From NCBI GenBank assembly GCA_963839295.1, contig CAWIUK010000013.1:67603-131602 (forward strand): a stretch of DNA of 64,000 nucleotides, read 5' to 3'. Below, piece after piece: positions 1 through 64,000 of the stretch. The notes beneath the pieces were generated by a model. That model saw only the letters and a program-made list of their open reading frames with translations, ran no database searches and was not told the DNA's origin. Source of the stretch: an uncultured Acidobacteriota bacterium (lineage in GTDB: Bacteria > Acidobacteriota > Thermoanaerobaculia > UBA5066). Numbering within the stretch: the first letter of the stretch is position 1; each line of letters starts with the position of its first letter. The translations under genes were made by a program, and so were the position numbers.

Positions 1-258
1 GCGCCGGACGGGCACCTTCAGCTTCGACATCTGCGCGGCCGTTCCGTAGTTCATGCCGTAAATCTGCGGGCTGACGGGGTGGCGGTCCGCGTTCGGGTCG
101 ACCGAAACCGGGATGGGTGCCGCAGGGGCGGGGCGGCCCGCCAGGGCACCGGCGAATGCGAGCGCACACGCCACCGCGTGCCGGACCGAACGCGGGCCGG
201 AGCCCAGGCGCCTTTTCCTTCGCAGATCGACTCCGTTTACACCTGGAAGTGTCGTCAC
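1..258 (-). CDS. N-terminal part of a secreted glycoside hydrolase, GH44-like (runs off the left edge; start uncertain)
   Basis: Manual minus-strand translation: signal-like AVACALAFAGALAG followed by PIPVSVDPNADRHPVSPQIYGMNYGTAAQMSKLKVPVRR, resembling the GH44 N-terminal 'VD..ADRH.ISP.IYG.N' pattern. GTG at 258 is one candidate start. Confidence 0.5.
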   Translation of the reverse strand, partial: MTTLPGVNGVDLRRKRRLGSGPRSVRHAVACALAFAGALAGRPAPAAPIPVSVDPNADRHPVSPQIYGMNYGTAAQMSKLKVPVRR

Positions 259-274
259 CTTTCGGCTGAGGCGT

Positions 275-1507
275 TCATCGCCGCGCCGGCCGGCAGAGGA
301 CGAGCGACGTGTCGCGCGCGTACAGGACGGGCACGGCCCAGTCCATCGGCTCGGCGGATCGCGCGACCGACACGGCGACGCGCGCCTCGCGCGCCGCCTC
401 GCCGAGCGCGTGGCCGCGCGCGAGAGCCCACATGAGGTGGCGCGCGAACGCCGTCGCGGACGTGTCGAGCACCTTGTACTGGTTCGCGACGACGGCCGGG
501 ATGCCGCCCGCGAGGAGCGAGGGCGCGACGCCGCGCAGGAAGTCGTTGCGGCCGCCGCGGCCGGTCTCGCACGCGTTCAGGACGACGAGCCGCAGGCCGC
601 GCCCGCAGAGGAGTCGGCGCAGGCGGTCCGCCTCGACCCAGGTCCCGTGGCCGCGGCCGTCCACGAGGAGGAGCGCGCCCGTCCTCTCCTTCTCGTCCCA
701 CGCGCCGTGCCCGACGAAATGGAGGACGTCGACGCGCGCGGACGCGAGCTTCCGGTGAAGGCCCGCGGGCGTCGCCGCCGGGAGGACGTCGAGGACGGCG
801 TGACCCGACCTCACGAGCGGCGCGAAGGCCGCGCGGACCGCGGCCGTCTCCTGCCGCGCCGAAACGGGCGTCGCGTCCCGCGGCTGCGCGACGGCGACGA
901 GGACGCGCAGCGGTCCCTTCCGGGGAGGCATCGTCTCGGGCGGGATCGCGCCGAAGACGTTGCGCACGAGGACGGCGTCGTCGGAGAGGAAACGGCGCCG
1001 CGACGGGTCCCACGCGAGCTCCCACGGCTTGTCGGCGATCCAGTCGAGCGCGGACGTGAACGAGAGCTCGAGCGGGCGCGGGGATGAGCCGCGCGCGGCG
1101 TCCCAGAGGCGGCGGACCTCTCCCGGGAAGAGCGTCTCGAAGAGGACCGCGCCGTAGGCGTGGAGCTCGCCGGCCTTCGGCAGGGGAGCCGAGGAGCGCC
1201 CGTCGAGGGCGCGGAGCACACTCTCGTGGAGCGCGATGATCCTCCGCATCCGTTCGCCCGCCGCGCCGCCCCGGGTCTCGAACGGCTCTACGACGCGGGC
1301 CCCCGCCCACGACGCGACGAGCCGCGGCGGCTCACCGTCGACGAGGAGGAGGTCGAACTTCTGCGCGCTTCGCGCGGAAGAGGGAGAGAAGAGAAGATTT
1401 CTTGGAAGGTGAATAGGGCTCGTGCGACCGGCCGTCGTGGCGGGCGCCGCCTCGGCCTTCGCCGCGCCCGGTGCGGCGCGCGGAGGCGCGCCGCGGTCGC
1501 TCTTCAC
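275..1507 (-). CDS. Stand-alone CHAT (caspase-like) domain protease
   Basis: Catalytic motifs LHFVGHG and LVVLNACETG, plus PWEL and W..PVLY CHAT motifs; no TPR region. Confidence 0.9.
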   Translation of the reverse strand: MKSDRGAPPRAAPGAAKAEAAPATTAGRTSPIHLPRNLLFSPSSARSAQKFDLLLVDGEPPRLVASWAGARVVEPFETRGGAAGERMRRIIALHESVLRALDGRSSAPLPKAGELHAYGAVLFETLFPGEVRRLWDAARGSSPRPLELSFTSALDWIADKPWELAWDPSRRRFLSDDAVLVRNVFGAIPPETMPPRKGPLRVLVAVAQPRDATPVSARQETAAVRAAFAPLVRSGHAVLDVLPAATPAGLHRKLASARVDVLHFVGHGAWDEKERTGALLLVDGRGHGTWVEADRLRRLLCGRGLRLVVLNACETGRGGRNDFLRGVAPSLLAGGIPAVVANQYKVLDTSATAFARHLMWALARGHALGEAAREARVAVSVARSAEPMDWAVPVLYARDTSLVLCRPARR

Positions 1508-2819
1508 TTTCTAAGAAACTCTTCAATCCCTCTTTCGTCTCATTCTGAGCAAAGAGATTCAGGTGATGGACGTCGCCCTCGAATCGTACGGTGTCTCTCT
1601 CGGCGATGCGGGCTCGCCCGAGGGAGAGGCCGCCCTCCGTCGGGACGACGAGGTCGTTCGGCGTCCGGAAGATCGCGTCGGCGCCGGCGTCGAGGAGGCG
1701 CTTCGCCAGGCCCCCTCCGGGCGTGAAGTCCGCGACGGCCGCGCCGTACGTCGTCCCGCCCGACGGCCGCGCGTTGAGGTCCGCGAGGAACGCGCCCGCC
1801 GGGTCCATCGCGGCGATTCCCGGGAGAGCGCCGCCCGCGCGCCGCGCGATCCAGACGAGCGCCTCTGCGGCGAAGTCGAGACCGAAGACGAGCGCCCCGG
1901 ACGGGAGCACCTCGCCGAGGTTCGCGATCCACGCCGCAAGCTCGTCCCACCGTGCCGGCGCCGCGAGCGGCGTCCCCTCGGACGGGGCGGCCGCGAGAAA
2001 CGCCCGGCCGATCGCCGGCGCGTTCGCCGTGGACGCGAGGGCGCGCAGGACGAGGCCGCCGCGCGAGTGCGTCACGACGTCGACGCGCGCTCCCGACAGC
2101 AGCGGTCGCAGCTCCCTCACGTTGTCGCCGGGCGCGCGGCTTACCGTGAGGTGGTTGAACGCGTAGACGCGGCCGCCGTACGCGGCGGCGAGCGCGTCGA
2201 ACGCCGCCGGCTCCTTCGCGAGGTCGCCGAACGCGGCGGACGCGTGCGAGAACGTCCCGTGGAGGAAGAGGAGCGCCTTTTCCGGGCCGCGCGGCAGCGA
2301 GCCGTGGACACGAGTGGCGACGAGGAAATCCCCGCGCCGCGCGAGAGACACGAGGCCGAGCGGCGCGCGGGCGGCGGCGAACCGGCGCCGCTCCCACGCG
2401 CGGGCGAGGAAGGGAAGGGCCGCCCGGGCAGCGGTCCCGGCGACGCGGAGGACGAAGAGCGCGACCGTTCCGGCCGGACCTCGGCGCGCCGGCGGGGGAA
2501 GGGGCACGTCGAAGACGTGCTCGCCGCCGGCGAACGAGACCGCCCGGTGGAACGTGAGCGCGCCCGAAGGATGGCGCGCGACCGCGACGAAGCCGCCGGA
2601 CGCCGGAGCCTCGACGCTGACGGCCGCGCGGCCGGGGAGTGCGGGCGCTCCCCGGCGCGGGCGCACGCGGGAGGCGGCCGCGAGGGAGAGGCGCCTCGTC
2701 GCGAGCGCGCGCGAGAGAAAGGGATCCTCGGCGGCGGCCCGGACCGTCGCGCGCCGCGCCGCGGGGCGCACGACTTCCCAGCCCGGGCTGGTCGAGAGGC
2801 GGACCCGCGGCGTCGCCAT
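1332..2819 (-). CDS. Alpha/beta-fold hydrolase (lipase/esterase-like); 3' end uncertain, possibly ~1504
   Basis: Oxyanion motif LFLHGTFS, nucleophile elbow VVTHSRGG, ND.VVP and C-terminal HH. The ORF overlaps the CHAT gene by 176 nt, which suggests an indel near 1508. Confidence 0.8.
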   Translation of the reverse strand: MATPRVRLSTSPGWEVVRPAARRATVRAAAEDPFLSRALATRRLSLAAASRVRPRRGAPALPGRAAVSVEAPASGGFVAVARHPSGALTFHRAVSFAGGEHVFDVPLPPPARRGPAGTVALFVLRVAGTAARAALPFLARAWERRRFAAARAPLGLVSLARRGDFLVATRVHGSLPRGPEKALLFLHGTFSHASAAFGDLAKEPAAFDALAAAYGGRVYAFNHLTVSRAPGDNVRELRPLLSGARVDVVTHSRGGLVLRALASTANAPAIGRAFLAAAPSEGTPLAAPARWDELAAWIANLGEVLPSGALVFGLDFAAEALVWIARRAGGALPGIAAMDPAGAFLADLNARPSGGTTYGAAVADFTPGGGLAKRLLDAGADAIFRTPNDLVVPTEGGLSLGRARIAERDTVRFEGDVHHLNLFAQNETKEGLKSFLESEERPRRASARRTGRGEGRGGARHDGRSHEPYSPSKKSSLLSLFRAKRAEVRPPPRRR

Positions 2820-2837
2820 GCCCGGTCTCGACGGGGC

Positions 2838-3584
2838 TCAGCCGAAGTCGACGACGAGCGGGGCGTGGTCGCTCGTGCCGAAATCGCGGTGGACGCGCGC
2901 GGCCGTGGCCGTCTTCGCGAGGTCCGCGCTCGCGAGGACGAAGTCGATCCGCCAGCCGATGTTCCGCTCCTTCATCTGGCGCCACGGGGCCCAGTACGTG
3001 AAGAGGTCGTCGTTGTCCGGGTCGAGCGCGCGGCCGACGTCCACGAGGCCCTCGGCGATCACCTTCTCGAGGAGCGCCCGCTCGTCCGGCCGCTGGCCGA
3101 TCGCGTTCGCCTTGCGCTCTTTCGCGTGGACGTCGCGGTCGGTCGGGGCCACGTTCAGGTCGCCGCAGACGAGGAGGGACCGGCCCGCGCCCTTCGCCGC
3201 GCGCGCCCAGCCGGCCATCGCGTCGAGGAACGCGAGCTTCGCGGCGTAGTCCTTGCCGCCGTTCGGGACGTAGACGGAGGCGACGGAGAACTTCGGCGTC
3301 GCGGCCTCGACGATGCGCGTCTCGTGGTCGAAGTCGGGATGCGAGAAGCCCGCGGCCTCGCCGAACGTCGCGGTCTTCAGGAGGAGGCCGACGCCCGAGT
3401 AGCCCTTGTGCCCGTGCCAGTAGGACGCGTAGCCCGCGGGCGCCGCGAGCGAGATCGGCATCTGCTCGGGCGCCGCCTTCAGCTCCTGCAGGCACACGAC
3501 GTCCGGTGCGTGCGTGTCGAGGAACTCCAGCACCTGCAGCTCGCGGGCGCGGATGCCGTTGACGTTCCAGGTGACGACCTTCAC
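2838..3584 (-). CDS. xth: Exodeoxyribonuclease III (AP endonuclease)
   Basis: KVVTWNVNGIRAR, CLQELK, YVPNG, GDLNVA, GWRIDF, SDHAP; GTG start overlaps the upstream TGA. Confidence 0.95.
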   Translation of the reverse strand: MKVVTWNVNGIRARELQVLEFLDTHAPDVVCLQELKAAPEQMPISLAAPAGYASYWHGHKGYSGVGLLLKTATFGEAAGFSHPDFDHETRIVEAATPKFSVASVYVPNGGKDYAAKLAFLDAMAGWARAAKGAGRSLLVCGDLNVAPTDRDVHAKERKANAIGQRPDERALLEKVIAEGLVDVGRALDPDNDDLFTYWAPWRQMKERNIGWRIDFVLASADLAKTATAARVHRDFGTSDHAPLVVDFG

Positions 3585-4276
3585 GTGAAGAGCTCCGCGA
3601 AGCGCCGGGCGAGGGCGGGCGCGGCGCCCTCCTCCTCGTGCTTGAAGAAGACGTACGCCTCGTCCCATCCTGCGCCGCGGACCTTGTCGGCCCACGCGGC
3701 GAGGTCGGCGTCGCCGTAGTCCTCGCGCCGGAGCCTCAGGTACCCCCACGGCGCGGTGGCCTCGAACGGCGTCACGCCCTTCTCGTCGTCGGCGACGCAC
3801 AGTGCGGCGCCCGCCGACTTCAGGAGCGCGAAGACCTCCGCGTCGAGCCACGTCGGGTTGCGGAACTCGAACGAGGCCTTCACGTCGGACGGCAGGAGCG
3901 CGAGGAACGCCGCGAGGCGCGGGACGTCCTTCTTGAGGTTCGGGGGGAGGCCGTAGAGGACGGGCCCGAGCTTGTCGCCGAGCTGTCGGGCCGCGCCGAG
4001 GAGGAACTTGACCTCGCCGTCGGCTTCCTTGAGGCGCTTGATGTGCGTGATGCGCTGGGAAGCCTTCAGCGCGAACCGGAAGCCCGCGGGAACCTGCGCG
4101 GCCCAGCCCGCGAGGAGCTCCGGCTTCGGCATCCGGTAGAACGTGTTGTTGATCTCGACCGCCGGGAGCTTCGTCGCGTAGAACTCGAGCCGGCCGGCGG
4201 CGGGCAGGTCCTCGGGATAGAACGTTCCCGCCCAGCCGTCGTAGCTGAACCCGCTCGTGCCGGCGAAGAGCCTCAC
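3581..4276 (-). CDS. DUF72 (YecE/YunF) family protein
   Basis: GTSGFSY..W..FYP, VEINNTFYRMP, FEFRN..W, YLRLR, YVFFKHE; GTGA overlaps on both sides. Confidence 0.92.
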   Translation of the reverse strand: MRLFAGTSGFSYDGWAGTFYPEDLPAAGRLEFYATKLPAVEINNTFYRMPKPELLAGWAAQVPAGFRFALKASQRITHIKRLKEADGEVKFLLGAARQLGDKLGPVLYGLPPNLKKDVPRLAAFLALLPSDVKASFEFRNPTWLDAEVFALLKSAGAALCVADDEKGVTPFEATAPWGYLRLRREDYGDADLAAWADKVRGAGWDEAYVFFKHEEEGAAPALARRFAELFT

Positions 4277-5121
4277 GTTCGCACCCGTTTCGGGGGTGGA
4301 GCGGGCTTGCGGACGACGACGACCGAGACGTTGTCGGGCGCGCCGGCCTCGAGCGCGGCGTTCACCAGGGCCTGCACGGCTTCCTCGGGCGGGCGCGAGG
4401 CGAGGATCGTCTCCATCTCGAGCTCCTCGACGACGCCGTGGAGGCCGTCCGTGGCGAGGAGGAGCGTCGCGCCGTCGGGCCACGGGCGCCAGAAGAGGTC
4501 GACCTCGACGGCGTCCCTCGTCCCGAGCGAGCGCGTGATGAGGTGGCGAAACGGCGACGTCTCGGCGGCGTCGGCCGGCACGAGGCCGCGCCGGATCTCC
4601 TCGGCGAGGTACGTGTGGTCGCGGCTGACCTGCTCGAGGCGCCCGTCGTTCATCAGGTAGGCGCGGCTGTCGCCGATGTTCCCGACGAGGAGCCACCGGC
4701 CGAGGACGAGCGCCGCGACGAGCGTCGTCCCCATGTTCGGCAGCGTGCGCGCGTCCTCGCCCTTCCCGACCGTCTCGGGCTTCGCGAGGACGCCCGCGCG
4801 GCGCACCGCCGTGTTCGCCGTGAGGATCGCCTTCCGGAACATCTCGACGGGGTCGCCGGGCGAGTTGTAGAAGGTGGCGTAGAGCACGTCGATCGCGAGC
4901 TTGCTCGCGATCTCGCCCCGCGCGTGCCCGCCCATGCCGTCGGCCACGGCAAAGAGCGCGCCGCGCGCGGCGAGGCGCGACGGGCTCCCGACGAGCGGCG
5001 CGAGCCGCTCCGGGTCGCCGATGTAGTCCTCGTTGGCCGGCCGGACCCTGCCGACGTCCGACAGGCTGGCCCACGCGAGGGGGGGCGGCTCGACGCGCGA
5101 AGGTTCCGGCACGGACCGCAT
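4273..5121 (-). CDS. PP2C/PPM-family Ser/Thr protein phosphatase
   Basis: SDVGRVR.NED, VADGMGGH, MGTT, NIGDSRAY, LATDGL, DNVS. Confidence 0.93.
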   Translation of the reverse strand: MRSVPEPSRVEPPPLAWASLSDVGRVRPANEDYIGDPERLAPLVGSPSRLAARGALFAVADGMGGHARGEIASKLAIDVLYATFYNSPGDPVEMFRKAILTANTAVRRAGVLAKPETVGKGEDARTLPNMGTTLVAALVLGRWLLVGNIGDSRAYLMNDGRLEQVSRDHTYLAEEIRRGLVPADAAETSPFRHLITRSLGTRDAVEVDLFWRPWPDGATLLLATDGLHGVVEELEMETILASRPPEEAVQALVNAALEAGAPDNVSVVVVRKPAPPPKRVRT

Positions 5122-5122
5122 C

Positions 5123-6958
5123 CTAGCGCCCGGCGGGGGCGGCGCCGCGCGGCGGCTCGATCCCGAGAGCGCGTGCGGCGCGCGCGGCGACCTCGAGGAG
5201 AGAGACGGTTTCGGGCCGGGCCGGGACGATCCCGGGACCGATCGCGCCGAAGGACGCGTCGAGGACCGGATACGCGGCGCGGTACCCGTGCCCGCCCCGG
5301 TTGCCCGGGCTGCCGAGGACCTGGGGGCCGCCGCGCCGGAATTCGTTGCCCGGCGTCAGGAGGACGACGACGTCTCCCGAGCGAGGGTTGTCGAGCCCGA
5401 TGCGCGCGAGCCCGGCGTGCGGGACGACGTCGTCGACGAGTCCGTCCTTCAGGTCGGCGAGCCCTCGCAGGTCGGCGAGCAGCGCGCCCGCGGTCGTCTC
5501 GCGCGCGGCGCCGGAAAGGGCGGGGTCGAGGTAGACGTGCGCGATCCCGCTCGTTGCGCAGACCTGCACGCGCCGGGCGCCTTCGCCCGGGCCTTTCGGC
5601 CCGACGGGCGTCCAGCCTTTCTCCACGAGGAACTTCTCGAGGTTCACACCCGACGTCAGGGGGACCATCCCGTGGTCGCTGAAGAACAGGAACGAGTCGC
5701 GAGGGGAGAGCGCGGCGAGGATCGTGGCGACCGACCGGTCGGCCGTCCGGAACGCCCCGACGACCGCGTCCCTCGAGCCGCCGCTCGGGCCCGGCTCGAA
5801 GGCGTGCTCGACTTCGTCGACGAGCGGCTCGTAGCCGACGAGGAGGTCGAAGCGTTCGTGGCGGACCGTGTAGTCGATCGCCTTCGTGAGGTACTCGGCG
5901 AGGCGCTCGGCCTGCTCCTCGTGGGCGGTGAAATCCGAGCGCGAGCCGCGCATGAAGGCGTAGTCGGGCGGACCGGGCCAGCCTCCGATCGCCTGCTCGA
6001 GGCGGCGGCGGTAGTCGTCCGGATAGCCCGGCACCGCGTAGAACGCGCCGACGTAGAGCTCCGCGCGGGCGAGACCGGGATCGAGCCCCTCGAGCCGGCA
6101 CCACGCCGTGATGCTCCCGCCTCTGCCCGGAACGGAGAGGGCGAACCATCCCCGCTCGGGCACGGCGCCGAGCGCGGCGAGACCGGAGGCGCTCTCGCGG
6201 GCGACCGAGACGAGGTCGTAGTTCGCCGCGCCGTCGTCCGTCGTGTCGGTCGCCGTGAGGCGCAGCGTCACGGTGCCGGCGGGGGTGGAAACCGGCACGC
6301 GCGTCTGCCGCGCGGGCGAGAACGACCGCCCGGCGGGAGCGGCCGCGTCGGTCCAGGCGTCCCCCGCGACGCGCACGAACGCGGACTCGAGCGCGGGCTT
6401 CTCCGGCCAGACGAGGCCGAGGTCGCCGCGCCGGCTCTCGGTCGTCGCGTCCGCGCCGGGGTAGAGGAGCACCGCGACCCGGCGTCCCTGCCGCCGCGCC
6501 GCTTCCCAGAGCGTCTCGCTCCCGATCGGCGCGAGGAAGCCGGTCGTGAAGGTCCCGAACGGGGAGCCGCTCACGCGGAACTGGTTCGCGACGATGCCCG
6601 TCCTCGAGGGCGGCGCGCCCGTGATCGCCGCGATGTGCGCGACGGGCGTCAGCGACGGCGTGACGTCCACCGCGCGTCCGGCGAGGATCCCGCGCCCGGC
6701 GAACGCCGAGAAGCCTCCCGCGTCGAGCGCGCCCGCCGCGAGAAGCTCGTTCAGGCGCACGCCCCCGAGCCCGTCGAACGAGATCGCGACGACGCGCCCC
6801 GCTTCCTGCGGCGCGGAGGCGGAGGCCGCCGGCGCGGGCCGGGTCCCCGCGCAGCCCGGGACGAACGCGGCGGCGAGGACCGCGGCGGCGAGAGGAAGGG
6901 CGATCGAAGCGGCGCGGAGGGGGCGGAGGGCGCGGAGGGCGCGGGCGCGGCGTGTCAC
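5123..6958 (-). CDS. Alkaline phosphatase superfamily lipoprotein (nucleotide pyrophosphatase/type I phosphodiesterase)
   Basis: Lipobox-like VPGC; ISFDG, PSLT..AH..I.TG, DEVEH, SDHG, GGHG. Confidence 0.85.
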   Translation of the reverse strand: MTRRARALRALRPLRAASIALPLAAAVLAAAFVPGCAGTRPAPAASASAPQEAGRVVAISFDGLGGVRLNELLAAGALDAGGFSAFAGRGILAGRAVDVTPSLTPVAHIAAITGAPPSRTGIVANQFRVSGSPFGTFTTGFLAPIGSETLWEAARRQGRRVAVLLYPGADATTESRRGDLGLVWPEKPALESAFVRVAGDAWTDAAAPAGRSFSPARQTRVPVSTPAGTVTLRLTATDTTDDGAANYDLVSVARESASGLAALGAVPERGWFALSVPGRGGSITAWCRLEGLDPGLARAELYVGAFYAVPGYPDDYRRRLEQAIGGWPGPPDYAFMRGSRSDFTAHEEQAERLAEYLTKAIDYTVRHERFDLLVGYEPLVDEVEHAFEPGPSGGSRDAVVGAFRTADRSVATILAALSPRDSFLFFSDHGMVPLTSGVNLEKFLVEKGWTPVGPKGPGEGARRVQVCATSGIAHVYLDPALSGAARETTAGALLADLRGLADLKDGLVDDVVPHAGLARIGLDNPRSGDVVVLLTPGNEFRRGGPQVLGSPGNRGGHGYRAAYPVLDASFGAIGPGIVPARPETVSLLEVAARAARALGIEPPRGAAPAGR

Positions 6959-7004
6959 GGCGGGAGATTGCCACGCCCGGCCGCGCGACGAAACGGGCGC
7001 CGTC

Positions 7005-8108
7005 TCAGCGGGCCGCGATGCCCTCGATCTTCCGGATCCGGTAGTTCTGCGCGTCGATCACGTAGAGGTTCCCCTTGCCGTCGAGGCCGAGCCCGATCGG
7101 AACGGACAGCGCCGCGGCGGCGGCCGGCCCGCCGTCGCCGGAGAATCCGGGGTCTCCCGTTCCCGCGACGCGCGTGATGGTCCCCGTCCTGGCGTCGACG
7201 CGCCGGATCACGTTGTTCGACGTGTCCGCGATGAAGACGTTTCCGGCGGCGTCGACCGCGAGCGTCGCGGGCTGGTTCAGGACGGCGTCGGCGGCGGGGC
7301 CGCCGTCGCCGTCGTAGCCGGTCTTTCCGTTTCCGGCGAAGGCCGTGACGGTCTCGCCCTTCGCGTCCAGCTTCAGGATCTGGTTGTTCCCGCTCGCGAC
7401 GAAGTAGAGGGCGCCGCTGCGGTCGTAGCGCGGGCTGTTGGGCCAGGCGAACCCGGTCTTCAGGGCGGGCCCGCCGGTGAAGAGCAGCTCGTTCTTCCCG
7501 GCGATCGTTTCGGTCCTCAGGGTCCTGGGGTCCCAGCGGCGGATCCTCGAGCCGTACACCTCGGTGACGAGGAGCCGGCCCTCCCGGTCGAACGCGAGGC
7601 CGCTCGGGCGTCCGATCGGAACGTCCGTCGCGATCCCGTCTTCTGTGTAGTTCGCGGACCGGTTGCCCACCACCGTCGTGATGATCCCGGTCTCGTGGTC
7701 CACGCGCCGGACGAGGTTGTTCCCGGCGTCCCCGATGAAGAGGTTGCCCTTCCGGTCCACCGCGATCTCGGCGGGGGCCTTGAGCCGGGCCCTGGTCGCC
7801 GGTCCGCCGTCGCCGGAGTAGCCGCACGTCGTGCCGGCGACGGTCTCGAGGAGGCCCGTCTTCCGCACGATCCGGCGCACGCGGCAGGCGCGGACCTCGG
7901 AAAACGTCATGTTCCCGTCGGCGTCGAAGAGGACGTTCGTCACTCCGTCGGTCGCGAGCGCGAGCGACGACGTCGCCGCCGGCGAGCCGTCGGGCGAGAA
8001 CGCGGGGTTCCCGTTCCCCGCGATTGTCGTGATCGTCTGGGCGGACGCCGGGCGAACGCCCGCGGCGAGGAGGAGCGCGGCGGCGAGAGGAGAAAGACGG
8101 CGTCTCAT
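7005..8108 (-). CDS. Secreted NHL-repeat beta-propeller protein
   Basis: Signal peptide MRRRLSPLAAALLLAAG and repeated GYSGDGGPA..A.L..P..AVD..GNLFIAD units; ATG at 8108. Confidence 0.9.
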   Translation of the reverse strand: MRRRLSPLAAALLLAAGVRPASAQTITTIAGNGNPAFSPDGSPAATSSLALATDGVTNVLFDADGNMTFSEVRACRVRRIVRKTGLLETVAGTTCGYSGDGGPATRARLKAPAEIAVDRKGNLFIGDAGNNLVRRVDHETGIITTVVGNRSANYTEDGIATDVPIGRPSGLAFDREGRLLVTEVYGSRIRRWDPRTLRTETIAGKNELLFTGGPALKTGFAWPNSPRYDRSGALYFVASGNNQILKLDAKGETVTAFAGNGKTGYDGDGGPAADAVLNQPATLAVDAAGNVFIADTSNNVIRRVDARTGTITRVAGTGDPGFSGDGGPAAAAALSVPIGLGLDGKGNLYVIDAQNYRIRKIEGIAAR

Positions 8109-8128
8109 TTCCCGATGATAGGGCCGCC

Positions 8129-9403
8129 TCAGAGAAGGGGCGAGAGGCTCCGGGCGATCCGGTCGCCGATCCGGTGCAGGCCCGTCCGGCGGTCCCACGC
8201 GTCCCGCGTGATCTCGTCCGCGTCCGCGAGGTCGGCCTCGAACCGGGTCTCGAGGCCCCGGGCGACCCCGGCGTCCAGCACGACCACGTTGCACTCGGCG
8301 TTGAAGTGGAACGAACGGAAGTCCATGTTCGTGGACCCGACCATCGAGACGGCGCCGTCCGCGACGAAGGACTTCGCGTGCAGGACCGAGGGCCGGTATT
8401 CGAAGATCCTCACGCCGCGGCGGAGGAGGTACCGGTACGACCCGTGCCCGGCGTGCCGCACGAGCGGGACGTCGCTGAGCCCGGGGAGCAGGAGCCGCAC
8501 GTCGACGCCGCGCCGCGCCGCGGCCGCGAGGAGCGGCAGCGCGCCGCGCCGGGGCGCGAAGTAGGCGTTCGTGAGCCAGAACCTCTCGCGCGACGCGGCG
8601 AGCGACGCCGCGATCACGGAAGCCGTCTCCTCGTGCCCGCGCCCCGGGCTCGAGTCGAGGACGAGGACGGACGCGCCCGGGGGCGCGGGCGCGTCGGCGG
8701 GGGGCAGGGCGAGCGCGGGAATCTCGAACGGCGCGCCGCCCGCGCCCTCCCATCCCTCGCGGAAGACGACCGCCATCTCCCACGCCGCGGGGCCCTCGAT
8801 CCGCGCGTGCGTGTCGCGCCACGCGTGGCCGTGCTCGGGCGGCCCGACCGACGAGCCGTACTCCTCGCCCACGTTCATCCCGCCCGTGAACGCGACACGG
8901 CGGTCCACGGCGAGGATCTTCCGGTGGTCGCGGTACGGCTGGTACCAGAGGTACGGAAAGAGAGGGTGGTAGAGGCGGACGTCGAGGCCCCGCTCCTCCA
9001 TCCGACGCCAGAACGAGCCGTGTGTCGCGCTCGACCCGAACGCGTCCGCGAGGACGCGGACGGCCACGCCGCGCCGGGCGGCGGCCTCGAGGGCGTCGGC
9101 GAGGGCGCGCCCCGCCGCGTCGTCCTTGAGGATGTACGCCTCGAGCAGGACCTCCTCGCGCGCGGCCTCGATCGCCGCGCCCATCGCGGCGAAGGCCGCG
9201 GCGCCGTCGAAGTAGAGCGTGACGGCGTTTCCGCGGTGGATCGGCGAGGCGTCGATCCTCCTCAGCAGGACCTCGAAGAGGGGGTCGCGGAGCCCGTCCG
9301 GGAGCGCCGCGGCGAGGCGGCCGACGCGCCCGGGACGGACGTCGCGCGGGAGCACGCGGAACGCCATCGGGCGCAGGATCGGCCTGAGAAACCGCGGCGT
9401 CAT
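8129..9403 (-). CDS. clsB: Cardiolipin synthase (ClsB-like, phospholipase D family)
   Basis: Two HKD motifs (DHRKILAVD, LHAKSFVAD), WRDTH, AYFAP, GSTNMDFRS. Confidence 0.82.
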   Translation of the reverse strand: MTPRFLRPILRPMAFRVLPRDVRPGRVGRLAAALPDGLRDPLFEVLLRRIDASPIHRGNAVTLYFDGAAAFAAMGAAIEAAREEVLLEAYILKDDAAGRALADALEAAARRGVAVRVLADAFGSSATHGSFWRRMEERGLDVRLYHPLFPYLWYQPYRDHRKILAVDRRVAFTGGMNVGEEYGSSVGPPEHGHAWRDTHARIEGPAAWEMAVVFREGWEGAGGAPFEIPALALPPADAPAPPGASVLVLDSSPGRGHEETASVIAASLAASRERFWLTNAYFAPRRGALPLLAAAARRGVDVRLLLPGLSDVPLVRHAGHGSYRYLLRRGVRIFEYRPSVLHAKSFVADGAVSMVGSTNMDFRSFHFNAECNVVVLDAGVARGLETRFEADLADADEITRDAWDRRTGLHRIGDRIARSLSPLL

Positions 9404-9464
9404 GCGCCGCCTCTTCTTGCGCTCGCGTCCGAACACGCCGGAGCCTCCGCGCTATCCTCGCACG

Positions 9465-10502
9465 GTGACTCGCGCCGCGCGCTCCGTCCTGAGGGCCGAG
9501 ATCGGCGAGCAGCCCCACGTCGTCGCGCGCGTTCTCTCGCGCGAGGCGCGGCGGACGGCCTCCCTCGCCGCGCGCCTCGCGCAGGCCGACGTCTCGTGGG
9601 TCCTCGTGGCGGCGCGCGGGACGTCGGACAACGCGGCGCGCTACGCGCAGTACGCGTTCGGGATCGTCCACCGGCTGCCGGTCGCGCTCGCGGCGCCCTC
9701 CCTCGTGACGCTCTACGGGCGGGAGCCGCGCGTGAGGGGCGCCCTCGTCGTCGGGATCTCGCAGTCCGGGAGGTCGCCGGACGTCGTCGAGACGGTGGCC
9801 GCCGCCCGGCGCGCCGGCGCGCCGACGCTCGCGATCGTGAACGACCCGTCGAGCCCGCTCGCGCGGGCGGCCGAGTGGGTGATCCCTCTCCACGCCGGCG
9901 TCGAGCGGAGCGTCGCGGCGACGAAGACGTACACGGCGCAGCTCGCGGCCGTCGCCCTCCTCGTGCTGTCCCTGGGCGGCCGCAGGAAGAAGGAGCTCGA
10001 GGCGCTCGCGGCGATCCCGGAGAAGATGGACGAGGCCCTCGGCGTCGAGCCCGCGGCCGAGGCGGCGGCCGGGTCCTTCGCGCGGGCGCAGCGCGCCGTC
10101 GTCCTCGCGCGCGGCCTGCACTATCCGACGGCGTGGGAGATCGCGCTCAAGCTCAAGGAGCTCGCGCTCCTCCTCGCCGAGCCCTACTCGGCGGCGGACT
10201 TCCAGCACGGCCCGATCGCGATGGCCGAGAAGGACCTGCCCGTCATCCTCGTCTCGCCGCCCGGGTCGCGCCCGGCGCGGGAAGTCGAGGCGCTCGGCCG
10301 GGAGCTCGAGCGCCGGGGGAGCCCCGTCCTCGCGATCGGCCCGAACCGGCGCGGCGCGCTCGGAACGCCGCGCGTGCCCGAGCTCCTCGCGCCGCTCGTC
10401 TCGATCCTGCCCGGCCAGCTCCTCGCCTTCCACGCGGCGCGCGCCCGCGGCCTCGACCCCGACCACCCGCGCGGGATCCGCAAGATCACCGAGACGCGCT
10501 GA
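9465..10502 (+). CDS. SIS-domain sugar-phosphate isomerase/deaminase (GlmS C-terminal-like)
   Basis: EIGEQP, ARGTS, ISQSGRS, SVAATKTY, EIALKLKE, HGP, LDPDHPRGIRKIT. Confidence 0.9.
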   Translation: MTRAARSVLRAEIGEQPHVVARVLSREARRTASLAARLAQADVSWVLVAARGTSDNAARYAQYAFGIVHRLPVALAAPSLVTLYGREPRVRGALVVGISQSGRSPDVVETVAAARRAGAPTLAIVNDPSSPLARAAEWVIPLHAGVERSVAATKTYTAQLAAVALLVLSLGGRRKKELEALAAIPEKMDEALGVEPAAEAAAGSFARAQRAVVLARGLHYPTAWEIALKLKELALLLAEPYSAADFQHGPIAMAEKDLPVILVSPPGSRPAREVEALGRELERRGSPVLAIGPNRRGALGTPRVPELLAPLVSILPGQLLAFHAARARGLDPDHPRGIRKITETR

Positions 10503-10520
10503 GGACCATAAGATCAGGCC

Positions 10521-11672
10521 ATGACGTTTTCGCTCCTCTCGCACCTCTCCTGCACGAAATGCGGCGCCACGTACGGCGTCGGGCCGCTCCTGAACGTCTG
10601 CACGAAACCGGGCTGCGCGGGCTCGCTCTTCGCGGAGTACGACCTGGCGCCGTTCGACCGGGGCGGCGCGCGCGCGAGCGGGATGTGGCGCTTCCACGAG
10701 GTGATGCCGGCGCGCTCCGACGCCGAGATCGTGACGCTCGGCGAGGGCGGGACGCCGCTCCTGAAGGCGGATCGCCTCGGCGCCGCGCACGGGATGCCGC
10801 GCCTCTTCATCAAGGAGGAGGCCGGCAACCCGACCGGATCGTTCAAGGCGCGCGGCCTCGGCGTGGCGGTCACGATGGCGAAGGCGCTCGGCGCGAGGAA
10901 GATCGCGCTCCCGACCGCGGGCAACGCGGGCGGCGCCGCGGCGGCCTACGCCGCGAAGGCGGGCCTCGAGTGCCACGTCTTCATGCCGAAGGACACGCCA
11001 AAGATCTTCCGGATCGAGTGCGAGGCCTACGGCGCGAAGGTCGGACTCGTGGACGGCCTCATCGACGACTGCGGGAAGATCGTGGCCCAGCGCAAGGACG
11101 CCGAGGGCTGGTTCGACGTGTCGACGCTCAAGGAGCCGTACCGCGTCGAGGGCAAGAAGACGATGGGCTACGAGATCGCCGAGCAGCTCGGCTGGACGCT
11201 GCCCGACGTCGTCGTCTACCCGACGGGCGGGGGGACGGGCCTGATCGGGATGTGGAAGGCCTTCGACGAGATGGAGAAACTCGGGTGGATCGGCCCCGCG
11301 CGGCCGCGCATGGTCTCCGTGCAGGCCGAGGGCTGCGCGCCGATCCCGAGGGCGGTCGCCGGGGGCAAGGACGTCTCCGTCCGCTTCGAGAACGCCCACA
11401 CGTACGCGAGCGGCCTGCGCGTCCCGAAGGCCTACGCGGACTATCTGATCCTGAAGATCCTGCGCGCCTCGAAGGGCGAGGCCGTGACCGTGACGGACGA
11501 CGAGATGCGCCGCGGCGTCCTCGAGCTCGCCTCGCACGAGGGCCTCTTCGCCGCGCCCGAGGGCGGCGCCGCCTGGGAGGCGGTCAAGAAGCTCGTGGCG
11601 CAGGGGAAGGTCGGGAACGACGAGCGCATCGTCGTCTTCGACACGGGGACCGGCTACAAGTACGTCGAGTAG
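10521..11672 (+). CDS. thrC: Threonine synthase (fold-type II PLP enzyme)
   Basis: TLGEGGTPL, NPTGSFKARG (PLP lysine), TAGNAG, EGKKT, PTGGG, TG.GYK. Confidence 0.88.
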   Translation: MTFSLLSHLSCTKCGATYGVGPLLNVCTKPGCAGSLFAEYDLAPFDRGGARASGMWRFHEVMPARSDAEIVTLGEGGTPLLKADRLGAAHGMPRLFIKEEAGNPTGSFKARGLGVAVTMAKALGARKIALPTAGNAGGAAAAYAAKAGLECHVFMPKDTPKIFRIECEAYGAKVGLVDGLIDDCGKIVAQRKDAEGWFDVSTLKEPYRVEGKKTMGYEIAEQLGWTLPDVVVYPTGGGTGLIGMWKAFDEMEKLGWIGPARPRMVSVQAEGCAPIPRAVAGGKDVSVRFENAHTYASGLRVPKAYADYLILKILRASKGEAVTVTDDEMRRGVLELASHEGLFAAPEGGAAWEAVKKLVAQGKVGNDERIVVFDTGTGYKYVE

Positions 11673-11682
11673 GGGCCGTTCT

Positions 11683-14376
11683 TCACCGCGCGGGGCCCGT
11701 CCCGCGCTCCGGGGACTCGAGGAGCCAGATCCGGCCCGCGGAGGTCTCGCTGTCCGTGATCGCGAGGGACCGGCCGTCTCTCGAGACGTCGAACGGCGAA
11801 TTGCGTCCCACGACGGGAAGGGCCCTGGCGGAAACCGGATCCCGCGCGCCGAGCGGCGCGATCCTCAACCGCTGCAGGTCGTCGAATCCCAGCACGGAAT
11901 AGAGCACGCCCGCCGCGTTCGGCCACCAGACAGGCCAGCCTCCGGTGTCGGTGATCCGGTGCTCGTCCCCGCCCGCGGGCGTCACGAGCGAGACGCCGGA
12001 CGTGCCGGTCCGGTCCGCGGCGAACGCGATCCACCGGCCGTCCGGGGACCACCGGGGCAGCGTCGAGGGGCCCTTCGTGATCCTCCGGACCTCGGCGCTT
12101 CCGATCTTCTGCACGACGACGTGTGTTTCGCCGTCGACGGTGCTGGCGAACGCGAGCCGCGTCCCGTCGGGCGACGGGTCGGCGAACTCGGCCTCTCCGG
12201 ACGACTCGGGAGTGAGGGCCTCGGCCGGCCCGCCGCGGCGCGGGACGCGCCAGATCCGGTCCGCCCCCGTGCTCCACGTGAAGTAGGCGAGCCACTCGCC
12301 GTCGGCGGAGAAGCGCGGATAGACCTCGGGCAGCGGCGACGACGTCAGGCGCCGCGGCTCCCCGCCGCGCAGCGGCGAGATCCAGACGTGCCAGGACCCG
12401 TCCTCCTCGGCCCTGCTGTACGCGACGTCGAGACCGTCCGGCGAGAAGGCGGGGGCCCAGATCGAGCTCGAATGCGAGACGACCTGCCGCCGCGCGCCGG
12501 ACGCGAGGTCGTACACCCACAGGGCGCTGCGCTCGGGCGCGTTCAGGAAGGCGACCGCTCCGCCCGTCGAGACGCTGGGGCACAGATCGGGACCCGCTCC
12601 GCTCGTGAGGCGGACCGGTGCGCGGCCGTCGGACGGCAGGAACCAGAGGTTGGTGGCACCGCCGCGGTTCGAGACGTGCACGATTCCCGAGCCGTCCGGC
12701 GCAAAGACGGGAGCCTTGCTGAAGACGCCCGGCGGGTCCGTCCACAGGCGGCGCAGGTTGCCGTTCGACACCTGCAGGGTCCACAGCTCGCTCGCGGCGC
12801 CCCCGATGCTGCGTCCCACCGCGAGGAAGGCGCCGTCCGGCGACCACGCGAGGCGCCCGAAGAACGGGTATTTCGCGTCCCCGTTCAGGAGGACCCGTGC
12901 GTTCGAGCCGTCGGCCTTCGCGACGACGAGCTTCTGGGGCTCCGGCGGGTGCCAGGTCACGCAGGCCAGCGCGGCGCCGTCCGGAGACCAGGCGCCGCGG
13001 ATCGCGCCGGACAGGATGGGCGTCACGTTGCCTCCGAACGCGGGCACGGCGCGGATCTCCGGCGCCGCGCCGCTCGGGGGAAACCACGTGAAGAGGATCG
13101 ACTCGCCGTCGGGCGAGAACTGCGGTTCCGCCTCGCGAGCCTCGTCGTTCGTGAGGCGGATCCCCGCGCCGCCCGCGGCCCGGCTCACGAAGAGGTCGGC
13201 GCGGCCCTCCTGCTCGAGGACGTAAGCGACCATCTTCCCGTCGCCGGACAGCGCGAGGGAGTGGATCCGGGTTCCGCTCGAGAGGACCTCCCGCAGACGG
13301 CCGCCTCCGACGGGCAGCGGGCGGGTCCGCTCCTGGCGCGCCGCCGTCCAGGCCAGGGCCGCGGCCGCGACCGCGAGGCCGGCGACCGCGAGCGTCGCCA
13401 TGAGGCGGGTCCGGGACCGCTCGGCCGGCGGCCGCGGGATCGCCTCGGGACCAGGCGGCGGGAGCGCGAAGGCGGGGCGCTCCTTGCTGGGCGTCAGCCT
13501 CGCGCCGTCGGCCGGCGAGAGATGCGCGCGGCAGTCGAGGAGCTGCTTCGCGAGGTCCTCGGTGGACTCGTACCGGTCGCGAGGCTCCTTCGCGAGGCAA
13601 CGCTCGACGATCCAGCTCAGCGGCTCGGGCGTCCCGGGGACGGTGGTCGCGAGCGGTTCGGGCGCGTCGCGGATGATCGAGGCGATCGTCTCGGCGGGCG
13701 ACGCGCCCTTGAACGGCCGCCGCCGCGCGAGCATCTCGTAGAGGAGCACGCCGAACGAGAACTGGTCCGAGCGATAGTCGAGAGCCTGGCCCTTCGCCTG
13801 TTCGGGCGACATGTACGAGACCGTCCCCATGGGCGCCCCGTCCGTCGTGAGCTTCTCGAGGGTCGGCGATTCGCCTTCCGCCTTTGCGGCCGGGAGCGGC
13901 GCGCGGTACGCGAGCCCGAAGTCGAGGAGCTTCACGTGGCCGGTCTTCGTGATGAAGACGTTCTCCGGCTTCAGGTCGCGGTGGACGATCCCCTTCAGAT
14001 GCGCCGCCGCGAGCGCCTCGGCGACCTGGGCCGCGATGTCGAGCGTACGGCGCAGGCCGATCGGGCCGGCCGCGAGCGTCCCCCTCAGGTTCTCGCCGTC
14101 GAGGAGTTCCGTCACGAGGAACGTGACGTCCTTGATGCGGCCAAAATCGTGGATGGCGACGATGTTCGGGTGCGCAAGGGCCCCGATGGCCTTGGCCTCC
14201 TGCTCGAACCTCGCCCGGCTGTGCGGGTCAGCCGCCACGCTGCCCGCCAGGACCTTCACGGCGACGAGACGGTCCAGCTTGGTGTCCCGGGCCCGGAACA
14301 CTTCCCCCATCCCTCCCCCGCCCAGTCGGGCGAGGATCTCGTAGGGGCCGAGGCGGAAGCCCGGGGAGAGCGCCAT
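11683..14376 (-). CDS. Hanks-type Ser/Thr kinase with TM helix and PD40/TolB-like beta-propeller
   Basis: GGGGMGEV, VAVK, HRDLKPEN, DFG, YMSPEQ; hydrophobic segment; many (W/F)SPDG repeats. Confidence 0.95.
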   Translation of the reverse strand: MALSPGFRLGPYEILARLGGGGMGEVFRARDTKLDRLVAVKVLAGSVAADPHSRARFEQEAKAIGALAHPNIVAIHDFGRIKDVTFLVTELLDGENLRGTLAAGPIGLRRTLDIAAQVAEALAAAHLKGIVHRDLKPENVFITKTGHVKLLDFGLAYRAPLPAAKAEGESPTLEKLTTDGAPMGTVSYMSPEQAKGQALDYRSDQFSFGVLLYEMLARRRPFKGASPAETIASIIRDAPEPLATTVPGTPEPLSWIVERCLAKEPRDRYESTEDLAKQLLDCRAHLSPADGARLTPSKERPAFALPPPGPEAIPRPPAERSRTRLMATLAVAGLAVAAAALAWTAARQERTRPLPVGGGRLREVLSSGTRIHSLALSGDGKMVAYVLEQEGRADLFVSRAAGGAGIRLTNDEAREAEPQFSPDGESILFTWFPPSGAAPEIRAVPAFGGNVTPILSGAIRGAWSPDGAALACVTWHPPEPQKLVVAKADGSNARVLLNGDAKYPFFGRLAWSPDGAFLAVGRSIGGAASELWTLQVSNGNLRRLWTDPPGVFSKAPVFAPDGSGIVHVSNRGGATNLWFLPSDGRAPVRLTSGAGPDLCPSVSTGGAVAFLNAPERSALWVYDLASGARRQVVSHSSSIWAPAFSPDGLDVAYSRAEEDGSWHVWISPLRGGEPRRLTSSPLPEVYPRFSADGEWLAYFTWSTGADRIWRVPRRGGPAEALTPESSGEAEFADPSPDGTRLAFASTVDGETHVVVQKIGSAEVRRITKGPSTLPRWSPDGRWIAFAADRTGTSGVSLVTPAGGDEHRITDTGGWPVWWPNAAGVLYSVLGFDDLQRLRIAPLGARDPVSARALPVVGRNSPFDVSRDGRSLAITDSETSAGRIWLLESPERGTGPAR

Positions 14377-14454
14377 ACGGGCATCTCCGAGCCAAATCTA
14401 GGTCCCGAGCCGGAGCGCCGGCCAGGTTTCTTCCGCGGCCGGCCCCGGGCGGGC

Positions 14455-14904
14455 TTACCGCAGGCCGAGCTTCGACTTGGCGGACGACAGGCGCGCGTCG
14501 ATCTGCTCCTGGCGCGTCGCGCCCTGGAACCCGCCCGAGCCCTTCGCGGCGCCCGCGGCCTCCGAGAGCGACGTGCGGATGAGCGAGATCGCCTCCCGCG
14601 CGTCGGCGAGCGCGGCGCCCTCGGCGTCGGTCGCGCTGGCCGAGCAGGCGGACTCGGCGCGGGCGATCGCCTGCGTCGCACGGTTCTCGGCGTCGCCCCA
14701 GGTGTTCGCGTCCACCGGCACGTTCACGAGGAGGCGCGCGGCGTCCGCGAGGAGCCGGTTCGCGTTCTCGGCCTCGACGATGCAGCCGGGTCCGGTCGAC
14801 ACGAGGGGGGCCGCTTCGGACGTCGTCACGGGCTCGGCGGGCTTCTGCCGGAAGTACCAGAGCGCGAAGGCGACGGCGGCCGCGACGATGAGGAGCTTCT
14901 TCAT
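14455..14904 (-). CDS. Hypothetical membrane-anchored helical protein
   Basis: MKKLLIVAAAVAFALWYF anchor, Ala-rich helical body with two Cys, host-like codon usage. Confidence 0.7.
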   Translation of the reverse strand: MKKLLIVAAAVAFALWYFRQKPAEPVTTSEAAPLVSTGPGCIVEAENANRLLADAARLLVNVPVDANTWGDAENRATQAIARAESACSASATDAEGAALADAREAISLIRTSLSEAAGAAKGSGGFQGATRQEQIDARLSSAKSKLGLR

Positions 14905-14961
14905 GATGTGAGCCTCGGACTCCGTCTCCAGACTAGCACGCGGCCTGCGAGAATCCGGGGC

Positions 14962-15648
14962 ATGTCGCTCGGCCTCCACCCGCGCGTCCGCGCCCTGACG
15001 ACGCCCGAGCGCCTCGCGGTCCTCGGCGCCGCGCTCGCGGTCTTCCTGTTCGCGGCGGGGCCCGTCTGGCGGCACCGCTGGGAGCCGGACGCCGCGATTC
15101 TCTGGAGCTACGCCGTGATCCCGCCGGGCGTCTTCGCCGCGTTCCTGCGGCGCGGGACGCCGCGGCTCGTGCCCGTCCTCGTCGAGTCGCTCCTCCTCGC
15201 GATCGTGAAGTTCGGGATCACGGCCTTCGTCCTCGTGACGCTCTGGTCGTTCGGGACGCCGCCGCCCGCGGCGCGTCCCGGCCGGCTTCTCGAAGACCTG
15301 TTGCGTTCGAAGAGCGCCAGGGATTCTTCGAGTGGTTCGGAAGATGCGGGCGCCGGCGGCGCGCGGCGAGCGGCGGCGGCCCTGGCCATCTCGGTGGGAG
15401 ACGGGGGATTTTCCTCGAAGGTGATTTCCCTCGCGCCGGGAGGCGACGTCGCGTTTCGTGCGACGGACGGGCGTCTCCACACGCTGGAGCTGCTTTCGGC
15501 GGACGGTTCGATCGGCGCGAACGTCCCCCTGCTCGCGTCCGGGGCGCCCCGCCTCATGTCATTCGAGGAAATCTCCCGGTTCTCCTCTCTCCGGTGCGCC
15601 GTCCACCCGGAGGAGAGAGCCGATCTCAGCGTCGCGCCCCGGCGATAG
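14962..15648 (+). CDS. Membrane protein with C-terminal cupredoxin-like domain
   Basis: About 3 TM segments, then a beta-rich domain with LHTL and CAVHP motifs. Confidence 0.6.
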   Translation: MSLGLHPRVRALTTPERLAVLGAALAVFLFAAGPVWRHRWEPDAAILWSYAVIPPGVFAAFLRRGTPRLVPVLVESLLLAIVKFGITAFVLVTLWSFGTPPPAARPGRLLEDLLRSKSARDSSSGSEDAGAGGARRAAAALAISVGDGGFSSKVISLAPGGDVAFRATDGRLHTLELLSADGSIGANVPLLASGAPRLMSFEEISRFSSLRCAVHPEERADLSVAPRR

Positions 15649-15657
15649 ACTCGCCGC

Positions 15658-17265
15658 ATGGCGCGGGAGTTCGACACCGACTTCGCGGTCGTGGGATCTG
15701 GGTTCGGCGGGAGCGTCTCGGCGCTGCGGCTCGCGGAGAAGGGCTGGCGCGTCGTCGTCCTCGAGAAGGGCAAGCGTTTCTCGCCGGAGGACTTTCCAGA
15801 GACGAACTGGCAGCTCCCGAAGTGGCTGTGGCTTCCCGGCGTCGGGTTCCGGGGCCTCTTCAAGATGACGTTTCTCAGACACGTCACGGCGCTCTCGGGC
15901 GTCGGCGTCGGCGGGGGCTCCCTCGTCTACGCGAACACGCTGCCCGTCCCGGGAGACTCGTTCTTCTCGTCGCCGACGTGGGCCGGCCTCGCGGACTGGA
16001 AGAAGGAGCTCGCGACGCACTACGCGACCGCGAAGAGGATGCTCGGCACGACGCGCGTCCCGTTCACGTCGCCGCCGGACGAGGTCCTGCGCGACGTCGG
16101 GCGCGACCTCGGCCTCGTGGACAAGTGGCAGTCCACCGAGGTCGCCGTCTTCTTCGGCGAGCCGGGCGTCACGGTGCCGGATCCGTACTTCGGCGGCGAG
16201 GGCCCGGAGCGCGCGGGTTGCAAGTCCTGCGGCGCCTGCATGATCGGCTGCCGCCACAACGCGAAGAACACGCTGGACAAGAACTACCTCTTCTTCGCCG
16301 AGAAGAAGGGCGTCCGGATCGAGTCCGACGCCGAGGTCACGTGGGTGAAGCCGCTCGAAGGCGGCGGCTACACGCTGACGGTCCGCCGCGGCCGCGAGCC
16401 GTTCCCGTTCCTGAGAAAGAAGACGACGATGACCGCGCGGAACGTCGTCTTCGCGGGCGGGGTCCTCGGGACCGTCGAGCTCCTCCTGAAGCTCAAGGAG
16501 AGCCCGGACGGACTGCCGAGGCTCTCGGACCGTCTCGGCGACTTCGTGAGGACGAACTCCGAGGTCCTCATGGGCGTCGTGAGCGACAAGAACGAGGACC
16601 TCTCGAAAGGGATCGCGATCGGCTCGATCCTCGAGACGGACGAGCACTCGCACCTCGAGCCCGTCCGCTACCCGGCGGGCTCCGGGTTCTTTCGTCTCCT
16701 CGCGATGCCGCACGCGCCGGGCGATACGGTCGTCGAGCGCCTCGCGAACGCGCTCGGCCTCCTCGTCCGCCAGCCCGGCAAGACGCTGAAGGCGTGGCTC
16801 ACGCCCGATTGGGCGAAGCACACGATGATCCTCCTCTACATGCGGACCGTGGACGGCACGATCCGGATGACGCTTCGCCGGGGCCTGCGCAACGGCCTCC
16901 GCCACGCGCTCGCGACGTCGCCCGGGACGGGCGCGCCGGCGAAGGCGTGGGTCCCCGAGGCGACGGAGCTCGCGCGGCGTGTCGAGGAGAAGCTCGGCGG
17001 GTTCACGCAGAGCCTCCTGACGGAGACGCTGCTCGGGATCCCGACGACCGCGCACATCCTCGGCGGGTGCTGCATGGGCGCGTCGGCGGCGGACGGCGTC
17101 ATCGACGCCAGGAACCGGGTCTTCGGCTACGAGGGCCTCTGGGTCGTCGACGGCTCGGCGATCTCCGCGAACCCCGGCGTGAACCCCTCACTGACGATCA
17201 CGGCGCTCGCCGAGCGCGCGCTGTCGTTCGTGCCGGAGAAAGACGCGGCCTCGCGGGCGGCCTGA
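15658..17265 (+). CDS. GMC-family oxidoreductase (cholesterol oxidase-like)
   Basis: VVGSGFGGSVSALRL, GVGGGSLVYAN, CKSCGACMIGC, KNTLDKNYL, TAHILGG, GVNPSLTI. Confidence 0.9.
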   Translation: MAREFDTDFAVVGSGFGGSVSALRLAEKGWRVVVLEKGKRFSPEDFPETNWQLPKWLWLPGVGFRGLFKMTFLRHVTALSGVGVGGGSLVYANTLPVPGDSFFSSPTWAGLADWKKELATHYATAKRMLGTTRVPFTSPPDEVLRDVGRDLGLVDKWQSTEVAVFFGEPGVTVPDPYFGGEGPERAGCKSCGACMIGCRHNAKNTLDKNYLFFAEKKGVRIESDAEVTWVKPLEGGGYTLTVRRGREPFPFLRKKTTMTARNVVFAGGVLGTVELLLKLKESPDGLPRLSDRLGDFVRTNSEVLMGVVSDKNEDLSKGIAIGSILETDEHSHLEPVRYPAGSGFFRLLAMPHAPGDTVVERLANALGLLVRQPGKTLKAWLTPDWAKHTMILLYMRTVDGTIRMTLRRGLRNGLRHALATSPGTGAPAKAWVPEATELARRVEEKLGGFTQSLLTETLLGIPTTAHILGGCCMGASAADGVIDARNRVFGYEGLWVVDGSAISANPGVNPSLTITALAERALSFVPEKDAASRAA

Positions 17266-17723
17266 CGTTTTCGCGTTGGCGCGCACGGACCACAGGCGCC
17301 GCCATCGTTTGCGCGCACGGCAGGTGATAAGGCTCTTACCCTGCTGCGGTTAGGACGAGCCGGTTCGCCCGCCGTCTGCCGGTCTCCAGCTGCCGATAGT
17401 TCCCGGACCACCGCGCTCCTAGCCATCCACCCGGGGATCAGAGGGGAAAAGGCTCGCTTCTCGAACCTAGACTGACGTGGCGACCTGCCTTTGCGCGCGT
17501 ACACGCACCTTTTGCAGACTGCGATAGCATCTCACTCGCTTCGGTAGTCCGGAGGCCAGATGGAAGAGTCCAGCACCCCGGCGGCGCCCACCTGTCTTCA
17601 CGATGCGGTTGCGGGAGCTCTTCGGTGCACTCCGCTGTTCCGGTCGTGGAGAGAGCACGAGCACAGCCTTCCGCCACGCGTGAAGCATGGTTCGATGAAA
17701 TTCGAGAATTAGAAGGGGGACGT

Positions 17724-18440
17724 ATGCGACGAGCGACATCTGCGATCGGGCTCGTGCTCATGTTTCTTGCCGTCTCGGGGTCGACGCTCGCTCAGACCTC
17801 CACCGACACCAAGGGGGCGAAGGGGCCGGCCGTTCAGACGGCGAAATCGCTGGCCGCGATGACACCGGCCGCGGCGCTGGACAAGCTGAAGATGGGGAAC
17901 GCTCGGTTCGTCGAGAAGAACATGCGGACTCGAGACTGGCAGGCCAAGGTCTCCGCGACTGCGAGCGGCCAGTATCCATTCGCCGCAGTCCTTTCTTGCA
18001 TGGACTCTCGAGCTCCGCTCGAAATCATCTTCGATCAGGGAATCGGTGACATCTTCGGGATCCGTGTCGCGGGCAACATCGTCAACGAGGACGAGCTCGG
18101 CAGCATGGAGTACGCGACGAAGGCCGTCGGGACGAAACTCCTCGTTGTCCTCGGGCATACGTCGTGCGGGGCTGTAAAAGGCTCGATCGACGATGTGAAG
18201 CTCGGCAACCTCACCGGGCTTCTCGCGAAGATCCAGCCCGCCGTGGTGGCATCCGGCCCCGGCAACTCGAAGGACGACAAGTATGTTACGAAGGTTGCCC
18301 AGGCCAACGTTCGTCAGGCGATGAAGGAGATTCGCGAGAAGAGCCCGACGCTGAAGGAGCAGCTCGACGCCGGCTCGATCGGTCTCGTCGGCGCAATCTA
18401 CGATGTCTCCACGGGCAAAGTGACATTCCTTTCAGATTGA
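17724..18440 (+). CDS. Exported beta-class carbonic anhydrase
   Basis: Signal peptide; Zn ligands CMDSR and HTSCGA; IFDQGIGD; RVAGN; AGGGGG RBS-like element upstream. Lower GC than the flanks. Confidence 0.92.
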   Translation: MRRATSAIGLVLMFLAVSGSTLAQTSTDTKGAKGPAVQTAKSLAAMTPAAALDKLKMGNARFVEKNMRTRDWQAKVSATASGQYPFAAVLSCMDSRAPLEIIFDQGIGDIFGIRVAGNIVNEDELGSMEYATKAVGTKLLVVLGHTSCGAVKGSIDDVKLGNLTGLLAKIQPAVVASGPGNSKDDKYVTKVAQANVRQAMKEIREKSPTLKEQLDAGSIGLVGAIYDVSTGKVTFLSD

Positions 18441-18505
18441 GGGACTTCGCCCTGTCTGTAGGGGCCGGACCACCGCGCTCTGAGCCAACCACCCGGGGAG
18501 CCGGG

Positions 18506-18528
18506 TCGAACTCGAACTCGAACTCGAC
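18506..18528. repeat. Short tandem repeat (TCGAAC)x3 + TCGAC
   Basis: tcgaactcgaactcgaactcgac in the gap between the convergent carbonic anhydrase and symporter genes. Confidence 0.8.
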
Positions 18529-18537
18529 CTTAAGGCG

Positions 18538-20321
<1,784 letters not shown>

Positions 20322-20325
<4 letters not shown>

Positions 20326-21667
20326 GGCTTGGGCGCCTTCGGCTTCGCGACGGCCGGCACGGCGATGCTGCGCTTCCCGTTCTTCCCGACGCTCCGCACC
20401 GCGAAGTAGTGGTTGTCCGTCGAAGATCCGAAGAAAGAACCAGAGAAAGATTTTCTTCGAGTGGCAAAGAGGCGGGCGAGGGCGCGGCGCTCGAGGCGGG
20501 CTGGGGCGTGGGTGCCGGCGCGCTCGCCGCCGGAGCCTCGATCGTCTTCACGACGGACCAGCGGGCCTCCGTGGTCTCCCTCCAGAGGATCTCGTATCCC
20601 GCGCGCTCCGGGTCCTTATTACTTTCTAAGAAGATCTCCGAATTCGGCGTCACGGCGCCCCCCAGCATCACCTTGAGGGGCGGGGCCGGCGCGTTCGCCA
20701 TCTCCGCGAGCGTCTTCGCGACGACGTCGGCCGTCCGCGCGACCTGGTCGAAGTCCATGAACTTCGCGAGGTCGCCGTACTCGACGCCGTTCTCGGTGCG
20801 CGGGGTCTGGTGCTCGTGCCGGTAGTCCTCGAGCGGCTCCGTGAAGCGAACGGCGGGGAAGCCCGCCTCGGCGAACGGCCGGTGGTCGCCGCTGCGGCCG
20901 AACCGGTCGAGACGGAAGACGAGGCGCACGGCGTCCTTGCCGGCGACGTCCTCGGCGAGCCGCGCCATCTGCCGGCCCGGCGAGTCGATCCCGTCCGGCC
21001 CGCCTTCCGAGAAGACGCGGACCCGGCGATCCGGGCTCCCGTTCGTCGCGCCGACGATGTCGCACGTGATCATCCCGCCCACGGCGTAGCCGTGGATTCG
21101 GAGCCACTCGAGCATCCGCTTCGACCCGAGAAGGCCCTGCTCCTCGCCGGCGACGGCCGCGAAGATCAGCGTCGCGCGCGCGGGCGCTGCGGCGAGGGCG
21201 CGCGCCGCGAGGATCGACGCCGCGGTGCCGGAGGCGTCGTCGTCGGCGCCCGGCGCGTCCGTCTCGGCGTCCATCACGTTCGAGGGCACCGAATCGAAAT
21301 GGCCGGAGACGATGTAGGCGGTCTTCGAACGCGCGGCGTCGGTCCCGCCGAGGATCGCGTAAACGTTCTCCATGTGGACCGGGACGTCCTTCGTCCGCGG
21401 CCCCTTCGTCTCGTACGAGTCGACGACGACGCGGAGCTTCCCGCCCGTCTCCTTCTCGACCGCGTCGAAATGCCGGAGGACGGCGTCACGCCCGCAGCCG
21501 GCGCCGCGCTTCGGGTCGGACCAGGACGAAAGGGAGTGGCGCGTCCCGCAAAGGGCGAGCTCCTCGACGATCGCCTTCGCCTCGGCGGCGGACGGGGCCG
21601 CGGAGGCGCGCGGGAACGCGCCGAGGCCGAGGGCGAACAGGGCGGCCGACGCCGGGGAAAGGCGCAT
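20322..21667 (-). CDS. M28-family metallopeptidase (one frameshift at ~20430-20460)
   Basis: Signal peptide; SGHFDS, GADDDASG, GEEQG, GDH.PF, EHQ. The C-terminus DNHYFAVRSVGKNG lies in another frame and ends with a TGA overlapping the symporter ATG. Confidence 0.85.
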
Positions 21668-21724
21668 GGCGGGTTCTCCTTCCGCGGGAAGGCGGGAATC
21701 GTACACGCCCGGGCGCGGGGGACC

Positions 21725-22075
21725 CTACGTGCCCGGGCCCAGCGCCGCCTCGCCCCGTTCGCCCGTCTTGACGCGGAGGGCCTCGAGGACGGGCAGGACG
21801 AAGACCTTGCCGTCGCCCCGGCGGCCCGTGTGGCCGGCGCGGTAGAGCGCCTCGACGAGCGCGTCCGCCTCGTCGTCGCGACAGACGATCTCGACGCGGA
21901 TCTTCTTCGTCATCTCGACGCCGAGGTGCTCCCGGTGCTCGGGGTGCGAGGCGTCGTGCTCCTGCCCGAAGCCGCGCGCGTCCGAGATCGTGAGGCCGTG
22001 CGCGTGCGATTCCGAGAGGGCGTCCACGATCGCGAAGAGGCGGTCGGGCGGAAAGAAGCCGAGGACGTAGCGCAT
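21725..22075 (-). CDS. P-II family signalling protein with His-rich T-loop
   Basis: GLTISDARGFG, KIRVEIV, AGHTGRRGDGKVFVLPV..ALRVKTGERG; ATG overlaps the czcA stop. Confidence 0.9.
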   Translation of the reverse strand: MRYVLGFFPPDRLFAIVDALSESHAHGLTISDARGFGQEHDASHPEHREHLGVEMTKKIRVEIVCRDDEADALVEALYRAGHTGRRGDGKVFVLPVLEALRVKTGERGEAALGPGT

Positions 22076-25000
22076 CAGTATTCCTCCTCCTCGCGTTCGA
22101 AGAGCTCGTAGAGGACGGGCAGGACGAAGAGCGTGAGCAGCGTGGCGGTCACGAGGCCGCCGATGATGACGACGGCGAACGGGCGCTGGGTCTCGGCGCC
22201 CACGGCGTGCGAGAGCGCGGCCGGCAGGAGCCCGAAGGCGGCCATCGCGGCCGTCATGAGGACGGGGCGGAAGCGCGTGAGCGCTCCCTCCGTGACGGCC
22301 TCCGCGAGCCCCCGGCCCGTCCGGCGGAGCTCGCGGATGCGCTCGACGAGGAGGACGCCGTTCTGGACGGAGACGCCGAAGAGCGCGATGAAGCCGACGA
22401 GGGCGGAGACGGAGAGCGTGAGGCCGGCGAGGGGGAGGGCGAAGAGGCCGCCGACGGCCGCGAAGGGCACGTTCAGGAGGATGAGGGTCGCGAGGCGCGG
22501 CGAGTCGAAGGCCGCGAAGAGGAGAAAGAAGATCGCGGCGAGCGTGATCGGGAGGACGACCATGAGGCGCTTGAGGGCGCGCTGCTGGTTCTCGAACGAG
22601 CCCGTCCACTCGAGCCGGTAGCCGGGCGGGAGCTTCACGGCGGCGTCGACCTTCTTCTGCGCCTCGGCGACGAGCGAGCCGAGGTCCCGGCCGCGGACGG
22701 AGAGCTTCACGGCGATGCGGCGGGAATTCTCCTCGCGGAAGACGCGGGCCGAGCCCGGCGCGAGCCGCACGTCCGCCACGGAGCCGAGCGTCAGCTTCTC
22801 GCCGTTCGGCCCGAGGATCGGGATCGCGCGGATCGACTCGAGGCCCGTCACGGCCCCCGGGTCGACGCGCACGACGAGGTCGAACGTCTTCTCGCCCTCG
22901 AGGATCTGCGTCGCGACCGCGCCGCCGAGCGCGGTCTCGATGACCGTCTGGACGTCCGAGACCGACAGCCCGTAGCGGCCGATCGCCGGGCGGTCGACCG
23001 AGATCTGGACCTGCGGCTGGCCCGCGAGGCGCTCGGCCGCGACGTCGGCGGCACCCGGCACGGTGTCGAGGACGGCGGCCGTCCGGTCCGCGAGGTCCTG
23101 CAGGACGGCCGGGTCCTCGCCGAAGATCTTCACGGAGAGCTCGCTCTTGATGCCGGACACGGCCTCGTTCACGTTGTCCTCGATCACCTGCGAGAACGTG
23201 AGCTCGATCCCGGGGATCGCGGACAGCTTCCGGTTCATGGCGTCCGAGAGCGCGTCGCGCGTCCTGGCGGTCGTCCACTTCTCGCGGGGGAGGAGGTCCA
23301 CGTAGAGCTCCACCGTGTCGAAGCCGTTCACGTCGGTGCCGTCGTCCGGGCGGCCGAGCTGGCTCACGATCGTCGTCACCTCCGGAAAGGACGCGAGCGT
23401 CGTGCGGATCTGGCGCGTGAGGCGGCCGGCCTCGGACGGCGAGATCGACCCGGGAAAGGTCGCGCGCACCCAGAGCGCGCCCTCGTCGAGCTTCGGGAGG
23501 AACTCGGAGCCGAGGAGGAGCGCCGTGCCGACGCCGGCGGCGAGGAGCGCGGCCGACGCGGCGACGGCGGCCTTCCGCCGGCCGAGGACCCAGGCGAGCG
23601 CGGGCCGGTAGGCGCGCGTCAGCAGGCGGACGGTCGCGGACTCGGCGTCGTGCCCGGACGCGTGCCCCTCGCCGCGATGCCTCACCGCGAAGCTCGCGAG
23701 GACGGGAACGATCGTGAGCGCGAGGACGGTCCCCCAGAGAAGCGCGAACGTGAGCGTCAGCGCCATCGGCCGGAAGATCTTTCCCTCCACGCGCTGGAGC
23801 GTGTAGAGCGGCAGGAACGCCGTGATGAGGATCGCCTTCGAGAAGAGGATCGGCTTGCCGACCTCGCTCGTGGCCTGGACGATCGCGGCCGAGAGCGACC
23901 GGACCTTTCCACCCCGCTCCTCGAGGATCCGCAGGAGGTTCTCGACGACGACGACGGCCGAGTCCACGATGATCCCGAAGTCGATCGCCCCCATCGAGAT
24001 GAGGTTCGCCGGGATGCCGCGCAGGTCGAGGAGGAGGAACGCGCCGAGGAGGGAGAGCGGGACGACGGCCGCGACGACGAGCGCCGAGCGCGCGTTCGCG
24101 ACGCCGAGGAACGCGACGAGAACGACGAGGACGAAGCCGATCCCCTCGACCATGTTCTTGCGCACGGTGTGGAGCGTGCGGTCGATGAGCGCGGTCCGGT
24201 CGTAGTGCGGGACGATCCTCACGCCGGGCGGGAGGCCGCCGGCGTTCATCTCGGCGACCTTCGCGCGGACGCGTTCGAGGACCTCGAGCGCGTTTTCGCC
24301 CTTGCGCAGGAGGACGATCCCCTGCACCACGTCGTCCTCGTCGGCGCCGCCCACCGTCTTGCCGACGCGGCCGAGCCGGATGCGCGGGCCGACGCCCGCG
24401 GCGGCGACGTCGCGGATCCGGATCGGCGTCCCGTTCCGCGTCGCGACGGCGATCTCGCCGATGTCGGCCGTCGACTGGACGAGCCCGAGGCCGCGCACGA
24501 CGTACATCTCGGAGCCGTGCTCGATGTACGCCCCGCCGGCGTTCCGGTTGCCCTTCGAGAGCGCGTCGAAAACCTGCGGGAGCGTGAGGCCGTAGGACTT
24601 GAGCTTCAGCGGGTCGACGTTGACCTGGTACTGCTTGGTCGGGCCGCCGAACCCGACGACGTCCACGACGCCGGGAACCGTCCGGAGCTTGCGCTCGACG
24701 ACCCAGTCCTCGAGGGACTTCAGCTCGAGCGGCGAGAACCCGGGCGGCCCGACGACCGTGTACCGGTAGATCTCGCCGACCGGGGTCGAGTCCGGCGAGA
24801 GGTTCGCCTGCGCTCCTCCGGGAAGGACGACGGACTGAAGGCGCTCGAACGCCTGGTTGCGGACGTAGGCGCGGTCCGCGTCGTCCTCGAAGACGATCGT
24901 CACGACGGAGAGCCCGAAGATCGAGATCGAGCGCATCGAGGCGCGCTTCGGGATCCCGTTCATCTCGTTCTCGACGGGGATCGTGACGAGTCGCTCGACC

Positions 25001-25179
25001 TCCTCGGCCGCGTGGCCCGGGAAGAGCGTGATGATCTGGACCTGGACGTTCGTGACGTCCGGGTAGGCCTCGACGGGGAGGCGCACGAACGCGAACACCC
25101 CGAACGCGACGAAGACGACGAGGAGCGCGAGGACGATCACGCGCCGCCGGAGCGCCCAGGCGACGAGCGCGCGGATCAC
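22075..25179 (-). CDS. czcA: Heavy-metal efflux RND permease, CzcA type
   Basis: LPVEAYPDVTNVQV, GEIYRY, GAIDFGIIVDSAVVVVEN, EGKIFRPMA, EFLPKLDEG, RFRPVLMTA; 1034 aa. Confidence 0.93.
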   Translation of the reverse strand: MIRALVAWALRRRVIVLALLVVFVAFGVFAFVRLPVEAYPDVTNVQVQIITLFPGHAAEEVERLVTIPVENEMNGIPKRASMRSISIFGLSVVTIVFEDDADRAYVRNQAFERLQSVVLPGGAQANLSPDSTPVGEIYRYTVVGPPGFSPLELKSLEDWVVERKLRTVPGVVDVVGFGGPTKQYQVNVDPLKLKSYGLTLPQVFDALSKGNRNAGGAYIEHGSEMYVVRGLGLVQSTADIGEIAVATRNGTPIRIRDVAAAGVGPRIRLGRVGKTVGGADEDDVVQGIVLLRKGENALEVLERVRAKVAEMNAGGLPPGVRIVPHYDRTALIDRTLHTVRKNMVEGIGFVLVVLVAFLGVANARSALVVAAVVPLSLLGAFLLLDLRGIPANLISMGAIDFGIIVDSAVVVVENLLRILEERGGKVRSLSAAIVQATSEVGKPILFSKAILITAFLPLYTLQRVEGKIFRPMALTLTFALLWGTVLALTIVPVLASFAVRHRGEGHASGHDAESATVRLLTRAYRPALAWVLGRRKAAVAASAALLAAGVGTALLLGSEFLPKLDEGALWVRATFPGSISPSEAGRLTRQIRTTLASFPEVTTIVSQLGRPDDGTDVNGFDTVELYVDLLPREKWTTARTRDALSDAMNRKLSAIPGIELTFSQVIEDNVNEAVSGIKSELSVKIFGEDPAVLQDLADRTAAVLDTVPGAADVAAERLAGQPQVQISVDRPAIGRYGLSVSDVQTVIETALGGAVATQILEGEKTFDLVVRVDPGAVTGLESIRAIPILGPNGEKLTLGSVADVRLAPGSARVFREENSRRIAVKLSVRGRDLGSLVAEAQKKVDAAVKLPPGYRLEWTGSFENQQRALKRLMVVLPITLAAIFFLLFAAFDSPRLATLILLNVPFAAVGGLFALPLAGLTLSVSALVGFIALFGVSVQNGVLLVERIRELRRTGRGLAEAVTEGALTRFRPVLMTAAMAAFGLLPAALSHAVGAETQRPFAVVIIGGLVTATLLTLFVLPVLYELFEREEEEY

Positions 25180-26324
25180 TTCTTCTCCCCGGCGGACGAG
25201 AAGAGCGACGAGAGGAGGAGGCTCCCGTCCGTGACGACCCGCGCGCCTTCCGGAAGACCGGAGAGAACCGGGACCTTCCCGTCGCGCTCGGGCCCGACCG
25301 TCACGCGCGTCCGCCGGAACCGCGACGGCCCCGCCGCGACGAAGCAGACGCGGCCGGCGCCGTCCGTCAGGATCGCGCGGGCCGGGACGACCGTCGCCGG
25401 TCGCGGGGACTTCCCGGAAACCTCGACGGTCACGTACATCTCGGCCTTGAGGAGACCGGCGGCGTTGTCGACGGCGCCGCGGGCGCGCACGGTGCGCGTC
25501 GCGGGGTCGAGCGCGTCGCCGACGAGCTCGAGCCGGCCCTCGAACGTCCGGTCCGGCCACGCGGCGGAGCGGATCGCGAGGCGGTCGCCGGGCGCGAGGA
25601 GCGCGAGGTCGCGCTCCGTCACGTCGAGCCAGACCCAGAGCGCCCGGGGGTTCGTCACGACGAAGAGGGGCACGGCGGCGTCGGGGCGCGCCTCCTGGCC
25701 GGGATTCGCGTTGCGCTCGACGACGACGCCGGGCAGGGGAGACGTGAGCCGGAAGAGCTGGTCGGGGCCTCGGGCGGGATCGGCGATCGCCCCCACGTCG
25801 CCGCCCCAGCGCGCGAGGCGCGCGGACGTGCGGGACGCCTCCGCGCGGGCGCGCGAGAGGTCCGCGTCGGCGGCGTCGAGGTCCTTGCGCGGCGTGGCGC
25901 CGCGTTCGTACAGGCGCGCTGTGCGCTCGCGGTTGCGCTGGGCGGCGGCGAGGTCGGCGGCGGCCCGGGCCGCGTCGGACTGCGCCTGGCCGTAGTCGGG
26001 GGACGAGATCTCCGCGAGGAGGTCGCCCGCGCCGACCCGCGCGCCGACCGGCCCCCGGAGCGCCACGATGCGGCCGGCGACCGGCGGGAAGACGCGCACG
26101 GTCGCGTCCTCGCTCCACGCGAGGCGGCCGGTCACGGCGACGGGCGGGGCGGACTCTTTCGCGGCCGCCTCCAGTCCGAGGGAGGCGAGCTGGGGTGCCC
26201 CGTCGGCGAAGGCGATCTCGTCGCCGTCCACGCGGGGCGCGGGCGCCTCCGCGGCGGGCGGCGCGGACCTGCCGCAGCCCGCGAGGACGGCGGCGAAAAG
26301 GACGGCACAGGTGGTCTTCTTCAT
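25176..26324 (-). CDS. czcB: RND periplasmic adaptor (membrane fusion) lipoprotein
   Basis: Lipobox LAGC, GRIV, helical hairpin, SPLPGVVVERN, DPATRTVRAR, LKAEMY. Confidence 0.88.
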   Translation of the reverse strand: MKKTTCAVLFAAVLAGCGRSAPPAAEAPAPRVDGDEIAFADGAPQLASLGLEAAAKESAPPVAVTGRLAWSEDATVRVFPPVAGRIVALRGPVGARVGAGDLLAEISSPDYGQAQSDAARAAADLAAAQRNRERTARLYERGATPRKDLDAADADLSRARAEASRTSARLARWGGDVGAIADPARGPDQLFRLTSPLPGVVVERNANPGQEARPDAAVPLFVVTNPRALWVWLDVTERDLALLAPGDRLAIRSAAWPDRTFEGRLELVGDALDPATRTVRARGAVDNAAGLLKAEMYVTVEVSGKSPRPATVVPARAILTDGAGRVCFVAAGPSRFRRTRVTVGPERDGKVPVLSGLPEGARVVTDGSLLLSSLFSSAGEKK

Positions 26325-27604
26325 TTCGTCTCCAGGGCGCCCGAAACGGCGAGGCGCGCGGCGCGGTAGTCCGCGTACGCGGCGGCGAGGTCTCCCTGCG
26401 CCGCGGCGGCGGCGATGAGGATGTCGTTGGCGTTGCGCTCGGCCTCGAGGAGCTCGAGGAGGGAGGAGCCGCCCTGTTCCCAGGCGTAGCGGACGGTGTC
26501 GCGGACGGACGTCGCCTTCGGGACGAGCTCGCCGCCGAGCCGCGCGGCCCGCGCGCGCGCGACGTCGAGCGCCTGACGCGTCGCCGCGAGGTCCTGCTCG
26601 GCTCGGACGCGGCCCCGGACGAGGTCGCGGCGCGCCGACTCGGCGGCGACGGAGGCCGCCCGGATCGCGCCTGCGTTGTGATTGAAGACGGGGATCGGGA
26701 ACGAGACGCCGAACCCGAACGTGTTCCGCTGGTCGGGCGGCTCGCGCTCGTACTGGACGAGGAGCGTCGGGTCGGGCACTCGGAACGCCTTCTGGAGGGC
26801 GAGGTCCGCGTCCGCGCGGCGGACGGCGGCGTCGAGCGCGAGGACGTCGGGCCGATTCGCGAGGATGGTCCCGTCCTGCGGCGCGGCGCCCGGCTCCCCG
26901 GCGCCGGCCGCGAGGGCGTCGAGGTCCTCCGCGAGCGCGACGGCGGGCCGGTTCAGGAGCGCGGCGAGGGCGCGCAGGGCGTTCCCGGCGGCGAGGTCGG
27001 CCTGCGCGGCATCCGCGAGGAACCTCCCGGCCGCGATCTCGACCTGCGCGCGGTCGGCGGCGGAGATGTCCCCTGCCGCCTCGCGTTCGCGCGCGATCGC
27101 GACCGATCGCGAGAATGAGGCCGCGGAGTCGCGCGTGAGCGAGGCGCTTTTCTCGGCGACCGCCGCCGCGACGTACGTCTTCACGACGGCGGCGTCGAGG
27201 AGGCGTCCGGCGTCCGCGAGGCGGGCGTCGGCGCCGGCGATCCCGGCGTCGGCCGAGGCCCGCCGGTTCGAACGCTTGCCGCCGATCTCGACGAGCTGGC
27301 CCGCCGACACGATCGTGTCGTACGTGCGGTCGTAGAAGCCGTTGCCGTGCACGGTGCCGGCGGGCGTGCCGTCCGTCGGGATCTTCGCCGTCAGGTAGGA
27401 CAGGACCGGGTTCGGAAGCGCGACCGCCTGGTCGCGCAGGGCCCGGGCGCCCTCGAGGTCGGCGCGCGCGGCGAGGAGGTCCGGGTTGCTCTCGCGCGCG
27501 AGGGCCACGGCCTCGGCGAGCGTCACCCGGGCGGGCTCGTCGCCGCGGGCGGGAAGCGCGGACGCGGCGAGCGCGCCCGCGATGAGGACGATCGCGGTCT
27601 TCAA
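26321..27604 (-). CDS. czcC: TolC-family outer membrane factor
   Basis: A..NPDL.AA, PNP, GGKR, PVFNHNAGAI, GGSSLLELLEA; TTG start behind GGAGGAG. Confidence 0.87.
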   Translation of the reverse strand: MKTAIVLIAGALAASALPARGDEPARVTLAEAVALARESNPDLLAARADLEGARALRDQAVALPNPVLSYLTAKIPTDGTPAGTVHGNGFYDRTYDTIVSAGQLVEIGGKRSNRRASADAGIAGADARLADAGRLLDAAVVKTYVAAAVAEKSASLTRDSAASFSRSVAIAREREAAGDISAADRAQVEIAAGRFLADAAQADLAAGNALRALAALLNRPAVALAEDLDALAAGAGEPGAAPQDGTILANRPDVLALDAAVRRADADLALQKAFRVPDPTLLVQYEREPPDQRNTFGFGVSFPIPVFNHNAGAIRAASVAAESARRDLVRGRVRAEQDLAATRQALDVARARAARLGGELVPKATSVRDTVRYAWEQGGSSLLELLEAERNANDILIAAAAAQGDLAAAYADYRAARLAVSGALETK

Positions 27605-27673
27605 GGTCTCCTCCGGCGGCGCACGGCGCCGCCTCGTCAGCGTCTTTCGGCGGGAAAGAGCTAGGAGAGGAGA
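27605..27673 (-). promoter_or_regulatory. Putative translational attenuator: anti-SD in the leader ORF 3' end pairing with the czcC SD, enclosing two hairpins
   Basis: mRNA anti-SD UCUCCUCU (27673-27666) is complementary to SD GGAGGAGA (27614-27607). Internal hairpins at 27643-27659 (6-bp stem) and 27615-27633 (8-bp stem). Confidence 0.6.
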
Positions 27674-28014
27674 GCCGGGGGGCCGCGCGCGGCGATGCCG
27701 CGGGGCGCGGGAGCGCAGGAGGCGAGGTCGCGGTTCGCGGAGGGTGCCGGGGCGACGGGGCGGGGAGAGGCCGCGGGCACGGCGTCGACGGGCGTGTCGA
27801 GGACGAGGAGCGAAGGCATGTCCGGGATGTCCGCTCCCCAGGCGCGGGGCGCGTACAGGTCCGGGCCGGGCGTGTTCGGGTCGTCCGCGAGCCCGGTGTT
27901 TCCGGCCGCGAGGTCCCTGAGGTCGTCGGCCAGCACCGCGCCGGCCCCGAGGACCGGGGCGAGGAAGGCCGCGACGAGGAGCGCGGCGGCGGAGCGGGCG
28001 GCAAAACGGCGCAT
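27661..28014 (-). CDS. Leader ORF with signal peptide and C-terminal RGPP motif (putative ribosome arrest peptide; CzcI/DUF2946-like position)
   Basis: MRRFAARSAAALLVAAFLA signal, Asp/Pro-rich middle, ends ARGPPALLS*; TACAAT -10-like box 17 nt upstream of the ATG. Confidence 0.7.
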   Translation of the reverse strand: MRRFAARSAAALLVAAFLAPVLGAGAVLADDLRDLAAGNTGLADDPNTPGPDLYAPRAWGADIPDMPSLLVLDTPVDAVPAASPRPVAPAPSANRDLASCAPAPRGIAARGPPALLS

Positions 28015-28112
28015 GGCGATCCGGGCCGTGGATTGTACGCAGGTCCGGTGCCGGGACTCTGTCTCCGTGCCGCGTTTCGAACTACGATGCGCGGCGGGAT
28101 GGGTGCCCGGCC

Positions 28113-28940
28113 GTGAAAGATCTCTCCGAAGTCCTCGCGACGGAAGGCGAGATCGTGCGCCTCGATCCCGACCACCCGGGCTTCAAGGATCCCGTGTACC
28201 GCGCGCGCCGGAACGAGATCGCCCGGCTCGCGCTCCAGTACGGGGCCGGAGACCCGATCCCGCGCGTCGACTACACGTCCGAGGAGCAGGCCGTGTGGCG
28301 GCTCACGTGGGAAAGGCTCTGGCCCCTGCACGAGACGCATGCCTGCTACGAGTGGCTCGAGAGTTCGAAGGTCCTGTCCCTCGACCGCGCGAGTGTCCCC
28401 CAGCTCGCGGACGTGAACGTCACGCTCGAGCGCTCGGGGTTCCGCATGCTGCCCGTCGCGGGCCTCATCCAGGGCCGCGGTTTCCTCTCCGCGATGTCGC
28501 AGGGCGTCTTTCTCTCGACGCAGTACATGCGGCACCACTCCGTGCCGTTCTACACGCCGGAGCCCGACGTCATCCACGAGCTCGTCGGGCACGCGGCGAG
28601 CCTCTTCCATCCCGACATCGTCCGGCTCTCGCGCCTCTTCGGCGAGGCGGCCTCGCGCGCGAGCGACGAGGCGATGAAGCGGCTCGAGCTCGTCTACTGG
28701 TACACGCTCGAGTTCGGGCTCGTCGAGGAAAGGGGCTCGCTCCGGACGTACGGCGCGGGCGTCCTGTCGTCGTTCGGCGAGATGGAACGCATGACGACGG
28801 AGGCCGAGCTCCGCCCGCTGGACTTCGCGGACGCGTCGGCGCGCCCATACGACCCGACGCGCTACCAGCCGGTCCTGTACGTCTCGCCGTCCTGGGACCG
28901 GATGGTCGCGGACGTGTCGGACTGGCTGAAGACGATCTGA
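28113..28940 (+). CDS. phhA: Phenylalanine 4-hydroxylase (pterin-dependent aromatic amino acid hydroxylase)
   Basis: [54 protein letters not shown]. Confidence 0.93.
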
Positions 28941-28963
28941 CCTCGCGCCCGTAGACTCCGGCC

Positions 28964-30261
28964 GTGCCGCCGCCCCCGCGCCCGTACGACGCGCTGAAGC
29001 ACCGCGACTTCCGCCGCCTCGCGATCACGCAGCTCCTCTCGCTCGTCGGGTCGCAGATGCAGAACGTCGCGATCGACTGGCACGTCTGGGTCCTGACGCG
29101 CTCGCCGCTCGCGCTCGGCCTCGTCGGCCTCGTGCGCGTCGTCCCGATCGTGGCGCTCTCGCTCGTCGGGGGGCTCGTCGCGGACCGGCACGACCGCCGC
29201 CGCGTCATGCTCGCGACCCAGTCCGCGATGACGCTCGTCGCCCTCGCGCTCGGGACGGCGACGCTCCTCGGCCGGGACTCGGTCGGCCTCGTCTACGTCC
29301 TCACGGCCTGCACGTCGGCCGCGGGCGCGTTCGACAACCCGGCCCGACAGTCGCTCGTCCCGCGCCTCGTGCCGCCGCGCGAGCTCCCGGGCGCCCTCGC
29401 GATCCTCCTCTCCGCGTTCCAGCTCGCGGCGATCGGCGGGCCCGCGCTGACGGGCCTGATCCTCGCGGGCTCGGCGCACGCGTCGCCGGCGGCGGCCTCG
29501 CACGCCCACGCGGGCGGCCTCGCCCTCGTCTATTTCCTGAACGCGGCCTCGTTCGCGGGCGTACTCGTCACGCTCGCGACGCTCCGCGCGTCGGGCCGCG
29601 TCGAGCGCGCGGAAGGCGCGCCGGAGCACCCGATCGAATCGCTGCGCGAGGGCCTCCGGTTCGTCTTCACGACGCCGATCCTCGTCTGGACGATGACGCT
29701 CGACTTCTTCGCGACGTTCTTCGCGGGCTCGATGTCGCTCCTCCCGATCTTCGCGGACCGCATCCTCCTCGTCGGGCCCGCGGGCTACGGCTGGCTCCGC
29801 GCCGCCCCGGGCATCGGCGCGTTCGCCTGCGTCCGTCTGGACGTCGGTCGTCGGCCTCCCGCGGCGGCAGGGGCGCGTCTTCCTGTGGGCGGTCGCGGCG
29901 TACGGGGCCGTCACCGTCGTCTTCGGCCTCTCGCGGAGCTTCGCGCTGACGCTCGCGGCGCTCGCGCTCGTGGGGCTGACGGACACGATCTCGACGGTCG
30001 TGCGGCAGACCGTGAGGCAGCTCGTGACGCCCGACGCGCTCCGCGGGCGGATGACGGGCGTCAACATGATCTTCTTCATGGGCGGGCCGCAGCTCGGCGA
30101 GCTCGAAGCGGGCTTCGTCGCGAGCCTCTTCGTGTCGGTCGCGGCCGGCGCGACGTTCGCCGTCGTCTCGGGCGGCGTCGGGACGATCCTGGTCGCGGCG
30201 TTCGTCGCGTGGCGCGCGAAGGGACGTCCGCGGCTACGAGTGGTCCGCGGCCGGCGGCTGA
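28964..30261 (+). CDS. MFS transporter, DHA3/EntS-like (frameshifts at ~29830 and ~30220)
   Basis: [28 protein letters not shown], then [17 protein letters not shown] in a second frame. Confidence 0.85.
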
Positions 30262-31209
30262 CGCCCGCGTTCCTTGCGCTCCTCCATCTCCTCGAGGCTC
30301 CTCGGCCAGTCGCCGCGCAGGAGGCGCGAGAGCGACCGGTCCGCGAGGAGCCTGCCGCCGGTCTGGCACGCCGGGCAGTAGTTCGTCTCGTTCGCCTCGT
30401 AAACGATTCGCTGGACTCCGGTCCCGCACCGCGGGCAGGGATTCCCGAACTTCCCGTGGACCGCCATTTCCGCGCGGAAGGCCGTGACCTTCTCCGGGAA
30501 CCGTCTCCGGCCTCGCGCCGCAGGCGGTCCGTCCAGTCGAGGAGAGTCGCGCGCGTCGCGTCGAAGAGCCGCGCCGCCTCGGCGTCGTCGAGGCGCGACG
30601 TGAGCGCGACGGGGGAGAGGCGCGCGGCGTGGAGGATCTCGTCCGAGTACGCGTTGCCGATGCCGGAGAAGAGCGTCGGGTCCGTCAGGGCGCGCTTCAG
30701 CGTGTGGTTCTCGCACCTAAGCGCGCACGACGAAGGCCTCGCGCGACGCCTCGAGGGGCTCGAGCCCGCCGGGGTCGAGGGCGGCGAGCGCCTCGCGCCC
30801 GGCGACGACGCGCACCCACGCCCGCTTCTTCGGGCTGGCCTCGGTCAGGAGGAGAGACCCATGGGCAAGATGCAGAGAAAGGAGGCCGATTTTCTTTGGA
30901 ATGGAGAATGGCGGCGTCGCCTGCCTTCCACCGAAGGCGGCCCGACGACCATGAGATGCAGGACGAGAAAAAGGCTGCCGTCGGGATCGCGCTCCTGGTT
31001 CGGGTCCCTCTCTTCCCCTTCAAAGGAAAATACGAGCCGTTTGCCCAGCCGGGACACCCCCCGCAGCGCGCGGCCTTCGAGGGCGCCAGGGGCGGCGCCA
31101 CCGACCGCAGGACGAACGGGCTCGCGAGGCGCACCTTGCGCAGCGTCTCGCCCTTCAGCAGCCGCTCGAGATGCTCGGCGTAGACGGTGACGTCCGGAAG
31201 CTCGGGCAC
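30234..31209 (-). CDS. mutM: Fpg/Nei family DNA glycosylase (several frameshifts)
   Basis: MPELPD N-terminus, RLGKRL, LHLM, H2[14 protein letters not shown], zinc finger CPRC...CPACQ, spread over several frames. Confidence 0.85.
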
Positions 31210-31282
31210 GGGCCGAGGCTATCGCGGCCTCCGGCCGCGGGAATACCGGCGCCGTGTCCCCCGTTGCCAGACCCGGTTCAGA

Positions 31283-32916
31283 ATGAACGCCATGCCGCGC
31301 TGCCGGAAAGCCGAGACCCCGGCCGGTTCGAGCACGTCCTCGCTCGCCGTCCGCGAGACGCTGCCCCCCGACCTCCTCGCGGCGGGCGTCCGGCGGCTCG
31401 GCACCGTCGCCCTCCTGACGGCGGTGATCATGCCGGTCTTCGTCGCGGCGATGGCCCTCGCGGCCGTGGGGGCCGGACAGGCCCGCTACCCGGGGATCAT
31501 CATCCTTGGAGACGCGGCCGTCGTCGTCGCCTCGCTCGGCATGTTCGCGGTGACGCGGCGCGCGGGCCTCGACCCGGGCGAGACCCTCGACCGGGCGCTC
31601 GTCTACGAAGTTCTGGTGGGCTTTCTATGGGCATCGTCTATCACTCGATTCCCGGTCGGCCGGCGGCGCCCTGCCGAAGGGATGGTCATCCGTCGCCGTC
31701 TGGCTCCTTGCGTTCACGCTTCTCGTCCCGTCGACGCAGCGGCAAGACGGCCCTCGCGACGACCGCGACCGCGTTGATGGACCCCGTCGGACTTCTCGTC
31801 GCGATCGCGCTCGGCTATCACCCGGCGCTTCCGACGTGGCAGGTCGCGGTCGCGATGTTCCTTCCGACGTGCCGTGGCGGCGGTGATGGCGGCGGTGGGC
31901 GTCGCGCATCGTCTACCGCCTCTCGGCGCAGGCCGGGAAGGCGGAGGAGCTCGGGAGCTACCGGCTCGTCGCGCCGCTCGGCCAGGGCGGGATGGGCGAG
32001 GTCTGGCGCGCCGAGCACCGGATGCTCGCGCGCGAGGCCGCGATCAAGCTCGTCCGCCCTCGCGCGGGCGGAATCCCTCGCGACCTCGTGGCGCGCTTCG
32101 AGCGCGAGGCGAAAGCGACGGCGGGCACTGCGCTCCCCGCACACGGTCCAGCTCTACGACTTCGGCCGCTCGGACGACGGAGCGTTCTACTACGTGATGG
32201 AGCTCCTCGACGGCTACACGCTCGACCGGCTCGTCGAGCGCTACGGGACGCTCCCGCCCGAGCGCGTCGTCCACGTCCTCCGGCAGGCGTGCCGCTCGCT
32301 CGCCGAGGCCCACGCGGCGGGCCTCGTCCACCGCGACGTCAAGCCCGGGAACATCTTCCTGTGCCGTTACGGGGGCGAGTCGGACTTCGTGAAGGTCGTG
32401 GACTTCGGCCTCGTGAAGGACGTCTCCGCGAGCGGCGGGATGAACCTCACGCAGACGGGCCTCGTCGCGGGAACGCCGGCCTACATGCCGCCCGAGATGG
32501 CGCTCGGCAAGGACGTGGACGGGCGCGCCGACCTCTATTCGCTCGGCTGCGTCGGCTACTACCTGCTGACGGGTCAGCCGGTCTTCGACCGCAAGACCGC
32601 GCTCGAGACGCTCCACGACCACACGTCGACGACGCCGGTCCCGCCGTCGCAGCGCGTCGCGACGCCGGTCCCGGCCGATCTCGAAGCGGTCCTCCTCGCC
32701 TGTCTCGCGAAGGACCCGGCCGATCGGCCCGAGAGCGCGCGCGTCCTCGAGGCGCGCCTCGCGGCGACGTCCGCGGCGGGGCGCTGGTCGTCCGCGGACG
32801 CCGAGCGCTGGTGGGACCGGAACTCCCCCGCGACGGGCGGGTACCGGCCGATCCCGACGGAGCCGGACGGCACGCGCCTCGAGACGCCTGCCGACCGCGC
32901 GGCCGCGGTCTCGTGA
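31283..32916 (+). CDS. Membrane-bound Ser/Thr kinase with N-terminal TM region (several frameshifts; start 31283 or 31292)
   Basis: LGQGGMGEVW, AAIKL, RFEREA, HRDVKPGN, DFGLVK, GTPAYMPPE across frames. Confidence 0.82.
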
Positions 32917-32920
32917 CGCC

Positions 32921-33675
32921 GTGTGCGGCCGCTACTGGCTCGTGACCCCGTTCGACGTCCTCGCGTCACGCTTCCACGTGCGCGGCGAGCGGACGCCGCT
33001 CGTCCCGCGCTGGAACGCGGCGCCGGGACAGGACCTGCCCGTCGTGCGCCTCGACGCCGTGCGTCAGCGGCGCCCGGGTGCTCGAGCCCATGCGCTGGGG
33101 TCTCGTCCCGTCCTGGGCGGCCGGGCCCGAGGACGCGGGCCGGCCGATCAATGCGCGGGCCGAGACGGCCGCGACGAAGCCGACGTTCCGGGAGCCGTTC
33201 CGGCGGCGGCGCGCGCTCGTCCCGGCCGACGGGTTCTTCGAGTGGAAGAAGGGCGACCGCGGCGGAGAGGCTTTCGCGATCCGGCTCAAGTCGCGCCGGA
33301 CGTTCGCGTTCGCGGGCCTCTTCGACGAGTGGAAGCCGCGGGGCGGCCCGGTGCAGCGGACCTTCGCGATCCTGACGACGCGCCCGAACGAGCTCGTCGG
33401 CGAACTGCACGACCGGATGCCCGTCATCCTCTCGCCGGAGGGCGAGTCCCTCTGGATGGACCCGGACGAGCAGGATCCCGCGCGGCTCGCGCCGGCTGTT
33501 CGAACCACCCGACGCCGCCACGATGGAGGCGTTTCCGGTCTCCCGGCGGGTGAACACGCCCGCGCACGACGACCCGTCCGTTCTCGATCCCCCTGCGCCG
33601 GAGCCCTCGCGGCCGCTGAAGGTGCGGAAGGACCGGGCGATCGCAGCGAAGCCTCTGGGAGAATGGCGAGGATGA
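32921..33675 (+). CDS. SRAP/YedK (SOS response-associated peptidase, abasic-site crosslinking) (frameshifted)
   Basis: MCGRY (catalytic Cys2), RWNAAPGQ, MRWGLVP, INARAET, PADGFFEW, LHDRMPVIL, PVSRRVN. Confidence 0.88.
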
Positions 33676-35065
33676 CGAGGCGGACGACGCGGGCTGAGGG
33701 CGCGCGGCGAGCGCCGGCTGCCGCGCTGGTGCTCGCGGCGGCCGCGTCGGCGGGCTGCACGCTCTCCGGAGGCACGGCTGCGCCGCCGCCTGCGCCCGCG
33801 CCCACGGCCGTCGCCAAGCTCGGCAAGGAGAGGGCGGCCGCGATCGCGAACGGCTACACGGGCGGAAACCTCGACGCCCGCCGCAAGTACTGGCCCGGCG
33901 CGGCGGAGGGCTTCCAGCGCGCGTTCTCGTTCAACCCGACCGACGACGGGGCGGCGTATCTCACCGCCGTCGCGTACGCGCGCCAGGAGAACGCCCCGGC
34001 GACGCTCGAGTGGCTGAACCAGCTCTGGCGGCTGAACAGCTGCCTCTTCCCGCTCCCGAAGACGTTCGAGGGCGTGACGTCGGACCCGCGGTTCCGGGAT
34101 CTCCTCGTGGTTCTCCGCGCGCAGTTGCCGAAGACGCACCGTTCGACGGTCGCGTTCACGCTCGCCGCGGGCGACCTCCTGCCGGGCGACCTCGCGTGGG
34201 ACGCGGCCGGAAAGGTCTTCTACGTCGCGAGCCTGAGAAAGCGGAAGATCGTCCGCGTGAAGCCGGGCGCGCCCGGCGCGCCTGCCCTGGCCGACGATTT
34301 CGCCGGCTCCGGCGCGGAGCCCCTCGACGCCGTGCTGGGCGTGAAGGTGGACGCGGCGCGCCGTCGCCTCTGGGCCGTGACCGCCGCGGACCCCGCGATG
34401 GAGGGCGCCCGCCCGGACGACGCCGGGCGCTCGCAGCTCGTCGCGTTCGACCTCGCGACCGGCGCAGTCCTCGGCCGCTTCACGCCGGCGACGAGGCCGC
34501 CTCACCAGTTCGGCGGCCTCGCGGTGGGCGGCGACGGGAGCGTCTGGGTGACGGACACGGTCTCGGGCGAGGTCCAGGTCCTCCGTCGAGGGAGCGGCCG
34601 AACTCTCGGTCGTCGCGCCGGCGGGGACGTTCATCGCGCCGAAGGGGATCGCGGTCTCGCCCGACGGCGCGCGCGTCTGGGTCGCGGACCTCGCGCGCGG
34701 CGTCTACCGCCTCGACCCGGCGACCGGAGCCCCGTCCCTCCTCGACCAGCCTCCCGGGCCGTGGCCGGCGGGCGTCGACGGGCTCGTGCTCCATCGCAAC
34801 GCCCTCGTCGGCGTCGAGGGCACCGTGAGCTTCGGGCGCGTCGTCCGCTGGACGCTCGAGCCCGACGGGAATTCCTTCTCGGGCGGTCGATGTCCTCGAC
34901 TGCGCCCACCCGTCCTACCGGGTGCCCGTCGGCGGGACGCTCCAGGGCGACGACTACGTCTACGTGGCGAACGGCCAGCTCGACGCGCTCGGCGCCGACG
35001 GCGCCCTGCCGCCCGGGGAGAAGCTCGACGACCTCGTGTTCCTGCGCCTGCCGCTCGGGCGCTGA
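33672..35065 (+). CDS. Lipoprotein with N-terminal helical repeat and SMP-30/gluconolactonase-like propeller (frameshifted)
   Basis: Lipobox SAGC; DLAWD...FYVASLRKRKIV, LGVKVD..RRRLW, VWVTDT, GIAVSPDG, GVDGL. Confidence 0.7.
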
Positions 35066-35125
35066 CGCGGCGCGCCAACGCGGCGTGCGCCGAACCCGGA
35101 AGCGCGATCGTTGTATTGTCCGCCG

Positions 35126-36160
35126 ATGAAGCGATTGATAAAGGGTCTCGTTCTCGTCGTGTGCGTCCTCGCCGTTCTCGCGGGGGCGGGGATCGCGGTC
35201 CTCGCGGTGAAGAAGCCGGCCCAGCGGCCCGCGTCCTCCGAGAAGATCGAAGCGACGCCGGCGCGGCTGGCGCGCGGGGAGTACCTCGCGATGCACGTCG
35301 TGGACTGCCTCCTCTGCCACTCGGAAGCGAGGTTCGATCGCTACGGGCTGCCGCGCGTCCCCGGCACGGAGGGGAAGGGCGGGTTCGCGTTCACGAAGGA
35401 GTTCGGGATCCCCGGCGTCCTCTACGCCCGCAACATCACGCCCGACCCCGAGACCGGCCTCGGAAAGTGGACGGACGGCGAAATCCTCCGCGCGATCCGC
35501 GAGGGCGTCGACCGCGACGGCAACACGCTCTTTCCGATGATGCCGTACCCCGCGTACCACGAGATGAGCGACGAGGACGCGCGCGCGATCGTCCTGTACC
35601 TGCGGGCGCTCCCCCCGATCCGCAATGCGGTGCCGGCGAAGAAGATCGACTTCCCGGTGAACCTGCTCGTGAAGGGCGCGCCGAAGCCGGTGACCGGGCC
35701 GGTCGTCGCGCCGGACCCGAAGACGGACCACGTCGGATACGGGCGGTACCTCACGGTCATCGGAGGCTGCGTCGGCTGTCACACCCCCGAGACCCGTCCC
35801 GGCTCGCCGATCCCCGGGCGCGAGTACACCGGGGGAAGGATGTTCAAGGGCCCGTGGGGCCGCAACGTGACGCCAAACCTGACGCCACACAAGGACGCGT
35901 ACCTCGGCCGCGCGACGAAGGAGGAGTTCATCGGGCGCTTCCGATCCTTCGCGAGCCTGACGGGCGACGCGGCGCCGGTCGCGTCGAAGGGGCGCAACAC
36001 GCTCATGCCGTGGCTCGCCCTGTCCGGGGCGACGGACGAGGACCTCGGGGCGATCTACGACTTCCTGAAAACGCTGCCGCCGTTCGAGAACAAGGTCAAC
36101 CCGTTTCCCGACGCGCCGGAGCCGGAGCCCGAGGCCCCCGCGAAGACGGCTGGAATGTGA
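35126..36160 (+). CDS. Membrane-anchored diheme cytochrome c
   Basis: N-terminal TM; CLLCH and CVGCH heme motifs; RGEYL, NITPD.ETGLG.W, PMMPY. Confidence 0.9.
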   Translation: MKRLIKGLVLVVCVLAVLAGAGIAVLAVKKPAQRPASSEKIEATPARLARGEYLAMHVVDCLLCHSEARFDRYGLPRVPGTEGKGGFAFTKEFGIPGVLYARNITPDPETGLGKWTDGEILRAIREGVDRDGNTLFPMMPYPAYHEMSDEDARAIVLYLRALPPIRNAVPAKKIDFPVNLLVKGAPKPVTGPVVAPDPKTDHVGYGRYLTVIGGCVGCHTPETRPGSPIPGREYTGGRMFKGPWGRNVTPNLTPHKDAYLGRATKEEFIGRFRSFASLTGDAAPVASKGRNTLMPWLALSGATDEDLGAIYDFLKTLPPFENKVNPFPDAPEPEPEAPAKTAGM

Positions 36161-36170
36161 CGCGGTCGGC

Positions 36171-37188
36171 TCAGTCCCCGTCCTGGAACCTCCCGATCGG
36201 CGGGACGTCGGCAGGAGCTGCTTCGCCGCGGCGGGCGAGGAGGTGCGCGACGATCCGCACCGCGTGCACGCGGCCGTTCTCGATGAACAGGCGGCCGATG
36301 TGGCGGCCCGCCGCGACGACGCCGGCGACGTAGAGGCCCGGGACGTCCGTCTCCATCGTCCCGGGATCGTGGACGACCTCGAGGTCCTGCGGTGATCCCG
36401 ATCCCGAACCTCCGGAGCATCGGGAAGTCCGGCCGGTAGCCGGTGAGGGCGTAGACGAAGTCGTTCGGGTACGACGCGGTCCCGCCGGCGGCGCGGAGCG
36501 TGACGGCGCCTTCCTCGATGCGGTCGACCGTCGTGTCGAAGAAGGCGCGGATCGAACCTTCCTTCACGCGGTTCTCGACGTCGGGCCTGAGCCAGTACTT
36601 CACGCTCGAGCCGAAGCCCGGCCCGCGGATCGCCATCGTGACGCGCGCGCCGTGCCGGTGGAGGTCGAGCGCGGCCTCGACCGCGGAGTTCTTCCCGCCC
36701 ACGACGAGGACGTCCGTTCCCGCGTGCGCGTACGGCTCGCGGTAGTAATGCGAGACCTTCGGGAGCTCCTCGCCGGGGACGCCGAGGAGGTTCGGCGTGT
36801 CGAAAAAGCCGGTCGCGACGACGGCGGCGCGCGCGGAGAAGGCCCCGGCCGGCGTCGCGGCGACGAAGAGGCCGCCCTCCTTCGCGAGCGACTCGACTCT
36901 CGTCGCGAGGCGGACGTCGAGCCCCTCGCGCGCGGCGACCTTCCGGTAGTAGTCGAGGCCCTCCCGGCGCGTGGGCTTGGGCCCCGCGGCGACGAACGGG
37001 TGGCCGCCGATCTCGAGGAGCTCGGGCGTCGAGAAGAAGACGACGTGCGTCGGCCAGTTCACGAGCGTGTTGAGGAGCGCTCCCTTTTCGAGGACGACGT
37101 GCGTGAGACCCCGGCGCGAGGCTTCGAGCGCGCACGCGAGGCCGACGGGGCCGGCGCCGACGACGAGGAGGTCCACGGGAGCGTTCAC
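36171..37188 (-). CDS. ypdA: YpdA family putative bacillithiol disulfide reductase (one frameshift at ~36385)
   Basis: [58 protein letters not shown]. Confidence 0.87.
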
Positions 37189-37219
37189 CAGGGGGAGCAT
37201 ACGGGAGGAGAATCGGCGC

Positions 37220-38245
37220 GTGCGGCGCGCCGCGTGCCTCGCGCTCGTCCTCCCGCTGGCCCTCGCGGCCGACGAGAAGCCCGCGGCGCGAATCGTGAGG
37301 GCGGAGCACGTCGTGCGCCTCGTCGTGGACGCATACGTCACGGACGCGAAGGGCGATCCGGTCCCGGACCTCCTCCCGTCCAACTTCGTCGTGAAGGCGG
37401 ACGGCAGGGTGCTCGAGGTCGAGTCCGCGGAATTCGTCGCCGCAGGGGCGCCCGAAGGCCCGACGGCGCCTCCCGCGCCGCCCCCGGGTGAGGCGGCCCT
37501 GGCGCCCGCGCCGCCCGCGTACCCGCCGGGCCGGCTCATCGTCCTCTTCCTCGAGGGCGACATCGGCCGCCAGAGGACGAAGGGCCTCATGCGCGTGAGG
37601 CAGGAGATGTTCCGGCTGCTCGACCGCCTCCAGCCGGCGGACCGCGTCGCCGTCGTGCGCTTCGTCTCGCACCTCACGGTCCTCTGTGATTTCACGGGCG
37701 ACCGGGCGGTCCTCGACGACGCGCTCCGGCTGGGGCTCGGCTCGAGCGGGGACCGGGACGTGAAGATCTCGCCCGCCCCGTCCCTCGCCGCGAACCTCGA
37801 TTTCGGCGAGGCGCGCCGCGCCGCGCACGTCGAGCGCGCGCTCGAGCTCGTCGCGTCCGCCCTCGCGCCGATTCCGGGCGCGAAGGCGGTCGTCTTCGCG
37901 GGCTGGGGGTTCTTCGCGAACGGCGCGCCCGTCGAGGGCGACCTCTACGACCGCGCTCTCCTCGCTCTCATGCGCGCCCGGGCGAACGTCTTCACGCTCG
38001 ACACGTCGGACGCGGACGCACACACGCTGGAGACGACGCTCCGGACGGCGTCGCTCGTGACGGGCGGGACGTACGCGAAGACGAACGTCTTCGCCGGCCA
38101 GGCGGTGGACCGCGTCGCGCGGGCCCTCGCGGGGCGGTGGGTTCTCGTGTGCGTCGCCGAAGACACCGCGCCGCGCGTCCTCGACGTCGCGCTCGCCGGA
38201 CGGCGCGGAGACGTCGTCGCGCGGGCGTACACTTCCGCCCCATGA
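37220..38245 (+). CDS. Secreted VWA-domain protein (Acidobacterial VWFA-related type)
   Basis: Signal peptide; V.VTD.KG.PV.DL..F.V, DRVAVV, DFT.DR, PG.KAVV, TGG. Confidence 0.75.
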   Translation: MRRAACLALVLPLALAADEKPAARIVRAEHVVRLVVDAYVTDAKGDPVPDLLPSNFVVKADGRVLEVESAEFVAAGAPEGPTAPPAPPPGEAALAPAPPAYPPGRLIVLFLEGDIGRQRTKGLMRVRQEMFRLLDRLQPADRVAVVRFVSHLTVLCDFTGDRAVLDDALRLGLGSSGDRDVKISPAPSLAANLDFGEARRAAHVERALELVASALAPIPGAKAVVFAGWGFFANGAPVEGDLYDRALLALMRARANVFTLDTSDADAHTLETTLRTASLVTGGTYAKTNVFAGQAVDRVARALAGRWVLVCVAEDTAPRVLDVALAGRRGDVVARAYTSAP

Positions 38246-38841
38246 TGAGAGCCCGCGAAGCGGCTCTGGCCGCCCTCGTCCTCGCCGCCGTTTCCTCCGC
38301 CTGCTCCTCCGCTCCTCCCGCCGCGACGGCCGCCGGCGCGTCGACGAAGCGCCTCGTCCTCGTCGAGGCGAAGGGCCCGGGACCCGAGCTCGACCGCTTC
38401 GTCCCGCACTTCCTGTCGGCCGCGAGCGACCGGGGCCTCGGCGCGGTCGTGGACGCCCGGCTGTCCGGCGCGCACCTCGCGGACGTCGGCGCGGTCGGCG
38501 AGGCGTCCGCCGCGTTCCGCAAGGAGTATCCGGGCGACGTCTACCTCGGCGTCATGCTCGCCCCGTGCCGGATCAACCGCCACGAGGGCCACGTCTACGA
38601 CCGCCAGATCAACACGGGCGGCGTGCCCCAGCGCGTCGAGAACGTCGTCGTGAACTACGACGCGGACTGCACGGCCGCGGTCACGGTCGTCGGCGAGGCC
38701 GGGGCCGCCGTGAGGACGTTCGACGTCTCGGGCCGGAACGGGACCGCAGAGGTGAGCGCGACGGACACGGAAGCCGAGGGGCAGGCCGCGGAGGACGCGG
38801 CGGACCGTGCCGCGAAGAAGCTCGCCTCCCTCCTGCGCTGA
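38242..38841 (+). CDS. Hypothetical lipoprotein
   Basis: Lipobox VSSAC; ATGA overlap with the VWA gene. Confidence 0.7.
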   Translation: MMRAREAALAALVLAAVSSACSSAPPAATAAGASTKRLVLVEAKGPGPELDRFVPHFLSAASDRGLGAVVDARLSGAHLADVGAVGEASAAFRKEYPGDVYLGVMLAPCRINRHEGHVYDRQINTGGVPQRVENVVVNYDADCTAAVTVVGEAGAAVRTFDVSGRNGTAEVSATDTEAEGQAAEDAADRAAKKLASLLR

Positions 38842-38848
38842 GCCGGCC

Positions 38849-39247
38849 GTGGCGCGGCCGCGCTCCCGCGGCGTGTTCCTTCTCGAGGCGCTCGTGTCGC
38901 TCGCGATCCTCGGGATCGTCCTGACGTTCGGCGCGAGCTTCCTCGCGCGCCGGCGCGCGCTCGAGGCCGACCGGCGCGACCGGGACCGCGCGGCGCGGGC
39001 GCTCGCGAGCGAATGGATCTACCTCCGGACGTCGTTCCGGGGAGACCTCTTCCCGAAGGACAAGAGGCCGTTCGCGGGCCCCGGCGTCTTCGTGGACGCG
39101 CTCGACGCGCGGAGCCCCGTCCTGAGCGTGCGGTCGACGGACGTCGACGGGCTGTACCGGATCACGCTCGACGTGGGCTACGGCAAGGACGCGAAGAGGC
39201 GCCTCGTCCAGGAGGGGTTCGTCTTCCGCGGGGTGTTGCCGCCGTGA
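38849..39247 (+). CDS. Prepilin-type protein (PilV/GspI-like)
   Basis: Basic leader, then G|VFLLE followed by a hydrophobic helix. Confidence 0.7.
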   Translation: MARPRSRGVFLLEALVSLAILGIVLTFGASFLARRRALEADRRDRDRAARALASEWIYLRTSFRGDLFPKDKRPFAGPGVFVDALDARSPVLSVRSTDVDGLYRITLDVGYGKDAKRRLVQEGFVFRGVLPP

Positions 39248-39735
39248 CGCGCCGCGGCTTCTCGCTCGTCGAGATGTGCGTCGTCGTCATGATCGGCGTC
39301 GTCCTTCTCTTTGCCCTCCTCCCGGTCGCGATGGGTCTCCTGCGCCAGCAGGCGGGCCTGAACGCGCGCGCGCTCGGGATCGAAACGTGGCCGCTCCTCG
39401 TCGACCGACTGGGCGCCGACGCGGGGCGCGCCTCCGGTGCGCTCGTCTCGCCTCCGTTCCCGGCCGCGGCCTTCCGGCTGCACCTGCCGCCGGATCGCGA
39501 CGAGGACCCGGACGTGACGTGGACGTTCGGGGACGGCAGGGCCGAGCGGACGACCGGGCGCAGGAAGGCCGACGGCGAGGTCGTGACGGCGACCACGACG
39601 TGGGACCTGCCCGGGACGCTCGCGCTCGACGCCGGCGAACTCGCGGAGGGCCGGCTCCTCCTCGCGTGGGACGACGGGTCGGGCCCGGAGTTCGTCGCGC
39701 TCGCCTGCGGCCGACCCACGGAGACCGCGCGATGA
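39244..39735 (+). CDS. Prepilin-type protein (PilW/GspJ-like)
   Basis: MTRRG|FSLVE class III signal; GTGA overlap. Confidence 0.78.
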   Translation: MTRRGFSLVEMCVVVMIGVVLLFALLPVAMGLLRQQAGLNARALGIETWPLLVDRLGADAGRASGALVSPPFPAAAFRLHLPPDRDEDPDVTWTFGDGRAERTTGRRKADGEVVTATTTWDLPGTLALDAGELAEGRLLLAWDDGSGPEFVALACGRPTETAR

Positions 39736-40103
39736 GGCGGCGTGAGCGCGGCAGCTCCCTCCTCCTCGTCCTCGGCATCCTGACCGTGTTCGGCCTCGTC
39801 CTCGGAGTCCTCGCGACCGTTCTCCTCACGGACCTCGCGTCCTCGCGCCGCCGCGCCAACGCGCAGTACGCGTCCGAGCTCGCGCGGTCGGGAACGGACT
39901 GGGCGCGCGGGGCGCTCCTCGCGCGGGGCGGCCTGCCGTCCGCGACGCTGCGCCTCACGGGCGGCGAGATCGCGGTCGCGACCGAGGAGCTGCCGGACGG
40001 ACGGCTGCGCGTCCTCTCGACGGGCCGCGTCCGCGAGGGCGACGCGACGCTCGCGGCCCGGCGGGAGGTCACCGTCTTCGCGGCCTCCGAGCGGAGGCGC
40101 TGA
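39732..40103 (+). CDS. Prepilin-like protein (PilX/GspK-like)
   Basis: RRERG|SSLLLVL lacking Glu+5; A..LA.SG..WA motif; ATGA overlap. Confidence 0.7.
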   Translation: MRRRERGSSLLLVLGILTVFGLVLGVLATVLLTDLASSRRRANAQYASELARSGTDWARGALLARGGLPSATLRLTGGEIAVATEELPDGRLRVLSTGRVREGDATLAARREVTVFAASERRR

Positions 40104-40104
40104 G

Positions 40105-40896
40105 ATGTGCCTGATCGTCGTCGCGTGGCAGGCATCGCCGGCCGTGCGCCTCGCGGTCGCCGCGAACCGGGACGAGTTCTTCGCGCGCGAGACCGTCCCG
40201 GCGGCTTTCTGGGCGGATGCGCCGGACGTCCTCGCGGGACGGGACCTTCGGGCCGGAGGAACGTGGCTCGGCGTCACGCGGACGGGCCGGTTCGCGGCCC
40301 TCACGAACTTCCGCGACCTGACGGCGGCGCGAAAGAGCGGCGCCCCGTCTCGGGGCACGCTGGTCGGGGATTTTCTCAGAAGGAAAGAGAGCGCGGCGGA
40401 CTACGTCTCGCGCATCCTTCCGAATGCGAATTCCTTCGAGGGATTCAATCTCCTCGTCTCGGATGGAACAGACCTCTTGTCCTATTCCAACGTCGAGGGC
40501 GGCGCGGTCTCTCTTCCCCCGGGCGTCTACGGCCTCTCGAATCACCTCCTCGAAACGCCGTGGCCGAAGGTCGTCGCGGCGCGGGAACGGCTCGCAGCGG
40601 GCGTCGCGACCGCGCGAGGCCCGCGGGACCTCGAGGACGGCCTTCTTTTCCTTCTAGGAAATCGGACCGCGGCACCCGACGACGCCCTGCCGGAAACGGG
40701 TCTCCCTCTCGAATGGGAGCGCTCTCTCTCGGCCGCCTTCGTCGTCCTCCCGGACTACGGAACCCGTGCGTCCACGACCTTCGTCCTTTCATCCGACGGC
40801 GCAGCGCGCTTCACGGAACGAAGCTTCGGCGCGGGCGGCGCGTTTCTCGGCGAGGTGCGCGAGGCGTTCGGGGTCAGCGGGACGACGAGAGCGTGA
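40105..40896 (+). CDS. NRDE/TANGO2 family protein
   Basis: MCLI, AANRDEF, GGTWLG, SRG.LV, GFNL, GLSN, YGTRAST. Confidence 0.93.
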   Translation: MCLIVVAWQASPAVRLAVAANRDEFFARETVPAAFWADAPDVLAGRDLRAGGTWLGVTRTGRFAALTNFRDLTAARKSGAPSRGTLVGDFLRRKESAADYVSRILPNANSFEGFNLLVSDGTDLLSYSNVEGGAVSLPPGVYGLSNHLLETPWPKVVAARERLAAGVATARGPRDLEDGLLFLLGNRTAAPDDALPETGLPLEWERSLSAAFVVLPDYGTRASTTFVLSSDGAARFTERSFGAGGAFLGEVREAFGVSGTTRA

Positions 40897-42055
40897 CGTC
40901 GACGGTCATCTCGCGGTCGTCGCGCAGGATCCGCACGGGCACGGTGTCGCCGATCTTCTGCTTCTCGAGCGCGGTGACGAGGTCGTCGTAGGTCGCGACC
41001 TTCTTCCCCGAGACGCCGACGATGATGTCGCCGAGGACCACCGAGCCGTCCGCGCCACGCCGCGTGGGTCTGAGGCCCGCCTTCTCGGCGCCCGTGCCTT
41101 GCTGAACGACCATGACGAGCACGCCCGAGACGCCGAGCCGCCGAAGGAAGCCCTCCTGCGCCGGCGAGATCCCGAGCCGCGGACGGATGACGCGGCCGTG
41201 CGCGATGAGCTGCGGGACGACCTCGTTCACGGTGTCGACGGGGACCGCGAAGCCGATCCCCGCGCTCGCGCCCGACGGGCTCGCGATCTGCGTGTTGACG
41301 CCGATGAGCCGGCCCGCGCTGTCGAGGAGCGGCCCACCGGAGTTCCCTGGGTTGATCGCCGCGTCCGTCTGGACGACGTTCTGGATCTTCCGGCCGTTGA
41401 CGGCGTCGATCGTCCTTCCGAGCGCGCTCACGATCCCGGTCGTGAGCGTCTCGTCGAGGCCGAACGGGTTCCCGATCGCGAAGACCTTCTGGCCCACCTT
41501 GAGGTCGCGGCTCGTCCCGACGAGGATCGGCGGGAGCTTCGCCTCCGGCGCGCCGATCCGCAGGACGGCGAGGTCCTTGTCGGGCTCGACGCCGACGACC
41601 GCCGCCTTCCAGTCGGACTGGTCCGCGAGCGTGACGACGAGGGACTCGGCGTCCAGGATGACGTGGTAGTTCGTGACGATGTGCCCCTTCCGGTCCCAGA
41701 CGAAGCCCGAGCCCGCGCCCTGCGGGACCTCCGTCACCTCGAAGAAGTTCACGGGGCGGCGCGCGAGGCTCGTGATGTAGACGACGGACGGGCTGCAGCG
41801 CTCGAAGAGCTCGATCGTGGACTTCTCGTCCGCCGCGAGGTCGCCGCGCGCCGTGACGGGCCGGGGCTCGGCGGCGGCACCCTTCAGGCGGCCCGGCGCG
41901 GGCGCGACGCGCGCGCCGCCCGGCGCGCGCTCCATGAGGTTGAAGACGAGCCACCCCGCGAGGAGCCCGAGCAGGACCGGCAGGAAGATCGGGCCGCCCC
42001 GCCGCCGCGGAGGCGGCGGCGGGTACCCGTACGCGGGAGGAGGAAGGCTCGACAC
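40874..42055 (-). CDS. HtrA/DegQ-like trypsin serine protease with one PDZ domain
   Basis: GSGFVWD, VTNYHV, DLAVL, AIGNPFGL, QTDAAINPGNSGGPL, GDII. Confidence 0.93.
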   Translation of the reverse strand: MSSLPPPAYGYPPPPPRRRGGPIFLPVLLGLLAGWLVFNLMERAPGGARVAPAPGRLKGAAAEPRPVTARGDLAADEKSTIELFERCSPSVVYITSLARRPVNFFEVTEVPQGAGSGFVWDRKGHIVTNYHVILDAESLVVTLADQSDWKAAVVGVEPDKDLAVLRIGAPEAKLPPILVGTSRDLKVGQKVFAIGNPFGLDETLTTGIVSALGRTIDAVNGRKIQNVVQTDAAINPGNSGGPLLDSAGRLIGVNTQIASPSGASAGIGFAVPVDTVNEVVPQLIAHGRVIRPRLGISPAQEGFLRRLGVSGVLVMVVQQGTGAEKAGLRPTRRGADGSVVLGDIIVGVSGKKVATYDDLVTALEKQKIGDTVPVRILRDDREMTVDVTLSSSR

Positions 42056-42074
42056 GGCGCCGCGGCCCGGCGCG

Positions 42075-42656
42075 TCAGGGCTGGACGCGGACCGACTCGA
42101 TGACGACCGGGGTGACGGGGGCGTTCACGAACGCCCCGCCCTGGTTGGACGTGGGCGCCGCCTTGATCTTGTTCACGACGTCCATGCCGGCGGTCACCCT
42201 GCCGAACACGCAGTAGCCGATGCCCTCCTTCGAGGAGTCGCGGTAGTCGAGGAAAGTGTTGTCCTTCACGTTGATGAAGAACTGGGCCGTCGCGCTGTTC
42301 GGGTCGCCCGTCCGGGCCATCGCGATGGCGCCGACCGTGTTCTTGAGCCCGTTCGCGGCCTCGTTCTTGATGGGGGCCTTGGTGGGCTTCTGCTTGCCGT
42401 CCATCGTGAAGCCCCCGCCCTGGATCATGAAACCGTCGATGACGCGGTGGAAGACCGTGCCGTCGTAGTGCTTGTCGTTCACGTAGGCGAGGAAGTTCTT
42501 CACGGTCTCCGGCGCCTTGGCGGCGTCGAGCTCGATCGTGACCGAGCCCAGCGAAGTCTTCATCACGACCGTCGGGTTCTTCACGGGGGTTTCTCCCTTC
42601 AGGGTGGCGGTGGCGAGGATCAGGGCGAGCGAGAGAGCCGTCGTAAGTCGTTTCAT
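42075..42656 (-). CDS. ppiA: Periplasmic cyclophilin-type peptidyl-prolyl cis-trans isomerase
   Basis: Signal peptide; KAPETVKNF, FHRVIDGFMIQGGG, AMART, SATAQFFIN, GYCVFG. Confidence 0.9.
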   Translation of the reverse strand: MKRLTTALSLALILATATLKGETPVKNPTVVMKTSLGSVTIELDAAKAPETVKNFLAYVNDKHYDGTVFHRVIDGFMIQGGGFTMDGKQKPTKAPIKNEAANGLKNTVGAIAMARTGDPNSATAQFFINVKDNTFLDYRDSSKEGIGYCVFGRVTAGMDVVNKIKAAPTSNQGGAFVNAPVTPVVIESVRVQP

Positions 42657-42682
42657 GGGACCGGATCTTACGATGCCGGAGG

Positions 42683-45388
<2,706 letters not shown>

Positions 45389-45446
45389 GGGATGCGAATT
45401 ATGGACTTGGACGCAGGCGCGGCTTCGCGGTGGGTCCCGCAGCGCG

Positions 45447-46835
45447 TCAGCCGGGGCCGGTCATCTTCGACGGGTCGATCCACGCGTCGAACTGCTCGGC
45501 GGTCACGAAGCCCAGCGCGAGCGCGGCCTCGCGGAGCGTCGTGCCCTCCGCGTGCGCCTTCTTCGCGATCGCGGCCGCCTTGTCGTACCCGATGTGCGGG
45601 TTGAGAGCCGTGACGAGCATGAGGGACTTCCCGACGAGCTCGGCAATCCGCGCGCGGTCGGGCTCGATTCCCTCCGCGCAGTGGATGCGGAAGCTCCGGC
45701 AGCCGTCCGCGAGGAGACGCACGGACTCGAGGACGTTGTGGATGATCACCGGCTTGTAGACGTGGAGCTCGAAGTTGCCCTGGCTCGCGGCGAAGGCGAC
45801 CGCCGCGTCGTTCCCGTACACCTGCACGACGACCATCGTGAGCGCCTCGGCCTGCGTCGGGTTCACCTTGCCCGGCATGATCGACGAGCCCGGCTCGTTC
45901 TCCGGGATCCGGATCTCGCCGATCCCGGAGCGCGGGCCGGAGGCGAGCCAGCGGACGTCGTTCGCGATCTTCATGAGAGAGCCCGCGAGCGTCCGGAGCG
46001 CCCCCGACGCGAACGCGAGCGCGTCGTGCGCCGCGAGGGCCTCGAACTTGTTCGGGGCGGTGACGAACGGGTGGCCGGTGAGCGAGGCGACGCGCTGCGC
46101 GACGCGCCCCGCGTACTCGGGGTGCGTGTTGAGGCCCGTGCCGACGGCGGTCCCGCCGATCGCGAGCTCGAGGAGGTGGGGGAGCGCCTGCGCGACGTGC
46201 GCGATCCCGTGGTCGAGCTGCGCGACCCAGCCCGAGATCTCCTGCCCGAGCGTGAGGGGCACGGCGTCCTGCAGGTGCGTGCGCCCGATCTTCACGACGT
46301 CCGCGAACGCCTTCGCCTTCGCGTCGAGGACGTCGCGGAGCTTCCGGACCTCGGGAAGGAGGCGCTCCTCGATCTCGCACACGGCCGCGATCGACATCGC
46401 GGCCGGGAAGGTGTCGTTCGAGGACTGCGAGCGGTTCACGTCGTCGTTCGGGTGGATCGGGTCCTTCGACCCGGGGACGCCGCCCGCGATCTCGATCGCG
46501 CGGTTCGCGATCACCTCGTTGACGTTCATGTTCGTCTGCGTCCCGCTGCCCGTCTGGAAGACGACGAGCGGGAAGTGCGCGTCGAGCTTCCCGTCGGCGA
46601 CCTCCTGCGCGGCGGCCGCGACGAGCGCCGCCTTCTCCGGCGGCAGGAGGCCGAGGTCGCGATTCGCCTCGGCGGCGGCGCGCTTGAGGATGCCGAACGC
46701 GCGGAGCATCGGCCGTCCGAGGCGGATCTCGCCGATCTCGAAGTTCTCGAGCGAGCGCTGCGTCTGGGCGCCCCAGTAGCGGTCCGCCGGGACGGCGATT
46801 TCGCCCATCGTGTCCTTTTCGATCCGAGTGGCCAT
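45447..46835 (-). CDS. fumC: Fumarate hydratase class II
   Basis: [46 protein letters not shown]. Confidence 0.97.
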
Positions 46836-46920
46836 GGGCTTCCTCCCCGAGACTCCGTCGCAGGACATGTTACGCGGGGACCCCCGTCGGACGCCGTGAG
46901 ACGATCTCACTTCAAGGCAA

Positions 46921-49014
46921 ATGAGCGTTCGCCGACTTCGGGCGCGCTGCGTGGCGGGAATCCTCGTCTGGGGCGCCGCCCTCGCCCTCCCTTCCGGACG
47001 CGCCGCCGCGCAGGCGACGTCCGACTACGCCGTGCAGGTGACGGCCGCCGTCCAGAGCGTGCCGCCGCGGATCACGCTCAGCTGGCCCGCGTTCGCCGGC
47101 GCCACCGCCCACACCGTCTATCGCAAGGCCTGGGGAGCCGCCTCGTGGGGGACCGCGATCGCGACGCTCGCGGGAACGGCCACGGGGTACGCGGACGGCA
47201 GCGTGGCCGTCGGGACGGCCTACGAATACGAGGTGATCCGCGCGGCGGCGGTCACCGGCACCGGATACCTCGCCACCGGGATCGACCTGCCCCTCGTGGA
47301 GGACCGCGGGAAAGTGGTCCTCGTGGTCGACGCCTCGACGGCTGCGGACCTCGCGACGGAGCTGGCGCGCCTCCAGCGGGACCTCGCGGGCGACGGATGG
47401 ACGGTCCTGCGGCACGACGTCGCGCGCACCGCGACGGTTCCGTCCGTCAAGGCGCTCATCAAGGCCGACTATGACGCCGATCCGGCGCACGTGAAGAGCG
47501 TCTTCCTCTTCGGGCACGTGCCGGTTCCGTATTCCGGCAGCATCGCGCCGGACGGTCACCCCGATCACGTCGGGGCGTGGCCCGCGGACCTCTACTACGG
47601 CGAGATGGACGGAACCTGGACCGACACGCAGACCCTGACCGGCACCGGCCGGCAGAGCAACGTGCCGGGGGACGGCAAGTTCGACCAGAGCTACGCGCCC
47701 AGCGGGGCGGTCGAGCTCGCGGTCGGGCGGGTCGACCTCGCGAACATGCCCGCGTTCACGCCGAAGACGGAGACGGACCTTCTCCGGCAGTACCTGAACA
47801 AGGACCACGGATTCCGGGTCAAGGCCTGGACGCTGCCGGCGCGGGGGCTCATCGACGACAACTTCGGGGCGTTCGGGGGCGAAGCGTTCGCCTCGACCGG
47901 CTGGCGGGCGTTCTCGGCGTTCTTCGGGCCCGCGAACGTCTTCGCCCTCGACTGGTTCACGACGCTCGCGTCGAACGGCTATCTCTGGGCGTACGGCTGC
48001 GGGGGCGGGAACTACACCGGCGCCGGCGGCGTCGGCTCCACGTCGAACTTCGCGGCGACGGACACGAAGACCGCCTTCACGTTCCTCTTCGGAAGCTACT
48101 TCGGCGACTGGGACGTCTCGAACAATTTCCTGCGAGCCCCGCTCGCGACGACGAGCTACGGCCTCACGTGCGCCTGGGCCGGACGCCCCGCGTGGTCCGT
48201 GCACCACATGGCCATGGGCGAGACGATCGGGTACGCGGCGCGCCTCTCGCAGAACAACTCGGGAACGTATTTCTACGGCTACGGACCCGAGATCCACATC
48301 GCCCTCATGGGCGATCCGACCCTCCGGATGCACGTCGTCGCGCCCCCGGCGAACGTGACCGCGTCCGGCGGCACCGGGACCGCCACGATCTCGTGGACGC
48401 CCTCGGCCGACGCCGTCGCGGGATACCACGTCTACCGCGGCGCGACGGGTGCCGGACCGTTCACGCGCCTCACCCCGTCCCTCGTCACGGCGACGACGTT
48501 CGTGGACACGACGGCGCCCGGAGGCTCCCCGACGTATCTCGTCCGCGCCGTGAGGCTCGAGACGACCCCGAGCGGCTCGTACTGGAACGCGAGCACCGGC
48601 ATCGCCGCGGGCGCGGGGGGGACCGGCCCCGTGGCCACGGCGTTCCACACGCTCGCTCCCTGCCGGGCCCTGGACACGCGCCTGCCTGCCGGGCCGGGCG
48701 GCGGGCCCGCGCTCCCGGCCGCGGGAACGCGCACGTTCGTGGCGACCGGCGTGTGCGGCCTTCCCGCCACGGCCCGTTCCGTGTCGGCGAACATCACCGT
48801 CACGAATGCCTCCGCGGGCGGCACGCTCGTCGTTTACCCTGCCGATCTCCCGGCGGCCCCGAACACGCTGACGCTCGCCTTCCGGGCAAGCCAGACGCGC
48901 GCGAACAACGCCCTCGTCGCCCTCGCCGCGGACGGGTCGGGCGCGTTCAAGATCACGAGCGGCGCCTCGTCCACGGTCGACGTCGTCGTGGACGTCAACG
49001 GCTGGTTCGAGTAG
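46921..49014 (+). CDS. Secreted protein: FN3-like, gingipain/C25-like core, FN3-like and C-terminal PCR..DTR...DVNGWF domain
   Basis: Signal peptide; ITLSW..VYR FN3 patterns; [27 protein letters not shown] resemble the C25 scaffold. Confidence 0.6.
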
Positions 49015-49049
49015 CGCCGCGTTTCCCCGGCCGCCGTAGAATTTCGCGC

Positions 49050-50024
49050 ATGAAGGCCATCCGCATCCATGCCCCCGGCGGTCCCGAGGCGCTCCGGTAC
49101 GAAGACGTCCCCGATCCGGCCCCGAAGGCCGGCGAGGCCGTCGTCCGCGTCGAAGCGGCCGGCGTCAACTTCATCGAGGTCTACTTCCGCACGGGCCTCT
49201 ACAAGCCGGCGGGCCACCCGTTCACGCCCGGCGGCGAGGCCGCCGGCGTCGTCGAGGCGGTCGGGCCCGGCGTCAGCGGCGTGAAGGTGGGCGACCGCGT
49301 CGCGACCGTCAACGCACAAGGGGCGTACGCGGGCCGCACGGTCGTCGCGGCGGCGCGTCTCGTGCGCGTGCCGGACGGCGTCACGGCGCGCCAGGCGGCC
49401 GCCGTCATGCTCCAGGGAATGACGGCGCACTACCTCGCGACGTCGACGCGCCCGCTGGCCCCAGGCGACACGTGCCTCGTCCACGCGGCGGCCGGCGGCG
49501 CCGGCCTTCTCCTGTGCGCGATCGCGACGAAGCGCGGCGCCCGCGTCATCGGCACGGCCTCGACGCCCGCGAAGGCCGAGCTCGCGCGGAAGGCGGGCGC
49601 CGACGACGTCATCCTCTACACCGAGCGGGATTTCGCCGTCGAGACGAAGCGACTGACGGACGGGAAGGGCGTCCAGGTCGTGTACGACTCGGTCGGAAAG
49701 ACGACCTTCGAGAAGGGACTCGACGTCCTCGCGCCGCGCGGGATGATGGTGCTTTTCGGCCAGTCGAGCGGCCCGGCGCCGGCGATCGACCCGCAGATCC
49801 TCAACGCGAAGGGCTCGATCTTCCTCACGCGCCCGTCGCTCTTCGCCTACATCGCCTCGCGCGAGGAGCTTCTCGCGAGGGCCGGCGACGTCCTCGGCTG
49901 GGTGAAGGACGGCACGCTCCCGCTGCGCGTGGACCGGGAGCTCCCCCTCGCGGATGCCGCCGCGGCGCACCGGGCGCTCGAGGCGCGCGAGACGGCCGGG
50001 AAGATCCTCCTGATCCCCTCCTGA
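49050..50024 (+). CDS. qor: NADPH:quinone oxidoreductase (zeta-crystallin/MDR family)
   Basis: [53 protein letters not shown]. Confidence 0.93.
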
Positions 50025-50030
50025 CGGCGA

Positions 50031-50888
50031 TCAGCCCTCGCGGCGCTCGAGCGCGAGGGCGATCAGCCCCGCGGACTCGGCTTCGTCGGGCTTCCTCAGG
50101 ACGTGCACGGCGCCGACTTCCCCGTGCAGCGCGATCGCGGCCTCGAGAGCGTCGTCGTTGACGCGCCAGCCGCACGCGACGTTCCCGCCCGCCACCTTGG
50201 CGCGACGGAGCGCGCCTTCCGCGAGCGCGAGGTGGTCGCGGAAGGACGCGAGGTGCGGGCGGGACCTGAGGAGCGGCTCGACGGAGAAGCCGATCGAGAT
50301 CGTGACGGGCCGCGTGGCGTCGCCGGGCCCGGTCTTCACCCACGAGGCGACGGCGTGCCGGAGGCGCACGGCGAGGGCCCCGGCCTCGCCGCCGAATCTC
50401 ACGCGCGCGACGATCAGGAACTCGTCGCCGCTCCAGCGGGCGACGACCGAGCCGCCGCGCACGGAGGCGGAAATCGCGTCCGCGACGGCCTGGAGGACCG
50501 CGTCGCCCGCCTCGGCCCCGAGCGTGTCGTTGATCTTGTCCAGCCCGTCGACGTCGGCGACGAGGATCGCGACGCATTCCGTCTTCTGCTCCGCGTCGCG
50601 CAGCGGCTTGCGGGCCGGCGCGAGGAGCAGCCCGATCGCGGCCTCGACGAAGCGCGGGTTCTTGAGGCCCGTGAGCTTGTCCGTGAGGGACGTCTCGGCG
50701 AGAAGCGCGTTCGACTGCTCGAGCTCGGCCGTCTTCTCCCTGAGCTCCTGCGTCCGCTCCTTCAGCTCGCGGGAGAGGTCCTTCTCGCGCCGGACGAACC
50801 GCGCGACGCGGACGCGGTGCAGCAGCCACGCCCCGAGGACGAGGGCGGCCACGACGAGGCCCCAGAGGGAGCTGGAGAACATCGACAT
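50031..50888 (-). CDS. Single-TM GGDEF-domain protein with SGDEF variant
   Basis: TM plus coiled coil, TDKLTGLKN, DVD.L.KIND.LG..AGD, ARWSGDEF. Confidence 0.85.
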   Translation of the reverse strand: MSMFSSSLWGLVVAALVLGAWLLHRVRVARFVRREKDLSRELKERTQELREKTAELEQSNALLAETSLTDKLTGLKNPRFVEAAIGLLLAPARKPLRDAEQKTECVAILVADVDGLDKINDTLGAEAGDAVLQAVADAISASVRGGSVVARWSGDEFLIVARVRFGGEAGALAVRLRHAVASWVKTGPGDATRPVTISIGFSVEPLLRSRPHLASFRDHLALAEGALRRAKVAGGNVACGWRVNDDALEAAIALHGEVGAVHVLRKPDEAESAGLIALALERREG

Positions 50889-50943
50889 CGGACGTGATTC
50901 GGTCGCTTCATTGAATCATGAACGGCCTCCCCGCGTCCGGTTC

Positions 50944-51927
50944 TCACCGGAACCCGCGGACGCCGTGGGGCCGGTAGGGCGCCTCGAGGGCCGCGACCTC
51001 CTCGTCCGAGAGCACGGTCTCCACGGCCTTCAGGGCGGCCTCGAGGTGCTCGAGCTTCGTCGCCCCGACGATCGGCGCCGTGACGCCCGGGCGCGAGAGG
51101 AGCCACGCGAGCGCCACCTCGGCGGGCGGGCAGCCGCGCGCGGCCGCGACCTTCCGGAGGGCCGCGATCACGTCCCCGTCCGACGGGGTGTCGTAGAGCT
51201 TCGGCGTGTAATCGTCGCTCGCGCTCCGCGCCGTCGTCGCGGCATCCGCCGCGCTCGACCGGGGGCCCGCGAGGAGGCCCCGCGCGAGCGGCGACCACGG
51301 GATCACGGCGACCCCCTCTTCGCGGCAGAGCGGGAGCATCTCGCGCTCCTCCTCGCGGTAGAGGAGGTTGTAGTGGTTCTGCATCGAGGCGAACCGCGCG
51401 AATCCCCGCGCGTCCGAGAGAGCGAGCGCCTTCGCGAACCTGTACGCGGGGCCCGAGCTCGCGCCGATGAAGCGCACCTTGCCCTGCGTCACGAGCTGGT
51501 CGAGAGCCGCGAGCGTCTCGTCGAGAGGCACGGTCGGGTCGAAGCGGTGGATCTGGTAGAGGTCGATCGTCCCGACGCCGAGTCGCTTCAGGCTCGCCTC
51601 GCAGCCCTGGACGACGTGCTTTTTCGAGAGGCCGCCCATGTTCGGGCGGTCCGTCATCGGGAAGTGGACCTTCGTCGCGAGGACGACCTCCTCCATCCGC
51701 GCGTACGTCCGGAGGGCGCGGCCCGTGACCTCCTCGGAGACGCCCATCGAGTACATGTCGGCCGTGTCGAAGAAGTTGATCCCCGCCTCGACCGCGCGGC
51801 GGAAGAACGGCTGCGCCTGGTCTTCGGTCAGGACCCAGGGCCTCCACGCCGGGCTTCCGTACGACATGCAGCCGAGCGCGAGGCGCGAGACGGTGACGCC
51901 GGTGCGGCCGAGGGTCGTGTACTTCAC
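50944..51927 (-). CDS. Aldo/keto reductase
   Basis: LG.TG..VS.LALGCM, FFDTADMY, ATK, SLKRL..IDLYQIHR, QNHYNL, WSPLARG. Confidence 0.95.
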   Translation of the reverse strand: MKYTTLGRTGVTVSRLALGCMSYGSPAWRPWVLTEDQAQPFFRRAVEAGINFFDTADMYSMGVSEEVTGRALRTYARMEEVVLATKVHFPMTDRPNMGGLSKKHVVQGCEASLKRLGVGTIDLYQIHRFDPTVPLDETLAALDQLVTQGKVRFIGASSGPAYRFAKALALSDARGFARFASMQNHYNLLYREEEREMLPLCREEGVAVIPWSPLARGLLAGPRSSAADAATTARSASDDYTPKLYDTPSDGDVIAALRKVAAARGCPPAEVALAWLLSRPGVTAPIVGATKLEHLEAALKAVETVLSDEEVAALEAPYRPHGVRGFR

Positions 51928-51931
51928 GGCG

Positions 51932-53983
51932 TCACCTCATCCAGCGGTCGAGCCAGCCGAGGACCTCCGCGTACCAGACCTTCGCGTTCGGCCCCCGGAG
52001 CACCCAGTGGCCTTCGTCCGGGAAGTAGACGAGGCGCGCCGGGATTCCTTTCGCCTTGAGCGTCCCGTAGAACTCGAGGCCCTGTCCCACGGGGACGCGG
52101 TAGTCCTTCTCGCCGTGCACGATCAGGACCGGCGTCGTGAAGGCTGCCGCGTAGCGGTTCGGGCTCCACTTCTCCACGGCGTCCCGGTTCGTGAACGGGG
52201 ACCCGCCGTACGAGTGGTGCCGGCCGTACGTCTCGTCGGAGGCGAACTGCGCCATGAGGTCGTAGACGCCCGCGTGCGAGACGAGGCACTTGAAGCGGTC
52301 CGTGTGGCCCGCGATCCAGTCGACGAGGAAGCCGCCGTACGAGCCTCCGGCCGCGGCCATGCGGGCGGGATCGACGCGGCCCTGCGCGATCAGGACGTCC
52401 GTCGACTTCATGACGTCCGTGAACGGCTTGTCCGGGTGCGCGCCCAGGATCGACTCGACCCACTTCTGGCCGAAGCTCGACGAGCCGTGGAAGTTCACCA
52501 TCGCGACGACGTAGCCGGGCGCCGCGAACGCGTGCGGGTGCCAGCGGAACGAGAACGCGTCCCCGAACGTCCCGACGGGGCCGCCGTGGATCAGCTGCAC
52601 GAGCGGGTACTTCTTCCCCGGCTCGGCGCCCGGCGGCGCGACGACGAACATCTGGACGTCGTCGCCGCCCGCGCCCTTGAACGTGACGTCCTCGACGGCG
52701 CCGAGATTCCACGTCGCGACGAGCGCGTCGTTCACGTGCGTGAGCATCCGGAACGCCGATCCGTCGATCTTCACCGCCGCGATCTCCGGCGGGTGATTGA
52801 GGTCGTTCCGCTGGAACACGATCTCGCCGCCCGGCGTCACGGTCGGACCGGCCGCCGTGCCGCCCCTCCAGACGAGGCGCGGCGTCCCGCCGGAGACCGG
52901 AATCGCGTAAAGGTTCGTCCGCGCCCGCGCCTCGGCCGTGAAGACGATCGTCTTGCCGTCCTTCGCGAACGTGAAGCCGCCGCACGAGCTCTCCCAGCCG
53001 TCCGTGAGAAGTCGCACGGCGCCCGTCGCGACGTCGAGGAGGGCGAGGCGCGTGTAGTCGGGCCACTCGTCGGCCCTGGCGTGCGTCCCGAACGCGATCG
53101 TCCTGCCGTCGGGCGAGAAGACCGGGTTCCCGTCCATGCCGGCGCGCCCCGGCGTCAGGTTCCGGACCTCGCCGCCTGCCGCCGGCACGAGGAACAGGTC
53201 CCAGTTGAGCGTGGCGTACGGCTCGGGCGTCGAGTTCGCGGCGAAGACGATCGACTTCCCGTCGGGCGCGACGTCGAAGGAGCCGCCCTCGTCGAGGCCG
53301 AAGTACCGCTTGTTTCCGGGCGTGAGATCGGTGACCTTCTTCGTCGCGACGTCGACGACGAAGAGGTGCGGGTACTCGCCGTCCGTGAGCCAGTGGTCCC
53401 AGAAGCGGTAGAGGCGGTTCTCGGTCGTCCGCGCCTTGACGGTGGCCTTCTCGCGCTTCTCGAGCGCCTTCTTCGTGTCCTCCGGCGACGCCGCGCCGTC
53501 CACCAGGTTCGCGAGGAACGCGATGCGCGTGCCGTCCGGGAACCACTTCGGGTTCGAGACGGCGGTCGGCATCTCGGTGAGGCGCTCGGGTTCTCCTCCG
53601 TCGAGCGGCAGGACGTAGACCTGCGCTGCGGCGTCGCCTTCGCGCTTCGAGAGAAAGGCGAGGCGCCTGCCGTCGGGGCTGAAGGCCGGCGACGTGTCGG
53701 AGGCCCTGTTCGCCGTCAGGCGGCGCGAGGCGCCGGAGGCGACGTCGACGACGTAGAGGTCGGCGTTCGCCTTCATCTCGTCGCCCTCGTAGGCCGTGAC
53801 GGCGTACGCCGCGCGCGCGCCGTCGGGCGAGAGGACCGGAGTCCCGACGCGCTTGACGGCCCAGAGGTCGTCGACGCCGAACGGCTTCTTCGCCACGGCG
53901 GCGTCGGCGGCGGAGAGGGGGAGCGAGGCGAGGAGGGCGAGGGCGGCGGTGAGGAGTGCGGGTCGGAAACGCTGCATGCGCAT
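51932..53983 (-). CDS. S9 family peptidase (acylaminoacyl/dipeptidyl peptidase)
   Basis: Signal peptide; SPDG propeller repeats; IHGGP, GGSYGG, HGEKDYRVP, FPDEGHW. Confidence 0.95.
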   Translation of the reverse strand: MRMQRFRPALLTAALALLASLPLSAADAAVAKKPFGVDDLWAVKRVGTPVLSPDGARAAYAVTAYEGDEMKANADLYVVDVASGASRRLTANRASDTSPAFSPDGRRLAFLSKREGDAAAQVYVLPLDGGEPERLTEMPTAVSNPKWFPDGTRIAFLANLVDGAASPEDTKKALEKREKATVKARTTENRLYRFWDHWLTDGEYPHLFVVDVATKKVTDLTPGNKRYFGLDEGGSFDVAPDGKSIVFAANSTPEPYATLNWDLFLVPAAGGEVRNLTPGRAGMDGNPVFSPDGRTIAFGTHARADEWPDYTRLALLDVATGAVRLLTDGWESSCGGFTFAKDGKTIVFTAEARARTNLYAIPVSGGTPRLVWRGGTAAGPTVTPGGEIVFQRNDLNHPPEIAAVKIDGSAFRMLTHVNDALVATWNLGAVEDVTFKGAGGDDVQMFVVAPPGAEPGKKYPLVQLIHGGPVGTFGDAFSFRWHPHAFAAPGYVVAMVNFHGSSSFGQKWVESILGAHPDKPFTDVMKSTDVLIAQGRVDPARMAAAGGSYGGFLVDWIAGHTDRFKCLVSHAGVYDLMAQFASDETYGRHHSYGGSPFTNRDAVEKWSPNRYAAAFTTPVLIVHGEKDYRVPVGQGLEFYGTLKAKGIPARLVYFPDEGHWVLRGPNAKVWYAEVLGWLDRWMR

Positions 53984-54059
53984 GCCGCGATCTTCCCGCA
54001 TCCCCGCGCGGTGGCCTAGCAGAGGTAGGATCCGTCCAACCAATCGAGAGGAGGACTCC

Positions 54060-54776
54060 ATGTCGAGCGTTCCGCCGCCCGGATCCGGGTATCCGCCGCC
54101 GCCGCCGCCCCCGCCGCAGGGACCGCCCCCGGTCATGCCCTCGGGTCCCGGCCTCGCGTGGGAGGCGCAGGCGATCGGGCCCGAGTCGTTCCTCGATACG
54201 GCGAAGCTGTTCATCACCGCGCCCGACCAGGCCTGGGCGCGGACGCGCGAGACGGGCGATTACACGCGCCCGCTGCTCTTCGCGCTGATCGTCGCGTGGG
54301 TCGGCGCCATCTTCAGCGCCGTGTGGGGCTCGATCTTCGGGGCGGGCCTCATGAAGATGCTGCCGGCCCAGTACAGCCGCTTCGCCATGATGGGCGCGGG
54401 CCGGGGCCTCATCGCGAACATCATCTTCGCCCCGTTCATCATCGCGATCGGCCTCTTCGTCGGCACCGCGATCCTCCATGTCTCGTTCATGATCGTCGGG
54501 GCGCTCACGAACTCGAAGTCGCAGTTCGAGGGCACGTTCCGCGTCGTCGCGTACTCGAGCATCGCGCACATCGCCTACGTCATTCCGTTCCTCGGCGGGC
54601 TCGTCGTGCTCGTGTGGCGGATCTACCTGATGATGCTGGGCGTCCAGCAGCTCCACAAGACGACGCAGGGCAAGGCGCTCATGGGGATCCTCCTTCCGAC
54701 GGTCCTCTGCTGCGCCTGCGCGGCGATCGGCATGATCTTCGCCGGGGCGGCGCTCTTCTCGGCGTTCAACCGGTAG
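54060..54776 (+). CDS. YIP1-family membrane protein
   Basis: Pro-rich N-terminus, WE motif, about 5 TM helices, FEGTFRVVAYS, IPFLG; GAGGAGG RBS. Confidence 0.82.
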   Translation: MSSVPPPGSGYPPPPPPPPQGPPPVMPSGPGLAWEAQAIGPESFLDTAKLFITAPDQAWARTRETGDYTRPLLFALIVAWVGAIFSAVWGSIFGAGLMKMLPAQYSRFAMMGAGRGLIANIIFAPFIIAIGLFVGTAILHVSFMIVGALTNSKSQFEGTFRVVAYSSIAHIAYVIPFLGGLVVLVWRIYLMMLGVQQLHKTTQGKALMGILLPTVLCCACAAIGMIFAGAALFSAFNR

Positions 54777-54778
54777 TC

Positions 54779-55156
54779 GTGGCGCCGGAACGCCAGCTCG
54801 CGTTCCTCTGGGGCGGCGCGGCGCTCGCGGGCGCAGCCGCCGCCCCGTTCGCGCGCGCCCTCGCCACGGGTGCGCCCGGCTGCGCGTTCCGCGCGCTGAC
54901 GGGCGTCCCGTGCCCGACGTGCGGGGGAACGCGCGCGCTCCTCGCCCTCGTGCGTTTCGACGTCGCCGCGGCCCTCGCGTGGAACCCGCTCGTGACGCTG
55001 GCGGCGCTCGTCTTCGTCCTCGGCGGCCTCGTCGCGCTCGCGCGGGCGCTGGGCGGGCGCGGCGTCCCCGACGGGCCGCCGCCGCGCTGGGCGGGCGCGG
55101 CCGCCGGGCTCGCCTTCGCGGCGAACTGGGCGTTCGTGATCGCGAACGGGCGCTGA
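54779..55156 (+). CDS. DUF2752 family membrane protein
   Basis: C.FR.LTG.PCPTCGGTRA and A..NPL signature. Confidence 0.85.
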   Translation: MAPERQLAFLWGGAALAGAAAAPFARALATGAPGCAFRALTGVPCPTCGGTRALLALVRFDVAAALAWNPLVTLAALVFVLGGLVALARALGGRGVPDGPPPRWAGAAAGLAFAANWAFVIANGR

Positions 55157-55162
55157 GGAGCG

Positions 55163-56047
55163 CTACGGCCGGGGCCGGACGCCCGAGGCCGGCTTCGCCG
55201 GCGCCGGCGGCTCGCCGATCGCGCGCGCGAGGGCGTTCTGCCACGGCGGGAGGTCGACCCCGAAGTTCGCGAGCTTCTCGTTCGAGAGCGCCGAGAAGAG
55301 CGGGCGCTGGACCCGGAGGCCGGAGCGCTCGAGCGACGCGGGGATCACGTTCGAGGGGCTCCCGAGGACGCGGACGATCTCGAGCGCGATCTCGTGCCAC
55401 GTCGCGAAGCCCGAGTTCACGCAGTGCCAGATCCCGGGGTTCGCCTTCTTCTCGACGAGCCTTCGCATCGCGGCCGCGACGTCGTCGACGTGGACCGGCG
55501 AGATCTTGCGGTCGTAGAACGCGGTGAGCGTACGGCCCTGGCGGGCCTCCGCGATCATCTTGTCGATCGTCCCCTTCCCGCCGGGCGTCCCGAAGAGGCC
55601 CTCCACGCGCAGGACGTACCCGCGCGGCGCGTTCTGGGCGTAGATCTCCCCGAGGAGCTTCGTCGCGCCGTAGACGTTCACGGGGTTCGGCCGGTCCGTC
55701 TCGCGGTACGGCGCCGTCGCGGTGCCGTCGAAGACGTAGTCGGACGAGAAGTGAACGAGCGCCGCGTCGGCCGTCCGGGCGACGTCCGCGAGCGTCCGCA
55801 CCGCGAAGGAGTTGACGGCGAGCGCCGCCTTCGGGTCGTCGTCGGATGCGTCCACGCCGAGGACGGTCGCGTTGACGATCACCTCGGGCCTGAGCTTCGC
55901 GACCTTGTCGAGGACGACCAGGCGCTGCGTGACGTCGAGCGCGGCCCGCGTGAGCGAGACGACCTCGTGTCCGGGCTTGCGCAGCTCGCGGACGAGAGCC
56001 TGGCCGAGCTGGCCCCCGGCACCCACGACGACGATCCGCAGCGGCAT
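55163..56047 (-). CDS. rfbD: dTDP-4-dehydrorhamnose reductase
   Basis: GAGGQLG, HFSSDYVFDG, PY.E.D.PNP.NVYGATK, RP..SAL. Confidence 0.9.
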   Translation of the reverse strand: MPLRIVVVGAGGQLGQALVRELRKPGHEVVSLTRAALDVTQRLVVLDKVAKLRPEVIVNATVLGVDASDDDPKAALAVNSFAVRTLADVARTADAALVHFSSDYVFDGTATAPYRETDRPNPVNVYGATKLLGEIYAQNAPRGYVLRVEGLFGTPGGKGTIDKMIAEARQGRTLTAFYDRKISPVHVDDVAAAMRRLVEKKANPGIWHCVNSGFATWHEIALEIVRVLGSPSNVIPASLERSGLRVQRPLFSALSNEKLANFGVDLPPWQNALARAIGEPPAPAKPASGVRPRP

Positions 56048-56098
56048 GCGGAGCCACTGTACCGTATCCTGAGCCGATCCCGACACCGAGGTGACCGC

Positions 56099-58780
56099 AT
56101 GTCCGTCCGCCCGATTGCGCTCAGCCTGCTCGTTCTCGCCTGTCCCTCGACGGGCCTCCCGGCCACGGGGAAGGCGGCTCCCGCGCCCGCTTCCGCCCCT
56201 TCCCCCGCGCGGGCCGTGCCGGAATCCGCGCTGCGCGCCTTTGCCGCCCGGTCCATCGGGCCCGCCGTGATGGGCGGGCGCGTCACGGACGTCGCGCTCG
56301 ACCCCGAGAACCCGGCCGGGTTCTGGGTCGCGCTCGCGACGGGCGGCGTGTTCCGCACGGCGAACGGCGGCGCGACGTTCGAGGCCGTCTTCGAGGGGGA
56401 GAGCGTCGCCTCCGTCGGCGCCGTCGCCGTTTCGCCGGCCGACCCGAAGACCGTCTGGGTCGGGACGGGCGAGGGGACGGACCGCAACACGGCCGGCTGG
56501 GGCGACGGCGTCTACCGCTCGACCGACCGCGGCGCCGCATGGACGCGCGTCGGCCTGACGGCCTCCCGCGCGATCGCGCGGATCGCCGTCCACCCGAAGG
56601 ACCCGAAGATCGCGTACGTCGCGGCGCTCGGCAGCCTCTGGACGTCCGGCGGCGAGCGCGGCCTCTACAAGACGACGGACGGCGGGGCGTCGTGGACGCG
56701 CGTCCTCGGCGCGCCCGGCGCGCTCGCGCAGAAGGTCGGCGCGTGCGACGTCGTCCTCGACCCCACGGACCCGGAGGTCGTCTACGCCGCGCTCTACGCG
56801 CGCCTCCGGACGCCGTGGTCGTTCGCGTCGGGGCCCGAGGCTTCGGACGGGAAGGACGCGGGCGGGATCTTCAAGTCCACGGACGGCGGTGCGACGTGGA
56901 AGAAGCTCGGCGGGGGCCTCCCGGGCTCCCTCCAGCGCGTCGGCCTCGACGTCTTCCGCGCGAACCCGAAGATCGTCTACGCGATCGTGCAGACGGCCGA
57001 GGGCGGGCCGACCCCGCTCCGCGAGGTGCGCACGAAACGCGGGGGCGTCTTCCGGTCGGAGGACGGCGGCGAGACGTGGACGCGCACGAGCCCGCTCGAC
57101 CCGCGCCCGTTCTACTTCAGCCAGATTCGCGTGGATCCCGCGAACGACAAGCGCGTCTACGTCCTCGGGATCGCGCTCCACGTCTCGGACGACGGCGGGC
57201 GGAGCTTCCGCGAGGACCTCGGCGAGGCCGTGCATCCCGACGGCCACGCCCTCGCCGTCGACCCGCGGAACCCGAAGCACCTCGTCCTCGGGACGGACGG
57301 CGGCGTCTACCAGAGCTTCGAGGGCGGGAAGAACTGGGCGCACCTCGACCGGATCGCCGCCGGCGAGTATTACCGGGTCGCCCTCGACGACGCCACGCCG
57401 TACCGCATCGCGGGCGGGCTCCAGGACAACCTGAACTGGCTCGGGCCGTCCGCGACGGGGACGAAGGAAGGGATCCGCAACGCGGACTGGATCAACCTCG
57501 GCGGCGGCGACGGCTTCTCGAACGCGTTCGACCCGGGCGAGCCCGGCGTCGTCTACGCCGAGTCCCAGGGCGGAAACGTCTTCCGGATGGACCTCAGGAG
57601 CGGCGAGAGGAAGGACCTCCGCCCGCAGCCGGAGGAGGGGCATCCGGCGTTCCGGTTCCACTGGTGCGCGCCGCTCCTCGCGAGCCGCCACGAGAAGGGA
57701 GTCCTCTTTCTCGGCGGGAATCGCGTCTTCCGGCTCACGGCGCGCGGGGAGGAGTGGGTCCCGATCAGCCCGGATCTCTCCGCGCAGGACCCGGGGAAAA
57801 CGACCGCGACGGGCAGCGGCGCCGAGACGTACGGCGTCGTCTACGCGCTCGCGGAATCGCCGCTCGAGGCCGGCCTCCTGTGGGCGGGGACCGACGACGG
57901 CAAGCTCTGGGTCACGCGGGACGGCGGCGGGACGTGGACGGACCTCACGGCGTCACTGCCTCCGGCCGCGAAGGGACAGTGGATCGGCCGCATCGAGCCG
58001 AGCGCCTACGACGCGAAGGCGGCGTACCTCGCCGTCGAGGCGTACCGGTCCGGCAACGACGCGCCGCTCGCCTTCCGGACCGCCGACCTCGGCCGGACGT
58101 GGACGAGCGTCGTCGGGAACCTGCCCGCGAACGGCCCCGTGAAGGTCGTCCGCGAGGACCCGAAAAACCCGTCGCTCCTGTTCGCCGGCACGGTGTCCGG
58201 CCTCTACGTGTCGCTCGACCGCGGGACGAGCTGGACGAAGTTCGGGCGCCTCCCCACCGTCGAGGTGGACGACCTCGCGATCCACCCCCGTGAGCGCGAC
58301 CTCGTGATCGCGACGCACGGGCGGAGCCTCTTCATCGCGGACGACCTCTCGGCCCTCGAGGCGTTCACGCCCGAGATCGCCGCGGAAGACGCCCATCTCT
58401 TCCCGCCGAAACCCGCCTTCGGCACGAACCGCTTCTCGGGCTGGAGCGAGTGGAACGGAAAGGCCGCCTTCCGCGGGAAGAACCCGCCCGAGGGCGCGGT
58501 CTTCACGTACTGGATCCGCGCGCTCACGGTGGACGACGTGAAGATCACGATCGACGGGCCGGGCGGCGTGCCGGTCGCGAAGCTCGAGGCGCCCGGGACG
58601 CCGGGCTTCGGCCGCGTGTCCTGGGACCTCAAGCCGACGAAGGAGTTCCTTTCCGAGTCGAGCAGCGAGGGAAAACGGTTCGTGCGCCCGGGTACCTATA
58701 CCGTGACCCTCACGCACGGGAAGACGAAGGTGAAGCAGACTCTCGACGTGAAGATCGCCGAGGGCATCGAGACCCGGTGA
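56099..58780 (+). CDS. Secreted VPS10/BNR-repeat (sortilin-like) beta-propeller protein
   Basis: RSIGPA.MGGR, many S/T-D-G-G-x-T/S-W Asp boxes, GGLQDN, GGGDG, ATHGRS. Confidence 0.88.
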   Translation: MSVRPIALSLLVLACPSTGLPATGKAAPAPASAPSPARAVPESALRAFAARSIGPAVMGGRVTDVALDPENPAGFWVALATGGVFRTANGGATFEAVFEGESVASVGAVAVSPADPKTVWVGTGEGTDRNTAGWGDGVYRSTDRGAAWTRVGLTASRAIARIAVHPKDPKIAYVAALGSLWTSGGERGLYKTTDGGASWTRVLGAPGALAQKVGACDVVLDPTDPEVVYAALYARLRTPWSFASGPEASDGKDAGGIFKSTDGGATWKKLGGGLPGSLQRVGLDVFRANPKIVYAIVQTAEGGPTPLREVRTKRGGVFRSEDGGETWTRTSPLDPRPFYFSQIRVDPANDKRVYVLGIALHVSDDGGRSFREDLGEAVHPDGHALAVDPRNPKHLVLGTDGGVYQSFEGGKNWAHLDRIAAGEYYRVALDDATPYRIAGGLQDNLNWLGPSATGTKEGIRNADWINLGGGDGFSNAFDPGEPGVVYAESQGGNVFRMDLRSGERKDLRPQPEEGHPAFRFHWCAPLLASRHEKGVLFLGGNRVFRLTARGEEWVPISPDLSAQDPGKTTATGSGAETYGVVYALAESPLEAGLLWAGTDDGKLWVTRDGGGTWTDLTASLPPAAKGQWIGRIEPSAYDAKAAYLAVEAYRSGNDAPLAFRTADLGRTWTSVVGNLPANGPVKVVREDPKNPSLLFAGTVSGLYVSLDRGTSWTKFGRLPTVEVDDLAIHPRERDLVIATHGRSLFIADDLSALEAFTPEIAAEDAHLFPPKPAFGTNRFSGWSEWNGKAAFRGKNPPEGAVFTYWIRALTVDDVKITIDGPGGVPVAKLEAPGTPGFGRVSWDLKPTKEFLSESSSEGKRFVRPGTYTVTLTHGKTKVKQTLDVKIAEGIETR

Positions 58781-58781
58781 G

Positions 58782-59747
58782 ATGAGCCCCGAGGTCGTCG
58801 AAGCCGTCTCGGTGCTGCACGCGGCCGGGGTCCTGACCGACGCGGAAGCCGCCCGGACGGGGCGCGTCGCGACGGGCGCCCTCGTGTCCGTGCGCCCGGA
58901 GATCCGCGCGGCGCTCTACCTCGGGGTCCTCCTCGTCGTCTCGGGCGTCGGGCTCCTCCTGAGGGAGAACGTCGAGCGGATCGGCCCGTCGGCGATCGCC
59001 GGCGCCGTCGGGCTCGCGGCCGGAGCCTGTCTCGCGTGGGCGTGGCGCCGCGCGGCGCCGCCGTCGTGGGGCAGGACGGACTCGACGCACCCCGCGTTCG
59101 ACTACGTCCTCCTCCTCGGCGCGCTCCTCGCCGCGGCCGACCTCGCGTGGGTCGAGGCGCAGACGAAGCTGCTCGGCCCCGCGTGGCCGCTGCACCTCCT
59201 CGTGGTCGCGCTCTTCTACGCGGCGCTCGCGTATCGCTTCGACTCGCGAATGCTCCTCTCGCTCGCGCTCGCCTCCTTCGCGGCGTGGCGCGGCGTCTCC
59301 CTGAGCCTCGCCCACGCGTCGCTCGGCGCCGGGGACGACGCCCGGCTCCGCGCGGAGGCGCTCGCGACAGGAGCGCTCTTCGCGGCCGTCGGAATCGCCG
59401 CCGCCCGGGCGGGGAAGAAGGCCCACTTCGAGGACGTCTGGGTGAACGCCGGCGTCCTTCTCGTCCTCGGCGGGCTGCTGTCGGGTGTCTTCGCGGCGCC
59501 CGAGTGGCCCGGATGGCTCGCGGCGCTCCTCGTCATCGCGGCGGCCGTCGCGGCCGCGGCGTACCGTTGGAAACGCACGCTGCCGTTTGCGCAGGCAGTC
59601 CTCGCGGCATACCTCGGCCTCTTGCGCGGCGTCTTCGACGCCGGCGGCGGGGGCGACGAGGCGTTCCGGCTCCTCGTCGCGGCCCTCCTCGGCTGCGCCG
59701 CACTCGCGACGGTCGTTCTCGCCCACCGGCGCATGAGGATTCTTTGA
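58782..59747 (+). CDS. DUF2157-like multi-TM membrane protein
   Basis: SVRPEIRAALYLGVLL, FDYVLLLG, AYRFDSR.LLSLAL..FAAW.G. Confidence 0.7.
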   Translation: MSPEVVEAVSVLHAAGVLTDAEAARTGRVATGALVSVRPEIRAALYLGVLLVVSGVGLLLRENVERIGPSAIAGAVGLAAGACLAWAWRRAAPPSWGRTDSTHPAFDYVLLLGALLAAADLAWVEAQTKLLGPAWPLHLLVVALFYAALAYRFDSRMLLSLALASFAAWRGVSLSLAHASLGAGDDARLRAEALATGALFAAVGIAAARAGKKAHFEDVWVNAGVLLVLGGLLSGVFAAPEWPGWLAALLVIAAAVAAAAYRWKRTLPFAQAVLAAYLGLLRGVFDAGGGGDEAFRLLVAALLGCAALATVVLAHRRMRIL

Positions 59748-60930
59748 AAGGGGCATGGGTCGCGGCCGAGCGCGTCGAGGAGGTCCGCGCGGCCGCCCGC
59801 GGCTGGAAGAGAGCGGCCGCCATCAGCGAGGGCACATTCGAAGAAATTCTGAGAAGGTATCCCGAGCCGCGAACGCTGCCCGCTCCGCTCTGGCGGATCC
59901 TCACGTTCGTCTTCGGCAGTTTCATCCTTCTCGCCGTCTTCGCCTCGTTCGCCGTTGCGGCTCGCCCGAACGTGTCCGGAGCCTGGGTCCTTGTGCGCCG
60001 TGTTCGGCGCGGCGTTCCTCGCCCTCGCCGAGCTCCAGGCCCGCTCTCCCTCCATGGCCCTGCGGGGAGGCGTCGAGGCGGCGAGCTTCTGGGGCATCGC
60101 CCTCCTCGTCGCCAGCCTTTTCTTCCTATTCGAAGAAGATCTTCATCTCTCCGAGTCCAAAGGATTCGAACCTCGTCCTGGCGGGGGCCGCGGTCCTGCT
60201 CGCGTTCGGCGCCTGGCGCTGGGGAAACGCCGCGTTCGCGGGATTCGCCGCGGGCGCCCTCTTCGTCCTCCTCGCGCGCGCGCCGCACGGCCGGCTGCTC
60301 TGGGTCGCGGCCGGCGTCGCCCTGAGCGCGGCGGCGGAGAGGTTCGCGGACCGGACGGCCTGGGCGCCCTCGCACCGCGCCTGCGCCCGGGGCCTCGTCG
60401 TCTGCGGGATCGCGGGCGTCTACGCCGCGGTGAACTGCTGGTCGCTCGACCACCGGGTGATCGAGGACCTGGGGAGTCGCACCCGCACGCTGCCGGAAAG
60501 CGGACCGGGCGACGGCGCCTGGATCGTCGCGGTCCTCGCGACCGCCCTCGTTCCCGCGGCGGTGTTCCTGCGCGGCGTCGTCCGGCGGCGGGCGCTCCTC
60601 GTCGACACGGGCCTCGTTCTCGCCGCGCTCTCCCTCGTGACGCTGCGCGAGTACGTCCACGTCGCGAGCCTCGGCGTCGTCCTCGCGGCGGCGGGCTCGC
60701 TGCTCGTCGGGGGCGCCCTGGCGGTGAACCGCTGGCTGCGCGGCGGCCCGGAAGGCGAGCGCGGCGGGTTCACCGCGGACGCGCTGTTCGCGGACGAGGC
60801 GGGCCTCCGCGCGGTCGAGCTCGTGCCGGTCCTCGCGGCGCACGCGCCCGCCGCGAAGCCCCCGGACGAGCCCGGCTTCTCGGGGGGCGGGGGCGGGTTC
60901 GGCGGGGGCGGCGCAGGTTCTTCCTACTGA
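59744..60930 (+). CDS. Multi-TM membrane protein with Gly-rich C-tail (frameshifts at ~59990 and ~60160)
   Basis: TTG start overlapping the upstream TGA; W...G-like start; TM helices across three frames; ends FSGGGGGFGGGGAGSSY. Confidence 0.7.
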
Positions 60931-61009
60931 AGGACTTGAGACACTGATTCATCTGCTCCGTAGCGGAATTCCACGCCAGGCCGTCAAATTTCACGCCGGA
61001 GGGTCCTCC

Positions 61010-62419
61010 ATGGCCAGTCCGGCCCCCGTCCGCGAACGACCCAAACCGCTGCTGCTCCCGGAGTTCTGCAAGGGCTGCGGGCGCTGCATCGAATCCTGCG
61101 CGAAGCACTGCATCGAGGTCGGGCACGAGATCAACCCGCTCACAGGGCTCGTGCCCGTCGTCCTGAACCTCGACCACTGCAACGCCTGCGGGCTGTGCAT
61201 CGACGCATGCCCCGAGCCGTACGGCCTCCGGCCCGAGCCGAAGAAGGGCGACGACTTCGAGCTGCAGGACCCCGCGAAGCTCTTCGGCGAGCGCGCCTCC
61301 GCGCGCCCGAAGCCGGCGACGATTCCTCCGGAGATCGTCTCCCTGCCGAAGTCCGAGCCGCTCGTCCTGAAGGGAAACTACGCGGCCGCGGTCGGCGCGC
61401 TCCTCGCGGGCTGCCGGCACGTGTTCGGCTACCCGATCACGCCCTCGACGGAAGGCGCCGAGCTCATGGCGAAGCTCCAGCCGAAGCTCGACGGCGTCTT
61501 CCTGCAGGCCGTCAGCGAGGTCGCGACCGTCAACATGATGTACGGCTGCGGCGGCGCGGGCCTGCCCTGCATGACGTTCACGTCCTCGCCGGGCTTCTCG
61601 CTGATGCTGGAAGGCATCTCCTACATGATCGGCTCCGAGGTACCGGGCGTCTTCGTGAACGTGATGCGCGGCGGCCCGGGCCTCGGGAACATCGCGCCCG
61701 AGCAGGCCGACGTGAAGCTCGCCTGCCGCGGCCTCGGCCACGGCAACACGCACGCGATCACGCTCGCGGCCTCGACGCCGCAGGAGATGCTCGACCTCGC
61801 GCGCCTGTCGTTCGAGCTGACCTTCAAGTACCGCAACCCCGTGATCCTCCTCGCGGACGGCTACCTCGGGCAGATGACGGGCAAGGTCGTCCTGCCGGAG
61901 ACGATGGTGAAGCCCGGCCTCCCGGACTGGGCGGTCTTCGGCGATGCCGCGCACCGAGGCAACCTCGTGTCGTCGATCTACCTCGACGAGAGGGACCTCG
62001 AGAACTTCAACGTCCACCTCAACGAGAAGTACGCGCGCATGCAGGCCGCCGAGCAGCGCGCCGACCTCTTCCTCTGCGACGACGCGGAGGTCCTCGTCGT
62101 CTCGATCGGCACGCCGGCCCGAATGGCCAAGGGCGCCGTCGAGGCGCTGCGCCGGCAGGGCGTCAAGGCCGGCCTCTTCCGGCCCGTCTCCGTCTGGCCG
62201 TTCCCGATCGACGCGCTCGGGCCGCTCCTCCCGAGGGCGCGCCGCATCGTCGTCGTCGAGGCGTCCGCCGGCCAGCTCGAGGACGAGATGAGGCTCGCCC
62301 TCTCGCACGCGGGGCTCGCCGTCCCGCCGATCGAGTCCGTCCGCCACATGGGCGGCGTCCTGCCGCAATCCGGAGAGGTCGTGCAGGCGGTCCTTTCCCA
62401 CGAGGAGGTGGCCGCGTGA
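61010..62419 (+). CDS. vorB: 2-oxoacid:ferredoxin oxidoreductase, delta(ferredoxin)-alpha fusion (ketoisovalerate oxidoreductase-like)
   Basis: CKGCGRC...C and CNACGLC...CP; GYPITPSTE, SSPGFSL, RGGPGLGNI, GQL. Confidence 0.85.
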   Translation: MASPAPVRERPKPLLLPEFCKGCGRCIESCAKHCIEVGHEINPLTGLVPVVLNLDHCNACGLCIDACPEPYGLRPEPKKGDDFELQDPAKLFGERASARPKPATIPPEIVSLPKSEPLVLKGNYAAAVGALLAGCRHVFGYPITPSTEGAELMAKLQPKLDGVFLQAVSEVATVNMMYGCGGAGLPCMTFTSSPGFSLMLEGISYMIGSEVPGVFVNVMRGGPGLGNIAPEQADVKLACRGLGHGNTHAITLAASTPQEMLDLARLSFELTFKYRNPVILLADGYLGQMTGKVVLPETMVKPGLPDWAVFGDAAHRGNLVSSIYLDERDLENFNVHLNEKYARMQAAEQRADLFLCDDAEVLVVSIGTPARMAKGAVEALRRQGVKAGLFRPVSVWPFPIDALGPLLPRARRIVVVEASAGQLEDEMRLALSHAGLAVPPIESVRHMGGVLPQSGEVVQAVLSHEEVAA

Positions 62420-63846
62420 GCGTCTTCTACGAGAACTTCGAGCGTCATTCCGGCGGCCAGGGCCTCAAGGCGCACGCGACGCACTACTGCCCGGGCTGCG
62501 GCCACGGCCTCGTCCACAAGTACCTCGCCGATGCGATCGAGGAGCTGGGCATCCAGAACCGCACGGTCGCGATCTCGCCCGTCGGCTGCTCGGTCTTCCT
62601 CTACTACTACTTCGACGTCGGCAACTCGCAGGCCGCCCACGGCCGCGCCCCCGCGGTCGCGATCGGTCACAAGCTCGCGAACCCGGACTCGATCGTCGTG
62701 AGCTACCAGGGCGACGGCGACCTCGCGTCGATCGGTCTCGCGGAGATCGTCTCGACGGCGCAGCTCGGGATCCCGATCACCGTGATCTTCGTGAACAACG
62801 CGATCTACGGGATGACGGGCGGCCAGATGGCCCCGACGACGCTCATGGGCCAGAAGAGCGCGACGAGCCCGTACGGCCGGACGGCCGCGATGGGCCTGCC
62901 GATGAAGATGTCCGAGCTGATCGCGGGCCTCGACGGGCCCGTGTACGTCGAGCGCGTCGCCCTGTACGACGCCAAGCAGCGCATCAAGGCGCAGAAGGCC
63001 ATCAAAAAGGCCATGCAGCTGCAGGTCGAGAACCGCGGCTTCGCCTTCGTCGAGGTCCTCGCGGAGTGCCCGACGCACCTCGGGATGACGCCCGAGGAGA
63101 CCGAACACTGGGTCAAGGAGAACATGCTCCCCGTCTTCCCGCTCGGCGTGAAGAAGGACGTCGTCGTCGAGCCGCACGAGAAGGGTCCGGCGCCGAGCTT
63201 CGACGCGGGGCGCCTGTCGGGCCTCATCGGGGCCACCGCCGAGAAGCCGCCGCGCTTCGCGAAGGGCTTCCCCGAGCACCTCGGCGGCAAGGACGTCGCG
63301 CTCAAGCTCGCCGGCGCGGGCGGCGACGGCGCGCAGACCGCCGCGATGCTCATCGCGCGGGCCGCGATCTCCGAGGGCTTCGACGCGACGCACATCCCGA
63401 GCTACGGCCCGGAGTCGCGCGGCGGAACGTCCTACGCCGACGTCCACGTCGCCGAGGACGAGGTCCTCTCTCCGGCCTCGCCGCATCCCCGGATCCTCGT
63501 CGCCTTCAACGCGCCGAGCCTCGCGAAGTTCGCGCCGGACGTCGTCCCCGGCGGGACGATCGTCTACGACAGCTCCGTCATCCACGACGTCCCGAAGGCC
63601 GCCGCCGGCGTCCAGCTCGTCGGCGTCCCCTTCACGGAGATCGCGGTCGACCTCGGCAAGGCGATGGTCAAGAACGTCGTCGCCCTCGGCGCGCTCTGCG
63701 CCGCGACGAAGATCTTTCCCGAGGAGACGTTCAAGACGGCGCTGAGGCAGGCTCTCAAGGACAAGTGCGCTCTCATTCCGCTCAACGAGGAAGCGTTCGC
63801 CTGGGGCGTGAAGTCCGTGGCGACCATCGCGACGCCCGGCAACTGA
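62416..63846 (+). CDS. 2-oxoacid:ferredoxin oxidoreductase, beta-gamma fusion
   Basis: YCPGCGHG, PVGC, HGRA, QGDGD, NN..YGMTGGQ, CPT; then AGAGGDG, PSYGPESRGG, NVVALGA. Confidence 0.9.
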   Translation: MSVFYENFERHSGGQGLKAHATHYCPGCGHGLVHKYLADAIEELGIQNRTVAISPVGCSVFLYYYFDVGNSQAAHGRAPAVAIGHKLANPDSIVVSYQGDGDLASIGLAEIVSTAQLGIPITVIFVNNAIYGMTGGQMAPTTLMGQKSATSPYGRTAAMGLPMKMSELIAGLDGPVYVERVALYDAKQRIKAQKAIKKAMQLQVENRGFAFVEVLAECPTHLGMTPEETEHWVKENMLPVFPLGVKKDVVVEPHEKGPAPSFDAGRLSGLIGATAEKPPRFAKGFPEHLGGKDVALKLAGAGGDGAQTAAMLIARAAISEGFDATHIPSYGPESRGGTSYADVHVAEDEVLSPASPHPRILVAFNAPSLAKFAPDVVPGGTIVYDSSVIHDVPKAAAGVQLVGVPFTEIAVDLGKAMVKNVVALGALCAATKIFPEETFKTALRQALKDKCALIPLNEEAFAWGVKSVATIATPGN

Positions 63847-63857
63847 CGGAGGGGACC

Positions 63858-64000
63858 ATGGAAACCAACACGACCCGGAGCCTGACCCCCGCCGAATGGC
63901 ACCTCGTGAACGCGCTGCGCGAGGTCCCGGAGTCCGCGCTCCGGACCCGCGTGAACGCGCTCGTCGAGGGCCTCATCGAGCTCGCGCGCGAGCCGAAGTG
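63858..64000 (+). CDS. Hypothetical protein (partial, runs off the right edge)
   Basis: GGAGGGG RBS, then ATG METNTTRSLTPAEWHLVNALREVPES..., open to the window end. Confidence 0.6.
   Translation, partial: METNTTRSLTPAEWHLVNALREVPESALRTRVNALVEGLIELAREPK

Follow-up and report, generated by a model that had tools for sequence, protein, structure and literature searches.

An AT-rich palindromic motif recurring through the genome of an uncultured soil Acidobacterium forms half of a DNA element with two arms and is under nucleotide-level selection, as we see from its pairing geometry, its restriction to one genus, its conserved positions and the places where it clashes with codon usage and protein sequence. 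In fact, this non-coding signal overrides codon usage, and even amino acids, across the genus. We tentatively interpret the pairs of arms as recognition sites for a putative genus-specific DNA-binding factor, a reading to which we give a little less than an even chance. The motif is described below for a stretch of 64,000 nucleotides (the window), for the genome from which it comes, and for related genomes.

Abundance and genus distribution of the motif

The exact 11-mer CTTTCTAAGAA is found in the window at 1507, 19195 and 20622 and in none of 100 dinucleotide shuffles, which confirms the original prediction that its recurrence is beyond chance. The looser pattern YTTCNNNGAAR has ten occurrences where 2.2 ± 1.4 are expected (the highest shuffle held six); these include all of the variants first noticed at 1398, 15410, 40372, 40651 and 45148, with 21004 and 25410 in addition. 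Direct reading likewise showed the tandem at 59837-59855, the GGGGA prefixes, and TTCGAAGAA at both 45242 and 60129.

The source genome, a draft of 16 contigs, has a GC content of 70%, yet the 9-mer TTCTAAGAA has 194 sites in it, where 9-mers equally rich in AT have a median of 1, and ranks first among AT-rich 9-mers, A/T homopolymers aside. A matrix scan (threshold at least 20 bits) detected 686 arms in 423 loci; in a control with the genome reversed it gave 87. Sites had been predicted every 5–15 kb or so, but the loci are not regular: the mean gap is 9.0 kb with a CV of 1.2, which rules out even spacing; gaps reach 89 kb and the loci are slightly clustered. Arm density is 10-fold higher outside genes than inside. 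Within 2607 genes, 280 arms were observed against 33.3 ± 3.7 after synonymous-codon shuffling; the codon-aware null proposed as a check is exceeded about 8-fold by the full arm and about 50-fold by TTCTNAGAA.

The motif is present in each of the 24 further genus genomes sampled, with 39–209 hits, and this rules out an assembly artefact (the assemblies comprise 2 to 690 contigs). Outside the genus, 16 genomes of other families hold 0–1 copies and five genomes from other genera of the same family hold 0–3. The motif is a sharp genus marker in uncultured soil Acidobacteria (class Thermoanaerobaculia), with practical use as a taxonomic marker for binning, and it calls for care when genes are predicted or codons analysed in these genomes. 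Positions are also conserved, 31 of 38 alignable arm positions being retained across six relatives. Species differ about 5-fold in their number of 19-mer copies, which could reflect turnover instead of a fixed architecture. Among the matches listed in full-text literature, the 9- to 11-mers appear in primer or STAT-site uses and not as bacterial repeats, and among those listed for Thermoanaerobaculia paired with repeat terms the taxon name is absent.

Arm architecture and pair geometry

The arm is oriented, asymmetric and purine-rich, about 25–45 nt long, with the consensus AGATT-TTCTTAGAA-GGTGAAGAGGGG and TTCTAAGAA as its core. This core reads as a palindrome around a free central base, TTCT-N-AGAA or, more fully, TTTCT-N-AGAAA, and is bordered by AAGATT on the outer side and GGTGAAGAGGGG on the inner side. 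The arm footprint spans −24 to +22 and is of low complexity, which is unusual for a simple operator. The 11-mer first proposed as the site is real, but it forms only the core of this longer arm.

A convergent partner (at least 10 bits, 45–400 bp away) lies inward of 583 of 683 arms (85%), against 39 on the outward side and 72–78 in same-orientation controls. Neighbouring arms no more than 400 bp apart comprise 212 F-to-D pairs and 11 D-to-F pairs. Spacing has its mode at 74–95 bp, and few pairs are closer than about 65 bp (five at 47–54 bp). Each pair consists of inverted arms around a unique spacer of about 50–350 bp that is free in sequence; no 16-mers are shared between the spacers of the 212 pairs. 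More distant F-to-D neighbours (400–5000 bp, 18 cases) were rejected as autonomous elements, their gene contents being unrelated by coordinates. The elements in the window are as follows, unstranded except where a strand is given.

Element 1, 1379-1538: F core TTCTTGGAA at 1399-1407, GC-rich spacer of about 100 nt, D core TTCTAAGAA at 1509-1517; arms of 36.6 bits each
Element 2, 15391-15590: F core TTCCTCGAA at 15411-15419, D core at 15562-15570; 20.5 and 19.7 bits
Element 3, 19100-19226, minus strand: strong arm AAGAGATTTCTTAGAAAGG with core at 19197-19205, encoding KRFLRK, within the symporter gene 18538-20325 (minus strand)
Element 4, 20433-20653: cores at 20453-20461 (TTCTTCGAG on the plus strand) and 20624-20632 (TTCTAAGAA on the plus strand); 25.4 and 34.9 bits
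Element 5, 30872-31048: F-like arm GATTTTCTTTGGAATGG at about 30888-30904, D core TTCAAAGGA at 31019-31027; D arm of 25.4 bits
Element 6, 40353-40681: F core TTCTCAGAA at 40373-40381, D core TTCTAGGAA at 40652-40660; 27.2 and 24.6 bits
Element 7, 45129-45271: cores at 45149-45157 and 45242-45250, spacing 93, within the Ser/Thr kinase gene 42683-45388 (minus strand)
Element 8, 59827-60158: F core TTCTGAGAA at 59847-59855, D core TTCGAAGAA at 60129-60137; 18.8 and 27.9 bits

Element 1 is placed between genes or at the 3′ end of a DUF7379 gene (site 1507 falls at this end or just past it), upstream of a CHAT gene, both genes being on the minus strand. Compared with the related genome G014, its arms and outer flanks are kept and its spacer is mostly different, with a near-constant length (109 versus 108). 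The two arms of element 2 are found in 3/3 alignable relatives. Element 3 has a weak candidate partner, CTGAATCTCTCG, near 19105-19125. Element 4 is located in the C-terminal FN3-like part of an M28 peptidase gene (about 21706 to 20322, minus strand); its arms are kept in orthologs of the genus, and each is also present in 4/4 alignable relatives. The F-like arm of element 5, with a core one base longer, is conserved in 7/7 aligned genomes, and there is a 39-nt indel in the spacer. Element 6 lies within an ORF (40105-40896, plus strand) in which the F arm is read as GDFLRRKES and the D arm as LLFLLGN, and it is kept in 3/3 alignable relatives. On the gene strand, element 7 encodes EEFFESEE and YSFEEIPSSS. 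The host of element 8 is a membrane-protein ORF (59755-60930, plus strand); TTCGAAGAA at 59837 precedes the F core, and among three alignable relatives the D arm is found in two and the F arm in none. The low-GC patches around the originally predicted sites each hold not single sites but either a convergent pair or one strong arm whose partner is weaker, and the patch at 30860-31040, described as having no exact site, is a paired element too (element 5).

The pairing rule points to a reader needing two sites. We infer a protein reader that works on duplex DNA, and an interaction between the arms. A putative genus-specific factor would sit as a dimer on the core of each arm and make further contacts in the flank, and the two bound arms would then be brought together by bridging, micro-loop formation or synapsis at some 300–420 loci per genome. 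The dimeric protein site suggested at the outset agrees with the palindromic core and free central base, but an asymmetric arm of about 45 nt, usually with a convergent partner, is unlike the arrangement of matS, SlmA, Noc or parS sites. Rigid small loops predict helical phasing, and the absence of clear 10.5-bp phasing among the spacings (periodogram peak R 0.18–0.19 near 9.25–9.5 bp, against about 0.07 for random) counts against the paired-binding reading.

It is also conceivable, if unlikely, that the arms pair with each other as a hairpin, either in RNA or in DNA left single-stranded while it is replicated or transferred, the stem being read by structure and sequence as in REP/RAYT, attC/IntI or RNase III stems. 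The arms are inverted repeats that can pair physically, with a mean of −32 kcal/mol, and the minimum-energy fold joins both cores in 92 of 108 short elements. A spacer of free sequence is consistent with a hairpin, as are the outer flanks, purine-rich in one arm and pyrimidine-rich in the other, which lengthen the potential stem. However, partner-specific covariation between arms is absent (z = −0.5), and an arm pairs no better with its own partner (−31.9 kcal/mol) than with a foreign one (−31.8 kcal/mol); each arm tracks the consensus independently. A hairpin does not account for the scarcity of pairs below about 65 bp, and pairing energy has no sense/antisense asymmetry, either in the 91 pairs inside genes or in 82 co-directional intergenic ones. 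Such strand-neutrality tests are weak against RNA models, given the symmetry of the unit. Rfam covariance models gave no match at E ≤ 1 in the whole window, and the source genome (89% complete) has no match to the Y1/RAYT transposase (PF01797).

The orientation of the arms is neutral relative to genes: genic arms are 133 sense and 144 antisense, and intergenic pairs use tandem, convergent and divergent spacers roughly like background. This distribution, together with the lack of the motif in the window's ordinary divergent promoter regions, rules out a promoter or 5′-UTR element. Resemblance to the 16S 3′ tail (Shine-Dalgarno-like AGAAGGTGA) is treated as coincidence on account of the same neutrality. 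A small ORF that would use the F arm for ribosome binding and end on the TAA in the D arm was rejected after 29 exact pairs showed neither a consistent in-frame start nor a mod-3 spacing preference.

Conflict with codon usage and protein sequence

As the original prediction held, copies of the motif sit in unrelated genes and different frames (19195 in the symporter as YKRFLRK, 20622 in the M28 peptidase as EIFLES) and use codons that are scarce in the genome: AGA makes up 1.3% of Arg codons, TTT 4.8% of Phe, and CTT 4.2% and TTA 0.1% of Leu. At 19195, in the sodium:solute symporter gene, the string is AGA TTT CTN AGA. Among 19 rows from the genus, TTT is kept in 19, the first Arg is AGA in 18 and the second is AGA in 17 and CGA in two, while the central base varies. 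The string is found in 0/74 outgroup orthologs despite a similar peptide (Y-K/R-R-F-L/I-…). Synonymous-site conservation is thus seen in relatives, and the claim of selection at the nucleotide level regardless of gene boundaries is strongly supported.

Amino acids are altered as well. In the M28 peptidase at element 4, IAWSA becomes IFLEG; at the places of the two arms, outgroup proteins have AKIAWSAPED and GENVLKGV. Fifteen pairs share an exact spacing of 93 nt, and all of these, element 7 among them, lie in kinase-like sequence according to their translations; the pair sits at the same place in fifteen paralogous kinases. GSVAADPHS aligns with EEFFESEEN in the kinase, indicating that the motif altered the protein. 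A kinase gene in the same window (11683-14376) is without the pair. Overall, 91 of the 212 pairs are inside genes. The commonest core outside genes is the canonical TTCTTAGAA (127 of 409), while inside genes it is the stop-free TTCTTCGAA (86 of 277), as one would expect of an optimal DNA site worn down by coding constraint.

These alignments bear on a possible origin as decayed or domesticated ends of miniature transposons (MITE, REPIN or RPE-like) inserted in an ancestor of the genus. The arms do resemble terminal inverted repeats, having TA at the centre and hundreds of copies, and the spacing mode of 74–95 bp resembles that of REPIN doublets. However, in the symporter, M28 and kinase genes the arms stand in place of homologous residues of the outgroup or paralogue, with no unit inserted, and in-gene spacers are homologous to outgroup protein, which argues that the arms arose by substitution in place. 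The spacers lack common 16-mers, positions are orthologous across species, and the source genome has no matches to Y1_Tnp, DDE_3 (PF13358) or DDE_Tnp_1 (PF01609). A transposon-end origin of the genic copies is largely refuted, and we find the explanation as a whole scarcely credible.

Alternatively, the pairs could be invertons, in which a site-specific recombinase flips the spacer, switching promoters between genes and reversibly recoding or inactivating, for example, the kinase paralogues. Known invertible segments are of similar size to the 50–350 bp between the inverted arms, the palindromic core, free at its centre, is crossover-like, and the source genome has both the kinase paralogues with a pair at one place and four tyrosine recombinase genes. 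These genes are not raised in the genus (3–13, against 2–20 elsewhere), no resolvase-family serine invertase was found in the source genome, and in-gene spacers are functionally oriented in every aligned species. At least some 300 loci would lack precedent. Logan contigs of relatives (four runs, at most 0.36 of words) list only skips and no strand-switch joints, but such contigs drop minor forms and carry no information on inversion or expression. We regard inversion as very unlikely.

Returning to the paired recognition sites, a more far-reaching version would make them a novel bacterial genome feature: several hundred obligately paired convergent arms, evolved in place even over conserved protein sequence, whose synapsis by a genus-specific factor would yield protein-held micro-loops or a recombination-competent or excision-incompetent “paired-end” complex of a domesticated enzyme, with a chromosome-level function dictating codons and amino acids in many genes. 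We consider this version doubtful. If the reader were identified, bacterial chromosome biology or recombination would gain a new element.

Comparison with known systems

The convergent arms, the scarcity of pairs below about 65 bp and the free spacer distinguish these elements from uptake sequences, HIP1, REP and partition or occlusion sites. The DUS of Neisseria and USS of Pasteurellaceae are similar in being lineage-specific, with an oriented core and flanks, arising by point substitution at a coding cost and occurring at times as inverted pairs, and the motif shares with them its lineage-restricted over-representation in coding and non-coding sequence. A molecular-drive signal of this kind (like DUS, USS or possibly HIP1) would spread by substitution where tolerated, the DNA carrying it being preferentially taken up or recombined. 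Genus specificity, the 5-fold difference in copy number among species, origin by substitution even in coding sequence with an amino-acid cost, and the 10-fold higher density outside genes are consistent with such a signal. ComEC and ComEA-like genes are present, but both are common and thus weak evidence for uptake. However, DUS and USS act singly, are about 10-fold denser than one locus per 9 kb and pair only as short terminator hairpins, whereas here pairing at 45–400 bp is nearly obligatory, as the 583 of 683 arms with a convergent partner (39 in the control) indicate, and the loci are clustered rather than even. Such drive is, in our view, decidedly unlikely.

Likeness to parS, Noc NBS, SlmA SBS and matS, suggested by the original prediction, extends to lineage-specific palindromic protein sites that arise by substitution and are scattered through genes. 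Those are single symmetric sites, tens per genome, positioned by ori or ter and not arranged in convergent pairs, whereas here there are hundreds of asymmetric paired arms. ParB_N genes number 2–3 in all ten genus genomes scored (the source genome included) and 0–3, mostly two, in 27 genomes of the family's other genera; a genus-specific extra ParB/Noc-like paralogue is absent.

Integron attC sites also have conserved inverted ends around a centre variable in sequence and length, with recognition independent of that centre. They are cassette ends in arrays, carry RYYYAAC/GTTRRRY boxes and require IntI. The arm consensus has no such boxes, and the elements are dispersed (mean gap 9 kb) and found inside conserved genes.

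A precedent for a palindrome whose function was long obscure is HIP1 (GCGATCGC) of cyanobacteria, described in an extract of PMC5861425 as iterated, over-represented in genes and selectively conserved. An extract of a 2024 preprint (10.1101/2024.09.10.611283) ties it to the efficiency of natural transformation, and one of a 2026 article (PMC13756078) ties it to horizontal gene transfer and to two methylases. Unlike the arms, HIP1 is a symmetric 8-mer, far denser and without oriented flank or paired geometry.

REP, BIME and REPIN sequences of Pseudomonas and E. coli (REPIN doublets: extract of PMC3116915) are closer in form, being lineage-specific imperfect-palindrome units of about 25 nt, present in hundreds and as inverted doublets tens of bases apart. 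REPINs have homologous spacers and are replicative, extragenic and dependent on RAYT (Y1); here the spacers are unique, the 91 genic pairs of 212 stand against an extragenic habit, and positions are orthologous. Finally, Rickettsia palindromic elements (RPE) are similarly palindromic repeats translated in frame within genes. RPEs, however, are insertions of a homologous 100–150 bp unit, whereas here the arms alone are shared, having arisen by substitution.

Anatomy and convergent pairing of the arms

The 11-mer CTTTCTAAGAA is found at positions 1507, 19195 and 20622 of the window, and none of 100 dinucleotide-preserving shuffles contained a copy. The looser palindrome YTTCNNNGAAR occurs 10 times in the window, against an expected 2.2 ± 1.4. 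Across the assembly of the window's own genome, G000 (4.05 Mb in 16 contigs, ~70.6% GC; the window is G000:C13:67603-131602), the 9-mer TTCTAAGAA (complement TTCTTAGAA) is present in 194 copies. A/T homopolymers excepted, this is the top count among the 7722 9-mers with at least seven A/T positions, for which the median is 1 and the 99th percentile 24. The recurrence noticed in the original prediction is thus borne out.

Alignment of the 194 sites revealed a consensus around TTCTTAGAA that is longer than the 9-mer and oriented. The F arm (the motif in one orientation; the D arm is the same motif on the other strand) consists of a purine-rich tract, A G A T/A T, TTCTTAGAA, G G T/G G A A G A G G G, and then ordinary GC-rich DNA. 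Its footprint, from ~-24 to +22, is low in GC, and its F strand is 65–83% purine, broken by the pyrimidine half of the core (the palindromic centre TTCT-N-AGAA). A position matrix built from seed sites, with the core softened by hand and a cut-off of at least 20 bits, gave 702 raw matches in G000 and 686 arms once overlaps were merged, compared with 87 matches in the same genome reversed without complementing. These arms group into 423 loci with a mean gap of 9.0 kb and a largest gap of 89 kb. The CV of the gaps is 1.2, so the spacing is slightly clustered and not regular.

Neighbouring arms within 400 bp of each other are mostly arranged F to D (212 pairs, vs 11 D to F, 21 F–F and 19 D–D), facing each other across a spacer. 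Pair distances have a mode of 74–95 bp and a tail to ~350 bp, with few below ~65 bp (five at 47–54 bp) and no convincing 10.5-bp periodicity. No 16-mer is shared between the spacers of the 212 pairs. For 583 of 683 arms, a convergent partner scoring 10 bits or more lies 45–400 bp inward, while the controls gave 39 on the outward side and 72–78 in same-orientation tests. We conclude that the element is asymmetric, with arms that occur obligately in pairs and keep their positions across the genus; the motif is one of these arms. The predicted palindromic site is real, but it is only the core of one arm. Each of the AT-rich patches listed with it contains either a pair or one strong arm accompanied by a weaker one, and so does the patch at 30860-31040, although this had been described as having no exact site.

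Selection on arms within genes

As a codon-aware null, synonymous codons were shuffled within each of 2607 confident genes over 20 rounds, and the observed counts exceed it.

Motif counts in the genes of G000 under synonymous-codon shuffling
Arms of at least 20 bits: shuffled 33.3 ± 3.7, observed 280
TTCTNAGAA: shuffled 1.65 ± 1.6, observed 79
Exact 9-mers: shuffled 0.75, observed 56

The codons used by the arms are rare in G000 (AGA 1.3%, TTT 4.8%, CTT 4.2%, TTA 0.1%, GAA 13%, GGT 3.4%). Site 19195 lies inside a sodium:solute symporter gene (Pfam SSF), at the peptide YKRFLRKGAS. Synonymous-site conservation in relatives, a check proposed with the original prediction, is evident here: in 19 genus rows (the loci of 18 relatives plus G000), TTT is kept in 19/19, AGA for the first Arg in 18/19 and AGA for the second Arg in 17/19 (CGA in 2/19). 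The palindrome centre, which is the third position of the Leu codon, varies freely, and synonymous sites beside the motif are also variable. The same codon pattern is seen in five public MAG records from this genus. Among 74 distant orthologs the motif string is absent (0/74), despite a similar peptide (Y-K/R-R-F-L/I-…); most of these use CGC/CGG TTC CTG/CTC AAG/CGG at this place.

Both arms of another element fall in the C-terminal FN3-like domain of an M28 peptidase gene. All 18 genus rows have the F arm, and 17 of the 18 have the D core. Genus sequences read …SEIFLEGNRD…[variable low-complexity insert]LPLEENLSSVL…STDN, vs …AKIAWSAPED…GENVLKGVSTDN… in 15 outgroup rows from other families (one of them, L131 from genome G030, is flagged as unpublished, and the M28 statement is independent of it). 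This difference shows that the arms originated in place through substitution, with an amino-acid cost. In G000 the M28 frame shifts just past the D arm (window 20400-20440, - strand). The gene has two extra bases (TTCGGATCTTCGACG vs TTCGATCTCCACCG in 17 relatives), and the conserved C-terminus STDNHYFAVRSVGKNGKRS…KP* is therefore in another frame; the gene may genuinely be a pseudogene, or the AT-rich patch may contain an assembly indel.

An exact spacing of 93 nt is found in 15 pairs, all in sequences that are kinase-like on reading their translations (VAVKVLPEEFFEGEERRQRFEREA…LNHP…IYSFEEIPSSS). One is the window kinase at 42683-45388, judged by translation and not by Pfam. The other window kinase, at 11683-14376 (Pfam Pkinase), has no arms and encodes GSVAADPHSRARF…IHDFGRIKD with the usual GC-rich codons. 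At 364-408 kb on contig C16 of G000, outside the window, at least 10 paralogous genes that are kinase-like by translation lie clustered, each with an arm pair at the same place and exactly this 93-nt spacing. Together with positional conservation, the symporter codons, the M28 gene and the kinases lend good support to the proposal of DNA-level selection irrespective of genes.

Genomic context and restriction to the genus

By our own codon-log-odds gene caller, whose calls are approximate, 91 of the 212 pairs lie within genes and 121 are intergenic, a ~10-fold higher pair density in non-coding DNA (11.5% of the genome). Intergenic pairs occupy 82 tandem, 20 divergent and 18 convergent spacers, a split close to the background of 1595, 469 and 338. 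Genic arms are on the sense strand in 133 cases and the antisense strand in 144; single intergenic arms between co-directional genes run with transcription in 65 and against it in 51. The D arm (…TCACCTTCTAAGAA) is similar to the 16S 3′ tail …GGATCACCTCCTTTCTAAAGGA (L001, G000:C10), and a near-perfect Shine-Dalgarno sequence, AGAAGGTGA, is part of the F arm; with arm orientation neutral to genes, both likenesses were put down to coincidence. Canonical TTCTTAGAA is the leading core outside genes (127/409), and TTCTTCGAA, which is free of TAG and TAA stops, leads inside them (86/277). The commonest core variants are species-dependent (TTCTTTGAA in the relative G021, TTCTTCGAA in G000), and G009 has GGGGAAGAGG inner flanks, a hint of "dialects" that might follow changes in a reader.

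Among six syntenic relatives, a same-orientation arm is kept at 31 of 38 alignable arm positions. The element at 1398/1507 has, in G000 and its relative G014, a spacer of equal length but largely dissimilar sequence, between arms and outer flanks that are conserved. With up to 2 mismatches, the 19-mer TTCTTAGAAGGTGAAGAGG has 121 matches in G000 and 39–209 in each of 24 other sampled genus genomes. It has 0–3 per genome in the same family outside the genus (five genomes, four genera) and 0–1 in other families of the order (16 genomes, two families); the probe read backwards gave 0–2 per strand. An assembler artefact is ruled out, since the motif is found in assemblies spanning 2–690 contigs.

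The syntenic region of the relative G044 is without window blocks 20327-21687, 42679-45444, 17263-18465, 51951-54014 and 56064-58773, which include the M28 peptidase, the element-bearing kinase, a carbonic anhydrase and others; two of these variable genes bear an element near one boundary. Inside the sixth window element, at 40430-40455, is a third AT-rich stretch, TTCGAAGGATTCAATCTCCTC (FEGFNLL), invariant in four aligned genomes; it could represent either another site resembling an arm or a motif conserved in the protein. Outside the window, contig C3 of G000 contains a 4.4-kb A/T run at 454916-459366 (1067 bases of one homopolymer, then 3384 of the other) and a further 69-base run at 452154, almost certainly an assembly artefact.

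Proposed recognition of the arms and comparison with known systems

The arms could act as a recognised hairpin, and they are able to pair: minimum-energy folds join both cores in 92 of 108 short elements, and with a shuffled partner the duplex is weaker, at -19.8 kcal/mol. However, replacing an arm's own partner by a foreign arm leaves the duplex energy almost unchanged (top strand: own -31.9, foreign -31.8 kcal/mol; bottom strand: own -31.4, foreign -31.1), and likeness between arms is no higher within elements than between them (4123 identical positions vs 4143 ± 38 permuted). Sense and antisense pairing energies did not differ significantly in the 91 in-gene pairs (-0.58 ± 0.62) or the 82 co-directional intergenic pairs (-1.26 ± 0.72). 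We read this pattern as that of a putative sequence-specific reader holding each arm to consensus, with a folded form as a less likely alternative.

The best explanation, offered tentatively, is that of paired recognition sites: each arm would be recognised on duplex DNA by a putative genus-specific factor, which would bring the two arms of an element together. A drive or uptake signal is improbable; ComEC and ComEA-like genes are present in G000 and also in most control genomes, and the obligate pairing of the arms argues against uptake. Recombinase crossover sites are less probable still. In G000, which is 89% complete, there are four tyrosine recombinase genes, with no enrichment in the genus, and Resolvase gave no match. 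Decayed transposon ends are the least probable origin; searches of G000 for Y1_Tnp, DDE_3 and DDE_Tnp_1 gave no match either.

The element was not found described in the literature searched, and comparison separates it from the known systems that follow. The Rfam scan of the window gave no match, which sets aside a known RNA. The element failed the defining tests of attC, and that of an uptake sequence because its arms are paired. A ParB-type site is likewise set aside: ParB_N genes number 2–3 in each of 10 genus genomes scored (G000 included) and 0–3, mostly 2, elsewhere in the family. REPINs were rejected on the lack of Y1_Tnp, the unshared spacer 16-mers and the location of 91/212 pairs in genes. 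MITEs and RPEs were rejected on the lack of all three transposase families searched in G000 and on arms that originated in place through substitution.

Follow-up and report, generated by a model that had tools for sequence, protein, structure and literature searches.

A 117-residue open reading frame at the head of a metal-efflux operon in the window (the whole 64,000-nt stretch of DNA analysed) is probably the leader of that operon: a Sec-exported arrest peptide of the RAPP/RGPP class, at which ribosome stalling would free the ribosome-binding site (RBS) of the downstream outer-membrane (OMF) gene, with metal as the likeliest cue. The stalling-leader interpretation offered by an earlier, sequence-only reading of this DNA is supported by comparative evidence. 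The leader is a real gene; its C-terminal motif, the spacing of that motif from an exported segment, and sequestration of the OMF RBS are conserved, and leader and operon occur together. From these features, whose coordinates are collected in the table, we infer that the ribosome arrests, that arrest turns the operon ON and what the cue is likely to be.

Features of the leader, the leader-OMF junction and the pump operon (window positions)
Feature	Position	Strand	Remarks
Putative promoter: extended -10-like element TGCGTACAAT	28032..28041	-	17 nt before leader ATG
Leader gene, 117 aa (P0001)	27661..28014	-	First gene of the operon; translation, GC3 0.92, homologs
Signal peptide, residues 1-26	27937..28014	-	MRRFAAR n-region, hydrophobic core, GAGA c-region; read from the sequence
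Conserved exported segment, residues 27-75 (VLADDLRD..TGLADxPxTPGPDLY..W.xDIPDMPSLLVLD)	27790..27936	-	Candidate sensor, from conservation
Pro/Ala-rich spacer, residues 76-109	27688..27789	-	Variable 76-94; semi-conserved pre-arrest 95-109 (RDLA..AP..R.I.A)
RGPP core, residues 110-113 of 117	27676..27687	-	Conserved in homologs; synonymous codons vary
Anti-SD GGCUCUCCUCUCC	27664..27676	-	Last base of Pro113 codon and ALLS codons; pairs with 27614-27605 in the MFE fold
Hairpin H2	27638..27663	-	Stem takes in the leader UAG stop (27663-27661); MFE and centroid folds
Hairpin H3 (GGCGGCGC-CGU-GCGCCGCC), G+C-rich	27615..27633	-	Immediately 5' of the SD; MFE fold
SD strand of OMF gene, GGAGGAGACC	27605..27614	-	Predicted to be sequestered in free mRNA
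OMF gene (CzcC/TolC family), TTG start	26321..27604	-	Pfam OEP 5.5e-35; IhpA, NodT and TolC matches weak, under cut-off
Membrane-fusion (adaptor) protein (MFP) gene	25176..26324	-	HlyD_D23 4.3e-37; RND_mfp 154.7 bits, above cut-off; ATG overlaps OMF stop (ATGA)
HME-RND transporter gene, CzcA/ZneA-like	22075..25179	-	TIGR00914 972 bits (cut-off 701); GTG overlaps MFP stop (GTGA)
P-II-like gene	21725..22075	-	Pfam P-II 7.6e-18; ATG overlaps RND stop (TGATG)

The GC content of the leader ORF by codon position (0.81/0.63/0.92) is similar to that of the adjacent genes, which marks the ORF as coding. Its translation (MRRFAARS...ARGPPALLS, then stop) agrees with the peptide as the sequence-only reading had described it: 117 aa with a Sec-type signal, a single cysteine (C99) and no histidine. 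Behind the signal peptide come an Asp-rich segment that is conserved and a linker that is not, then RGPP, four further residues and the stop codon. The signal peptide has been assigned by inspection and from a helix that AF2 places at residues 2-36; cleavage between AGA and V is likely, judged by eye from the -3/-1 rule. Tat export has been rejected, and the Sec route preferred, because the twin Arg is not conserved (homologs begin MRQ or MRP). Past the signal peptide, the 49-residue exported segment contains 17 invariant residues and has a mean majority-residue share of 0.89, as against 0.45 for the linker (within the spacer, 0.45 for residues 76-94 and 0.62 for residues 95-109). AF2 renders the exported segment as coil and finds no globular fold for the mature leader (pTM 0.25, coil after residue 36), so that a nascent-chain sensor fits better than a folded periplasmic protein. 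Complex prediction for leader residues 27-80 with adaptor residues 25-384, run without controls, gave a score of 0.00 and no verdict.

The same reading had remarked on the lack of a CxxC sensor, and this extends to the family: no Cys or His occupies an invariant or >=90% conserved column of the leader alignment (Cys99 is replaced in other clades), and DUF2946 is matched by 0 of 41 aligned members at E <= 10. Pfam yields nothing for the leader family at E <= 10, and P0001 is also without an NCBIfam match. A language-model feature search returns clusters auto-named DUF2946 at 0.95, which have no common Pfam family and constitute a lead only. The DNPxTPGPD stretch resembles a thrombospondin-type-3 calcium motif, but an assignment to that motif was dropped, being without Pfam support at E <= 10.

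Loss of RGPP in homologs had been named in advance as grounds for refutation, and the motif is kept. Among 75 full-length homologs the C-terminal core is RGPP in 70, RAPP in 4 and QGPP in one (P0079); R[GA]PP is accordingly retained in 74 of them, down to about 40% identity, with flanks that vary. The stop codon follows the core after 2-5 residues in all 75. There are 39 distinct tail sequences after the core, and the R, G, P and P codons change synonymously; the majority-residue share, 0.99 for RGPP, drops to 0.45 in the linker and 0.41 in the tail. Variable as linker and tail are, 71 of the 75 homologs have R[GA]PP exactly 62 residues after TPGPD (range 60-63). In the coding-like ORFs of the genome RGPP is about 4-fold depleted (9 observed, 34 expected), and this leader is the only convincing small exported ORF with an R[GA]PP end that a crude filter finds there. 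RGPP and RAPP are reported as the strongest, EF-P-refractory arrest cores (Fujiwara et al. 2025, PMC12992588), and they are, apart from the one QGPP, the only cores of the leader family. The P/A-site assignment at RGP/P used below is made by analogy with the ApdA/ApdP structures described in PMC10951233.

The genes downstream have the composition of an HME-RND (CzcCBA-type) operon, that is, a CusA/CzcA-family RND subunit with adaptor and OMF. The best solved relative of the RND subunit is ZneA (823 bits, versus 601 for CusA), and its sequence contains DFGIIVDSAVVVVEN, which presumably matches the Asp/Asp/Glu motif of CzcA-type transporters. Heavy-metal RND pumps are usually described as being under two-component or MerR/ArsR-type control; a scan of 13 neighbouring ORFs shows no metal-responsive transcription regulator. 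A consensus scan of 27400-28300 for sigma-70 promoters and terminators finds no full promoter and no terminator. The extended -10-like element upstream of the leader would be the promoter: 17 of the 18 distinct loci have an element of the TGCGTAnnAT type equally far from the ATG, its -10-like part varying as TACAAT, TAGAAT, TAAAAT, TAAGAT, TAGGAT or TAACAT (and as GGGTACAAT in L024). Its position, 17 nt from the leader ATG, implies a very short 5' UTR.

Homologs of the leader number 71 at E <= 0.01. The family is narrow, with just 12 representative clusters among 1.84 billion proteins, and is known so far from Thermoanaerobaculia-type Acidobacteriota. (A profile match in P0081, a 1192-aa protein with 7 matched stretches, is spurious and of low complexity: this is a filamin-repeat protein. 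A search of sequencing runs gave 24 DNA metagenome rows, none of them with half of the sampled words, and listed no RNA run containing the sequence.) In the 24 genus genomes searched for both leader and operon, 10 have both and 14 have neither, without exception, and the order leader-OMF-MFP-RND is kept, as far as each locus extends, at all 27 loci with an OMF match. In one distant relative (L030) the leader precedes a porin gene instead of a pump, so that the leader module is not tied to efflux.

The end of the leader message can pair with the OMF Shine-Dalgarno (SD) sequence. The tail codons GCU CUC CUC UCC (27675-27664) include UCUCCUCU (27673-27666), which is complementary to GGAGGAGA (27614-27607) through 7 Watson-Crick pairs and one G-U, precisely as the sequence-only reading had proposed; the weak TTG start that it assigned to the OMF gene is indeed seen at 27604. 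Both of its two hairpins are present in the MFE fold, H3 (27633-27615) exactly, the segment 27643-27659 as only the core of the longer H2 (27663-27638). A ribosome stalled at P112 would, with a footprint of the usual size, cover about 27695-27666, and the anti-SD falls within that stretch. The 121-nt fold has z = -3.1 and is equalled in stability by 0 of 200 shuffles; in a 201-nt context the z value is only -1.4.

Retention of the anti-SD in homologs, on which the earlier proposal had also been staked, takes the form of RBS sequestration rather than of a constant sequence: in the MFE folds of all 18 distinct junctions, 5-8 of 12 RBS bases pair with the zone under a ribosome stalled at RGP/P, and at least four different sequence solutions achieve this. 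They include UCUCCUCU:GGAGGAGA, GGCUCCUUCU:GGAAGGAGCC, GCUCCU:AGGAGC, the stop codon plus GAGCC with GGCUCUUGAG, and CCUGCC (the codons immediately before R) with GGCAGG. A hairpin at the place equivalent to H2 occurs in the MFE folds of 17 of the 18 junctions (L023 is the exception), with sequences that differ between classes. The spacer between leader and OMF gene is 56 nt here and 55-83 nt across loci, and the OMF start codon, among 17 OMF junctions, is GTG in 14, TTG in 3 and ATG in none. RNAalifold, applied to a MAFFT alignment of 17 of the 18 junctions (L030 being left out because of its length), recovers only H3 and a 3-bp helix. The anti-SD strand lies one codon further 3' in one clade, which puts the alignment columns out of register, and folds of the individual loci together with helix statistics have been used instead.

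Those statistics are uneven. Compared with random coding windows (all of them taken from G000, which is G+C-rich), the longest contiguous tail:SD helix has P <= 0.05 in 11 of 18 junctions, 0.05-0.1 in 5 and >0.1 in 2, these two having P > 0.18. At the source locus the 8-bp tail:SD helix stands out only modestly from random coding windows of the genome (P = 0.035), and the energy of the duplex between footprint zone and RBS is not unusual, 29.65% of random windows being at least as stable. Over all junctions, duplex energies between the 30-nt footprint zone and the 14-nt RBS are no better than those of random coding windows (fractions of 0.03-0.67 at least as stable), and whole-zone duplex energy has been rejected as a discriminating statistic on that account. 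The weight of the case lies in conservation among relatives and not in the single sequence.

Modelled accessibility gives partial thermodynamic backing to opening of the RBS. Masking the stall footprint raises the predicted mean probability that the SD core is unpaired only from 0.12 in free RNA to 0.38 (at the source locus, from 0.02 to 0.24), and a ribosome terminating at the leader stop codon does likewise (0.39). Since the two open the SD equally, RNA alone cannot separate arrest control from ordinary translational coupling.

The proposed mechanism would operate as follows. In free mRNA, the RBS of the OMF gene, which is the only free-standing one of the pump operon, would be paired with the last leader codons. 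A ribosome stalled at RGP/P would hold the anti-SD in its footprint, and the SD with its weak TTG start, 50-60 nt downstream, would be freed for a second ribosome; the MFP, RND and P-II genes, with their start-stop overlaps (ATGA, GTGA and TGATG), would then be translated by coupling. While the ribosome is arrested, the spacer, variable in sequence but fixed in length, would thread through the exit tunnel and on to, or through, the translocon, and the Asp-rich segment (residues 27-75) would already be outside. The fate of that segment would set the duration of arrest, through a pulling force of export modulated by a periplasmic cue, most likely the divalent metal cations that are the substrates of the pump, as copper is for CutF. 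The chemistry of sensing, by carboxylates or through secretion, is a guess. It is conceivable, if doubtful, that the Asp-rich, Cys/His-free segment (ADDxxD, DNPxTPGPDLY, DIPDMPxL) constitutes a new nascent-chain sensor, its carboxylates reading hard or borderline divalent cations of the periplasm while it is tethered by the fixed-length spacer to the RGPP-arrested ribosome. The pump would then respond to metal without a transcription factor, and the sensor-plus-arrest module would be a portable cation switch of the envelope, wired to a porin in a sister clade (L030) and governing entry as well as exit through the outer membrane.

Other explanations of these observations differ in what they retain of this scheme. 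A reading in which G+C-rich DNA left the frame open by chance, and base composition alone produced the pairing, has next to no probability: long spurious ORFs are indeed many here and random windows give generic RBS duplexes that are equally strong, but the in-frame GC3 of 0.92, the existence of 71 protein homologs whose conserved residues show synonymous codon changes, co-occurrence with the operon without exception in the compared genomes and conservation of the promoter-like element all oppose it, and coding bias, homologs, conserved residues and the constancy of motif and spacing refute it for practical purposes. An arrest that is real, with an output that is mainly transcriptional (the stall keeping Rho from ending transcription ahead of the OMF gene or within it, with unmasking of the RBS as a secondary effect), is unlikely. 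The mRNA of the spacer is C-rich and G-poor, and the leader mRNA from 27826 to 27645 is 54-59% C and 23-28% G (C/G 2.0-2.4, where the pump genes average about 1.2), a tract that we take to be rut-like; the OMF message, if untranslated, would be exposed to Rho. The RAPP arrest at the C-terminus of CruR does block Rho-dependent termination, over a spacer of 162 nt (PMC9426467), whereas the intergenic region here, of 55-83 nt, is filled by two stable hairpins. Furthermore, the conserved complementarity specifically targets the SD, a stalled ribosome would stand downstream of the C-rich tract and leave it uncovered, and the C-richness of the tract is accounted for by Pro, Ala and Ser codons. The two outputs, RBS unmasking and relief of Rho termination, do not exclude each other.

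The leader product might also act as a mature small periplasmic protein on the pump, in the manner of CzcI, with the RBS pairing serving ordinary coupling and RGPP kept for some reason other than stalling. CzcI is small, periplasmic and encoded directly upstream of czcC, and quenches its pump (PMC10127602); the feature search returns a CzcI (PF28244) cluster at 0.91, as a lead only; the exported segment is well conserved (0.89), and a terminating ribosome opens the modelled SD as well as a stalled one does. This reading is nonetheless quite unlikely. CzcI is described as having no C-terminal proline motif (PMC9973294), and R[GA]PP is the most conserved element of the leader (0.99), in a genome that otherwise avoids RGPP. 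A folded protein would not need a fixed sensor-motif spacing across a linker of free sequence, AF2 finds no fold, and the leader has no Pfam match to any family. Still more improbable is a secretion or envelope monitor of the SecM/VemP type, in which export would release arrest, and induction would come from impaired export or outer-membrane biogenesis and not from metal. A signal peptide combined with a C-terminal arrest motif is the architecture of monitoring substrates (PMC7897499, PMC10987492), the leader has no Cys/His site, and the first regulated gene encodes an outer-membrane protein in both contexts (the OMF, and the porin of L030). Downstream, however, are a substrate pump or a porin and not components of Sec, YidC or Bam; 49 residues with 17 invariant positions exceed what a passive export handle needs; and such leaders near metal genes are tied to metal sensing by Fujiwara et al. 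2025 (PMC12992588) and Ozturk et al. 2023 (PMC9973294).

Arrest at RGPP, with metal as the likeliest cue, stays the preferred reading, and its interest lies in an operon whose sole free-standing RBS is predicted to be shut off by the 3' end of a leader that has the strongest arrest core known. If arrest is true, Acidobacteriota and a Zn/Co/Cd-type pump join the range of RGPP/RAPP leaders, whose sensor half would then be exchangeable for one without thiol or imidazole chemistry. About 120 codons plus 56 nt would also make a compact system for studying how a periplasmic event is signalled to the peptidyl-transferase centre by way of translocon and exit tunnel, and the constant spacing of 62 residues would give a direct handle on that transmission. 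If translational coupling and a CzcI-like protein are all there is, the finding is ordinary. The type is already published, in RAPP/RGPP arrest peptides before metal genes (PMC12992588) and CutF-like leaders before RND outer-membrane genes (PMC9973294); new is a leader family that neither matches DUF2946 nor has a Cys/His site.

The RAPP/RGPP arrest peptides (ApdA, ApdP and the Streptomyces lividans set; PMC12992588) are small proteins with an N-terminal localisation signal and R-[AG]-P-P near the stop codon, encoded upstream of a target gene and on the same strand. The leader has this layout (117 aa, a signal peptide by inspection, and a co-directional OMF gene 56 nt downstream). Metal-homeostasis genes are among the classes found downstream of RAPP/RGPP leaders (Fujiwara et al. 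2025, EMBO J, PMC12992588), and the classes given in the main text of that paper are Sec genes, TonB-dependent receptors, YcnI, PCu(A)C, PepSY, DsbA and thioredoxin; the words 'efflux' and 'RND' are absent from that main text. The metal-linked examples described there have conserved Cys/His, which the present family does not, and arrest is demonstrated there by experiment, whereas for the present leader it is predicted from comparison. The literature search returned no paper joining RGPP stalling with efflux, and on arrest peptides upstream of heavy-metal RND efflux the only relevant papers were those on CruR and CutF.

CutF of Rhodobacter capsulatus and the CutF-like leaders (PMC9973294) share with this one a Sec signal, a periplasm-exposed sensor, a C-terminal proline stalling motif and a short intergenic region. 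A stall on them opens the mRNA stem in which the downstream RBS is otherwise hidden (Ozturk et al. 2023, mBio, PMC9973294; 2025 preprint 10.1101/2025.02.05.636593), and their commonest downstream neighbours are the OEP genes of RND systems (PMC9973294). The present leader falls within the rule filters that Ozturk et al. 2023 applied (PMC9973294): a length of <150 aa, PP among the final 15 residues (here 112-113), a signal peptide and a same-strand neighbour at <1000 nt. It differs in that all 29 of 29 CutF-like clusters have Cys and/or His sites, in that the phyla reported there are mostly Pseudomonadota and Bacteroidota and not Acidobacteriota (PMC9973294), in having no detectable homology to DUF2946/CutF-like proteins and a core that is RGPP/RAPP, and in preceding a ZneA/CzcA-like instead of a Cu-linked pump.

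CruR of Bordetella pertussis (Roy et al. 2022, mBio, PMC9426467) is likewise an exported leader with motif-dependent output, its RAPP standing three residues from the end. Its CXXC-RAPP spacing is fixed within 1-2 residues (PMC9426467), which compares with the TPGPD-RGPP spacing here, and DIPDMP, 43-48 residues before R110, lies at about the position of the CruR CXXC (45 intervening residues; PMC9426467). In contrast, CruR is a DUF2946 protein with CXXC, copper relieves its arrest, and it governs a TonB-dependent importer by way of Rho-dependent termination (PMC9426467). CzcI of Cupriavidus metallidurans shares size, compartment and location directly upstream of czcC, and is co-transcribed with czcCBA (PMC10127602), but no C-terminal proline motif is ascribed to it (PMC9973294) and it is reported to quench the pump as a mature protein (PMC10127602); comparison with CzcI gave no match at E <= 10 in a Pfam copy that may not include PF28244. 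SecM-secA of Escherichia coli shares the exported leader whose C-terminal arrest sequence (RAGP, related to RAPP) exposes the stem-held RBS of the next gene (PMC10951233). SecM, however, monitors and regulates the secretion machinery, and the genes regulated here would be those of a metal pump.

The 117-residue leader protein P0001 begins with a signal-peptide-like segment, MRRFAARSAAALLVAAFLAPVLGAGA, followed in the translation by an Asp-rich part, a Pro/Ala-rich part and the end ...IAARGPPALLS*. At a genome G+C content of 70.6%, open frames by themselves carry little weight. The position-specific GC of the leader (0.81/0.63/0.92) has the same pattern as that of flanking real genes (0.79/0.55/0.95 in the next gene), and its GC3 signal runs exactly from the ATG to the stop codon; the reading as a chance ORF, to which we assign next to no probability, is excluded. 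AF2 predicts no fold past the signal helix (pLDDT 67.7, pTM 0.25), as would suit a nascent-chain sensor.

Features of the leader-pump locus and of related loci (window positions unless prefixed by locus or contig)
Feature	Position	Strand	Basis or remark
Leader ORF P0001	27661-28014	-	translation, 117 aa
Hairpin H2	27663-27638	-	121-nt fold; UAG stop inside
Hairpin H3	27633-27615	-	121-nt fold; adjoins SD
Outer-membrane factor (OMF) gene	TTG start at 27604	-	Pfam OEP
Adaptor gene	after OMF gene	-	HlyD_D23 / RND_mfp
RND transporter gene	after adaptor gene	-	TIGR00914 CusA/CzcA family, 972 bits vs cut-off 701
P-II-like gene	21725-22075	-	Pfam P-II 7.6e-18; weak DUF3240; last in pump operon
Leader relative, locus L030	L030:2501-2761		40% identity; end ...TCRGPPAPFV*
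Gram-negative porin gene, locus L030	L030:2845-4401		Porin_4, 4e-26
Small ORF upstream of second HME-RND operon	L039:481-861	+	signal peptide
Second HME-RND operon of the window's genome	OMF ATG at L039:932; RND at C5:35845-39081		contig C5

The leader is conserved, but within a narrow lineage. A word-indexed search (E <= 0.01) gave 71 homologs, 54-91% identical (two of them carry a source name, 'Thermoanaerobaculia bacterium'), and only 12 clusters came out of an exhaustive profile search against 1.84 billion representatives. It is present in 11 of 41 relatives' whole genomes, the window's own counted, all 11 within one genus, and is absent from all 16 genomes of the order's two other families. 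In an alignment of 41 members (A1), R110, P112 and P113 are invariant and G111 is kept in at least 90%, with RAPP in one member. The majority-residue share is 0.99 for RGPP, 0.89 for residues 27-75, 0.79 for the signal peptide, 0.62 for residues 95-109, 0.45 for residues 76-94 and 0.41 for the tail. For a motif count, 82 proteins were fetched and 75 kept; dropped were four C-terminally cut fragments, two frame-shifted chimeras and one filamin protein, discarded as unrelated to the leader. The sequence-only reading, which proposed that an RGPP leader attenuates translation of a CzcCBA pump without the usual CxxC sensor, had named retention of RGPP in homologs as a test: RGPP or RAPP is retained in 74 of the 75 (RGPP 70, RAPP 4, QGPP 1), and A1 contains no conserved Cys or His. 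TPGPD and the Arg are 62 residues apart in 71 of the 75 (range 60-63), and the tail after the motif, of 2-5 residues, comes in 39 versions; distant members end ...SRGPPAA, ...DRGPPSSR, ...GRGPPAFL, ...SRAPPGLDS, ...SRAPPAA and ...PRAPPAFLAV. The R, G, P and P codons differ synonymously across loci, implying that constraint acts on the peptide. (The QGPP protein, P0079, belongs to the clade of locus L030, whose nearly identical protein has RGPP; the arrest Arg may have been lost naturally, or the difference may come from sequencing or assembly.)

Coding-like ORFs of the window's own genome, picked by a crude GC3 filter, are depleted of RGPP (9 observed vs 34 expected) and RAPP (27 vs 54) and mildly of AGPP (40 vs 52), with no depletion of AAPP (111 vs 82). 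This agrees with the avoidance across whole proteomes that Fujiwara et al. 2025 describe. With the same crude filter, the leader is the sole convincing small exported ORF of this genome with an R[GA]PP end.

Among solved relatives, the RND transporter scores best with ZneA, a protein described as CzcA-like (823 bits; CusA, 601 bits). Start-on-stop overlaps among the four pump genes (ATGA, GTGA, TGATG) leave the pump operon with a single free-standing ribosome-binding site (RBS), that of the OMF gene; the P-II-like ATG overlaps the RND stop (TGATG), so that this protein is probably synthesised along with the pump. The upstream neighbour, a phenylalanine-hydroxylase-like gene, points in the opposite direction, and no metal-responsive regulator was found among 13 neighbouring ORFs scanned. 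Leader and orthologous OMF gene occur together in 10 of 24 genomes of the genus searched for both; 14 have neither, and none has one alone. A twelfth OMF-positive genome, G044, lay outside the leader search; locus L013, at matching coordinates on a similarly sized contig, carries the leader. Gene order is leader-OMF-adaptor-RND in 27 of 27 loci with an OMF match, as far as the loci reach. In 17 of 18 distinct loci the leader ATG is preceded, at 17 nt, by an extended -10-like element of TGCGTAnnAT type (GGGTACAAT in L024), a sign that the leader may come first on the transcript, after a very short 5' UTR. Within 28032-28058 (minus strand), directly upstream of the conserved TGCGTACAAT element, lies a near-palindrome, also found at the equivalent region of L002, L003, L013 and L023 (the window's clade) and not in the other clade; it is GTCCGG-N3-CCGGAC in L013 and imperfect in the window, and its position fits an operator.

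The leader-OMF junction (27705-27585, 121 nt) is predicted to fold as a three-way junction of -59.1 kcal/mol (z = -3.1; 0 of 200 shuffles as stable), in which the OMF SD, GGAGGAGACC, pairs with GGCUCUCCUCUCC, made up of the four tail codons and the base before them, which ends the second Pro codon. In a 201-nt context the local structure is unchanged and z is only -1.4. What had been read from the sequence, namely leader peptide, tail:SD pairing, hairpins and TTG start, all checks out. The 30 loci collected yield 18 distinct junctions. The next gene is the OMF gene in 17 of these, 55-68 nt downstream, starting with GTG in 14, TTG in 3 and ATG in none. In all 18 MFE folds, 5-8 of 12 RBS bases pair with the 30 nt that a ribosome would cover if it stalled with its P site on the first Pro codon. 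A predicted anti-SD is kept throughout, as had been asked of homologs, in differing sequences: UCUCCUCU:GGAGGAGA in the window's clade, GGCUCCUUCU:GGAAGGAGCC in another (ten contiguous pairs, the anti-SD one codon further 3'), GCUCCU:AGGAGC as another solution, stop codon plus GAGCC:GGCUCUUGAG in L023 and, in L030, CCUGCC (the codons immediately before Arg):GGCAGG (the porin RBS). Such repeated re-invention of complementarity with both strands changed, the tail peptide being free, argues for selection on pairing. The tail:SD helix with the longest contiguous run was compared with 5000 random coding windows drawn from the genome of the window itself: 11 of the 18 junctions reach P <= 0.05, 5 fall at 0.05-0.1 and 2 lie at >0.1, values that are not independent, since the junctions share kinship. 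Taken as a whole, the footprint zone forms no more stable a duplex with the RBS than random windows do (0.03-0.67 of them being at least as stable). RNAalifold on a MAFFT junction alignment recovered only H3, because registers differ between junctions.

With the generally accepted footprint size, a ribosome stalled at RGPP with its P site at 27681-27679 would cover ~27695-27666, and with it the anti-SD; H2, H3 and the SD, ~50 nt downstream, would lie outside, leaving space for a 30S subunit. Arrest would be the ON state for the OMF gene, and overlapping starts would extend it to the whole pump. At arrest, residue 48 would be 64 residues and the DIPDMP motif 45-50 residues from the P-site residue, placing the variable spacer in the tunnel and in the path to, or through, the translocon; the acidic segment, which is conserved, would be outside. 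Arrest duration would depend on export pulling force and be tuned by a cue in the periplasm that acts on residues 27-75; divalent cations would be the likeliest such cue, on the model of CutF. On comparative evidence the leader is probably a functional arrest-peptide leader; that the cue it senses is metal is possible and somewhat doubtful. Arrest leader and periplasmic cue taken together are, we judge, rather likely to be the best explanation, based as this is on the arrest-leader part, which is better supported than the metal-cue part. The original observation is confirmed and its interpretation supported on comparative grounds.

The modelled RNA does not itself choose between arrest and plain translational coupling. 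Mean unpaired probability of the SD core rises from 0.12 to only 0.38 when the stall footprint is masked; a ribosome terminating at the stop achieves as much (0.39). The RNA fits both kinds of control alike, and it is the peptide evidence that singles out arrest. This bears on the possibility that the leader encodes a CzcI-like mature protein with ordinary coupling: CzcI quenches CzcCBA (PMC10127602), but the proline motif of the leader is missing from CzcI as described, and we consider this reading unlikely. Only a little less improbable is a CruR-like output via Rho. Leader mRNA 27826-27645, which encodes the Pro/Ala spacer, has 54-59% C and 23-28% G (C/G ratio 2.0-2.4, vs ~1.2 in the pump genes) and could act as a Rho loading site, adding polarity; on the other hand, leader and OMF gene are separated by a short, structured spacer, and it is the SD that the conserved complementarity targets. 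(The composition of this stretch is rut-like, and it lies immediately 5' of the stall site.) The leader might also monitor secretion or the envelope: in locus L030, what follows the leader relative after 83 nt is a porin gene, not an OMF gene, so that the first regulated gene specifies an outer-membrane protein in both contexts. This we regard as quite improbable.

The second CusA/CzcA-family (HME-RND) operon of the window's genome is also preceded by a small ORF, with a Cys-rich part, CGGPAPMDCCAGMGDDGGSAPCPC, a Pro/Ala linker and the end ...APRARSAPLFLLFSVLLV*. A match to GACGAGG of the OMF RBS, 70 nt downstream, is offered by the complementary CCUCGUC, present two times in its CU-rich last codons and stop surroundings. 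Pfam gives no match at E <= 10; the ORF looks like a CutF/CzcI-type leader without canonical RAPP.

The kind of leader, the arrest core and the RBS-unmasking logic are already known. RAPP and RGPP are reported as the most robust, EF-P-refractory cores, over-represented close to the C-terminus in small secretory proteins, with metal-homeostasis genes among those downstream (Fujiwara et al. 2025, PMC12992588); 'efflux' and 'RND' do not occur in the main text of that paper. In CutF, copper at an exposed motif delays export, lengthens stalling and melts the stem shielding the cutO RBS (PMC9973294). Ozturk et al. 2023 (PMC9973294) recognise CutF-like leaders by five properties: a length of <150 aa, a signal peptide, PP within the final 15 residues, a short spacer to a gene on the same strand, and homology by jackhmmer. 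The leader passes the first four, which are rule filters. The commonest downstream neighbours of CutF-like leaders there are RND outer-membrane efflux genes. However, 29 of 29 CutF-like clusters, whose members are mostly from Pseudomonadota and Bacteroidota, have Cys and/or His sites; the leader fails both tests that define the CutF-like family, since it lacks conserved Cys or His and matches DUF2946 in 0 of 41 members at E <= 10. A language-model feature search places the leader next to clusters auto-named DUF2946 (0.95) and CzcI (0.91), a lead to either analogy or very remote kinship. Full-text literature searches turned up no paper that ties RGPP stalling to efflux pumps other than those on CutF and CruR; the supplementary lists of Fujiwara et al. 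2025 and Ozturk et al. 2023 may include the leader family. What is new is the apparently unrelated, thiol-free sensor, the ZneA/CzcA-type pump and the Acidobacteriota host. The leader can be thought of not as a new category but as a clean, small and testable case that broadens the range of sensors among RGPP/RAPP leaders.
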